Source: Ascidiella aspersa (lineage: Eukaryota). Taken from it: DNA of 64,000 bases. Where the stretch lies: the NCBI GenBank assembly GCA_963924565.1, contig OZ004612.1:15686001-15750000 (forward strand), in the 5' to 3' direction. Below, piece after piece: positions 1 through 64,000 of the stretch. Positions within the stretch are counted from its first letter, which is position 1. Every line of letters starts with the position of its first letter. Both the position numbers and the translations under genes were made by a program. The notes under the pieces were generated by a model that was not told where the DNA came from, did no database searches, and saw only the letters and a program-made list of their open reading frames with translations.

Positions 1-152
1 TTTGTCCAGTTGTTTTTCTTTACATTGACATACTTCACAAAGTTTGCAGGTCTCCAAGGCTTTTTGTCTTTTTTCGTAAATGAACACAGCAAAACCAGGA
101 AGGCAACTAATACAATAAGCGCGCATCGAAATCCTGTTACTAGTGCTGCCAT
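1..152 (-). CDS. 5' end of a putative type II membrane protein running off the left edge; possibly a fifth member of the glycosyltransferase array
   Basis: ATG at 152 opens a frame with no stop to the window edge: MAALVTGFRCALIVLVAFLVLLCSFTKKDKKPWRPANFVKYVNVKKNNWT. Short tail, hydrophobic anchor and Lys-rich stem match the strand and layout of exon 1 in the four paralogs. No catalytic motif is visible in the window. Confidence 0.5.
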   Translation of the reverse strand, partial: MAALVTGFRCALIVLVAFLVLLCSFTKKDKKPWRPANFVKYVNVKKNNWT

Positions 153-2253
153 TAGTTGTAAGCTGACCTGGTTTTCGTCATACCTTTAGGTTTACGGGTG
201 CCTTGACAACGTCTTACGCAATATATCTATAGTCTGTAAAGTGTTACAAAAAAGTGACGTATTATGCTGTTATAAGCCTATAAAACAAGTGTTTGTAGGC
301 ATACACTCAAATACGTAAAACAACTAACAGGCTCACAAATCTATAGACAAGAGCGGCAAGAGCGCCTTCATCATTCACGTTAAAAACATGCGGAGTCACA
401 AACCTTCTAATACTACACCTGTTTGAATTCTAGTTCGAGTGCATTGCCTCAGGCACATAAACGTAAAATCTTTATCAGCAGTTAGAACCATGAGTGTTAG
501 ACAAAATAATACACGCTAAAGTCAGTAAGTAGGCTATAGCACATATATCCTAAGTAAAAAAAGGTAACATTCTCTAAAAAATGGTTTTGCCAAATTAACT
601 GGGCTGTCCATTCCCACTGTCCACTCTACTACTTATGTTCCAAAACTTTGTTATACAGTGGCGCAATTTTTTTTAACAAAACAGTTCTTCGAGCCAACCA
701 TGTGGCGATTGTGGCGTAAAACCTTTTTTGTGCGGCTTTTATCCCGTTGTCGAGATCAGATATACCAGTTTGGCTGATATACACATAAATTGCGAAACAG
801 TATAAAAGGAACAAGCATCAGTGTGTTTTTCTGGACTGACATGGTCAGGAGGGTGTCCGCTCCTGCTCATAATGCTCTTAGCCAATATAATGCAACAGCG
901 GCTGACTTTTTATTGACATCCTTTCAGTGTCATGGAATCTCTGACACCTGTCCATTTGTGATACCCTGGCCCGATTCACTGACACCCTGACACCGATTTA
1001 CCGACACCCTGCCAGCAAATTGTTGACACCCCAACCCATTTGTTGGCATTCTGTCACCAATTAGTGACAAACTGACACCGATTTACTGACACTCTGTCAG
1101 CAAATTGTTGACACTCTGTTACGTATTTAGTGTCACCCTGTCACCGAGTTTTAAAAAAAGGGAAAAAAGTGCGACACTTAAAGCACGAGTTTGAATGAGT
1201 GAAGCGTATGTCTTGCTTTGAGGTAAAATATGTTTTTTTAAACCACGATCATCTTATTAACCTTATCTCGTTCTTCACAGTTTGGATGTTAACTCTCTGA
1301 AGACACAGGGGGCTTTACCTACCTAATAGTTTTTGACATAGGAGGAAGCTGACATAGGCTCATAGGTAGTAGGATAGGAAATAAGCCCACTAAAATGAAA
1401 CCTTGGAAGCCGGAATGTACCAAAAAACAAGGATATCTTATAATTCTATGAAAAAAATGTACACCAATAGTACAACAATTTCACCTCTTTGTCGGTTTAT
1501 TGATAATAAACTTGTAGTATAGCAGTTCAGCACAATTAAATAGCCTACAGGTATAATTACAAATGAGTATAGCACAGTTGCCAACCGTAGCGGTAGTACA
1601 ATTGCCCTAGTAAACTTATAAGCAATTGATTAGTTACTTACCATAGTTGTTAAATGATGACAATTACTTTTATGTAGCCTTTTAAAAAACACTGAAGAAC
1701 CAATAGAAGATAACTGGTGAACTGATGACCTTTAATAAGGAGGAGTAAAGCAATAAAAAAGTTAAAGGCTGTTAGAAGTCTTGCTGAAACATAAATTGCT
1801 GCAGGAAACCTTAAAGGATAAAGTATTTTATCAATGATGGATGATATATTTGGCAATGAAACGATAACTCTGGAAAGTTATACAAAATTACAAAAAACAA
1901 TACAAAAAAAATTCACAAATGATTTCATATGTTGGTTTTGACCACAATGAAAGAATCTTTATTGCGACAACGGTTAAACAGTACTTACAGGTAACTTACG
2001 ATACATCAATTTACCTCCGTGTACGCGATCAGAACTCCACAATAAACAGTAAGATTGCTCGTTTTTGGTATAAAATGAAACCCCTATATACTTTATACCA
2101 GATGGCGTTAATTAAATTTCATAACAATACGGTTCTGCCACGCAAATAAAAACAAGAAATTCTAAGCAATTTACGAAACACGAGTATAGCAATATGTTGA
2201 TAGTTTGCTGAATGCACACATGCTGGTGTGACGACGTCACAATCCAACAGAAT

Positions 2254-2300
2254 GTTTCAATTGAACGACCGGAGTTTCAATTGAACGACCGGAGTTTCAA
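2254..2300. repeat. 20-bp tandem repeat (~2.3 copies)
   Basis: GTTTCAATTGAACGACCGGA twice, then GTTTCAA. Confidence 0.85.
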
Positions 2301-2630
2301 CCCGGTAACAATATGGATCGCAAACCGCTGCAGCACATATATATCTCGTTTTTTTACCGGCAGTAAAAAATATTGCCATAGTTATGCTATGAACAATTAC
2401 CTCTGGTGTCACCAACCGTGGTAGCGACTAGCGACACCAGCACAAATCACGTGATTTCACGTTTGGTCGGGGAGAGTCACTTTCAGAAATAATAAGGCTG
2501 GCGGAGATGCTGCAAGTTGCTCAAAGTTAAGAACTTGCAACACATCCATCATACAAATTAAATTGATGTAACCACAGTTTGGGGTGGCGTCCAAACGTTA
2601 GGGTGATCGTAGGTAACTATCACTTGAAAG

Positions 2631-3258
2631 CAGTGAGTCGAACCGGAACCGAACCGGAACCGGAACCGGAACCGGAACCGGAACCGAATCGGAACTGAAC
2701 CGGAACCGAACCGGAACTTTATGAACCGGTTTTGGGTCATTTTTTTTCGAACCGTAACCGAACCTGAATGTTTTTTGTACGATTTTAAGGATCCGAACCG
2801 GAACTGAACCGCATAATTTGAAAGAACTGAACCTTAACCGAACCCGAACCTGTTAATAAAAGCGGTTCGCTCCAGCATGACATCATAACTTGTATTTTAA
2901 AGACTCAAGTTATGCCATGTTTAAAATTTTATGAACAAATTTGAATATTGATTGATAAACTTTTATTTTTTTTATTTTTAAGATATTTCAATAATGAGTT
3001 GCTGTTTTTTTAATACGTCACGTAACTTTAATTAAATGACTTACTATTCAAATTATTCTCTAAATTTGTTGACCCACATTTTAGATTTAACGCAACTTAT
3101 ATTATATCCGAACCAGAACTTTATGAACCGGTTTTGAAATAACGATGGTCGAACCGGAACTTTTAAATTGCTCCGAACCGAAACCGGAACTGAACCGTAT
3201 TCCGAAAAAATCCTTGAACTGACCCTGAAGCGGAAAAGTCAAACGGTTCGACTCCCTG
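2631..3258. mobile_element. hAT-type MITE, GAACCG-rich family, copy 1
   Basis: TIRs CAGTGAGTCGAACC / GGTTCGACTCCCTG. Perfect 8-bp TSD CTTGAAAG at 2623-2630 and 3259-3266. Subterminal (GAACCG)n array. Homologous to 15244-15831 and 44174-44710. Confidence 0.92.
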
Positions 3259-4113
3259 CTTGAAAGTGTTTCGTGCAACTTCTAGAAATTCTGAACGAAA
3301 AATAAGATGGCAGCGGTACAAGACAAATTGTACAAGCCTAAATACCACGATATTCTTTAATTCAAAGTAAGTTTTATTATGAAATATCCTTTTCCTTACT
3401 TCTAGTCTTACCTAAGCATATGACTACAATAGGCTTTGCTCAAAAACTGTTTTTTCTTTCCTATTAACGAACGAAAATTTCCTTGCGAGTTAAATCCAAG
3501 CACAATCTTTAAATATTACAGATTGATCTTATCGAAATAATACAGATCGATCTTATTTGTTGGACATGCTGCATTCTGGAGGTATTTGTTGAAAGTGCAG
3601 TGTATATTTTGTGAATATAACGTCCCATGTTGGTAAAAAAACATGTGGCACAAGCGTCAGGGTGACACCCATATTGCTTACAGGGTGTCAACAAATCAGT
3701 GACAGGGTGTCAGTAAATCGATACAGGGTGTCACTAAATCGGTGACAGGGTGACACAAAATTGTTGACAGTGTATATTTCTACAGGGAGACGTGACCACC
3801 GTACTATCTTAACTCCACTATATCTAAACGAAACAAACTGTCATTGCATTTCAAAGTGCACACTGTCAGGTCGCTTATAGATTTATTGTACTTTCACATA
3901 ATTTCGCTTTCAAAAATATAGCTTACAGCGTAGTAAAAACATGTGTTGCCAGGTAAGGATTGCATCGTTGACTGATTTTTAGAAATTCGGATACGACTAA
4001 CGTTGCAGTAAAAGCGAATGCGTTGAGGATTAAAACTGGCCAGTTAACGAGCAGGATGCAGGGAAAGGAAATATACCAGAACGACCTAACCAGGCATTTA
4101 GCACACGCACAAC

Positions 4114-4208
4114 GAACACAGTAAATAACCAATATAGACGTGGGACCTCTACAACAGACCCTAACACAGTAAATAACAAATACAGATGCTGGGTCCTCTA
4201 CAACAGAC
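4114..4208. repeat. ~48-bp imperfect tandem duplication upstream of HDHD2
   Basis: AACACAGTAAATAAC(C/A)AATA..GA...TGGG(A/T)CCTCTACAACAGAC occurs twice. Confidence 0.75.
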
Positions 4209-4647
4209 ATAAATGATTTGGTGTCACTGACGTGTCAATAAAAAGTCACGACCCATCTAAATTACCAACAATTATAACTCATGTCTACCTGGCCTATTAC
4301 ATAAAAACTTTGAATAATTTCCGCCTTATCTGGACACAAGTTTGTATCAACGTACGGCCGCAAAAGTTAAAACTAACGGCCGCAGGTTGTGCACCCTTTT
4401 CATAAATCATAATCTGTTTGTTAATGTTTACTGAACGAAAAAAAAAATTATATGTTGTTGAATAAACTCTAATAATAGTTTTGATATTATTCGCATCACT
4501 GAACAGTGATTCTGTTTCCAAACAGGGGGTTTTTGTACAATTTTTGCTTGGTAAGCAGAGATAGATCCGCTATTAAAAATAAGTTTTATCAGTAAAATGT
4601 AATAATTTTTACACTCTTTATTCAGAAATCATTGAAAAGACGTTGAA

Positions 4648-6308
4648 ATGAGTAAAGTTTTTCAACACGTTAAAGCCGTTTTAATTGATTTAAGTGGCAC
4701 ATTGCACATAGACAAGCAAGCAATTCATGGTGCACAAACGGCGTTACAAAGATTAAGGGAAAGTGGGTTAAAAGTAAAATTTGTGACGAACACAACAAAA
4801 GAAGATCTTTCTTCTCTTTATAGACGTTTGAAATCTTTGGATTTTGAAATTGAAATCAACGAAATATTCACCTCTTTAGTTGCCGCAAGGAATCTCATAC
4901 AAAGAAAAAATGTTCGGCCTTATTTAATGCTAACTGAAAATGCTAAAAAAGATTTTCATGGTATATGCACTGATGATCCAAGTGGAGTAGTGGTTGGCTT
5001 ATCACCTGAACATTTTAATTATGAAAACATGAATGTAGCCATGAATCTTGTACTCAATGGGTGTAGTCTGATTGCAATTAATAAAGCAAGGTTAGTTTAT
5101 TCAAATGAACCAGCAAAACAATATTATTAAACAGCTATTGCATTAGTAACAAATTAATGTTGGAAACCAACAATTTCAAAAACATTAGTACCAATTAATG
5201 AGTCTTTGCAAGTGTAGTTTCTTTAAACAATCATATGTATATATTTGTTACAGATATTTCAAGCGGCCTCTTGATTTAGCACTTGGTACTGGGGCTTTTG
5301 TTGCTGCACTTGAATATGCAACCGATAGAAGAGCAATAGTAGTTGGAAAGCCTGAAAAAGAGTTTTTTCTTGAAGCTATTAAGGAGTGGGGGTAAGTATT
5401 ACGGTTTATATAACTTATTAATTGGTCTATACTTTGTTTATACATTTTAAATGTTTTGTGTTGCTTAAATGTTATGTCATATAAATATTTTCACTAGTTA
5501 TGACTACAAATGTTCAAAGTAAAATACCTACTCCTCTAGAACAGTGTGTTTAAAAGGTAGAATACCGAATCCAGAATACTAAAATTTAGTATATTTTTAT
5601 TTACTTATTAAACTTTAAGATGGTAATTAACAAAACGTATTGTTTAGTGAAAAAATAAATAAATTAATCACAAACAAATAAATTTTTTTCGATCTATAAA
5701 AAAATGAGTGCCATACAACACAATGAAATTCTGTCTTTTTTATATAACATTGTTGTGTTTTAATTTTACTTTTTTACTGTCATGCTTCAAAGAATACAAA
5801 ATTAATACTAGCAATAATGTGTATTTTGTCCAACGCAGTACTGTTTATCATTTCTGCATCTCGCATTACACATTAGCTGCTGGTCCGATAACATTTTTCT
5901 GACTCTTAATAATGATTAGGTAAAGATTGTAGGCAAGTAATTGGTAAAGTAATTTGTTAAATAACTTAAAAGTAATTGTAGAAGTCACAATACTTAATAT
6001 AAACAATATAATTAGATTTGAAAACTGCAGGATTCAAGTTTTTATATTCCAATTTGAACATTTAGAGTTATGACTCTGAATGATTTATTAATTTTGTGCC
6101 ATATTTCAGGTTTAATCCTGCTGAGTGTGTTATGATTGGGGATGATGCAAGGGATGATGTTGGCGGTGCCATAAACACTGGAATGCTTGGTATTTTGGTT
6201 AAAACTGGAAAATACCGTAGTGGGGATGAACACCTAGTAGGCCTCAACTCAGACTTTGTGGCTACTGACTTTGTGGAAGCAGTAAATCTGATTTTGACTG
6301 GAAAATAA
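4648..6308 (+). CDS. HDHD2: Haloacid dehalogenase-like hydrolase domain-containing protein 2 (HAD class IIA), 3 coding exons, 259 aa
   Basis: Exons 4648-5090, 5254-5391, 6110-6308 with GT-AG introns join in frame (780 nt). Motifs [38 protein letters not shown] and [13 protein letters not shown] match HDHD2 as I recall it. Confidence 0.95.
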
Positions 6309-7072
6309 CATACAAACTTATATTAAAGCATCATTGATAAATTATCTGAATAATACAGTTATAAACACAGTGTAACACAAGTTTAAACATTACCAATTTG
6401 TAGTATATACATACAAGTTCAATCGATTTAAAAAACATTTTAACATGTGTGGCATGCTGTGCACAGTGCATCTGTTTTGGAATAATATTAGACTAACAAC
6501 TAATAATACCAAAACGTTTTTCCTTAATCTCCGAAATAATGAGCTTAGGTGATTGTTTGTTAAACGTTAGGACACAAATATTAAAATTACACTCCAAAAT
6601 TTGTTGTTCAAATTAAAAAAAAAACTAAATACAGATTTCATTGTGTTTTATCGTCGCTCAGCATACGGAACATGTGTTGTAATGCAGGCGTTGTTTAAAT
6701 GTTATGTACCAAGGCAATTGTCAGGAAGTATACTACTTGAGTTAAACAAATATGTTTGGATAAACCAGAGCCATTACCCAGAAGATCGCATTGGTACTCG
6801 TTGGATGCATGGGACATGTGTGCTGCCGATCAATTATTATTAAATTGTAGTAGGATTTTGCCAATAGTTTATTTTTAACACGGGTTTTCTACTAAAATAT
6901 TCAACCCTTTTCTTATTTGATAATAGGAATGGTGTCAGTTGATTCGTGATCAGGCAACAGTACAGTAGTTTGAAAATATTGCTGTAATACAACGTCCGAT
7001 AACCCTATTAAATCGTTTGACTACGTCAATCAAACAAGCAGCGAAGGGAATGCTTCGAGACTAAGTTGTACT

Positions 7073-10000
7073 TCAAGTCACGCGAAGTTTGTGCGCTTCT
7101 TTGACAAGCCGAAGGATTTTGTCATCATACTTCATAAATTTCATCTTGTCATCGATCCTTGCAAGTTGCACGTTTTTCGACCAAGTAGAGGAACCTGACC
7201 TAAAATCAGGTGGAAAGTTTTAATGAACAATACAAAATAAGAAGGGCGTAATTTTTCTCCTGTTGTATTGGAAAATAAATTCGCTGTTTTGTTGCTACCT
7301 TTTGCGCGCTGGCCCAGGCTGGCTATACTGTACAAACGTAGTACACAAAGTAGGTTAGCAGTTGATTTACCGCAAAAATACCGCGCCTCGTCTGCAAATT
7401 TCCATCTCCGTAGAAGATAGAATGTCATTGTCATCACGCCACAGCCAATCACAAGTCTCGTAAGTTGCATTCCAGAAATTTGCGACGTCTTGAAAGGTAA
7501 AACCTCTCAATTTCTGAAAAATATTGAAATCAATACAAACTCTGAAGGCCGAGCACGTTCTTTTCATCAGTTTTTATACTAACCTTCGAGTATAATTGTT
7601 TTTCTACTAAACGTCCTATTATAATTTAAGTTTCCAGGTTAATAAATGCTTTCACAAGTTTGACGTGTTACGTGATACTGTAATGCCATGATGTGTGGAA
7701 ATATGTATTTTTTATTGTACCTATCAATAGGCCTACACATTTTTTGGGGGGTTTGTTAAATACTTTTGGATACACTGAGGCTGCCCTATTAAAATAGCCT
7801 TGCTTTTTTTGCTAAGCAAGCTGTGATTTGTAACAAATGTTTTAAAAAAACCTATCTTGATGTTTGAGAGCCATTTTTTTAATTAAGCTATATACCTGAA
7901 AGTAAACATATTTCTTACGTATTTTTTCTTCAGAATTGAAATTACGTCGATCGTAAGATTCCCGTCGTTAGTTGGTGACGCAAAATATATGTCACCCAAT
8001 TTGCAGCTGTCGCCATTTTTACTAGCGATGGCTTGAGCGATATCTTCTGGAGTTAACTTGAGTATGACATTACACATTTCTAGCCTTCCTTTAGAGCCCC
8101 AGGGCTGTTCGGCCAAGCATCTTGAAAATATAGTTTTGCATTTTTACGTGTTAAACATTTCACCCTGTTCTATCTGTCTGCAACAGGGATTTTTATAGTC
8201 GAGGGCCAAAGCTAAATTTAGAAAGGTTTCGGCTGGCCTTAATACATTTTGCTAACACATTTTTAGGTAAAACGTGCAGTTTAGGCCTTCTATGTTTTAA
8301 CAACTGTCAAGTACACCTAATTGTTTTTTTTTGCAATTGAAAATGGGTCTATTGCATTTAAGAAGGGAGTGAATCTTGGGTTTGTTAATTTTAAAATTTG
8401 GGTCGTCATCCATAATCACAAAGAAAAGCTGTAATAAAAGTATTTGAGGAAATTTCCATTGTTGAAACCAACTTTCTTTACTCAACTGTATCTACTGAGG
8501 CTTTAGCTGGAAAGATTCCCTCAAAACACAAGCATGTAGGCTATATATCGTTCGAATGCGCGAAAAAGGCGTTTACGTATAGGCTATAATAAAAATATTC
8601 ATACAAAATATGGGGAACGGCCTAGTGCTCAGAGCGGATCGGATGATATTTATTGGATCCGGCCCGCAAGCTGTAAGCTGCCGAGCCCTGTTGCACAAGG
8701 ATGCTTTTACTGTTGACATATTATGACAAAGTTGGAAAGGCCACTATAGTTACGCATTATTTAAAATTAGACTGCGTTATAGTCACTTTTTATTGTTTTC
8801 TGCGATTTAGGCCTTCATTGACAAAACATATCATCCTAAGATCAGTACATTGTATACGGCCAGGGAAGAGTCTCCATTTTTTATCTTTTCGTGGGGCTCC
8901 AGAAATTTCTTCAAACAAAAGGAGCCTAAGTATGTTTCTATTTTAGTGGTCCAACTAACTATTTGTTTTATATATTTGTATAAAATATTAAGATGTTTAA
9001 CATCTGTAAAAGGGAATATTTTTAGATTTAAAACGCATAACTTTTTGTACCACCTCCTCATCCAATCTTTCTTGTCGAACCTCCAATGAACACTTAAGTA
9101 TGGTCTCCCCCCGATAACTGTCCGGACAAATTCTTCAACCATATTGCGGATATGATTTGGCGTTGTTGTGAAACGAATCACCTCGCTGTAGAGCTGGAGG
9201 TCGTTAATCTTTTTTGGGTCTGCGTACAACAAGACAAAAAGCCTACCCTTTGTATTCCTGTAAACATTTTACGGGTCAATTTAATTGTTCGATTCGCTAA
9301 AATAGTTACATTTTATTTTACAAACTTATCGTAGCCTACTCATTTAAATGCTTAATTTTTTGTCAATTGTTGAAGACCGAAGAAAATTAATATACTAGTT
9401 TACATTTTCAAGCAAACATACTGTAAAAACATTAATCTAACTTTTGGCTGTTGGCATATAGCTCAGTAATTTACGCATTGCTTGTCAGAGGCCCAGAAAG
9501 AAATATGTTGCCCAATAAAACAGCATTGCAAAAAGTATTTCAAACTTAGAGGAGTCTCTTCGGCTAAAAAATACTATAAGATCGAGTAAAATGTGTAGGC
9601 CTACAGCACACAAAGGAATACATATGAATTACAGGAATACATATTAATTACATAGTTCATTTTACATGACACCGTTCTGTAAAACTTGTATTTGCACTAC
9701 CTATACGAAAACAATGTGTTGTTGTGGCTGGTGCACGTCGCAGTGAAGTTAAAACTTTGGACTTGACCCTGCCTTAGCGTGCGCAGAGCTCACAATAAAC
9801 ATTATTTTCCAGTAAACATGTAGGGCATTCAGCAATTTATAAGGGTAATATGTTGTATGAACAAATGAACGAACAAACAAAAATGAAAGAGTTTGCCAAT
9901 TAGCTTTGCAAGTTGTGCTTTGTAGAACGGCTTTTAAGGTTGGCCGTACCGTACTTCACTTGTTATTTTATGTTCTTCTACACATATATATGTGCTCGCA

Positions 10001-11098
10001 TAGGCTACGTCTACCCTCGCATTGGTTTATTGGTTATTGCCGCCAATCCATCAAATATAATAGTCGCAGTCATGACTATTCACAGGTAGCAAATTCGGCG
10101 GATATCACAAAATAAGACCAATGTACACTGTTACTTATAAGTAATAACCGAAACATTGGTAGCTATCTGTACTTACCAATACTTTTAGGAAATTTAGAAT
10201 TCGGAGTTTTTGATCCTATTTTCAAGTTGGAGAATTCGTACGGATGAATCGCGCATCTTTCCTTCAAAAATAATGACACTAATGTTATTGTGCTGAAATT
10301 TTAGGGCTACCACAGTCTAATTTTTCCCCAAAACAGGACAAAACTTTGCCCTAAAATTACAGTGAAATTTTTTTAGCATATAATGATTTCATCACCTCTT
10401 TTAGAACAATCTCAGGCATATCCTGACATAAAAAAAAATTAATGAAAATAATTACACAAGAAGATGCTATTTTTGATTTAATAGGCTTTATGCCGAAATG
10501 TCACACATTAGCATATATTTGTTAAAATGATAAACAACAAAACGCAAAATGCATAGTGTCCTCGGACGAGCATTCGTTTATCTTACTGCAGCCCTATGAT
10601 ATACTATCACTTATGGCTCGCGTTAATGCAAGATGCCATTGAACGTAAAAATATTTTGTCTTGCAGTGTTCAACTTTGCTCATGAAAATTAGAATCTATT
10701 AATCTCAAAATTACATTATTGGTTTCCGTACGTCTAAAACTGATCTGTCATCCAAATATCCTTCTGAAAAAATGGAATGTGGTGTGAGTAGCAGCTACTT
10801 CAAACGACACACTTTAACTTTAGATGTATACTAGTGTAAAAACTATTTTAGACCACAAAGCAAAAGTATTTCTCACCTCACTGTTGTAGAGTTCGTGTAT
10901 ATTTTCGGGACCGAACTCTACGAAGTTGTGTTTGGGGTTTAAAGATAGGTGACGTGGGTATTCGATTACATCGGGTATGTTGTTCTGTAAAAATATTTAC
11001 TGCATTGTAGGTCTTAATCAAAAGTTTCAAAGATTTGCCGGAATTGCAGATAGAGACTCATCCACTGCACTTCTAACAATCTAACTACTTGTTATCGA

Positions 11099-11136
<38 letters not shown>

Positions 11137-14096
11137 TTGGTTGCTGGATCGCCGACTGCATTTGACTCCAATATTTTACCAAACTGTGGGTGAAATATAA
11201 AGCCATGTCTCATATTAATTAAATTCGCACTAACAAGAATGATGTCTTAAGTTTTGTTCACTTACCAAAAGTTCATTGAAAAAATAATTTAGTCATCAAA
11301 GCTTCTCTGTTATACTTAAGCATATTATTTGGATCGACGCGAAAAAAGGTTGGAAACACGGGCCTACTGTTACGATCACTTATACTACTCGGAAATCGAT
11401 AAGACCGCAAAATAAATGCAAAAAGGTCTAATCGGTGACAGTAGGGGTCGGCAAGCCCTTCATCCGGCCCGCCGCCTCTTTGAGGCATTTTACACAAATC
11501 AATCAATTTCACATACATTTTAACTACTTAAGTTTAAAAAAAGGGACAAACGAAAACTTATTCACAAATATTTTTTAAATATATATTTGTATATTTTCGG
11601 CAATGTAATGAAAACTTGCAAGAATTTTAAAAGAATTGAAAGAAATGCCGCTACACCAAAAATAAATCGTGTGCCCCTCGTTTAAAAACGTTACACACAC
11701 TAAGCTAGATTAACTTGAAATGTTATGGCGTTCCCTCAAAGTAGTTTTATTACACTTTGACAACGTGTAAACTCGAATTTCAAACCAAACAAACGCTTTT
11801 TTATGCGCTTTGCGTCAACACTTTAGTACCTCCTTATATATAATTATACACGTTTTTAAGTTCAAAAAAGGCTCGAGGCCCGCCTGATTTACATTTGTTC
11901 TAACATTTTAATAACACAATTCTTAGTATACACTTTGTGCGGCCCGCAGGGACCTTTCTGAGTTTGGTTTTGGCCCGCGACTGGAAAAAGGTTGCCGACC
12001 CCTGGGTTATGAGCTTCAGATTTTTTGTCCTATGTTACAGGATAATGGGTTTGATGGTATCATTTTTCAATATTACGGGCATCTTCAGCGACTATCATTT
12101 AGCTGTAGTGCTATACCAACGACAACGTAAAGGGGTACCGCAAAAATTTTACAGTTCAGATAAAACAGCAAAATTCGACCAACACAAGTGCGATTTGTGT
12201 TTCACATTTTTTATGTAGGCTATACAAACTGGCGATATACCTTATACACACTCCATATCACGTTGTTTAATGCTTGCGTTTTAACATTTAACCTATAATA
12301 TTTTAAAATTGACTTCTTATTAGCCTTTTTTTGTAGGCCTATGCAAGCATGAAAATACTACTTCTTAACTCTTTTCTTAATGCAATTTTTTCGTTTTTTT
12401 ATAATCCCAATTTCATACTGAAAATTATGTTGTTGCCGAAACGTTTGAAAAAAAAAATATATATATATATTTTACGCAATGTTCGGAATTTATGTTTGTA
12501 TTGATATTACAAATAAACTTGTTATTGTCATTACAAAACAAATTATAACTTTTTGTTATTTTTACCCACATATGGACTGGTCCCTTCCTGCGCTTTGAGT
12601 CCAAAAACAAGGCAAATGTTGAACTGAAGAACATTCAGATCAAGAAGTGGCACAACTTTTTAGCAACAAACTATTTTATTTTTATTTAGCTCAAGCGAGC
12701 GAAATCAAAGTCTGATTGGAAATTGCTTTACATACAGCCCTTACAGTTTGACCACGTGCAGCTTGCACCTTTGGCGCAATCAGTTTTAACACACGTTAGT
12801 AAAAATGTTTGTCCTTGTTAGTATCAGGAAAAAATATTCGAAGGTGCCTCATAATGCTATCAGTGCCAGGCCCGACAGCGCACGCAAGGCGGCCTGATAA
12901 ACAAATTATTCTTTACAATAGCATAAACTTTGGTGTCTTGCCAAATTCTATCGAACTATTTTGTCTCCTACAGTATAACCTTTTTAACGAACATTTATTT
13001 TCCGAAGCTAGTACATTTTTCCATAAGTTACCTTGTTTGGAAATATTTCCATTTCTGTGTCGCGCTCAATGTTCCTGTACTGTGTTCTCGTCATTTCTTT
13101 CACGCGGAAGACGGCGTCCAACTTACCATTACAGCTTTGGCGAAATTTTTGTTGCGTCACAACGGGAATAAGGTGTTGCAAATAGTTTAAGTCGATTCTG
13201 TGTTGTGAAGACACCGAGTCTCCTTCAGATTGACTGTTGAAAAAAATAATACTAACTTGATGAATGCCGTTTACCAAACTTGTCGAAAAATGTTTCTAAA
13301 TGTGATGCTACGCCTAATTTATTTTTTGATAGTTGAATTCCCTCCAAATAAAAAGGTATAAAATTTCATGATTGTATAAAAATGCCAACTGCTTCTACCC
13401 GGTATAGTATGAAACGAAGCTAGATTGTTGCATTCTCTGATAAAGGCATCACCAATTCTAGGAGCGTTAGGTTCTAAAATGTTTTAAATTAGAGGAAAAC
13501 AAACAGACCCTAAACAATAAACAGTTATTTAACTTCACAGCTAATATCTAACTGCATTGTAAAAACGTTTTCGGGCGTACGTTATCCCGTGTGTAGACAC
13601 TAATTCGGTCGCCTTACTCGTGCACTCTGTGCTTGAAGAACTTCGGAATGACGATTGTCCGATTTAGTCGAATTGCGATCAAGATAGACTTCCGAAGTCC
13701 AACCAGCTGGTTGTTGGGTCCGTTGATTAGAATGGGCAGTAAAAATCTGTCTCTGTTCAAATTTATCATAGGTTTTATTCCGGTTTTAAAGCTCGAAACA
13801 GATATCGGACACGCCTTTTGTTTTTTAGCCCATACTGTGAAATTTCGCCGTCGAGATTTTGGCACCGCCGCCGACTTGTTGATGGTTGAAACAACGCCAG
13901 GTTGACGATTCGACTGTTCGCTCGTTATGCCAGAAACCAAGATTTCTACTCGCCTTTCACTGCGTCTCGTGTTCCTTTTCATGAAAACGACGTACAGTCC
14001 CAGAAAAAGTGCGGCTACCTTTGCTAGGTTTTGTAATCTTTTTCCAGAAAAAAATCTTCGGAATAATTTCGAGGAAGCTGCCTTTTTAAAGCTCAT
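7073..14096 (-). CDS. O-fucosyltransferase-family (GT-B, PF10250-like) type II membrane glycosyltransferase, paralog A, 8 exons, 503 aa
   Basis: Exons 14096-13618, 13233-13032, 10984-10877, 10261-10177, 9219-9054, 8120-7919, 7513-7371, 7199-7073. All introns GT-AG and in frame (1512 nt). N-terminal anchor VAALFLGLYVVFM. Motifs INGPNNQLVG, YLSVHWRFDKKDW, IYFASP, EMEICRRGAVFLRSGSSTWS. Confidence 0.9.
11102..11131. repeat. (AT)n microsatellite in intron 2 of paralog A
   Basis: About 15 uninterrupted AT units. Confidence 0.95.
11442..12004. mobile_element. hAT-type MITE in intron 2 of paralog A
   Basis: TIRs TAGGGGTCGGCAA / TTGCCGACCCCTG with subterminal GGCCCGC motifs. TSD poorly preserved. 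Confidence 0.7.
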
Positions 14097-15243
14097 CTTC
14101 TGCGGATTATAGGTCGACTATGGAAGACTCTGTTACAGCAACTTTGAATCTTCTCTCAATCTGTCTTCGTTGCATATAGCGATAGACTATTTGAGAACAT
14201 ATGGCACGTGTGATAATATATACCACACCGTTTAAGCTATAGTCTATAAAGCTGAATAAACAGGTTTGTGATGTGGTTAGTAGTGCTTTTAAGACTCTTT
14301 AGGGTTAATTTATAGATTTATTAAAAAAAGAATTTAAAGCATAAAGCGTTTTACTCACACACAACTAAAAGCAACAGCCCTTCGTCGTCAGATATTTAAA
14401 CTAAACAGGCTTGATCTCTGCCTGATTTGTCGCTCCACATTTTACAAAGACTCGAAGTCAATTATACGATGTGTAAGCTGTTATCCACGTATAGAAATTG
14501 TTTTTAACATATTTATCTAATCCATTTAACCGGCTTTCAAATAGAGTTGAGACGTTTCAACTGCCCGAGGCGATCACGTATATAAACTGATCTAACAGCA
14601 ACCTTATGGAAAGCCTACACTAGTCACGGCAAGTACAAGCTTGCGGTCGCTTTCGAAATTGATGACATGACATTGTTGTTCAGTAACAAAAACAGATGTT
14701 TTTTGACAAAACTGTGACGTACATAGTAAAATGGTAAACAAAACAAAAATGTTTATATCCGTCTTAGATTAGATAACCACCCGTGGTTTTATTAGCGTGC
14801 TTGATTTAATTTATTGCACATTAACGACTTTTGATATAATTAATCTTAAAACAGTTGTTCCAATCTTTGCTTTCCAGTTTTGGAAAACCTACGCGACCCG
14901 CAATCTTGGTGTAGCCTACTAAAGATAAACATAATCCAATCATACGCAATCTGGCAAAGTATTTACAAATCTAGAAAGATTGTTTAAAAATTTGGTCAGA
15001 AAGTCCTGATTTACCCCAAATGCAGTATAATTAACTAAAGTTACGGTTTAAGGTTTTTGCATCAGAATGACTTTTTATCCCATAGTTCAGAAGAAGAATG
15101 CATTGTGCCTTTAAGACGTGGAACAATGAAAAAAGAAGTGAACCAGTCATGTGTATGATGTCACCAATACTTTTGGTTTCAATCAATGGCCGAAGCATAT
15201 AGCTCCAGCCTTGTCTAACGTAAACTACTTCATCACCGAAGAC

Positions 15244-15831
15244 CAGAAGGAAGTCGAATCGGAGCCGAACCGGAACTTGATGAACCGACTATGGGACAAA
15301 TTTTTACGAACCGTAACCGAACCTGAATCGATTTTTGTAAGATTTTAAGGAGCCGAACAGGAACTGAACCGAATAGTTTGAAAGAACCTGAATCTTATCC
15401 GATCCCGAACTAGTCAAAAAAGCGGTTCATTTCAGCATGACGTCACATCTCCTTTTTTTCAGAGTCAAATTATATGCCATGTTCGAAATTTCATAAAAAC
15501 AAATGAATAGTGATTAAATAAAATGCTGTTTTTTCATTTTTTAGATATTGTAATAATGAGTTGCTTGGTTTTTTAATACGTCACCTAACTTTAAATACGA
15601 GTTACAATTCATTAATTCTCTACATTTATTGAGACCCACATTGTAGGTAAAACGCTCTCCTATTGTGTCAGAACCGGAAACTTATAAACCGGTTTTGAAA
15701 ATAAATTTGGTCGAACAGGAGCTGAACCTTTTAAAATGCTCGAAACCGAAACCGGAACTGAACCGGTTCCGAAAAATTCCTTGAACCTAAACCGAACCTG
15801 AACGGAAAAAGTTAAACAGTTCGCCTCCCTG
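15244..15831. mobile_element. hAT-type MITE, GAACCG-rich family, copy 2
   Basis: Colinear with 2631-3258. Ends GTTCGCCTCCCTG. TSD CCGAAGAC / CCAAAGAC (1 mismatch). Confidence 0.88.
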
Positions 15832-17684
15832 CCAAAGACCCTTTTTTACGACACCTAATTAAACTCTATGTAACCCCAATTTTCTGTAACAACACTTTTT
15901 TCCCACTGGAAACCTGCAGAGAAAAATAAGTTAAGAACATACATGAAAAATACTGCCATAAAATAATTGTTTAATCTATGTTTACCTTAGTTTTAAAAAG
16001 ATCACTTTAGTGATAACTTTAGTTTTAAACTTAACTTGTAAATCAACCATTATTGTTGTGTTCAAGTTACTTTACGAGTTTACGGCACAATTTTAAATGT
16101 TACGTCTTAAGTGCACACTGCACAATACATAAAATACGATATAGTTGGCACGTCTTAAGTTACAATATAACTTGGTAATTTACTATAAAGAATAATAATT
16201 ATTGCTATTCGTGGTAGACTCCTGGAATATTAATATGCCTTGCTGCTTGATAGGCACATTGTGTATTGTCACCTCGCAACAGGTAAATGTTTCACCCAAT
16301 ATACTAAACCAGGGGTCATCAAACGTTTTTTATGGAGAATCGAAATACTGTTAGGCCTAACAATTGTGGGCCAGACAACTGTAAGGATTGACAATCGCAG
16401 GCCGGACATACTTTTCTTGACTAACTGTATTAACTTGATCATCGTTAAACGAAGGAAATATCAACAACTGTATGTAATAAGCACAGTATAGCTTTAACAC
16501 ATTGCAGTTCAGCTAAAAATAAATAAAAAATCATACAAATGACGTAAAACTTGCATTTTTGCGTATGACTTAAAAGTGGTCGCATTATGTTAGCTAAACT
16601 CACAAAAGCAAGAAACAATATATTGTATTTTAATGATACCATGCATGTCGTTTTGGAGGACACAATTTTATATAGGCCTACCTAAAATGAAGTAAATACA
16701 ATGAATGCTTATATTCACTTTGAAAAGTAAACATTACGGCAACTCACAAATTAATTCAAAAACTACCTTTGCATTGACCGCATGAAATACTATACTACAA
16801 AGTGCAAAACATGCTTTGCACACCTTCCTTTTCCAGTTGTGCGCGACGTTGTGTATTTTCGTCGCATATCCGCAAGAGAGTTTAGTGCCGATTCCCCGTA
16901 ATAACAGGCTTTAAGTTACGGGATTTTCTTAGATGGAATAAGCATAACGGTGGTCGCAAGAGTATCGACATTAATCGCTTAAATCCTGCGTCGTTTCTAA
17001 ACCGAAGCGATGCGCGAAAAGTGAAGGAGGAAACGCCTGCGTAGATTAAAGCGTAAGCGAAGAAATATGCGATCCAGATCCAAGAAGAATTAGTAGATCC
17101 CCACCTTTTGTTTCAATGTTCAACGAATTGTTTCCACCGCCATCCAACCACAACTAAATCAGTTATTTTATCGTTTCAGATCGAGTAATGGTTGTGAATA
17201 CAATTTTGATAAGTGTTGAAAACAGAAAAATAAGTTACGGGATTTTTAACAGGGTTCCACTCAGACTAAAACAATTAGATTTATTTTAGCATTCAAATAT
17301 ATTGGATTAGAATTAGAAATACTGAATTCTTACAAAACTACTTTTAAATTTTCACATTCAATTTAGTTAAATCGTGGATTTTCTTAGGGTTTGGATTTTG
17401 AAGTTTTAAGGGCGGAATTCGTATTTCTGCCTCTTTTTAACGTCAGAGTTTATATTAGGCCTAATGGTTCGAAAAGTACCTTGGTTTTTTGATAATTTTT
17501 TTATTAGGGGAAGCTCTTATTTTCTGCAGTTTCATGTACATGTCATTTCGCTTTACCTTGGACATCTAGGGAAACTACGAATTTCATACTACTGCGCGTA
17601 TTTTTACATAGTTAAGCGGATTGGGGAAATATACTGCAACTTACATTGTTCCATATCAAAGTAGTCGATTCAACAATATAGTTA

Positions 17685-17815
17685 CAGTAGAACTCACATA
17701 TAACGCACACGTACATAACGGCTAACCGTATATAGGAATTAATAGTTCAGTTTCTTAGAGAAAAAAATGCGAAATACCTCTTATATAACGGATATCGCGT
17801 ATAACGGACAAAGTA
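17685..17815 (+). mobile_element. Left end of a pogo/Tigger-like (Tc1/mariner) element fragment
   Basis: TA|CAGTAGAACTC..ATATAACG followed by repeated TATAACGGA motifs. I found no matching right end. Confidence 0.4.
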
Positions 17816-20420
17816 AGTCTATTTCCTAATTAAACTTACTTTGTTAACGGCCAAGAGCCACACATAACAAAATTGCGACGACTTGGGCAAGTTGTACTAA
17901 ACTACATGTGCCTTGCGAGTAACAAAGGGAAGCACGCGGCTCGAAATTTCACTGTGTAGTTTCTCAAGAATGACAAAAGATATCGATCGATCGATCAGAA
18001 TATTTTACTGATTACTCAAAGTAATCCTAACTTAGCCAGCAATTAGACTTTAATAAAATAATACTTTTAAAATATTATAAATTAAATTATAAATATACCG
18101 GTATTAGTCATATTCGGCCTTGAAAACTAGGCGTGCAGAAAGTGAATCACATAGGGTAAAACCTACGAGTCTACGATTCAAAAACAGCCATGACTCGACC
18201 GCCAGTTATTCTGGAGTATGGTATCAAAATTCATTCAAACATTCATAAACGTCATGTATTTCAATATGGAATGATATGCAAAGGCCCCATAACTCGAGTA
18301 AGAACTAAGATTATCTGTTATCATTTCTATTAAACTATTCATATTCAGATGTATCGATATTAAAATTCAGTCATACTGTGCCTTAAAACGGGTTTTAAAC
18401 CTATAACCAGATGCAATGTATTTTAATGGTTGCTCACTATTGTTGTTGCATGACCACGACAATATCGCTTTATGAAAGCTTAAAATTGTTTAATGCAGCC
18501 GTTTATATACAAGGGTTTGTTTTTTGGCGGCATTGACAGGTAAAGCGTGTCCTGCAAAATTAAAGTTTCGTACTTATGTGCCCAAAACGAAGATCCAACC
18601 AAAAAATAGATAAAACAAACAACTATTTTACAAGACACTTTATAACTGTTTTCCGCAAATTTCGGTGGCTTGATCTCACAAGTTTTTGACAAAATTGACG
18701 TCATTATAGTGTTTTAGTTACTGGTGTCATCCATTCGATTTACTGTTTTGGTCTAATAGATTTTTGTTACACTCTTACACTCTTACACTCAGTGTACGGT
18801 ACTTTAACATGCGTCTTAAACACAATATTTTTAGGTTTGTTTTTTTGAGAGTATCTGGCACGTTTTGTGTAATGAATCAATAAACAAAAAACTCTTGTTA
18901 CAATCAGTTCGAGGTTGAGGTCTTTTTTACCCAGATTTTACTATAGCCTAACAATATTTAAAGAGGAATTTATTGATAATTCCTTTGTATTAAGACTAAG
19001 ACATTATATTAAACCAAATATGTTTGACGGAATAAGACCAATTTTTCAAAATGGCTTAAATTACATCCAATATAGAGTATAGGTTCAATTTCTGCATGCC
19101 CGCGATTATTACAAGTATAACTCAACAACTACGGGACCTGTTAAGCAAGTAACAAAAGTGGGATGGGAGATACATGAAGACGCCTTCTTCTAAATTAAGA
19201 ATGTATCTAGTTCACCCGAACTTGATGAATTATAATCCCAGTTTTGTTGTGTCTGCGGACGTTTTGACGTTATGGTCTGGGTGCCCTTCTCCATGCCCAA
19301 ATAAAAACGAAACTTTATAACTTGGGTATATCAAAAAACAATAGATTTTAGTAGTCTGCGTTGAAACGAAAATACCCTTAAATTAGTTAATTTGTAAAGA
19401 AAAATTGTGACAGATATCTCCGAGAATTGAGCGTTTTCCAATGAGTTCAGAGTCCGGTAATTTTAAACTTACATTTTTCACAAGAAAAAATTTCTAATAA
19501 CTCTGGAAACATTGCTTGTATTCTTTTGATTTCTCTTTGCATAAGTAGCGAAATAATCCTGTGGAAATGTTATTTGAACCGTAATGTCAATTACAAATCT
19601 TTGCAGAAGCTTCGTTAGAGGGCTAAACATTAACCGAGGGTATAGAATATAGATCATTATGTCGTTACCTGCAACTTTGATGCTGAGAGGTATTTTCGTT
19701 CATAGAACGGGTCAAACGCCAGGCTTGATCGCTACTGCGTTACAAGCTTTTTCAAAACACCCGATGCCTTTGGAAAGATCACACATTATACACAATGTGT
19801 ATACTGTATGAATGTTGCAGAAGCTGTTCTAACGATTGAGATACGTTTCTATAGTGCTTTAACCTTTAAACAGTGTGAACTAGTATCGAGACCATGAAAT
19901 GCTAGATAAAATGCTCATAGATAAAAGTTTGTCCTACCTGGATAAACATAAGTGTAATAGGCTTGCCTTAGTATTAGTGTGATTGAGCTGATTGAACTAT
20001 TTTTTCAACTACATTGTTATACACATAGCGCTCTCTTGTGACACACTTTTTCGGCAGCAATGAGCTTTATACTTTGGGATAAATGTAGCAGAATATATAT
20101 CACAAAACACAATAAATATATTGTAAGCGCATACCATATACTAACACTAAGTAACGATTCTTTTACAAAACGTTCTAGCTAGTTAAACATACTAGTCTTT
20201 TGGTCTAGGGTAGGATTATATAGCAATTAAGAAAACAATAAAACTTCATACATTATTATCTTTCATGGAAATTCCACATAATTTGATAATGAAGATAATA
20301 ATCAGATATCGTTTGATATATAGTTGTGTTGGTTTACCAGGCAGTTATTTTATTTACCAGATTTATATTTTGATATACTGCATATTAGGCAACGGAAAAA
20401 ATGCGGGATTTTCTGCTTGT

Positions 20421-23152
20421 TCATTCGGAATCTGTTTGTTTTTCACTTTCAGCTTTTGCTTCCATGACAAGTTCGTAAATACCTTCATCCAAGGATACAT
20501 GAGATCCGGGATGGTAACGCGAAAGAGCGACGTTGTTCGACCATGTCGATGCCGGGGATCTTAAAATAACGATCTTAAAATAGACGCAAAATAAAAGTAG
20601 GACTAACAGTTAGAAATTAAAACAACGGTAATAAAGTAATTAAAATACACCGAGATGAAACAATGGAGCAACCTTAGAAAGACTAGTGCACGTGAACAAA
20701 TTTCCATTTCAGTTGAAGAAAGAAGATCATTAACGTCACTCCATAACCAATCACATGACTCGTATCTTTCGTTCCACAACTCCATTAAGTCACACGTGTA
20801 ATACATTTTTATATTCTGCGAATAAAATAACTGTGGCTTTAAATATTATGTACACTTCAAGGGAACTACACGACATCAGTGTGATGACTATATACATACG
20901 TATTGGTAATATAGAGAAAAAAAATGTTAAGTTACGTGTTTCAGTATAAGGTGTTGTTTGACTTGGTGTAGAAGTTCTTTTTGCGAGGGAGGCGACGCAA
21001 CGTACACGTCGTTCACTTCAACGCCTTTCATCTTTGTGGCTATTCCGTCAGCAATATGGGATGGCTTTAAATGCTGGACGTTGTCGCACATTTCCATACG
21101 CACCTTTGGGGCATTCTCGTTGGTGCAACTGCAATTTGAAGAATGAAAAACATGCAACCCGAAAAAGTTAAGCAGCTTGGTATTTGATAAATTAATAAAA
21201 TGCATTTTTTATAACAACTGTGACATCGGTGGTGTACTGTTAATTTTAATCGTAGCGTGACCACAACAATTTAAGGGTTGAATTATATATAATTTGTAAG
21301 CCGCTAGCTATACAAGTGCGATATGTAACATTTCACATGTTCGACAAGCACTGCCACAATTAGAACTATAATGGAACATATTTTCAGGGTTCGGAAAAAT
21401 AATGTAATTGTAATATGTAAAAAATACGCAAAAGACAAATTGTCGTACCTTTTCATCCAATCCTCTTTATTAAACCTCCAATGCACACTCAAGTATTTAT
21501 GATTGTTGAGAAACCTTTGCAGGAATTCGCTCGCCATAAATTTTATGTGATTAGGAAAACCAGTGTATCGAATGATTTCGGAGAACAGTTTGGTATCGCT
21601 CAATGACGGTAATTCTATCAATACACGATGCAATTATATAAAGTGACACAACGATAATAATACATAAAGGAACTAAATAATGTTGTATACTAACTAATCA
21701 CATTCACCTTGAGCGTTTGGCTTATTTTCGTTTGGCATTATTTCCCTAATACGTAAACTGGTGAACTGAAAAGGGTGAACTGCACAATTTCCCTGTAGAT
21801 TCGATAAAATCAAAGTATATGTTACTTTTGACATGTTAAAAAAGTTATTGGGACACAAGTATGTTAGTATAATTGATGGGTAATTCAAGTTAAATAAAAC
21901 TTAGAGCTACACCAAATTGTAAAAAATATTGGCATTTCCGTTTTGGTGTACAGCACTGAATACAGATTTGTTTCGAATACTTACGTTACTGTCATAAGCC
22001 GACGTTACATCTTGCGAACGAAGTTGTATTGCATCAGAATTTGATCTTGGGAAAGTGATTGGATATTCAGCGACGTTTTCGTTGAGCTGTCGAGTTATCT
22101 GTGACAGTAAAGTTTTTTAACTATTTGATGCTCACGTTTTTTAATTATACGTAAATTAGTGTAATGGCAATTTCAGTGTATCAAATGATGAATGTGCAAA
22201 GTAAACTTCACCGCAATAGAATTAATCCAAATACAAAAACACGTTTGCTGTTTACCTTGCTTATCAGGGTGATGTTGGTTTCACGCTCGATCCTTTGATA
22301 AGCCCGCTTGGACATAATTCTGGTCCGAAATATAGAATCTGCTGTGTTAGAGCATTTTTTTCTATATTCGTCAATATTAATGGTAGGAAGCAATTGGCTT
22401 AATTGGTTTTGATCCACTCGATGCCAAGCATTAATTTCCCTGCAGAATTGTTTAATATAAGGAAGTTAAAGTGGTATTTTTTTACTTTTAATAAATTTGC
22501 TGGAAAATTGTGTAACAAATAAAAAAATTCGCTTTTTCTTAATAGCCTATTGAATTTATCAAGTTATGAAAATCCTAGTGATCTTTTTGTACAGTTTTCC
22601 GTTAACAAAACGCGGTGGCAAATCATAACAATAATTTTTATTAATTTGATTTATATTTGTACGATTTTTAGGTCCCTATTCATTGTAAAATATGGTCAAA
22701 AAACAATAATTTCATTCTATAAATAACAAATTTTAGTCTACAAACAAACTAAATATGCTGAAAATTGATTCTATAACTTACTCGCCGGTTTTGTGTTTAA
22801 AAAACCTTGGTATGGCAATTGTTCGGTTTAGTTTTATAGCAATAAAAATTGATTTTCTGAATCCGACAAGTTGGTTGTTGGGGCCGTTTATTAAAACCGG
22901 TAACAAAAACTTGCCTCTGTGCAAGCTTAGCAGCGGTTTAATGTTTGGTTTTATTGTTTTCTCCCATATTACTGGGCATCGATTTTCGCCAGCATGTTGG
23001 GTCATAGAAACTTTGATTGCAGCTTTTGGGCTTTTTCTTTTGAAATACACTGCTTTGTCTTCCTTCTTTTTAACGAAGAAGATCACCACAGAGGTAATTG
23101 CTAACATATAAAAAATAGGCAACACTCTTATTTTGGCAGTTTTAAGCCTCAT
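20421..23152 (-). CDS. O-fucosyltransferase-family type II membrane glycosyltransferase, paralog B, 8 exons, 464 aa
   Basis: Exons 23152-22782, 22439-22256, 22098-21985, 21792-21708, 21614-21449, 21128-20936, 20815-20673, 20559-20421. GT-AG and in frame (1395 nt). Motifs INGPNNQLVG, YLSVHWRFNKEDW, VYVASPP, EMEICSRALVFLRSPASTWS. Confidence 0.92.
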
Positions 23153-26100
23153 TTTTGTCAGAATCCTTAACTCACATTGTAATATTTTAGGAGGCTAGAA
23201 GTAAATAAGAGTTTATCTATTTTATATGGGATTGTTGCACTTGGAACCTTATCAAATGATACAAAAAATGTTTTATATTGAAATAATGTTTTTATATTAG
23301 GAAAATATTGAAAACAACTATACTAAGTTTGCAATATACCTGCCGTTATCAAACTTTTCTAACACATGAATATTTACTAGCATACGTGAAGGTTCGCGTC
23401 TAGAGATACCTGGGCCAAAAAGTTAAACACGCCTCTATAGGAAAAGCTAGAAGCCACAGATACTATGTTATAAAAATGTATGGGGCTTATTTAGAAACGT
23501 TCTAACGCAACGCATGAGAATAATCAAATTGTTTTTCAATTTATAAAACTCACAGGCTATACACCTTTAGTTTGTGTAATACACAAGGACACTTGTGTAA
23601 TAATTTTCAGTGACTTGTCATGGTGCGACACAAAATGGTTGTTTCGAAACTTATTTTTACTTTTAACTTTAGGGCTGAAATCGTGAGTAGAAACTTCGAA
23701 ATTAGAATTTGACATTTTATTTTATTTTTTAAATTTAATTATAACTATAGAACTACCGATTTCTACATTTAATCATTTAAATTAATTTAGTTTATATCGC
23801 TATTGCCATACGAATATGAATGGTAAATATTGGTGTGCTATAATTTTTATACGTTTTGAGATAGCCGCTATGCTCTTCGGGCTATAAAAATCACCTTCAA
23901 ATCACTCCGACCAAAGGTATTAATTCAAATTCTTTGTTTTGTCGTATAGAGACTAAAATTGCTGATGGACAAGATAGCACTTTTGGTAATATCCGAAAAG
24001 GTTTAAAGCTCGAAATAAAACACACAATCAAATACCAAATTAGATTATAATTATAATTAGCATTTGTTTTAATTCATTGAATTTCAAAAATAGAACTGTC
24101 TCGTTTTTCAACTATACATGGGAGCACTCTATTTCCTTATTGTAATAAACGTTCAGTTCGATCACAAAACACAGTTTGGCAATATAATTAGATAACATAA
24201 AAAACATGAAAAACTACAAAAGATTTTTTATTTTACTACATTTATGTTACCTTTTTTACTTCGTTGACCCAATAATGAATCATGTTTGTTGCGTGACTGT
24301 AATTGATGCAAGTTCTAAACATTTATTGTGCCTATAATTCGATCGCATATGTTTTCCAAATTTGTCATGCGTAGCGTTTCTAAATTTGTCATGCGTAGCT
24401 TTTTTATCGATTTACCCGTATAGCTATCATAATATCCTGAAACATGTTGACTAATGGACTACTTTGTCAATTTCTAAATACTTGAATAAAGACAAACCTT
24501 TGTCCATCAATGTTCAAACCCAACCTTTGGGTCATAGACCTACATAATTAACTATTGTACATTTATTTTAGATTTCAACCTTCCGCTAGAATCCACACAT
24601 TACAACCTTTGCCTATAAAGTAGACAAACAGCTGTGGTTCAGAAGGCTGTAGAATTGCCGCCAATTCCATGCGTTTAACGCCGTTGGCTATCAATGACGC
24701 TTACCTTAACTCACAAAATAAGCGCAAAGGAATACAATATGCTAAAACAAATAAGTTTCTCGAAAAATATAGCGAAAAAAATGGTGCGTGGTGTAGTGAC
24801 GCAAATAGTCTATGGTCACCACATTTTTTAATATTTGGTCGGATAACCGTAACGATTGACTATCCCGAGCTGGATATAAAAAACTGTCGAACTTGATTAA
24901 TTAGATTTATATCGTTAAACGAGAGAAATATAAATAAATACTTAATAAAAACTCTAATTGAACTGTCGTTCAAATTTTATCCAAATTTAGTTTGAAGTTT
25001 GGTGACACTGGTTTATCGCGTTTGGTTTCTATCGCATATGTTTCGTTTTGCCTTAGATCAGTGGTTCTTAACCTGTTTTTTTATCCCTTTTGACAATTGT
25101 TCTGTGGCTTGCGCCCCCCTCAGATATTAGGCTACATAAGCATCCTGACAATTCAGTAGTTTTCGACTAAATATCATTGAAACAACTTGAAAACAGTACT
25201 CTTTAGTTTATTTCTTTGAATTGGCTAACTTTTCTTTAAGAGACATGACGCATTGGAGACGCACTAAAATTTGCTGTTGCTGAATATACTTTTATCCAGC
25301 TAATTTTGACAAATATGATGTAAGGCCATTGCCATATAGTTGTAAGGCTGTCTAGACACCACGTAAAACATCGCCCGAAGCTCAAAAGTTAAACATTGCA
25401 TTAATCGTGTTTGAAAAGGTTTGACGACAGACAATGCAATAGCCAAATTGCAAAAACCATATAGACTCACGCAAAAAAGAGTCCACTCGGCGCTAACCTC
25501 TTATCATATATAAAATACTAGATCAAATAACCAGCGTTCACCAGTTTAAATAGATTTTCTAACTGAAAAGGACTAATGTAGTGTATGGATGTAAATTACA
25601 CCTGCTATACGCACGATACTTAAAACCAGTAAACCTGTATTTTGCGTGGTTAAACAAAGTAAAACAACCAATTATGCTGTGGGCACTTCATTACTGTTGC
25701 ATATAATGTTATTCTCGGTTAGGTTTAATAATGAGCCATTAACGCAAACGGCCTTTAACATATATCGCCCTTAAATTTGCAGTGCATAGCGATATACTTT
25801 CGGTAAAGGAAATTTAACATGATTCCAGACAAAGTTTTCTACAGCGGCGCATTATAACCCCTTTGTTAAGCTCCGCAAAAGCGATGACTAATTGGATTTT
25901 TATGGTCACGAAAAAGCTGCGCCTAACGTCAGAAAAATCCGTAACCAGTTTAAAATAAAAAAGTTGTTTGCTGTTGTAACGCGATTAAACACACACGACA
26001 AGAACCATTTAGACCTAAGGGTCTTAATCTTTAGCGTTGCACTAGTAGCCTACACGCTCGGTTAATATAAATTACATTACATGTTATGAGTTTTTTTCGT

Positions 26101-27531
26101 TTACGTATAGCCTATTATAAAACAGCAAAGGCGCTAATCGTCTCTCGACTGTTTGCCGCTAATTGTGTCTGAAATGGGTTAACTATCCCCTTATAAAGAT
26201 ATCAGCTGTGTGGAAGCGTCATCTAATAGAGTTGCGTGATACAAAAGTTTGAAGCCAAATGATACAGCTGATGATGAAAAAAGATTGTGATAATTTACAT
26301 TTATCGATCGGGAATAACTTTCAGGCGTAAAACTTTAGGTTGCAGAAGAATTGTTTAAACTTGCATGATAGTGTCATATCCAAGCAAATACGTAATCCCG
26401 CTGCTATACATTGCGGCAAGCGTAAAAAAATCCCCCTTGATAATAAAAATTGCTTACTGTTAAACTGCAATTAACGCAATATTTTGCAAACTCTGCCTAA
26501 AGATAGTTGCTTATTGCGCAATTTACGTCTCTCTCTTGAAACGAACATCGTCCGGTGGACAAACGAAGCCAAATATATTTAGCGATGCTATTGCAATTAA
26601 AATATCTAGTCACCAAGATTTTTATTTAACAACATGAAACACTTACGCAAAATAATTATAAAAAATTCCTCGAACGGCCTTTTTAACCGATCCCGATTTT
26701 TTTTTCGTTCTCGTGGAATGGCTCATATTTTTTTACTAAAACCACTGGGACACTAAACGGCGACAAATGTATGCTTTTCTAATTCCTATACTGGTTTTAA
26801 TTAACTTAGCTCTTTTATGTACAGGTGTCTAAATAGCTCTGTATTAATAGAACACCGGATATTTTAATCTACCCAATTAGTTGGCTGACTAAGACTTTTT
26901 GCAAGCAACACTAGTTTGGGACAAGTTTCAAATTGACGTTTCATTGTAATAACTGTGCCAACAAGAACGATAAAAACTCCTGCAAATGCAACGCGCACCA
27001 TAGAAGAACGGAAACTTATGTGTTTTATTACGAGCGCACAATATTGTACCACACAAAATACGGGGTTTTGAGCCACTATTTCGGAAGAATAACATCATCA
27101 AATACTAAAAGTGTTGTTCGTTTAACTCTTTTGAGATTTAATTTTAGTATGATATAATTAATAATAAAATTGAAACAAATAGGTAATTAAAAACATCTAA
27201 AAACTCTAAAATATATAATAAACATTATTCAATACAATTTGTCTTTATACAGTGCCACGTGATTTATTTACAAAACATTATGTTATACAGTGCTAATCTG
27301 CGCGTAATTTTAAAAGGTATTCCAAAGAATAAATTGTTTCAAATTTATTGTTTAGAAAAACAAAACTTGATTAAAAAACTACCCTTGCATGTTGGTATAC
27401 CTTTGTTCAATTTATCGTGAAATCCACGCAAGACGTAAATTTCAAGTCTTCGACGGTTTTCAAAATAGTAAGGTTTTCAAAACAAACAATGGTGTACGAA
27501 TACGATGACATATCGCTTGTGAACAACACTT

Positions 27532-30500
27532 TCAATGAGCTCCGCTATTAGCATTTTTCTCTTTTGCTTTCATGACGATTTCATAAACTCCACCGTCCAA
27601 CTTAACAAGTGTGTTGTTTTCGGAGCGGGCAAGGTGTACGTTGTTCGACCATGTGGATGCGGCTGACCTGAATAGCACGTCATTTAATAAACAAAAATGA
27701 GTAATTTAATAAGTACAAGATACGTTTCCGCATTTTGAAGTGAAAGCAAACTATTTAGTTTTCGGTCGATAAGTCTAACTATAGAAGCTTTTATATTTTT
27801 CTCACAGTTTTCTGTATTGGTATTTTACCGGAGTTAGCTTTTTACCTTTTTTGTATTGCTATTTTATTAACATATAAATTTTGTTTAGCGTAATTTTGCT
27901 AACCTCAGAAAAACTAGAGCTCGTGAACAAATTTCCATTTCTGTTGAAGAAAGAAGATCATTGACGTCACTCCATAACCAATCACATGACTCGTATTTCT
28001 TTTTCCATACCTCCATTACGTCACTTGTGTAATACATTTTAAAATTCTGCAAAAAGATAATAACCCAATTGGAAATTAATTCTATTTCGCTCAGTGATTT
28101 GTTGCAATACAGTTACAAGTATAGTCGTATTACCATTTAAATATAAATTAAATTGAAATGTTTAATGTGAAACACAAGTATAATACATTTTTCTACTCCG
28201 GCGCTTGCATTAGTGTTACAATTTATTTGTTGTGCACGTAACAAACTTCAATTTATTTTATATATTACTAAAGATAAAAAAACACTAACATATTTGTCTT
28301 TAAGGTGTTTTTTGACTTTTTTTAAAACATTTTGTTGAGATGGTGGAGACGCAACATAAACGTCAGTGACGCCTACAACTGTCATTTTGCTGGCGAGTCC
28401 TTCAGCAATCTGAGATGCATCTATCTTCAAAATGTTGGCACACATTTCCATTCTTGCTTGCGGCGCCCTGTTTTGTGTGCAGCTAAATAACGAAAATCAT
28501 TAATTTGTTAGCACCAGAATATCCCAGCTTTGTAAAATACTTGCTATGAAATAATCTCGCTGTGATTGCTATCTACTGTTTAAAATTCTGTACAAAAGCT
28601 TAAATTTTTGTGTATTGACACCGAAAGGTATTGTACCTTAACATCCAGTCCTCTTTGTTATATCTCCAATGAACACCTAAATATTTCCTGTTCCCCAGTA
28701 CTCTTTTTAAAAATTCGCTCGCCATATACTTGATGTGATTGGGAAAAGGAGTGAACCGAATAATTTCCGAATAAAGATCAACATCGCTAATTCTAAAAAA
28801 GTCTATCAAAAGAAAAAAATGTTTATTGGTAATGTCTTAAACCAGTTTGGTCTTTTTAAGTTACTAAAATAAGATGGGTATTCAGCAATCCACTCATAGG
28901 GGTCATGGAAAATATGAAACAAACATATGTCGTTTCAAACTAGGGCTGCGTAGTTGGAGTCGGACTCGGGACTCGAGTAAGACCGCGTAAAACTACCTGA
29001 GTCCCGAGTCCGACGTGCGCATGCGCAGTATCTAATTTTAAAACTGTTAAGGCGGCAAAATGTAAGTTGTAAAAGTGTAATCTAGTAAATGTGAAATATT
29101 TTTAAATCGTTTAATGCGGGTGGATCAATTATGACACCAATATGAGTGGATTGCAGAAAATCCACTTTAACTGAGTTGAGTAAATGGGTTTAATACAGGC
29201 TGTAGAGTCAGAGCTGGACTCGGGACTCGACAAAATCTTACATTTGGCTAGAGTCGGACTCGGGTTGTTTTTAACCGACTCCGCAGTCCTGTTTCAAACA
29301 CCATATGCTATTCCACCTTAACAATTTACAGTTATCGGCTTTATCAATTTCCAAATTTGGTACTACGTACACGTCGGGTAAAAAGAGTAAACCCAACTTC
29401 ATAAGTTATATTCTGTAAAGATATCGTAACCTGCTGAAAAAAAAGAACTATTACGAACAGAATTGTGCCCGCTATTTTGGAATATACTTTGACGATTTTC
29501 AGTCAATACCTAGAAGTCTTAACTATCAGTTTCGCTTTTAGCTGGGTTTCTCAGTCGCACAAAAACACACGTGCTTACTTTTTGTAGAATGCCCTGCTTT
29601 AACGCAGTAAACACCACTCTAACTTTAGGGAATTGTGACGTAATACAAACAGTTAGTCGTAAACAACAAGTTTAACGTCCACAAAAATAATGTTAAATAC
29701 AACAGCTAAGACACTAGTTTGTGACACGAACACTGCCGGATCATTTGGCGTGCCCTGAAAAATCATCTCGCGTGCCAGGGGTTACCGACCCCTGGTTTAA
29801 TTAATGTACGTAATTGATACCATTGATATTTAAAAATCTCACGTAAACTTTAGTTTATAGCAGTGGTTCTTAAACTGGGGGGCGCGCGAGGTTTACAAGG
29901 GGGGCGCGAAAATTGACAAAATCTGTATTAGTTATGACTAATCTTTATGGTGATCATTGAAATGGACAACATCGAGTTATCACACATTAGTTTTTTCTGT
30001 CCTGAAGAATATTCCTGTTGATTTTAAGGTTAGAATTTTCGTTTTGTGAGGAGATGATTCCACAAAAACTTTAGGCTAACGCAATAATCACGTGATTAAG
30101 TTACCCGCTCTGATCGGCCATTCGAGGAAAACATGGTGTGTGCCGCACGCACGCACGCATGCGATTAAAAACGATATTTGTTAATACCAAAATTTGTTTA
30201 ATTTTTCGTAATGTTTAATACAGCGTTTCTCAACCGGTGCGCCGTGGAAGGTGGCCAGGTGCGCCGCGAGAAAATGGGGGGAAAATGTTACAAAAATTCT
30301 GTATTATTTGTAGAATTTGCGAATAATTTTAGAATAAACTCTAGTCACTATTTTCTGTGAATAAACACTGAGCAATATGACTGGATTCGTAGCCCTTATC
30401 GAAGTCCCAATGGTTGATGTTGGCTCTTCGCTAACAAAGAAACAGGAACTATTGCAACATATCTAGCGGGGCTTCCGCCATTAGACCGCAATTAAAACAA

Positions 30501-33500
30501 CAGCAACTTCGGCATAAAAAACAGTTCGGAGTAAGACCAAAATAGGACTAATACCTAATACTCGTAATAGCGTTAAAATCGAAATAAGGCCTTTGCTACC
30601 TTTTACTTAACCCCAAACCGGCACCCAAACGTCGACACCAAAACGGACGATGCCAAGAATATGTCCTTTAATCGTCCCATACCCTGTTTTTTTACAGTTT
30701 TGGGCGTTATTTTGTCTATTTAGGTTTTTTCCGTTACATTTTGGATTTATTCCGAGTTAGACGTTGTTGCTTTTGGGGCTTATTCTGTGTTTCCATCGAA
30801 CTTTAACTAACATACCGTGTGATTTCATAATTTACAACATGAAAGGCCTATTTCATTTATTTTCTTTCTCTTTAGGCATGTCTTATTGAGCACATCGTAT
30901 TTTATAGCAGGGCTGTGGAGTCGGGAGTCATATTTGGGACTCGACGTACCGTAATCGATTTGTTTTGCTGAAATCGAACTGATGGAGTCCCGAGTTCGAC
31001 GTGCACAGTACCATAATGCCGCCAAAATGCAAGTTAAAAAGGCGAAATAGCATATGGTGGATATTTTCCAGCAATGTATTGTGGTTGGATGAAATATATG
31101 ACACCCCTATGAGGGGATTGTTGAAAATCCACCTTAATTTAGTTACGTAAATGGGAAAAATAAATGCTGTAGGGTTGCAGACGGACTTGGAATTTGACGA
31201 AATCACACATTTGGCCGGAATCTGACTCTGGAGTTGGAGTCGGGTTATTTTTATCCGACTCCGCAAGCTGCTTTATAGATAATAGAATTGGGAGCCTGAT
31301 GTAATAAAAACTGCCAGCAAAAAACAAAGTATCCAAACAAAGTTAGCAGTCGACTCGCTCGTCAGGTGCGCCGCCAAGTTTTGAAAGGTTTACAAGTGCG
31401 CCCTGGGGTGAAAAAGGTTGAGAAACACTGGTTTAATAAAAGAGAAAGTGCTAATACTGTTAATTGTTTGAAAATACTGTTCATTGTTACGTCAAACACT
31501 ACCAGGTTGAAGGCTTTTTAATCATTTTGTTTTCGCTTTTGAAGAGTTTTTGCGTGTTGAGTTCTGTTTTATAAGGCTCAGTTAAAAACTTTTACCCAGC
31601 ATTAGGGTTGTTAAGAATGAACTTTTTTTTGAAAAATTATGTTTTCGGCTTGATTTCCCATATGTGTTACATAAAAATCAGTTTCATAAGTTTACAAAAC
31701 AATTGGACAAGATTTAGGGGCTCCGCAGACACTCGAAAATTACAGCACTGAAATTGCTAAAATCTGGGACTTCCCTTAATACGATACTGTACGTTTTTCT
31801 TTACAAACACAGAAGCCTTGTAATTTTTATATTAAACAATGTCAAGAAAGCATTACTAATCTATTTTCCAGTTTTATATAATTTAAAATGTATTCTTAAA
31901 GCCCCCAAATCCATACTCCACCCCATTTTTAGAGATTTTTGACGTCATTTTTGAGTGTTTTTAAGGTCCCTGATCTGGAATTGGCCACTGAAACCGCGGT
32001 AAATTTGTCAGAAATTCCGCGTTTCAAAATATGGCAACCCTAGGTTAGGCTGGGTTAAAAACAGTTACATCCTTTGTATTAATGAACTTGCCTAGAAATA
32101 AGTTGCTGTTACGCTTAATGTTTTTTGATTTTGAAACAAGGTGGGGCGCGAGTTTGGTTAAAATTGTAAAAAGGGGGCGTGTCTCAAAAAGTATAAGAAC
32201 CACTGGTCTATAGTCTATTATAGTACTGTATGCCCCTTAACAACCAAAGACACAAGTTTTTTCAATAATCAAATTTTGATAGCTAATTTTGTAGCTAATT
32301 TGTTTTTAATCATTCTTAGGGTCCTTATCAATGCGAGCATAAATTAACACTTCCGAATTATACGCGCCATTGCAATATTTAAGTCAGAGCAAAAAAGCAC
32401 CTTATTATAACAAGTTTTTAGGTGCATGAATAAAAACAATGGGAAGCTTTTCATTGACTTCACTAGGAGATAAAACTATTGCGTCACAACTTCAAACGTC
32501 ATGCTTTCTTGTAATGAATATTTAATTGCAGTAAAACATTGTTTGTTATTAGAAAAGTATAATCATACTAATGACCGTCTTGCTCATGCCACTGGATAAA
32601 TAAAAAGAAGGTCATTAATTACACTTTGCAAAAACAAAAAAACTGTATACCTATTGACGAAGGAGTCCTCCCTATAGGTTTTTTGGCACGTATCCGTAGG
32701 TTTGTGAAGTGAAAAGGATGGACCGCACATCTTTTCTGAAATAAACGAATATATTTAAATTGCCCTTATAATGTGATAAATTATTAGTTACTTGATAATA
32801 AATTTCAAAGCCAAAAAGGTCGAGTAGATCGACAGCATCTTGATTAAGACGTTTCGATACGATGTTAGTTACTTGGTAGAAACTTATATTTAGGTTAATA
32901 TATCAATAAAATATCTTTGCAGATTAATTACGTTTGTGCTGTACATTTCCAGTATGGCTGCTGAATCAAATATAAGCATTCCATTCCCTTGTTTGTGTTG
33001 TGTTTTGTCTATCGGATATTCAATGATATTATCGAACAGATCTCCTGTCGACTGTAATGATGAACATTTTTAATGAACAGAAGAAATTCGAAAACGTTTT
33101 TAACGAGGTTTAAAAAAAACGTTAGGACAAGGGTATTATACATAAAACAATTTTCCGAACTGCCTGAGGTTGATGTACTTATTCAACAAAACAAATTCTT
33201 AAATGTAGACTGTTTGAATTGGTCTTACTTCATCCACTAAAGTTATTTTTATTTCCTGTTCAACTCTCTTATATGCACGATAAGACATTATTCTTGTTAG
33301 CAAGATAGCATCTGCTGTGTTTGCGCATTTCTTTCTGTATTCCTCCATGCTGATTATAGGGAGTAAGTGAGCCAGTTGATTGAGGTCAACCCGATGCCAA
33401 GCACTTATGTCGCTGAAACAACAAATTAAGATACTTTTGTTTAATATTATAATCAGTGGGTTAACCAGCAAAGGTTACTGCTATTTTGTTTATTGTTACT

Positions 33501-35223
33501 TCTCCATTGGTTTAAATTTAACTTTTTATTTGTTTTTGTCCCAGAATGGTACAGTACGTTTAAATCTATCCCTATTTACCATCTCAGGGTTTAATTTGGA
33601 TACCGGCAAATGTTATAACTTTACGAGGTTACATGTTTTATATATTAAATGATAGACAGCTGACAGGAAACAAACATATATAAACTGTTGCCACCAGGAA
33701 TAGTAATACGCTATTAATCCAAACATAGCTCTTCTGGTAATTGTAATTCTATACAAACTTTTCGGCAACCTATGCAAATCGCCTTCGTCAGGGTAAGCAA
33801 ACATGTATTATCACATTTTAGATGTTTAAAATATTTGTAATAAGTAAACCATAGGTGCAATCAACCTATAAAAAATTGCTCTGCAGCAGTTACACTGTAG
33901 TATAAAAGAGTGTTCAGTTTACCGAATCTGAATTTTAAATGGGTTGATCTGAATTCTGTCAAATGATTTTTTCCTTGTTAATTAAAATCACGACATATAC
34001 ACTTTAATTAGTTCGCGTGATAAATAAATATTAAAATAACATATAAGATTTCGGAGTCCTCCTGTAGGACGTGACAAAAATGTTAAAACAAGCACCGCTT
34101 TGCAGCATATGTTCCAAACTTACCTTCCGATTCTATGTTTGAAGAATCTTGGGACAACTATCGTTCGGTTAAGTTCAATTGCAATATAAATCGCTTTCCT
34201 AAACCCCACGAGTTGATTATTTGGGCCGTTTATTAGAGTAGGAAGGAGGAACTTTTCACGGTCTATATTTAACAAAGGCGTGAGATTTTGATTTAGTTCA
34301 GTATTCCACTTTACTGGGCATTTATTGGATTTTCCAGATTTAGCCTTTTCGTTAGTTACATAATTATTTGTTGTTGTCGGTTGTGTTAATTCTTTTTTGT
34401 CACTGTACTCTGATTGTTTCTTGGTTGGTTTCTGAACAGGTAACTTAGTTGTTGTTGTCGGTTGTATGAATTCTTTTTTGCCACTGTGCTCTGATTGTTT
34501 CTTGGTTGGTTTCTGAACAGGTAACTTATTTGCTGTTGTCGGTTGTATGAATTCTTTTTTGCCACTGTGCTCTGATTGTTTCTTGGTTGGTTTCTGAACA
34601 GGTAACTTAGTTGTTGTTGTCGGTTGTATGAATTCTTTTTTGCCACTGTGCTCTGATTGTTTCTTGGTTGGTTTCTGAACAGGTAACTTAGTTGTTGTTG
34701 TCGGTTGTATGAATTTTTTTTTGCCACTGTGCTCTGATTGTTTCTTGGTTGGTTTCTGAACAGGTAACTTATTTGCTGTTGTCGGTTGTAAGAATTCTTT
34801 TTTGCCACTGTACTCTGATTTTTTCTTGGTTGGTTTCTGAACAAGTAACTTCGTTTCTTTATCAAACAGTTTTTGCTTCGGTTTATTTTTAGTATTAGAC
34901 GCGTTGTTTGTTGTCTTAACTTTCTTCGTTTCGAAGTGTTTCGCTGAATCTTTTTTGCTATTAATCCGTTCTGGTTTCATAGCCGAATCATCTTTTTGCG
35001 TCACTTGTTTTGTTATACTACCTTCGAGTTTTGGAGTCAAGTAATTCCATTGCTTAAAAGACGGTTTCAATGTATTTCCTTTCGAGTGTTTTGGCACATA
35101 GATATTCCACTGTCGTTCACCTTGTGTGCTGTGAGAAAGTTTCGTGTAATATAAAAATGTAAAGATTGTGACCAAACAGAATACTGGAAGAATTTTTCCC
35201 CAGAAAGTCTTCGCAAATGTCAT
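27532..35223 (-). CDS. O-fucosyltransferase-family type II membrane glycosyltransferase, paralog C with repeat-expanded stem, 8 exons, 708 aa
   Basis: ATG at 35223 (the ORF-track start at 35247 is GTG). Exons 35223-34124, 33412-33229, 33051-32932, 32735-32651, 28802-28637, 28482-28290, 28046-27904, 27667-27532. In frame (2127 nt). Motifs INGPNNQLVG, YLGVHWRYNKEDW, VYVASPP, EMEICSRALVFLRSAASTWS. Confidence 0.92.
28941..29291. mobile_element. hAT-type MITE, GAGTCGG-rich family, copy 1 (intron 4 of paralog C)
   Basis: TIRs TAGGGCTGCGTAGT / ACTCCGCAGTCCTG. Perfect TSD TTTCAAAC at 28933-28940 and 29292-29299. Confidence 0.9.
30221..31430. mobile_element. hAT (Charlie-like) MITE, middle layer of the nested stack
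   Basis: TIRs CAGCGTTTCTCAACC / GGTTGAGAAACACTG. Perfect TSD GTTTAATA at 30213-30220 and 31431-31438. Confidence 0.9.
30908..31270. mobile_element. hAT-type MITE, GAGTCGG-rich family, copy 2 (inner layer)
   Basis: TIRs CAGGGCTGTGGAGTCGG / CCGACTCCGCAAGCTG. TSD TTTTATAG / CTTTATAG. Colinear with 28941-29291. Confidence 0.87.
34366..34851 (-). repeat. Coding minisatellite: 6 x 81 bp (27 aa) in the stem of paralog C
   Basis: Unit KLPVQKPTKKQSEHSGKKEFIQPTTTT occurs six times in frame with few substitutions. Confidence 0.97.
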
Positions 35224-37113
35224 TCTAGTTGTTCCTGGATCTGCCACATTTTAGGGCGATTTATGAATCCCCAGTCGTCTTATTCTTCTTTCAATACACT
35301 AACATCAGTTTAATAGAACTTTTAATGTTATCTAAATTCCACCTGAGCTACCAAACAAAATAAACGAAGGTAAAAAAACGTAAATTCAACTCCTTGGTAG
35401 CCAATAAAATGTTAAAACTTTGGCCTAAAACTTACTAGCAGTTAGCTGTTCAATCTGCCACATAGTTGAAATGTAAACTCTTTCTACACTTGCCTGAGGC
35501 AATTTCTAAGGAGCAAAGTAAAGTCGGGCAAATAAAACTGCCATGACAAACGCTTTCAGGATTTTGTAGTAAATTATGAAACAACAGCGTTGACTACTGT
35601 TAAGATGGACAATGCCTTGTGTGAGTATTGGCAATCAAATTTAATACAAAAACACTTCTTTTTAGTTTAGTAAACTTCTATCCGTATGCGGATTTGTTTT
35701 AAGCGTAAAATACACTTTATTTGTTTATTTAATGATTATACCAGTGATTTGAACTATATTAGATGCCTATAGGAATATTACAAGCTCATATCGTGATTAT
35801 GCTGCTCCGATATTACTGATCTACTTTTCAACCAGCGGTGGATAACAGGTTTGTCATTGGGGACCATAACCTATGAATTGTTGTAACTGTGTTGGACTGT
35901 TCTTATTAATCATGCGATCAGCAAAATGTTTTTCCCTGCATTGCAAATTGCTTCAGGCGGTAGGCGACATTTATCATGGTGTGACAAAAAATGTAAGGTG
36001 TTTAAATACCAGCGATATAAAAAATAACCATGCTCGGAAGCCAAGTGTTTTGTAATACATTCTGTACAACGGGCAGTCTGACATTGTAAATAAATACAAA
36101 GCTTTTAGAAACGCAAACGAAATATATATAATATATCACGCGGTATTCATAAGTAACGAAAACGAATATCTCGTTTTTTTCAAAAAACGCAATATATTTT
36201 TTACTTTTTTTACTTTTTGTATGCCACAACGTGTCGTCATAAAACACCTCAAGACACGTGGACCTACTAAATGTCTAGTTTACTGAAAATAGCGAATCAC
36301 TACTTAAACTGAGACAAATACCCTCTAAAGCTGACTATATCTTAAACTTTCTGTTACTTTCGTTGCATTTCGCACTACGTTGATTTAACTGCATATAGAC
36401 GAGACCTTAAAAAAATTTCAAAAAAAAACGTTCAAAAAAGTACATTTACAAAACTATCATTTTAGCATGATACGCACGGACGTTCAAATTATTAGTTTTT
36501 GAGGCTAAAAACTTGAAAAGACAAACCGAAGTTCGCTTGAAGAAAATAAACGTCAACGATATTTGCAATTAATGTAGAAAAATCTAATTTGGGGTTGTGG
36601 CTTCTTGAAAAACAAATAAACTTTCACTATCATACCCTTTCGGCAACATAATTTTTTCTTGGTTTGTTCCGGCAGTATTGTTTTACCGCAAAGGCCGTTC
36701 CAGAATATCCCGGCTTACTTTCACCACCTATAACGAATAAAGTTTTTTAAACATGTTTGATTTTTTATTATTTTTAAAATGTACTGCGTGGCAATTTCAA
36801 TGCCACCAGGGAAAGCAAACTTGTTGTATTTTATTTTTATTTTAACCCGTCTGATGTTTACGAGCGGCCCACCACTAATTACCTCTTTCAGAAGCCTTTA
36901 TTTGAAACAATTGTTTCGACTGTCACCAAAACGTGTAGGACGCGCACTCGTGCAGAATTTGATGTACACCTAATCTCAATTTTTTTTGATACCATACTTT
37001 TGTCTAATGTCGCGTTTACAGGCATCGATTGGTTGTGCCCATCAATGTTAGGCAAAATGTGTATTTTTTGCAGACCGTGTTAAGAAAATATATGAGCTCA
37101 AAGTTGTCGTACC

Positions 37114-40100
37114 CAGTGTTTTTTTAAGGTGTTTTTTTTTCAAATTTCTCCAGCGGTTTCCCTAAAATTTGGACTTGCAACTACAGTAGAAAAGTAATGG
37201 TTGTTTCTCGCTATGTCTTGTCGATAATACGAATACAGCCTACGATCAATAGTTCACGTCCGGAAAAAAGAATAAGTGGAGTGGAGGTACAGCTAACAGC
37301 TGAATCAGAGAGTTATTCACAAAAGAAGTGCACCTTCGATACTCGTCAATGTTTATTTCTGATTTATGGCGCATAATGATCAGTTTTTACGTGTGGAAAC
37401 ATAACAAGCAGAAGCCAACAAGCACACTTTGTTTGATTATGCAGCAAACGTGTTTGGCGGCCGTGTTGGGCAGGCTGTTTTGTCGCTGTCACAATCATTT
37501 AAGCTGTGCCTTGTCGAATAATTCATTTTATGTTGCGTTGATTGTATGTAGTTTAAATGCTTAGGTTTGTACCGCATCTTTAGAGATTAATGTTTGTCCT
37601 AAAGTAACCTTTGAAATCAGAAATAACGTAATAATTGCTTTTCTTGCGAAACCTAGATTCGAGTTAGTTCTATTCCTTCTAGACTCTTCTCTGACTTAAA
37701 CTGAATATTATGAAGCTTATGATGTCATAAACGTATTTACTCAACCTGAAGTTTAGTTTTAACAATTGTTTGTGACGTAACTTAACCGAAGCTTCTCGTA
37801 GGTGGGAGAATATTTTTGGCATTGTATAAGGCGGCATATTTTGAGTGTAAAAGAGAGGAAGGACAGAAATTAAGAAATACGTTGAAGTGCTGACAGTTGC
37901 TATCAAGTTTTAATGCGTTATTTGCAAGTGCTATTGTAGATTACATCGCCCTTTTTGCCAGTTCTCTGAAGATTTTGATTAGCGATCTCAGAAGTAGAAC
38001 TATTCAGTCGTTAATTGATCAGCGATCTCTTTCCTAGTAAAAGAAAAGGAAGACGTGACAGTCGCTATCTTGAGCATTTTTGAGATAGAAAGATTGTTTT
38101 TGCGATAAAATTTAGAATAGGCTATTTCTTAAATACTCTTTCTATTTTTTAACTTAAAACTTTTAAGTTTTTGTGAGTTATTTCAGGTGAAAATGTCGCA
38201 GCGTAAACGCTTATCCTCTGATAAACCCAACAATCGAAGTATAAAGCAGTTCTTTTCTGGTAAACCGAAAACACGAACTGCTGCTCTAACCCCCGAAACC
38301 GCATCTGCCAACAGCACCACAAGTTCTGATTGTGTTTTACTGAATGACCGCAATTCTGCTGAAAATGTTCAAGAGCAGTCGACTTTCCTGTTGCATCGTC
38401 GACGACTGTTTCAGCTGCACCATCCAACAAAATATTTCAATCGTGGATTAAACTGAAAGGTTTTGATGATGCTCTACGAATGAACGTGTTCACCCTCCAT
38501 GCTGACGGAGGCATAATATGTTTGCTTTGCTCTAAGCATCCAGTAGCTATCACTGGCCGAGGCAAGTTTGCTGAAGTTTACACCTGCGTACCCGCCAGAC
38601 CTCAGCGCCCCTCTCGTCTGGATATGCATCTGAGCTCGGAGCAACACCAGCAAGCAGTTAAACTGGAACAGAACCAACGTGTCTCGCTATTTCACACAAA
38701 GTATCAAGATCGTGTATTAAATAACAACAGTGGCTGAGAGAGTACACCTAATTTACTGGGTACTGAAAGAGGAAGTAGTGAATCGAAAAGTTGCTTCCTT
38801 GCAAACACTGGTTGACCGCATTGGTCACAATGACCGGCTTCGTGACCTGCGACATACCAGTTCAACAGCAGTGACGGAGTTTATTTTGCTCATCTCCGAC
38901 CATCTGATTGATCGCATCGTTGCTGATGTCAAGCAAAGCCTATGCTGGGCTACCATGGTCGATGAGACAACCGATATTGCTACTTTGCAGCAATATATTA
39001 CATTTGTTCAGTACGTCAATAAAAAGGGACGCCAGGCAACTGAATTTTTGAATATCCGTCGGATAGACGCTCTCTGGGCAATTGCTGCCAACCTATTCCG
39101 ACTCTGGAAAGAGGTCGCTGCTGACTACAGTCTTGATTTGGGTAAACATGTCGCTATTGCACGCGATGGAGCTGCTGCAATGATAGGCCGCCGAAATTTC
39201 CTCTCACAGAAATTCACTGCACAAAATCCGATTACCTACACAGTGCATTGCCATGCGCATCGCTTAGCCTTGGCATGTACGGACACGGTAAAGTGGCTTA
39301 TTCCAGACGTCGAAGTACTTTTCAATTTCGCCGCTCAAGACCGCAAAACTACAAGAAATGCAAACTGTTGATGTTGATTCGTCTGCGCGAAAACTAGTTA
39401 AAGCCTGCCGTACTAGCTGGCTATCTCATGGTCAGGCTGTAATCGCAATAAAAGCAGAACTACCTGCTGTACACGCTACGCTCCAATATTTTGCTACTGA
39501 GAAGAAAGATTGCACAGCAGTTGGTATTCTTCATTTAATTTGCTCCAAACGCTTTCTTTTCTCCCTTTACTTGCTGAATGCTGCTTTAGTCCATCTCAAC
39601 AAGTTATCATTGCTGTTTCAAAAGGGTAGTTTTCACTTTTCTCACATGCAGTCGGCTCTTTCAATATGCAAAAAAGAGATTAAGAGCATTGCCAATTCAG
39701 ATCAGGTTTTAAACAGCCTAAAACTTGACTGGGAGAAGATTTCAAAAATTTTAACAAGATCTCAAAATACACTTCTTGAAGATGATTTTAAACTGCTGCG
39801 ATTGACCACAGAAACATACTACATGTGAGGCACTGCTCTGTAATCTCGAAGAACGTTTCCCTGAGCCTGAGGTACTCTCTGCTTTTCGAATCTTTTATGC
39901 TATTGAGATTCCTCTTGATACCCCTCAGCGCCAGCTTTATGGGAATGATGATCTCTCGCTGCTTATCAGAAGATTTGACATTGTTCTTGCTGAACAAACC
40001 TTGAAAGTACTAAATGACTATCAAACGTTGAAAGGTAGAATGACAATGCCAGAATTTGAGTTCTGCCAAGATCCCGGTGATGTCTGCAGCAAAATTGCTC

Positions 40101-40618
40101 GAGACAACGTATTCCAGCAAATGTTTCCACTGCTGCATCGACTTTGCTGCATTGCATTGTCAATTCCTCTAGCAACCGCCTGGCCAGAGTGAGGATTTTC
40201 GACTCTATGTCGTGTTAAAACCAAGCAACGAAATAGGCTACTAAATATCACCCTGAATGCTCTAATCAACATTTCGATGAACGGTCCGGAGCAGCTCGTC
40301 ACTGACGAGGATACACAAAAGATAGCTGAGAAGTGGCAAAAAACAAAGGACCGACGAACAGTGACAGTGCGAGCATTGAAGGCGTTGGAATATGCAAACA
40401 ACAAAGAAATGGAAGCTGGCGGATGGGAACGGGATTGCGAATCTGTTTTGTTGCATGAGATAGAACCTGAAAAATTTGTTTTGTGATTGTGCACTGCCAG
40501 TAGCGTAATAAATAATTCGTTTAAGCAAATATGGCTATTTTTTGGTATTTAAATGAAACACTTGCGGTCTCTTAAAACTACTTAGCGGTCACCCAAACCA
40601 AACCTTAAAAAAAAACTG
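37114..40618 (+). mobile_element. Full-length decayed hAT DNA transposon (3505 bp)
   Basis: 17-bp TIRs CAGTGTTTTTTTAAGGT / ACCTTAAAAAAAAACTG (1 mismatch). Perfect 8-bp TSD GTCGTACC at 37106-37113 and 40619-40626. Internal transposase pseudogene. Confidence 0.95.
38193..40486 (+). pseudogene. hAT transposase pseudogene (ZNF862-like / hAT C-terminal dimerisation type)
   Basis: Fragments in shifting frames: Zn finger CLLCSKH...HLSSEQH, MVDETTDI (first catalytic D), DGAAAM (second D), HCHAHRLALA (CxxH), ACRTSWLSH, LATAWPE*GFSTL. The catalytic E is followed by an in-frame TGA at 40190-40192. Several frameshifts. Confidence 0.92.
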
Positions 40619-40870
40619 GTCGTACCCTTGCATGATACGGCATGTAAACTCAATTTTTCGCGCGATAAGGCTGAGATTGACTTTCATATTTGCGCACGAG
40701 ATCACTCTGGAAGTGCGGGTCTTTATAAGTTAATATGTTTTATGACGTCAGTATATAACGTAACCTATGACGTCACCTCTTTGATTTAATGGGTTTGGCG
40801 GCCCATTCTGCTATAAGATTGATCATCTCTGCGTTAGAGAGAGAATTTGAAAAGAAATGCGTACCACAAG

Positions 40871-40934
40871 CAGGGCTGTAGAGTCGGATTAGGGATTCGG
40901 ACTTGGGTTATTTTTAACCGACTCCGCAGCCCTG
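40871..40934. mobile_element. 64-bp internally deleted copy of the GAGTCGG-rich MITE
   Basis: CAGGGCTGTAGAGTCGG...CCGACTCCGCAGCCCTG. TSD ACCACAAG / ATCGCAAG (2 mismatches). Confidence 0.75.
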
Positions 40935-41763
40935 ATCGCAAGTAATAACTCGGACTTGACTTGCTATTTCTTTAGAATGATTTGAATTTGAATCCAATTA
41001 ACTTGCAAATAACCTGGCTGGGACTTGCGTCGTTTCAAAACGACTTTTTAGCACGTTAAACTAATACAAATACTGTATTTATATTGTTGTTTTTTTATTT
41101 GAATGTTTTTTTATTCAAGCAGTGGCGATAATACAAAAGCGAAATTCCTTTATGTGCTTCTCAATCCCTGCAAATGTGTTTTTACTAAATCAGACGTCGA
41201 CTGCCAATGGTGAGAGGGTTTCGTATTTACCAACAATTAAAGTATTCTGAATCGAGCAGCTTTTTTGTTAAACTAGTTGTTCTCAAAGTTAGTGTCGCTG
41301 GCAGAGAAGGAAGTGGTCCAGACATTTTACATAAACTATAAACTGTACGTGAGGGGAAACAATAATGTTAAAACATGTTGAAGTATTTGGCAGGGATTAA
41401 CAAAACGAATATTGCGTGCCACTACAGCAAGAAAGATAAATAACAATTATTGTGGAGACAGACACAATTTATTTTACAACTCGTTACCATACACTCGTAT
41501 ATCCCGAGAACAATAACCTTTTTTGGTTGTACATCCTACGTTTCTCTTAAATGTCATACCAATATTCTCCTTTAACCTACCAACATAGATCATTTAAAAT
41601 CTTCCAATTTTCCATAAAATCCAAACTTTGAAAAACTGACAAATATTTTTGACAAACTTTTCAAAGTTGTTCTTTCAAAATTTAAATATTTCCAAATAAA
41701 TTTATAATTCGGACCGTGTCTAGATTAATTGCAGTGACCTTAATATTAAGAAAAATACATTTA

Positions 41764-44700
41764 TCAACTTCTTGCTGACACTTGAGCTTGGACTAAATCA
41801 AAAATTGCTTCATCCAACAAAGTATATTTAGGAGGAACTATTTGTTCGGTGCGCTCCAGAATCACGTTGTTTGACCAACTCGAAGCACCAGATCTAGAAT
41901 GTAAAACATACTTCGGTGTAAACAAATTACTGTTATATATTTCAGTTGATGTTTTACAGGATTCCAGTGTGATTAAAAAAGTGGCGTTATTTTTTATTAC
42001 AAGACACAAAAAGCTTTACAGGGAATATATCGGAAAGATATTGGGGTTACTGCAGAGGTTTGCACTACTTAACAAAACAAATACTTTCTGTTTCCTGCCA
42101 TTAACAAAACTTTGGTTCACACTGTAGTCGAACAATTTACCTACCTTAAAAATATTAGACCTCTTGTGCATATGGCCATCTCTGCGGATGATACAAATTC
42201 ACCAACATCCTTCCATATCCAACCACATGACTTGTAGCGACTCTTCCAGAACGTTATGACGTCATCGGCAGTGAAAAGGGTTACACTCTATAAAAAGTAA
42301 ATTACCATAACTACGTCTCGAGAATATAATTGGCTCCTGTTTCGTTTTTACAAATTGTTTTATAATTAGTGGTTTTCAATTTAAGTTGCGTTCACATTTA
42401 TAGGAGTCGTAGGCTACAAAACCAAATTACCCTTTGGTGCAATTGATCAACACAGGGCTCCCAGCCGGGAGACGGGCATGCGAACGTTTTTCGCACAATG
42501 TTCGCAAAAATGTGCAAAAAATGTGCGCAATTTTTTCAGAATCTTATTTTTTATTTTATTCTTTTAGAATCTTATTTAATACATTTTGAGATAGGTAATG
42601 CGGGCATAATTTAATGCATATTTTACTGTTTTTCTCTTATTCTCCATCAATTGTTCTCGTCTTATTTTTGGTCGCTAAATCTTCTTCTCTAACTCTTCCC
42701 GCCTCCAACGATTTTTCTCGACTTTTCCATTAAGTTCTTCCTTTGAATTATTTTTTAAATATTCTTCCAACTCCTCCTCGAACGTTTTCTTAATTCTTTC
42801 TGGACTCTGCGTCGGGCTCTCTTTCTTTGACTTATTCTTTGAATCTACCTCCAACTATGCCTCTAATCCTCCTCCAACTCTTCCTTTAACTATTCCTCAA
42901 ACTCTTTCACCCACCCTGACTCCCGACCTTCCTCCAAACTCCCACTCTAAATATAACTCTAATTCCTCCAACACTGACTCTTTTCAACTCTTTCCATTCT
43001 CTCGAAAATAAAAACTAGTTATTATTTAAAGTAAAAATTTATTCCAAAGAGGTTAATTTACTTTCCGTTGGCAACAGGGTACGTGGCAAATGCCTTGATA
43101 AATGTGCACACTTTTCCAGAATGTCTGAATTAACATTTTGAAAAAAGTGCGCACTTTTTTAAAGTATAAAATTTGCGCACCTTCTGTAAAAATGGCGCAC
43201 ATTTTTAAGGCATTTTAAAATGAAGGCACATTTCGTGTTCACATTTTTGCGCACATTGTGCAAAAAACGCCACGTCTCCTGTTTCATATTTCCCAAAAAG
43301 CACTAAATAAATCATGTTAATCTTTTTACTGTTGCAAAGCAACCACAAAGTCATCGGATTTCAATAACTGATTTTATACACGATTTAAGTGCTTCGCTGC
43401 AGTATTATTTCACATTTTTACAAGTGGCCAAAACCTGTCTTTGCTTTTAAACCAATTTTACAAAATTAACATGTTAAAACATAAGGGCAGATTTTATCTT
43501 TTAATCCTACGAGGGTGTAAATTGGAGAACAAATTTGAATACCCTTGGTTTATAGCAACAAAATATTTTACGAAGTTAATACCTAAAGTAGTCACCAACA
43601 CATGTATAACGAAATACTTACATACTGTTCTTTAAGAATTGCACCAACTTCCAAAATCAACTTTGCTTCCATTGGAGGTGAGGCAATGTACACGTCACTA
43701 ATTGCCTGAGCGCTGCTCCGTATTTTCTCGTGCACTGCCGCCGCTATGTCTTTTGCTTGAAAAGTGTCGATGGTTTTGCACATATCCATAAACTCTTTTT
43801 TAACGCTCGCTCCTGGTCGAGAACACCTGTGCAAGCAGATTTGATTAGTACGGCGGTTGTAAACCTGTGGGTTATTACCGCCTAAGGCGTAATTTGACTC
43901 TTTTATGGGTGTACTTCAACATTGATTTGGGATTTTTGGCCGTTAAAAGACCCAAAAGTATGAAAAAATAAAAACAACGAAATTTAAACAAGGCCATTGT
44001 CGGAATAAAACATAAAATTTGGAACAAGACCCAGATAGGCCGACAACCTAATGGTCGAAATAGGGTATCAATCGGAATAAGACTTATGTCCATAAGAATA
44101 AATGGCTGGAACAAGTTCTAAACCCTGACCTCAGTCCTAACCTTATCCTTATCCTTACCCATCAACTTTAACCCAGGAAGTCGAACCGGAACTTTATGAA
44201 CCGGTTTTGGGCCAGTTTTAATCGAACCTGGACCGTTTTTTGTAAGATTTTAATTAGCTGAACCGGAACGGAACCGAATATTTTAAATGAATTTTAACCT
44301 TAAGCGAACCCAAACTTGTGAAGAAAGCGGTATACTTCCGCATGACCTCTAATTTTAAATATACAGAAGTTATGTCATGTTCGAAATTTTAAGAAAAAAT
44401 GAATTTGCAAAACGTTGATTTTTAGTATTTGAATGATGAACTTCTTGTTTCTTTAATGTCACGAAACTTAGGTTACAGACAAGTTACAATTTAATAATTA
44501 TTCTCTACATTTATTGAATCACATATTTAGATGTAACGCATCTCATATTTTATCCGAACCGGAACTTTATTAACCGGTTTTAAAAATATAATGGGTCAAC
44601 CACAGCTAAATTGTAACTTTTAAATTTGTTCGAATCGAAACCGGAACTGAATCGAATTCCGAAAAAATCTTTGAACCTGAACCGGAAAAGTTTAAGGGTT

Positions 44701-47700
44701 CGACTCCGTGCTTTATCCCAGCATGATTTACCTTGGTCTATTCTTGTAAATGTAAACTATACTCATTTTCTATTAAATGATTGGAATAATATCTATTAAT
44801 GTGAAGTCATAATAACAATAATAAAATTATTGATTAGGAAGAAAGTTAAGCTTTCATATAGCCAAGCCAACATTAATCGAATTTTAAGTTACTTTTATGG
44901 TTTGTGCGTAGAAAGTGACGATTAAAAAACATTACTTGTGCAAGTCGCAAACATTTAAAAAAAAAATGGCGTTAAAACGTTAACCAAAGAATCGTAATTA
45001 ATCTTGCCGTGACATCCAATCATCCTTGTCGTATCGCCAATGTACACTTATGAAGGGTCGACGTTTCATGACCTCATCGATAAAAGTGGTAGCCAAAGTT
45101 ACAATGTGCTTCGGTACGGGCGTGAATCGAACCACCTCACTGTAAAGGTCTTCATCGTTGGTAGCTCGAAGATCTAAAGTAAGATAATTACAATAAAAAA
45201 CTTTACGCTACTCCTTTCTGTAGCATTTAAAATAAGACTTGCCTAAAATTTGTAATTTACTCAGTATACTCACCAATATGTTGCGGTCTCGAATCTTTCG
45301 GTCGAATTTCTCGAACTTTTAGATGGGAGAAATGAAACGGATGAACAGCGCACCGCGCCTTTAAATACCAAATAAATTACGTAATAAATAGTAACAAAAC
45401 GATGTTAGTTACTAAAGTAATTTATGTGTTTTATACAAGTTGGTTCTATTTTTGTATAAATATGTCCCAGACAAGTTTTGCTATTATGTTTGTATAGGCC
45501 TTAGGCGTTCAATAAATAATATTCCAAAATAGACGTTACGTCGAAAAAGCCAGTCAATGTCACTTATATTGTTGAGTTACTTGCAACCATGCAATCTATG
45601 GCGTACTGCGGGTAGAACCCAAACTTGTTCATCGGCAGTTACTCGGTAACCTTTAGTTCATGACATCATTAGCAACAGTCTATTGTTATATATTTTTTAC
45701 AAAATCATATCCGAACAACATACCGCATGGTCGTACAGCTGCTTGATTGCCGCTTTCGATTTTTCGATTTCTATAAAGGGCTTGCCAACAATAGGTTTTA
45801 GTTCTTTTGGAAGCTCAATGAGTGGTACAGATTTCTATGATTAAAAAAGGAACAGCTTTTTTGGATTATATTACATTTGATTTGTAGTTACACTACTGTT
45901 TGATTACTCAATACTAGGATTCTCAAACTTTTTTAGCTTGCGACACAGCAAAAAATTAACAAAATATTTGCGTCACTCTTTTTACAAAACAACAATTTGA
46001 TAACTTAAGAAATTTCCTTTAAGTGAAAAGACATTCAATAATAGGCAAATGCCTCTCCAAAATGATAGTGTGCATTTAGGTTTTCCATGCTTGCTTGCAT
46101 GTGTGTTTCTACATAGGCCTTATAGGTGATTTTCTAAATTAACGAAAAAAGTTATACTAGGAAGCAGGGGCGCCCGCAAAAAATTTTCCAGTTGGGGGCA
46201 ATCAGGGGAAAATCGAAAAGGGGGTCCTGAATTTTCAACTTAGGGAATTCCCCTATTTTTCGTCTGACTTAATGAATAATGACGTCATAAAACAGTGACA
46301 GTATAACGTCATAGAATGGTGATTGCAAGACGTGATAAAAAAAATAATCAGAAACAGCCAAATACGTCCAGCAAAAGCGACCACGTGCGTCGTCAACAAT
46401 CCTGTCAGGCGCCAGCTGCAAAACACGGTAACTTCAGGCAAAAAAAAAACAAATTGTAGAATACACACTTGCTAATCAGTCAACCTAAATAAATAACGAA
46501 AAAGAACAACTTTCCAGCGTTTACGGTCGACGAAAAACGGCGTTTTGCACTCGATTTTGGTTTTGCATTAGATTAAGACGCGTGACCCAATTACTTTAAA
46601 AGCACGCCGCTTCGAACAATTTTTTAAAACATGACAAAAACGAACAAAAAACGATAATATAACTTACAAAAAGAGGGTAAGAACTCCCGCCCCCCTGGAT
46701 ACGCCCCTGGGGGCAATGGATAAAGTATAATATTTTTAACCTTCATATACATATTACACTTATAAATAATTGTAATAATCGCATGTTGAAATTCCAGGGG
46801 GGGGCAAGTGCCCCCCCCCCCCTTTCCCCCCCGTGCGGGCGCCCATGCTATAGTGCAGGGCTACTCAATTGGCGGACCGCGGTCCGAATGCGGACCTTTT
46901 CAATGTCGAATCCGGACCTTATCTGTCTCATTATTTATTTAGCAAAGCGATTTGATTATTTTTTTCTTGGCAAACAATTGCTGCTGTTCATTGAAAACCC
47001 CTTTCTATATTAACGGCACGACAGAATTCTCAGTTGAAGCGAAGGACTTATGCCGTATTACATTTTGTATGACTGTAAATTATTTCATAAGAGTTATAAC
47101 AGACCTAAGCAGATTTTAAATTTTTGTGATTGGACCTTTGTTAATAATAGTTGAGTAGCCCTGCTATAGTGTGTCGAGGCACACAGTTTGACAATCCCTG
47201 ACAATCGCCCTATACGTTCATAGACTATAAAACAAATTTGGCTTTAAGGTAGGCCTCAAAACGAAACTTCACAAAACGGTTTAGGATAGTTACTGCAAAT
47301 CGGATCTAAATCGGAACTTTTGAATTTCTTCGATTTCCTAAACAAATACCATAATTATGTGAACGATTTACTAAATTACATTTGTGACGATGTTCATTCC
47401 AGTCTGAAGTTGCATCCTTCGATATTTCGCAAGTGTTATTTCTTCCAGTCGGAGAACGACCTCGACATTCTCATTACAACGTTCTCGGAACTGATCAAGC
47501 GTCACAATTGGGATCAGCTTTTGGAGCGACGTCAGGTCAACACGGTGCCATGAATCCACCGTGTTTCTAGAATAAAATGAGAGCTTTTTTACGATGATGT
47601 ACAATATTTTTTATAAAGTTATAAGGGAAATTAGAAAACCAAGAATTATGTCCAGCATCATACTATAGTGATTCCCGGCCAACATACTTTTCACGAAAAG

Positions 47701-48872
47701 AAAACCAAACGAAACAAAAAAAATTCGCAGGAAGCTAAATACTCGTCAGTAAAATCAACTTCTCCGTATGTTTGACGTTCCCTCTATAAAGCAATCGAGT
47801 AGTCGCGTTGCAGCATTAAAGACCAGTTTTGCCACAGTCTGCAACAGCTTTAGTATAAAACTTAAACCGCGAACGAATTCGCTGTCTTCAAAATGTTGCC
47901 TCATTTCTTTGTGACACTTTAGGCGCGAACAGATTATATTATATTTTATAGCATTCATTTTTTCTAGCTTGGACCATGCTTTGAATAAGATGCAAAAAAT
48001 ATATGCTGGTATTTTTGTAATTCCAATGTTGGAATGTAAAAATTGGATCGCGAAGTCAAAAGAGTTTGGAACCTTTTTTATACAGGGTAGACATTTCAGG
48101 GTAGACAAATATAAAGTTCGGTAAACAGACAAATATTCTTTAGCCTTCCCGTCTTAATCAAGGCTAGTCATTTATAAGAGAAATAAATTTCAGTGTCTCG
48201 AAAAAAACAAAAAACAAAACAATTCATCCAAACACATTAACAGGTTGGTAGAAATTAAAAGTAAAACTAAGAATGAGCATCAAAAGCAGTATACATGGCG
48301 TGAGAGGTATACAGACTTGTTTTGTAGTGTTTTTTACTAAAAAATTGAAATATTTGCCGACACGACATTCATAATAAAGTAGCCTACGGGCACAACGCTT
48401 TTTAATTTTGTACTACAATTTGGGAATCAACTTACGATTGCGCACCATGCGTGAAGAACCGGGGTACAACGATAGTCCTGTTGAGGTAAATAGCAATGTA
48501 GATCGACTTTCGAAAACCAACCAACTGATTATTTGGTCCGTTTATCAAAACCGGTAGCATAAACCTATCTCGATTTAAGTTTATTAGCGGACGAACGTTC
48601 TTTAAATAGGTCTTTCGGACCTTAATAGGGCATGTGGGCGCCACAATCGCTTCGTTTACTGTTGTACTTGCAAAGGTTTGGAGAACTTGAATTTTTTTTG
48701 GCAGCTCAAGTTGATTTTCTGAATGGACTTCTGGGATTTCTTCGAACTTGTAAATAACCGTTTCATGTACGACGTGCCCCCTTCGCACAATTGAAACTAT
48801 AAGGAAAAGTACTATCGCTGATGCGACATACAGAAGGCGATTTAAAGTAATGCGCATCTTGCTGGTGAACAT
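41764..48872 (-). CDS. O-fucosyltransferase-family type II membrane glycosyltransferase, paralog D, 8 exons, ~487 aa
   Basis: ATG at 48872 (alternative 48857). Exons 48872-48436, 47566-47380, 45834-45724, 45358-45274, 45173-45008 (GC donor), 43826-43622, 42287-42145, 41893-41764. In frame (1464 nt). Motifs INGPNNQLVG, FISVHWRYDKDDW, VYIASPP, EMAICTRGLIFLRSGASSWS. Confidence 0.88.
42466..43281. mobile_element. Inverted-repeat element in intron 6 of paralog D with a pyrimidine-rich core
   Basis: GGAGACG..GC..CGTTTTTCGCACAATGTTCGCAAAAATGTG at the left versus CACATTTTTGCGCACATTGTGCAAAAAACGCCACGTCTCCTG at the right. TGCGCA-type subterminal repeats. No TSD found. Confidence 0.55.
44174..44710. mobile_element. 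hAT-type MITE, GAACCG-rich family, copy 3 (intron 5 of paralog D)
   Basis: TIRs CAGGAAGTCGAACC / GGTTCGACTCCGTG. TSD CTTTAACC / CTTTATCC. Confidence 0.88.
46165..46847. mobile_element. hAT-type MITE with GC-rich termini
   Basis: TIRs CAGGGGCGCCCGCA / TGCGGGCGCCCATG with GGGGGCAA subterminal motifs. TSD degenerate. Confidence 0.75.
46203..46709. mobile_element. hAT-type MITE nested in 46165-46847
   Basis: Ends CAGGGG.../...GGATACGCCCCTG. Perfect TSD GGGGCAAT at 46195-46202 and 46710-46717. Confidence 0.8.
46856..47163. mobile_element. hAT-type MITE (308 bp)
   Basis: Perfect 13-bp TIRs CAGGGCTACTCAA / TTGAGTAGCCCTG. Perfect TSD CTATAGTG at 46848-46855 and 47164-47171. Confidence 0.93.
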
Positions 48873-49764
48873 GCCTCTGGACACTTCACAGTCGCTACCT
48901 TTAAGGCTTGGCCAGCGGCATACCAGGTTGTATCAGAAACACGTTTACAACGTGTGGTTTAATACCAACCTCTCTACAAGTGCAATAGCGAAAGAAACAA
49001 AAAAGAAAAGTAATACACTTGGACGTGTTCCTGTTTTTAACTCACTTATAGGTTTTGGCTATTGTTAAAGGTTAGGATTAATAATATCGCATAACTCGAT
49101 GTTCAATATAAAACCAATAAATTAAATTTGCCGCAAAACGTAAAACGATTTATATTTATTAAGTTACACATTACTTTTGTAATATTATAAAGGCCATGTT
49201 GGGTTATAAATCTTAATAGTATTATAATAATAATAATCTATATCACATTTTCATTCATAAATAATAACGTCGGACGCTGCAGTCTGCTCGATATTAAAAT
49301 TATATATTGCATCAGCACCAACTAATTCTCAAAACTTATATTGAGTCTAGCTGTTGTCAAACTTAGGAAGTTTTCTAACTATTTTGAATAGTATAAATAT
49401 TCTTTGTTATCGTAGTTTATTAATCTATTGTTTTTTTTTTTATTTCCACTGTAAGCTAATACAAATCTGTCTCTAAGGCTAACTAGAATTGAATTCCGAA
49501 AGTGGCACCGTTTATAGTCGACAAACCGGCTTACTGAGCTGTGTCGTTATTACTTTCGCCCAGAAGAGCGTCGAGAACGTGGAGTAATCAGACGTTTGTC
49601 GCCGGGGGCGTTCATTTGCTATAGTTCAAATAAAACAACATCATATCACACTTGTCACATTTTCTGTCTTTATAACCGACTTGCTTATACTAGATTGCCG
49701 AGAAATATTAGAACAACATATGCAATGGTGAATTTAGATTTGTTACTCGATATACCAGGTTTAA

Positions 49765-49879
49765 GGTTGTGGGTATTAAAAAAACACGTTGCTTACCTTT
49801 ACTTGACACACATCTTTTTTGTGATCAGCAACAGCGAGTCAACATTTACAAGAGGTTATCTTCCATAATACCCACAACC
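49765..49879. mobile_element. 115-bp TTAA-flanked miniature inverted-repeat element (Kolobok- or Harbinger-like)
   Basis: TTAA|GGTTGTGGGTATTA ... TAATACCCACAACC|TTAA, a perfect inverted repeat. Confidence 0.7.
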
Positions 49880-50819
49880 TTAAACAATAATACTATAGTT
49901 GTTATGCTATATTTTCTTCAACAGAGTTGGTCTGCTACTATGTAACGTGTTTTGTTTTGCAAAGCAACTGCTCCCCGTGAATTCGATAATAATTTTACCT
50001 ATAGTGTGTTGATTTGGCTCACCTCTTACGTCAAAGTAACTAGTTGTTAGTCACTTACGTCAAAGTGACTGTTTAAAAAATACAAACAAATTGATCAGTC
50101 TCTTGTGTAAAAACTTCCCCAAATACCTTTCTAGAACTCATCTTTCCAATAAAAATAATTTCTGCCTTCCAGATTAGGTAACAGTTGTACATTTGTTACT
50201 CAACAGCTTTGTAATAAACAAAAATATGATTTTGAAGAGGTTGTACGTTTAGTCAATAACGATTACAGTGGCATATTTACGAGCAAGAAAAACGCGAACA
50301 ACACCCAATAGATGATTTAAACTTTAAAGCTTTAAATTACGACCAACACATTTAAAACAAAAAGTATAACTTTATTACAACTTCAGAATTAAAAAACAGC
50401 CCAAAAGAGGACAATGTATATACTTCCTCCTGGTTACATCTAATTATATAAAATATTTGAAGAGAGCGCAACCAAACAAATTGTACCAACAATCTAACAT
50501 GCATGTGATTGTGAGGGGCGGGGCATCAACTTAAACATAATTCGAAATAAGACATAAAACTATTATAATAGGACTTCAATTGCCAGAACTCTTTTGATCA
50601 ACCTTTTACTTAACCATAAACCCCACTCATTATTTAATCACTAATTAGGTCTTATTTGGACGAGTTGAGGAATTATTGCGTCGTAGATTTTTATTGCTTA
50701 TTTGATTTTATTGTGTTGTTGCTCATAATCCTATAATGTATTATAGGTAATTCCGCTTCAGATATTGGTGCTTTATAGGTCCTGTGTGTTCCCGATTAAG
50801 GCAGTTTTCTTTGCCTAAT

Positions 50820-50902
50820 CAATGTTATGTATAGTTTGGCCATAAGCAATGTTATGTATAGTTTGGCCATAAGCAATGTTATGTATAGTTTGGCCATAAG
50901 CA
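50820..50902. repeat. 27-bp perfect tandem repeat x3 downstream of the 7TM gene
   Basis: CAATGTTATGTATAGTTTGGCCATAAG three times. Confidence 0.95.
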
Positions 50903-50994
50903 TTGGAAAATCGTCAACTGCATTTGCGCCTATGCACGTTTACGAAACCTTAGCACATTTGCTAATATGTGACAATAGGTGATATTGCTGAAGT

Positions 50995-52017
50995 TCAAGT
51001 ATTTAACGTCTTTCGTTGATCACCTTTACGAGTGCTAAGAGATTCAATTTGACTTCCAAATGCGACCACCGATCTTCGCACTTCTGGCGATTCTACACCC
51101 GCCACCATCCCATCGTGATCTTCCGGCGTCTTTGCGAAGGGCCACACTCTCTGGCGCCAGTCTGCAAACGTGTAAATCACTGCCAGGTTACTAAAGAGCA
51201 AATCGAATGCCATGAAATTCATCCAGTAAACATGGATCAGCCCCAGAGCGTCCAAAAACACGATGACGTGCATCAACATTGACGTCAGCACGCATGCGCT
51301 GGTGCAGAACGCGAGTCGCTTGATCATGTTGTGGATGTCGGTGTGCAGGTCGAAATGTACGCAACGACAGCTGGACGTCATCTGGCGCTCCAGCGAAAGC
51401 AGAGGCTGAGTGATGAGGCCGAACAAGACCAATTGGCACACAAAGCAGATGGTTGACGAGGCGACCACAAACGGAACCAATGGCTCTATCATTTCGTTGT
51501 TCCAAACTATTAAGCAGCCTTCGTCGGTCTTGTAGTAGCAGTAGGATCGCATTACTCCAAATGGTGCCCCTGCCGCTGTGATATAGATCGCTATTATCAC
51601 AGCTGAGCTCAGCCATCGCACGCATTTATTTACCGATCGTCCCAGTAAAGGGTCGGCATAAAACTTCCGTTGCCGCGCCCACAGTATGGTGTACACAATG
51701 CTGATGCCAAGTGGGTACAAAATCGTACCCGCCCACCTGTACAACTCGCACGCGTCAGGGATTGGAATCCAGTTGAACAAATCGCTGACAATTCGCAAGC
51801 TGTACAAAAGTTGCGCCACGACAGCGACTGTTACAAGGTGGTTCACAATGGCTCTTTTTCGGCTCTTCCGTCGAAACTCGTACGCCAGGAGGGAGATCGT
51901 CATGTACAGCGACGCCGTCGTAAGGGCAACACCGAAATACTTGGCATCCGCGTACTCCTTCGGGATTGTTCCATTGTTCAAGCCCAAATATAAACAATCG
52001 CTTTTAGAGCTGTTCAT
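50995..52017 (-). CDS. Orphan seven-transmembrane (GPCR-like) receptor, single coding exon, 340 aa
   Basis: Long ORF with higher GC than its surroundings and seven hydrophobic segments. N-terminal sequons (NSS, NGT). Cys at the top of TM3 (DACELY) and Cys in ECL2 (EGCL). LWARQRKFY at the DRY position, and an FADWRQRVWPF segment after TM7. Confidence 0.88.
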   Translation of the reverse strand: MNSSKSDCLYLGLNNGTIPKEYADAKYFGVALTTASLYMTISLLAYEFRRKSRKRAIVNHLVTVAVVAQLLYSLRIVSDLFNWIPIPDACELYRWAGTILYPLGISIVYTILWARQRKFYADPLLGRSVNKCVRWLSSAVIIAIYITAAGAPFGVMRSYCYYKTDEGCLIVWNNEMIEPLVPFVVASSTICFVCQLVLFGLITQPLLSLERQMTSSCRCVHFDLHTDIHNMIKRLAFCTSACVLTSMLMHVIVFLDALGLIHVYWMNFMAFDLLFSNLAVIYTFADWRQRVWPFAKTPEDHDGMVAGVESPEVRRSVVAFGSQIESLSTRKGDQRKTLNT

Positions 52018-55000
52018 GGGTATCTATTTTACCTGTAATTATAATAAATGCAGAGTGTCAGTTGCAAAAAACACTGTAATGCCAGGAATTACAAAACCAG
52101 GCATGCACAAGCACTCAATCATTTTTAGCGTTTTGCTTTACTTAAGGTTAAACAACAAGCGTGAAACAAGCATCCACGCCAAAACGGTCGAAGTTCGAAA
52201 TCCCCTCTGTTCCCTATGATTGCCATAAATTGGCTTTAGTTCACTCCAGTGAGGTCATAAGAAACGATCAACTATAAAGTGAGATCGCAACGACGGCACA
52301 CCATTCAGTGTCAGATTACATCAGATTTATTTCGGCCGTTTGGTATGCTTCCAGCTTAAACGCATCCATACAGGCAAAGAAGAACTATTTATTTTTTTCC
52401 AAAGCATTCGCTATTAAATCTCCTTTATTGTATCATACAACTAATTTGCTTTACTTTAAATCTTAACCGACCAATATTATCATATTTTCACAAGTGGCGT
52501 ATAATCTTAAATTGATTTAATGAAGAGAAAATTGGTGCGCATAATCGTACCAACAGTCTGTATAATACAGTATGTTCTATAACATATAAGGTGTTCAAAA
52601 GCACAATTCTACCGAAAGCAAGAAATAATGACTACAAATTCCGTTACTTGCTTGGTCAATGGTCATACACTCATAATAAAACAGTAAAAGTTATGCCAAC
52701 TAATTTTGGTAATTTAAGTCTTGATGTAAACTTCCTCATGTTTAACAAGCACAGTTTACAATTATTAAATAAGACTTTAAGTTAAAAAATACAAGAAAAG
52801 ATTTCTCCTAATGCTGTTTTATCATTTGTTAATCTCTAACTAAGTTTTAAAATATCTGAAACTATACCTATAAGTTATAAGACTACCTAAAGTACCCTGC
52901 TACAGGTTTAGGTAACTTCAAAATTATCTGCGTTTTGATCGACTCTTCAGTAATTGATATATTATACTGTCATCTCGCAAACTACTTGCATGGACCGAAC
53001 ACATTTTATAATGCTAAAACATTTCGAGCATGAACGTTTTTGAAGCAAACGGTTTGGTTTAATTTAAAATTTCATGAGATGATTGCGGTAGGTAAGTGAT
53101 AAATGTGCGTACGTTTAAATTAGTCAGAGGCTGTTATATTGCTAGTGACAGCTCTTTGTCGTATGACTGAATATATTGCGATGCTTTGGCCTTACGCAAT
53201 AGCATTATTTGGGGTTTGGAAACGTCACAGAAGGTGTGACCAAATACGGTGCAAACGAGTTCATTAGGCGCGATCTAGATTTTAAATTGTTTCTTTATTT
53301 AGCACAGTGAATTCGTTAACGACCTAATTTTCTACCCGACGAAAGCAACCCGCCTTGTGCTTTAAATGACCAGTAACCTATTCATAAAGGCGAAGCTTTT
53401 CAAAGCGCCTCGCGAATCTCCCATGAGACCAGTATTGGTAACATCTATCAGTTGAGGCTTCACGGCTGTGTGCCTGATATATGTCAACAATGGTTTGCAA
53501 ATCCCCGACGTTTACTTGCTTAGGCGTAACTAGGTAAAAACATATTGAATGATCATTCGAGGGGCCAAAGTTATTATATTTATCTAACAACCATATTTTC
53601 TTAACCATATGTATTTTGAATCATTTGACGTATTAATATTCGTCTTCCTTCCTTTTGACAGACTTTGATATAATTTACTGACATTGGAAAGCAAATAATT
53701 TTTATTACAACACATCCACTAACATTTTGCGAAAGATAAGTTCCTGAAATTTCTAGTAAATTGTGGTGCATTCACACTATAGGCCTGCTATAAGCTATAC
53801 TTGTTCCAAAAAGAGTTCTACATGGATTAAGACTTTAAACTGTCAATTATAGGAAGTTATACCGAGTACAAAAGTAAGAGCTGTTTAGGTATTACGACAA
53901 AGCTTGCAGCAGTAAATGATATGCTAAAGAATTTATATAAATTCTATATAAAGCTTTTTATTTTATATAGAGCTTGGATTAGGGGTGCAAAAAATTTTGC
54001 AACGGCATTACAGTCAACATTTTTAACACCGCCTTTGTGTTGCGGGTTTGAGCAAATAATCTCTTATTCCATCGTACTTAAAGTTGCTAAATGTTTACCT
54101 TTTACGTTTTTTTATTAAACACAGTTTGCATAACATGGTAGTTTTAACTCTCTTGAGAGTTTTCTAAACTATTTTTGTAACCAAACGGCGTAAGCTTTGT
54201 ATGCTGGCTTTATAGTAAAAAAAATTATCTTCTTTCTTTTAACAAAAACACGTTTGCGATTGCTGATTAAATAGGTTTTTTCAGGTTGTAAAAAGGAAGT
54301 GACGCTAATCATAAAGCGGCGTAATTGGCCTCACGGTAACGTCATCTTTATAATTGTTTTGACAAGAATTGACACCTGCCGGTTTTACGAGCAATATACG
54401 GCTGGTTTACGATACACGTTTGTTTAACGAGGGTCGAAGGCAAAGCATGATAGGCTATAGGGCTGCGAACCTTCTTAACTTTCTGTTTCCTTGTTCTTAA
54501 ATATTATTTTTAATTTTTTTGCGTAACCACCAACCGTTTCTATTTTCTGTTGTTGTCTTTTTCGGTGTATGTCGTCAAACCAGCCATGTAACTGACAAAA
54601 TATTATTATATTTTACTTCTTTTTTTTTATATATATCAGAACTCATGAAAGCTAATATAAATATAGGTTTATCCAATTTTATGGCCAGGACGCTTGATAG
54701 TCTCATAGTTCAATAAAAATACCAGATTAGAGTGGTGTCATTTCCCAACAAGCTGAAATTCCATGTGACATAACGTACAACAATACAAACCACATACTAT
54801 TTAATGTGAATTTCTTAATGAAAAACCAAAGACTAAGTAAAACTCTTATCCAACCTATCACCTGGGTCTTGGAGCTTAGCGCCCAATTAGGAATGTCCAA
54901 TATTATCGTATCGGAGCCGATACTTGATGGCAGTACCGTTACTCGTACGAAACTAGGGCGGTGCTCGGCATCCGATAAACAAATTTATAGAGAAATTTTA

Positions 55001-58000
55001 GTCAACATTTACGGTTAAACACAGTAATTTTTCCTTGAAATGCATCAAAAATAGTAGGGTTAACAACTTAACGTAACTAAACTTATTTTTTGATGGCAAT
55101 AAAATGTCAGGTTTTGGAAATTTGCCAAGTAATGATATAAAACAACGACAATATGCAACGGTATCTGAGCTGCAGATTTTCCTCCTAAGATAAGTTAACT
55201 GCTGTGCGTAAAACACGAACAAAATAGATAGCAAAACAAATATAATTGCAGCAAGAAAGTACGGTTATTCGACTCGTGTATAGCAGGGTTGGCGAACCTT
55301 TGGCCCGCGAGTCACAAAGTCCCTTTTATGGATATAGGTCTTGTTCGTGACCCACGCTATTAAAAAGTTCGTTTTTCCTGGAGTAAAACCAGTGCAAAAA
55401 CAATATATAATTTTGTCGAAAATGTATACGCGTACTTTTTTTAAATAGTACTGAACAAATTCGTGTTAAGTTAAACACGCTAACGTGACAATTCCTAACA
55501 ATCCAACAGAGCTAATTATTGACTTGTTCTCTAGCAATACCTATCACGTTGACTTTGGTGCGTCAACCATAACCGGTTTTACCATGCCAATGTAAATATC
55601 GATTTCGAGGCAAATAAATATTGCAAAAGTCACGTTACGCGGTATTGCAGAAGAAATCGATATTTTCACAGTCCGTTTTTATACTACGAAGCCTTTACGC
55701 AATTGATTTGTTTGATTTGACCTCAAAAATGCCTTTTTGCATTCTTTTCGCGTAGCCCACTGAAAACTCGTTTCTCCTGCGGAAGGTATTTTTAAGTAAC
55801 CACTGATTGTAACTTTACCACCCAAATAAAGTTATTTTCATCTTTTCCACAATTAAACGACCAGGCTGTTGATCTGATTCGCAATCGTTCTGTCAACTTT
55901 TCAATTAAAATAACATCTAGCAAATTGTTCCATTCTAGGTAGGCAACTAAAGTATCCTGTAATCAAATAGGGTTCCCGTGGTATTCATAATATTCGCGCA
56001 CAATTTACGACAACATAGAAACGCGCAATTTGTATAGGCGTTTTTTCAACAAACAGTTGATCGTAGTTCTGTCGCCACTCACGTTTGCAAATACGTCTTA
56101 CGCTAAGCGATTACGCATTTCAGTAGGTCCCTTGTGATGTCACAGTCAGCAAAGAATTTCCGGGCATTGCGCGGAGGTTAATTGCATCGCGCCTGGCTGC
56201 ATTGACTAATCATTCAACGGTGACAGAAGGCGCTGACAAAACTAAAAGGCAAAGGCCGCACGTCCTTGATGCACTTAGATACTGATTACTGAAGTGTAAT
56301 TTTGGACATGTCATGGTCGCACTTTTTCGCAGTTCGATCATTGTCTGCCTGTGGACAGAAAACTTCTTCCTGCGAAAAAGTGCTTGATTTCTATACGTCA
56401 CTAAATACGACTCAGTTAAACAAAATCCATCAGGATAATTTGACGTATGACCCCGGGTCATTCTAAAGTGCACTGAAGAAGTAACCTTATTTTTAACGCA
56501 ATCAGGGGATCTTTCAAATTGCATATCTAGGATTTGATGTGATTTGTAGTGATCGGAAGCCTTAACCAAGATCGATTATTGAGGTTTATTTTTGCACAGT
56601 AGGATTACGCCATTTAAATTTGCCGTTATACTACACAGCGGTTGGTCCGTGATTAAAATACGCCCATAATGGCTACATATACCGGGTTTTCCATTACTCG
56701 TGTAATTATTTTGCATGCATCCAAAAATCAGCCGTTTGTGTGACAAAAAATACCACTTTTTTACCAAAAACAACACCACTATTTTTTTTATTTTCAAACA
56801 TATAAATAACGCGGCTGTGCCCAGTTAAACTGGTACATCAATGCGTAACTTAACTCGAGTCCACATACATCAAGCGTTCTAAAATACAAGTTAAATTTTC
56901 TCTAAAATACAATATTGGATCCAAGCAATCGAAGCCTGCAATAAAATATATCAAAGGATGTTACTTAATTTGAGGACCTAAAATACTCTTTCTAATCTCA
57001 CCACAACTGGACCAGGCTAAAGCTGTGGCAACCTTTGTTATTATTAACAATACAATTTGACTCGCGTGGTATTAAAATTATAGCCGGTCGAATATAACGT
57101 AGGTAATTCGTACAACTTATAAATTAATAATTGTTTTCAAATGAGTTTAAATAAGGTTCACACCCTAAATTAGCTCTTGATGCAAATTATTATTTATAAA
57201 CTAACTTCGTTGCCTTTACGTTGTGTCGCTATGACTTAATCTCACATCATTAGATATTTATAACCTTTTCCAGTGTTTGCTTAGCGTATTTTAAATTTCA
57301 AAGTGAAAACTGCAATTAGCAACGTACCCAAAGAGCATTGAATCGCTTGGCATTTTTTGCACACCGAACCCTAAGGGGTTTGCGCAATAAGTGAGTCGCT
57401 CGAAGACATTTAAAAAAATCAAATGTCGCGCAAGGTGACACTATAATGGACATTTATTTCTTTTAGAGTGAATGTTTCTGAAGGCTTTAGGTCAAACTGC
57501 CTAAATAGGATTACTCATATATAATGGAATAGTTTCTTTGCAGAATTGGGTTAATTTTAGGCAATATTAAAAAAAATGATTTTAAGTTGTAAACTTGATA
57601 AGCATGTAAGAATGATTAAAGCCATTTACTATTTCCTAAACCTTTCCTGGACATAAAAGTAATCATTTCATATTTCTATAGGTGAACGGTTTAGTTTAAT
57701 CGAAAAAAAAAATATTTTCGGAAAATATTAGAAAATTTTCATTCGAAAATGTTTAACGCACTTTAAAATGTACATATAGTTACCTCAGTAAAACTACAAC
57801 AACAAAATCCTAATAAATTTAAGAAAAGGAAACTCTTTACATCAGAGTGTTGGTTTACCAACAGACACTTAACGCTTAATAGTGATAATAATCCTTCGGT
57901 TTTGTGCGAAACGTCGGATTATAGCTTTCGTTTAACACCATAAGAGTACTTCATATTGATTAATTAATATGAAGTGTAATACAAATGATACGATTAAATT

Positions 58001-58414
58001 GAACTGCCTTGAGAGCTTAGTTGCGTTTGGTAAAAAAGAAAGCTTCAGCAAAATTAGTTTTATTTTCTTATATTATAAATATAAGCTTCATCATAAAAAT
58101 TGACACTGTTAAGGTTATGTCCATTACAGTTAAATGTTTTTCGGTGTTCCGTCCTATAATGCTTACACTTAAATCCCAAACAACAACAGGTTTTTTTTAA
58201 GGACACCAATGATATCTTGTCAGCAGTAAGTGAGCCCAAAATTTCAATATAAAACCTGCGTCAGCCAAGCAATATAAATATCCCGCTTTAACTATATTGA
58301 TGAATTTAGTTTGATATTTTACATAATAACGAAATCACAAAATTAAATTTCTTACTTGAAAAGCTACGCACAGTGGTAAAAATTTAGCCAAAGGTATGAT
58401 GAGGTACCATACAC

Positions 58415-58854
58415 CAATGCTTCTTAAACCTTTTCACTCTTGTTCACCCCTAACATCTATCTCCAGATTTCATTCACCCTTGTCTCATGATATCATAAAA
58501 CTATCTCGTCTATATATAACAGCACAAATTACTTAGGTTGTTTCGATTTTTGTTTAGATCAACTCAAGCTAAGTTTTACCATTGCAAATCTACGATTTTT
58601 CAAATCCAAAAACATAAAGCTACAAAGGCACAAAACAGTCACCAAATTTTTGTACTTATAAACTCAGTGCAAACCAACTTCACTATTACAAAAAGCAAAA
58701 AACACACCAAAAAACAACAGTTCAGTAGTCGATTTACTGCAGAACTAACATCCATTTCTGACGGTTCACCCTTATTTACACCTTTTGGTTGGTTCACCCC
58801 TGCAAAAAATTTATTCACCCTATGGTGAACCATTCATCTGTTGAAGAAACACTG
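58415..58854. mobile_element. hAT-type MITE with TTCACCC subterminal repeats
   Basis: Termini CAATGCTTCTTAAAC / GTTGAAGAAACACTG. TSD CCATACAC / CCATACAT. Confidence 0.8.
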
Positions 58855-61800
58855 CCATACATTATTTTTTAACCGAACTGGAATGATAAAGACTAGACAA
58901 TGGTTTAGTTAACGGTTTGGATATAGGGTCAGATTGAGGTTTTGGCAGATATAGGGCTATGCTATAATGTGAGGCCTATTAATTTGCTATTAAAAAAAAC
59001 ATTGAAACAATTCAGCTATAAGACACAAGTTACGTCCTAAAAAGCTTGCGTTATCGAACGATCTGCGGTATGCAATTATGCAGCCGTAAGTCTTTTCGCG
59101 CAAAATAATTCGTATTAGTTTGATTACAGGCGGCAAACACCTTTACCTTACAAAAGAACACTTCACCGATTGGGTACATAAAACGATTAGCAAAAAAAAC
59201 GCACGAAACGCAGAAAATTATATTTTACATTTATCATGCTTAAAATAAAATTTAATATGTATTACCCACGATGCATTGTCCATTTTGTAAAGACCTTGTA
59301 AATTTGTGCAAACAGTATAAACTAGATAATTTGTCAGAACTTGCATTTGTAGGGAGTTCATAATTCTACACAGCGGCAGCGCTGACCAGAAGTTGGCAAC
59401 CTTTTTCTTAGAAAGGTTTCAATGTTTGGGCATTGTCTTTGCATTGCTGTCAAGTGACGCACATTGACTGACAGCAAAAGACGGCAATCTGGTTTGCTGA
59501 AAATAAACGCGATGGAATTAAAACAACACTCAAATGGTCTCACACTAGTCCATCATATCCTAAATTGTACACTGTTTTTTTTTTACAAAGATCGCAGTGG
59601 GCCTATATTTTGGGTGGGCCTGGGGCTGCAGCCCGATCAGCTCGACCTTAATCCAAAGTAGGTTAAAACAGGTTTGAATATTATCGAGAATATCCCCGAA
59701 GTAAGGCCTTTACATTTGTCCTGGATGTATAAGACGTTTTATTATTGTTAATTAAGATATGTTTCGCAATAATCATAGATGTTTTATTGTTGTATTTAAA
59801 GTATGTTGAGGAAGTTTATGTGATGCCTTCTTATGTCATTAAGCGTATTTTCAGTTGGCTATCGTAAAAGTTAAAATGAACAACTCATCCAAAAAGGCTT
59901 GTCTATCGTAGCATTTTTGGCACGCCAACCCTCGTGAAATAGACGAATTGAGACTGTCAATTTTGAAAGCAAAATCTGCGATATATTTAGGAAGTGACGC
60001 GCAGAACAACCAAAAAAATAATTATTTCAAAATTAGTTAGTTAGGTGACAAACCGTCATATCCCAATAAGCGTACCATGCAATTAATTAATTTGCAATAT
60101 CTCCTAAAATGTTGGTGCAGTTAAACAGTTTAGCCCTACTATTACTAAATATTTCAGGACTGATAAGTTTTCAGGTTTATGATGCGAAATATAAGATATT
60201 GAAATAGTTTCACTTTTAAACAATTCTTACGTAACACTTACAGAAAATCCTTAATTAAATGTTGATACTCTGGATCTGACTGGGCTAAAATACAGACCGG
60301 TAAATGAGTCCGTTGCTTATTCGGAGACGCAAGTAAAACGCTTAAATGACTTGTTCTTCACAAAAATGTTTACGGATAGAAGTCAGAAAGGCAAGTGACG
60401 TTCGATGCATCATATAACTACTGTATGCAGATAAAATGCTTGTCTAAAATTACTGTAGCCTGCCTATATTTGCTATTTGTATTTTTGTTATCAAAAAGGC
60501 ACGTGTCGCGGAATGGGCCATTTCAGCTCGCCACTCAAAACCGTTCAAGCAATAAACGAGATGTCTAAAACGTGTCTTTGGGGAAATAGAATATCGCGCA
60601 ACGTGGTGATATAATAGCTCTACAGCATCCTCACGTCAAGTGCTTCTTTTGGCAACCGCGACATTTGGTGATAAAAGCATTAGAGTGGACGATGTTCGAT
60701 TCTTCTATGTCGCCTGTAGTCCCTAAACGAATTAGGTTTGTTTGGTTTTAAGTATCCGTGTTTATGTGTTTTACATACAATATGACAAACCTTCAACCCC
60801 TGTTTCGGAATGCTATTTAAATTTCGGTTACAAAAACATTTCATCCTAGTGGAAAAATGCTAGTTAAGAAAGTTTGCAAAAAAAAAGCCCTTTTTGTGTG
60901 GTTTTATGAGATGGTTGAACTCGCAAACAAGTTAGTCTGGGAGGGCTGTGATGAAGACGAAAAAGATTTTTAAATGAGCCGAATGGCTATGCCACTGTTA
61001 TCTTAAATTTTCTCAGTAGGCTTTGTATTAATCTATCCCGTTTATCACCTTTCATACATGACAGCTTTACCATTTTAACTTATAAGGAAAAGTTGTGATG
61101 TATTTTAAACCATTGTTTGATAATGTTAAATATTTAAATATAAAATTGTTTAGATCTGCGTAAAAAATATTCCTTTCCACACCCTCGAAATGAAAGTTAT
61201 CCAATTTTAATCTAAATAAAGTCAAATGGGTTTCACGCTAATCTTCCACTTCCTTAAAATACAATCGTAGTATGAAGAACAACGGCCTGTTTCAAATTAC
61301 AGGTATATTTAATACGTTTTGTGATTTTGCGTTGTTCGCAAAACAAGTAATGAACCTGATGTGCTTAAAAAAACAATCGCGAGAAGGGCTATGAGATCAA
61401 CTCAGTACAGCGGGTATCTTTATGTACCTAGATGTACGACTTCACAGAATAATGTATTTCAGTAATATGTTTCAATAATTTAAAGCTCTAAAACCTTTGA
61501 TCTATGAGTTTTTTAATCAATTTCTAACAATCTTTTTTAGCACCAACCCTGATTCTCCAGAATAAGTTTCTAAAATAACTTTCGTAAAGGTTGTCGAAAA
61601 CGAGGCGTTCAAAAAGTATCGCTAACTTTGGCGAGTGTTATTGTCCAAGTAACTACGTTATACACGAGTGGGCGTATACTGCATTTCCTGTCAAATCGTG
61701 CATGCAAGAGGATATATGACGGTCGCTTGTTACGTGTTGGGTGCTGCTGGTGGACGTGTTTATAGACTTTATGCTCGCTGCCTATAAACTGCCTGAATAC

Positions 61801-62639
61801 TGTAGCTGTAGAAACAGGTATCTTGTTAGTTTTTGCGAAGTCGAAAACAATTTTGTAAAAAACGCATTTACGCTTTTACGTTGCCTAAGCAGTGGATTTA
61901 TATAGTGGTTTGTGATGTACAGTGACGTCACTTTAAAACCCGATGAATGTTGAGGTAGTTCCCGTGAAAATCTTCAAAAACAACATTTTTTTTGACAAGA
62001 TTATGTAATTAAACAAGCAAATAAGAGAAGAGTAAAACACTTAAAGCAAAGACAAAGGTAAAAGTAAACTGATAAAAACATGACAAAAATTGTCACAAAG
62101 CTTGTTCTGTTTCACTTATATAACTTGTGGGTGACTTCAAGTTGTTTTTTGTACATTGATGTATTTTGGGCCCTATTAGCAAAATCAGGGAACCTGTTTA
62201 AGAAAGATCAAACGCTCACCATAGTGGCCGGTGAGCACGACTTAGTGGCAAAGCAAGCTTTTTGTTCATTTAGTGTTTTCTTGGACTGGATTTGTCTATT
62301 ACACAATTAAAAACTTGTCACACTTTGTTATTATTGAAATGCAGTGTTTAAATGTTTAGTGGAAAGGTATTGCGCTCTAATGCTACAACAGCCCAGCGTC
62401 AACGCTAAACTGTTGTAACAAGCCACATTTACCGCGAGTTCGGAAGCCTCGAAACCACTGCAGTCTCTCCTCTGATCGTGTCGCCGTGTCAAGGATTAGA
62501 GTTAATAAAAATGCGACCAATCTCTTGCTTTAACAACATTGGCAAAATATGCCAGTTTATTTTCTATGATATTTCTTTACCGTTGAATCATGATGATTAA
62601 TTGGTGCTAGTATTATGGCTTACCAAGATTTAAATAGAT

Positions 62640-62752
62640 CAGGAGTTCATAACTGGGGGAACCCGCACCCCTTGGGGAACGATTGATTTTTTACGTGTTG
62701 CCTTGAGTATAATCCAACCATAGTTTGCTGCAAAAAAGGTTGGGAACCCCTG
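62640..62752. mobile_element. 113-bp hAT-type mini-MITE
   Basis: Termini CAGGAGTTCATAAC / GTTGGGAACCCCTG. Perfect TSD AAATAGAT at 62632-62639 and 62753-62760. Confidence 0.8.
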
Positions 62753-64000
62753 AAATAGATGCTACCGTATTGTGTTAACCTCTGTATAAAAAGGTACAGT
62801 TCATGATAGCCGGTTAAGCAAATTACGTGGTGTGTAAGGTCATTTATTTTTAACGTTCTAAACTCTTACCTTTCTTTCTTTAGTAGTTATTGAAAATCAT
62901 CGTTATGACATAAACGGGTTTTTCATAAAAAAAATGCAGTAAGTATTCAGTACATGTGGCCACGTGTATATTGTATACCAAATAGCGCGTAGAACTATAG
63001 CAAAAAAAAAACGATTTTTAACGCACGGTAGCTGTGCTTATTGGCTAACATAGAAACGTCCGATCTCTCTGAAATCTCAGATAGAATTTAACCTTGATAT
63101 CTTCAGTAATTTAACCTTTATAGCTTCAGCAACGCTAATTAACAAGGTGATAAATGAGTACTGAATTCTTCAGTTGCTTACAAGCTATATTTACGAAACA
63201 AAAACAAATTAAATTTAAAACTCGTTAACGAATAAGGGTGCAAATTATGAAAGTTCCAATTATTCAAAAAAATAAATATTAGTATTTTAAAGCGCATGGT
63301 ACAAAAACATAGAAAATATATCATCAAATGTTTGTTGTCTACGCCTTTATTTTCTTATTTAGTTTTATTTTCTTCAGCATTAATTGTTATGTTATCTTCT
63401 GGGGTTGTTTAATTGTCATTTACAATCCCTTATCAGAAAAGAACCTGCGCGCCTTTGTGCGGGCAACGCTAATCAGAAAAGTCAACGCTTGTCTGGCCTG
63501 GTTTTCGCTTGTGGGCAGTGCTAGCGGTCAAGCCTTTCGTACAATCAGATTTTAGGATGGATTGTTGTTGGCGGAATTGTACACTCTTTGCACTGTTGGT
63601 TTTACTTTTCTATATTGTCTTGTTGTTGTTTTAAAATAACAACATTGCCGAATAATGTATATATATATAATTTTCCTAAATAATTTCATTTGTTTAGTTA
63701 GGTCTTTTCATATTATAGATTGATAGCCACGTTTCACTGGCACAGCAAGATCAAGGTTTAGCAAATATTCGTCATTTTTATTGGGCGTTATTTTATTTTT
63801 ATTTTAGCCGTACATTAAAAGCGTTAGCTGTGCTATCATAGAGCGTCAAAAAAAACGATTTCGATATACAAGCTAATTAAACAGGTTTTACCTTAGCTTT
63901 CAGACAGATGTGATTGTGACGTACAGTTGTTTTACTGCATTTAAACCAACTTATGCAGCCTAATGCGTGGCAGCTCGACGGGAGGTTAAAAATTAGTGTG

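Follow-up and report, generated by a model that had tools for sequence, protein, structure and literature searches.

A tandem array of four putative type II glycosyltransferases of the O-fucosyltransferase superfamily in the ascidian Ascidiella aspersa

The locus described here raises the question of what is made by four adjacent paralogous genes, which an earlier note had presented as a candidate undescribed glycan-building system of membrane-anchored, O-fucosyltransferase-family proteins distinct from POFUT1 and POFUT2. We analysed the 64,000-nucleotide stretch of contig OZ004612.1 that contains them (the window). Our best explanation, to which we give a probability of roughly two in three, is that the array encodes four functional type II GT-B transferases, likely Golgi enzymes using a GDP-L-sugar (probably GDP-fucose), and that it expanded by tandem duplication.

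Splice models for the four genes (g1–g4) were rebuilt directly from the sequence and form a head-to-tail array on the minus strand (Table 1). Its ends are exact: the g1 stop codon finishes at position 7073, and the g4 ATG starts with its A at 48872. Each gene has eight exons with intron phases 2,0,0,1,2,0,2 throughout; exons 4, 5 and 7 measure 85, 166 and 143 nt in all four, and every joined coding sequence is a multiple of three with a lone terminal stop, which bears out the earlier description of a shared exon structure free of stops and frameshifts. The introns fall at identical alignment columns across the paralogues, and the exons of two Ciona relatives have their boundaries at the same places. 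All but one of the 28 introns are GT-AG, the exception being intron 5 of g4, where a GC donor is required because exon 5 would otherwise not be 166 nt long (using an in-frame GT 6 nt upstream as the donor would shorten the exon to 160 nt). In other species, independent full-length proteins are collinear with each joined model over ~400 aa at 28–42% identity, and a family HMM built from full-length relatives scores the four at 396–441 bits (441 bits for g1) with nearly the whole profile covered; the models are therefore far beyond chance open reading frames. The closest relative, the Ciona protein P0061, is 42% identical to g1 over 392 aa.

A tblastn search recovered no extra copies or fragments of the array genes within the window. 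As the window also holds no other glycan-pathway genes (sulfotransferase, epimerase or transporter), the locus is a paralogue array and not a multi-part "system", a description that overstated its content.

Table 1. Genes, exons (1 to 8) and other elements of the array, with positions given in the window
Feature	Position	Strand	Details
g1, putative type II O-FucT-superfamily glycosyltransferase, 503 aa	7073..14096	-	8 exons, all introns GT-AG; predicted TM anchor aa 21-39
g1 exons	14096-13618, 13233-13032, 10984-10877, 10261-10177, 9219-9054, 8120-7919, 7513-7371, 7199-7073	-	479, 202, 108, 85, 166, 202, 143, 127 nt
g2, most compact copy, 464 aa	20421..23152	-	8 exons, read directly from sequence; predicted TM anchor aa 10-28
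g2 exons	23152-22782, 22439-22256, 22098-21985, 21792-21708, 21614-21449, 21128-20936, 20815-20673, 20559-20421	-	371, 184, 114, 85, 166, 193, 143, 139 nt
g3, long repetitive stem encoded by exon 1, 708 aa	27532..35223	-	8 exons; predicted TM anchor aa 6-24
g3 exons	35223-34124, 33412-33229, 33051-32932, 32735-32651, 28802-28637, 28482-28290, 28046-27904, 27667-27532	-	1100, 184, 120, 85, 166, 193, 143, 136 nt
Tandem repeat in g3 exon 1	34364..34855	-	81-bp x 6.1, 27-aa units; Tandem Repeats Finder, 95% matches, 0 indels, score 879
g4, 487 aa	41764..48872	-	8 exons; predicted TM anchor aa 11-29
g4 exons	48872-48436, 47566-47380, 45834-45724, 45358-45274, 45173-45008, 43826-43622, 42287-42145, 41893-41764	-	437, 187, 111, 85, 166, 205, 143, 130 nt
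GC donor of g4 intron 5	45006..45007	-	only non-GT donor among 28 introns; exon ends CG, intron begins GCAAGA at 45007

Profile and model comparisons clearly place the four proteins in the GT-B fucosyltransferase superfamily, corresponding to the Pfam O-FucT family (PF10250). The Pfam evidence for them is transitive, coming from exon pieces and full-length relatives: of ten such relatives, nine exceed the PF10250 cut-off of 31.5 bits, though narrowly (33.9–62.6 bits, profile positions ~1–325), and the tenth scores 29.8 bits. The exon-5 pieces of the array genes match profile positions 147–191 below threshold (E = 4e-4 to 0.013, with 4e-4 for g4 and 0.0014 for g2), and exon 1 of g4 matches positions 8–37 at E = 0.17. 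When the exon-1 block was used for a deep HMMER scan, 379 representatives of the family emerged, among which the named members are solely "uncharacterized" ascidian proteins from Ciona, Styela and Phallusia. We found no prokaryotic or other bridging relatives, and the clade appears so far to be restricted to tunicates. Although uncharacterised, the family is not new to public databases, where homologues are already deposited as uncharacterised or automatically named PF10250 ascidian proteins. One clade of relatives comes from compact, appendicularian-looking marine-plankton genomes. P0020, from the same sub-clade as the array genes, is encoded on a contig of 1.57 kb that lacks introns, has an AATAAA close to its 3' end and looks like a spliced mRNA.

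The fold was predicted with AlphaFold2 for P0061, the 42%-identical relative of g1, in place of the window proteins (pLDDT 81.9, pTM 0.79). The model adopts a GT-B fucosyltransferase fold, which is transitive evidence for g1–g4; in a Foldseek search POFUT1 was its best match (E = 7e-13, TM ~0.62 by target length), followed by POFUT2, AtFUT1, NodZ and FUT8, and among the matches listed to rank 49 all were one of these five. At the N-terminus, each of g1–g4 shows one strong hydrophobic segment after a K/R-rich tail, a predicted signal anchor, leading into a stem of 30–280 aa. The P0061 model, with a TM helix at 7–30 and a disordered stem at 31–98, likewise supports the anchor-plus-stem architecture that had been proposed. 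The g3 stem is composed of 22% K, 14% T and 8% each of S, Q and P, and the repeat within it is in frame and leaves the reading frame open. KDEL-like retention signals are absent from the four C-termini (RVT, DSE, GAH and ARS), and the topology suggests that the products probably reside in the Golgi.

Four motifs, LINGPNNQLVG, VHWR, YxASP and EMxICxR...FLRSxxS[ST]WS, are invariant in g1–g4, just as first reported, and each protein keeps 22 of 22 invariant or near-invariant family residues. For the clan motifs we used the definitions and roles given in PMC3522684. VHWR aligns with AVHLR of C. elegans POFUT1 and HWR of POFUT2, providing the HxR of motif I with its catalytic-type Arg, and the S[ST]WS found in all four aligns at motif III, the GDP-binding STF triad, with SSFT of POFUT1 and STFT of POFUT2, with Trp for Phe. 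At motif II, the family YxASPP aligns with FVASDK of POFUT1, so that a Pro stands where C. elegans POFUT1 has the Asp that contacts GDP (D309); all four proteins lack the acidic residue here, a feature that still allows superfamily membership. Plant PF10250 proteins, too, keep HxR, while their motif II and III GDP contacts are not strictly conserved (PMC3522684). The claimed match to the clan motifs holds for the NQ loop, HxR and the C-terminal motif, which align with POFUT1, but YxASP is not the equivalent of YxATD, having Pro for Asp.

Among characterised enzymes, POFUT1 (GT65; C. elegans 3ZY2, human 5UX6, mouse 5KXH) is the best PDB match by both profile (C. elegans, E = 3.6e-10, 42.6 bits) and fold, and human and mouse POFUT1 reach 18 bits (E ~0.01) against the family profile. 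The family shares with it the GT-B fold, an NQ loop followed by an LNRT-hydrophobic-P block, the HxR and a C-terminal S[ST]-aromatic triad, but differs in having 11–14% identity to it and Pro for the motif-II Asp, in its type II anchor and stem without a KDEL-like tail, and in being multi-copy, tandemly expanded and apparently tunicate-restricted. POFUT1 itself is soluble in the ER lumen, bears a retention signal at its C-terminus and is present in a single copy, the canonical POFUTs being single-copy and conserved. The second-best match is POFUT2 (GT68; human 4AP5, C. elegans 5FOE/8AY1), with a fold E of ~1.5e-9 and a profile E of ~5e-5 (25 bits), human POFUT2 giving E = 0.08 against the family profile; it resembles the family in its HWR-type motif I and C-terminal motif, but identity is ~14%, and the anchor-plus-stem topology and the copy number of the family differ. 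The N-terminal loop of POFUT2 carries a catalytic Glu (E54 of human POFUT2), whereas the NGPNNQ loop of the family is of the POFUT1/plant NQ type, the HMM alignments to POFUT2 having covered regions outside this loop. According to the Fig. S2 legend of PMC3522684, the CAZy GT68 tree includes separate Ciona sequences. We rejected orthology of g1–g4 with POFUT1 or POFUT2, since identity to these nearest folds is just 9–14%; the profile E-values (3.6e-10 to 0.08), the anchor and stem, and the missing KDEL-like tail agree with the earlier view that these are neither of the two. AtFUT1 (GT37), NodZ and FUT8 (GT23) belong to the same class of fold, with Foldseek E-values from 2e-6 to 5e-5, but are weaker matches (TM 0.32–0.36 by query length, 8–13% identity) and gave no match in the PDB profile search.

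The closest analogues in architecture and evolutionary behaviour, likened here by architecture alone, are the plant PF10250/DUF246 proteins, now classed as CAZy GT106 (RRT, MSR, OFT1 and others). They too form large lineage-specific families with a type II Golgi-type topology, a PF10250 domain and a retained HxR, and are implicated in extracellular polysaccharide synthesis, but are found in plants and algae, whereas the g1–g4 clade carries tunicate names only. No GT106 structure was among the PDB matches of the profile and Foldseek searches. Plant GT106 members use UDP-rhamnose, one reason why PF10250 membership is no guarantee of fucose as the donor sugar. Another is that GDP-L-galactose has been raised as a possible donor for PF10250 proteins in PMC3522684.

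Phylogenetic analysis recovered g1–g4 as monophyletic (SH-aLRT 98) and sister to a Ciona tandem pair, adjoining a six-gene Styela clade, with g2 and g3 as sisters (SH-aLRT 100) and at least five tunicate subfamilies in the tree. Because the array, the Ciona pair and the Styela clade group separately, ascidian lineages have expanded the family independently, and both the tree and the Ciona pair accord with the lineage-specific tandem expansion put forward earlier. The one pair for which selection is measurable, g2 and g3, is 57% identical with a dN/dS of 0.12; in the remaining pairs synonymous sites are saturated and the proteins are 35–42% identical. Under our best explanation the array is maintained by purifying selection. 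Divergence among the four is highest in exons 2–3 (the N-terminal domain) and in the stem. The earlier interpretation is partly supported: it stands with respect to the superfamily, the distinction from the POFUTs, the anchor and stem, and the expansion, and fails in equating YxASP with the clan motif and in the notion of a "system".

Under the preferred reading, each protein consists of a short basic cytoplasmic tail, a single helix serving as signal anchor, a stem of variable, low-complexity sequence and a ~400-aa lumenal catalytic domain with conserved cysteines, and would operate in the secretory pathway, probably in the Golgi. The proposed reaction is an inverting one in which a GDP-beta-L-sugar, GDP-fucose being the likeliest, would donate its sugar to a hydroxyl on a glycan or glycoprotein. 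The Arg of HWR would help GDP to leave, in the way that Arg240 does in C. elegans POFUT1, and the nucleotide sugar would be held by the NNQ loop together with the S[ST]W triad. The genes would derive from an ancestral 8-exon gene by lineage-specific tandem duplication followed by purifying selection, and the divergence of exons 2–3 and the stem fits diverged acceptor specificity.

An alternative, in whose favour the missing motif-II Asp speaks, is that the genes are non-functional or non-catalytic, either as recent duplicates that are not expressed or as pseudo-enzymes able to bind sugar but not to transfer it. We regard this as highly improbable: all four reading frames are intact despite synonymous saturation, by which point neutral decay would have broken them, the g2–g3 dN/dS is 0.12, all family-invariant residues including the catalytic-type Arg are kept, and the contig of P0020, from the same sub-clade, resembles a spliced mRNA. 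It also appears doubtful that the paralogues are POFUT-type protein O-fucosyltransferases modifying folded cysteine-rich modules in the ER or early secretory pathway, with every paralogue adapted to its own tunicate-expanded type of domain. By sequence as well as by fold, POFUT1 and POFUT2 are indeed the closest solved structures, the NQ...LNRT-hydrophobic-P block at the N-terminus is much like the one in POFUT1, and UniProt auto-names two relatives "Peptide-O-fucosyltransferase" and "GDP-fucose protein O-fucosyltransferase 2". However, such names are domain-based and non-experimental, identity to POFUT1 and POFUT2 is 9–14%, a signal anchor and stem replace a cleaved signal peptide, no KDEL-like signal is present, and the genes are multi-copy and fast-evolving in contrast to the single-copy, conserved POFUTs.

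It is conceivable, if unlikely, that the donor is GDP-L-galactose or another L-sugar nucleotide, and that the enzymes, as polysaccharide-forming Golgi transferases comparable to the plant GT106 cell-wall enzymes, build polysaccharides of a tunicate-specific matrix, for example the tunic's sulfated alpha-L-galactans. Every named family member is tunicate, several ascidians show independent expansions, and the proteins have a Golgi-type topology; moreover, L-galactose is 6-hydroxy-L-fucose, and GDP-L-galactose has already been proposed as a donor for PF10250 proteins (PMC3522684). PMC3366676 (refs 44-45) and PMC8747265 (refs 21, 22, 52) point to unusual sulfated L-galactans in ascidian tunics, and these papers name no biosynthetic enzyme for them. 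Set against this, the window has no sulfotransferase, epimerase or transporter genes, and we could not connect a Ciona "Fucosyltransferase-like" epidermal driver with the family. Further, relatives also occur in appendicularian-looking plankton genomes, and we know of no description of L-galactans in appendicularians. A link between the array and tunic sulfated L-galactans is speculative.

There is nonetheless a small chance that the tunicate clade represents the missing Golgi alpha-L-glycosyltransferases that polymerise or branch sulfated L-galactans, or matrix glycans of L-fucose and L-galactose, from GDP-L-galactose or GDP-fucose. If true, the family would be the animal equivalent of the cell-wall enzymes of plant GT106 and would belong to the innovation by which tunicates gained an outer coat of polysaccharide.

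The window (GC content ~35%, no undetermined bases) was parsed by listing open reading frames (ORFs) and comparing all stop-to-stop pieces with one another, which recovered seven conserved coding blocks, each present four times on the minus strand. One of the four genes, g2, could be read directly: it comprises eight exons, all bounded by canonical splice sites, and an ORF of 464 aa. Its frame and phase logic was transferred to g1, g3 and g4, with the poorly conserved exon 3 placed by similarity. The rebuilt models share the intron phases 2,0,0,1,2,0,2 and, in all four genes, lengths of 85, 166 and 143 nt for exons 4, 5 and 7; the only stop in each joined coding sequence is the terminal one. 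GT-AG boundaries were found for 27 of the 28 introns, the remaining one being g4 intron 5 with a GC donor (CG|GCAAGA), an alternative being the GT that lies six bases upstream in the same frame. These models bear out the earlier note's account of four intact eight-exon paralogs with these phases and exon lengths, reproduce its array ends (7073 and 48872) exactly, and keep the motifs it listed invariant across the four proteins. A tblastn search of the window found no fifth copy or fragment. The joined proteins were used for translation checks, BLAST, HMMER against fetched proteins, alignment, tree and dN/dS, while the Pfam, PDB, structure and database searches took single window exons or database proteins as input.

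Coordinates of the features in the window and of related loci
Feature	Position	Strand	Remarks
O-FucT-like gene g1	7073-14096	-	503 aa
O-FucT-like gene g2	20421-23152	-	464 aa
O-FucT-like gene g3	27532-35223	-	708 aa
O-FucT-like gene g4	41764-48872	-	487 aa
81-bp x 6.1 tandem repeat	34364-34855	-	in g3 exon 1, in frame, 95% identity
HDHD2-like HAD hydrolase gene	4648-6308	+	beyond g1 3' end; at least two exons
Decayed hAT-type transposase	38480-40192	+	between g3 and g4
Intron-less 340-aa multi-pass membrane ORF	50995-52017	-	upstream of g4
27-bp x 3.2 tandem repeat	50816-50902		directly downstream of the 340-aa ORF
44-bp x 3.8 tandem repeat	980-1143		
20-bp x 2.3 tandem repeat	2254-2300		
6/11-bp tandem array	2639-2717		
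22-bp x 5.1 tandem repeat	3658-3770		
Ciona intestinalis family copy	AP043569.1 locus (L001), 3505-5028	-	
Ciona intestinalis family copy	AP043569.1 locus (L001), 10001-14514	+	
Ciona intestinalis family copy	AP043569.1 locus (L001), 15400-19083	+	
Intron-less subfamily, P0016	L008 (Ciona AP043580.1), 10001-11695		
Intron-less subfamily, P0019	L002, 1112-2569		

The models are backed by a sizeable set of homologs. A HMMER scan of 1.84 billion representative proteins with A1, the profile made from the conserved stretch at the end of exon 1, gave 379 matches with E<=1e-3, of which 143 had E<=1e-10; many are exon-1-sized fragments, with 48 of the best 150 reaching at least 420 aa. Each joined model can be aligned collinearly with full-length relatives along ~380-450 aa (28-42% identical), the best relatives being the Ciona intestinalis protein P0061 and the Styela clava protein P0021, and the highest identity to any representative protein (73%) is confined to exon-1 fragments. 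Against A5, the family HMM derived from 44 full-length relatives, the four proteins score 396-441 bits with near-complete coverage of the profile, and they keep all 22 invariant or near-invariant positions of the family. Their introns occupy identical alignment columns, which match exon boundaries in two Ciona genes, one of which lacks intron 4; thus, the eight-exon plan is older than the split from the Ciona lineage. Word-indexed protein searches returned no match for g3 exon 1, of which only the conserved block (region 296-366) was scored, four Ciona proteins only for the A5 alignment, and 16 proteins for the relative P0141.

The superfamily affinity is faint in single exons and clear in full-length proteins. 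The exon-5 pieces of all four genes match PF10250 (O-FucT) at profile positions ~147-191 below threshold (E=4e-4 to 0.013), g4 exon 1 matches it weakly at positions 8-37, and no other exon matches Pfam singly, one exon being too short for such a search. Of ten full-length relatives, nine exceed the PF10250 cut-off over the full profile (33.9-62.6 bits vs 31.5). The exon-level profiles A1 and A2 (the latter from the VHWR block) found only chance matches in the PDB (P450, vanadium chloroperoxidase and DNMT3B among them), and the sole PDB matches of the family profile were POFUT1 and POFUT2: C. elegans POFUT1 (3.6e-10), C. elegans POFUT2 (~5e-5), mammalian POFUT1 (~0.01) and human POFUT2 (0.08). 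An AlphaFold2 model of P0061 computed on A5 is confident (pLDDT 81.9, pTM 0.79): residues 7-30 form a helix at the N-terminus, residues 31-98 a disordered stem, and an ordered catalytic domain follows. In a Foldseek search of the PDB its top match is POFUT1 (E=7e-13, TM 0.61-0.64 by target length), followed by POFUT2 (1.5e-9), AtFUT1/GT37 (2e-6), NodZ (5e-6) and FUT8 (1e-5), at 8-14% identity throughout. Together, the Pfam, PDB-profile and Foldseek results indicate that the tunicate clade has, as modeled, a GT-B fucosyltransferase fold set apart from the POFUT1 and POFUT2 orthogroups. The superfamily assignment in the earlier note and its separation of these proteins from POFUT1/2 are thereby both upheld: orthology with either enzyme is ruled out by the very low similarity and a mismatched topology.

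The alignment with POFUT1 pairs the N-Q loop and the L-N-R-T-hydrophobic-P block with their counterparts in the clade. With the roles of motifs I-III taken as given in PMC3522684, motif I pairs A-V-H-W-R-Y-D of the clade with A-V-H-L-R-N-D of POFUT1, and motif III pairs S-[ST]-W-S with the S-S-F-T or S-T-F-T of POFUT1/POFUT2. At motif II, Y-x-A-S-P-P of the clade stands against F-V-A-S-D-K, with a proline in place of the GDP-contacting aspartate; the equating of YxASP with YxATD in the earlier note was therefore an over-reading.

In each of the four proteins, one strongly hydrophobic segment lies near the N-terminus (g1 21-39, g2 10-28, g3 6-24, g4 11-29), preceded by a K/R-rich tail, with no second comparable segment. 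A stem follows, ranging from ~30 aa in g2 to ~280 aa in g3. Lumenal cysteines number 7-8 per protein and N-glycosylation sequons 2-5, and a KDEL-like C-terminus is absent from all four. This architecture agrees with the type II topology proposed earlier and is typical of Golgi glycosyltransferases, pointing to the Golgi as the probable compartment. The stem of g3 contains the 81-bp repeat, with a K/T/S/Q/P-rich unit of 27 aa; this is a recent in-frame expansion, owing to which g3 is ~220 aa longer than its sister g2.

Pairwise identity among the four proteins is 35-57%. Synonymous sites are saturated in five of the six pairs, and g2-g3 has a dN/dS of 0.12, from which it follows that selection has long kept these ORFs open. 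A reading as pseudogenes is thus ruled out, the ORFs being intact although dS is saturated. A maximum-likelihood tree covering 49 full-length proteins places g1-g4 in a single clade (SH-aLRT 98), in which g2 pairs with g3 (100); a Ciona pair is the sister group of this clade (90), and six Styela clava paralogs form a clade next to it. The Ciona genes (LOC108950428 and LOC108950429) are adjacent and head-to-tail, with a nearby inverted partial third copy showing 92-95% identity to exons of the second gene of the pair (P0161), which lacks the intron dividing exons 4 and 5 elsewhere. The genes flanking the pair encode an adhesion GPCR and an MFS transporter. The seven Styela members that were checked (P0021, P0025, P0028, P0029, P0030, P0038 and P0114) lie on one 20-Mb record. 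The window clade, the Ciona tandem pair and the Styela cluster thus represent independent tandem birth-and-death expansions in each ascidian lineage, in keeping with the lineage-specific expansion suggested before.

Beyond these, there are at least four further tunicate subfamilies. One of them is intron-less (P0016 and P0019), and the nesting of the Ciona member P0016 in an intron of a RhoGAP gene suggests a retrogene origin for this subfamily. A clade of 16 members includes P0141, found on marine plankton metagenome contigs (L003, L004 and L005 in ENA, L004 being from Tara Oceans), where its neighbors are PAX, homeodomain, PDZ-glutaredoxin, DnaJ and MFS genes, densely packed and seemingly poor in introns; this context points to a compact, appendicularian-like genome of a pelagic tunicate. 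The members bearing names all come from tunicates (Ciona intestinalis, C. savignyi, Styela clava and Phallusia mammillata), and these names are without exception "uncharacterized" or automatic and domain-based. A bacterial origin is unsupported by a scan of prokaryotes with A1 patterns, a search of limited sensitivity that gave 40 pattern matches and no confirmed bacterial or archaeal relative. On present evidence the clade is apparently tunicate-only, and we found no description of it in tunicates in the literature.

If they work as POFUT1 and POFUT2 do, these proteins would be inverting GT-B enzymes, with a GDP-beta-L-sugar held in the C-terminal domain by the H-W-R arginine together with the S-[ST]-W triad, and the acceptor bound between the two domains. 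The best-conserved parts are exons 5 and 7, with 52-55% mean pairwise identity, and the exon-1 block, with 71% column identity; the least conserved exons, 3 (22%) and 2 (36%), both belong to the N-terminal domain. This pattern hints at a constant donor site alongside diverged acceptor recognition. In the earlier note's reading, g1-g4 would build a glycan or polysaccharide, with acceptors that may differ between paralogs. The default donor of this superfamily is GDP-fucose. PMC3522684 cautions that PF10250 enzymes do not necessarily use fucose and proposes GDP-L-Gal; references in PMC3366676 and PMC8747265 place unusual sulfated alpha-L-galactans in ascidian tunics. Given these tunic polymers, a putative L-galactosyltransferase role for the family is an attractive possibility. 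A Ciona ectoderm driver has been named "Fucosyltransferase-like" (PMC4945153); both of its primers are absent from three Ciona family loci with four mismatches allowed, the P0084 locus being left out.

No other glycan-pathway genes are present in the window, so the earlier note's term "system" was too strong, and a multi-gene system is rejected. The HDHD2-like gene comprises ORFs matching Hydrolase_6 (4648-5130, E=2.5e-19) and Hydrolase_like (6096-6308, E=1.3e-14); short tandem repeats cluster upstream of it, at 980-3770. The hAT-type element shows weak Pfam matches in the expected order (zf-C17orf113 E=0.0017, DUF4371 E=0.023, Dimer_Tnp_hAT E=0.062), scattered across different reading frames, with a local GC of 0.43 vs ~0.35 for the window. 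The 340-aa ORF (local GC 0.42) carries an N-G-T sequon at its N-terminus and contains ~6-7 hydrophobic segments. Its identity as a nucleotide-sugar transporter was rejected, as it has no relatives in Pfam (E<=0.01) or the PDB; its product may be an orphan membrane protein resembling a receptor or a transporter. There were no tRNA or Rfam matches in the window.

To our knowledge, the animal GT-B fucosyltransferases that have been studied well are few, conserved and single-copy (POFUT1, POFUT2, FUT8), and we know of no animal group other than the tunicates that makes a polysaccharide tunic. The tunicate branch, a deeply divergent one, matches the plant Golgi cell-wall enzymes in its membrane anchor, stem and tandem birth-and-death expansion, and is apparently a tunicate-restricted, uncharacterized variant of a known enzyme superfamily. 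If its members are ordinary fucosyltransferases acting on glycoprotein glycans, this would be a routine lineage-specific glycosyltransferase expansion. The family bears on which enzymes lie behind the unusual L-sugar polymers of ascidians, known since 1987, and on the extent to which specificity for donors and acceptors has shifted inside PF10250. Its main interest is as a concrete candidate gene set for tunicate-specific glycan biosynthesis, tractable Ciona genes included.
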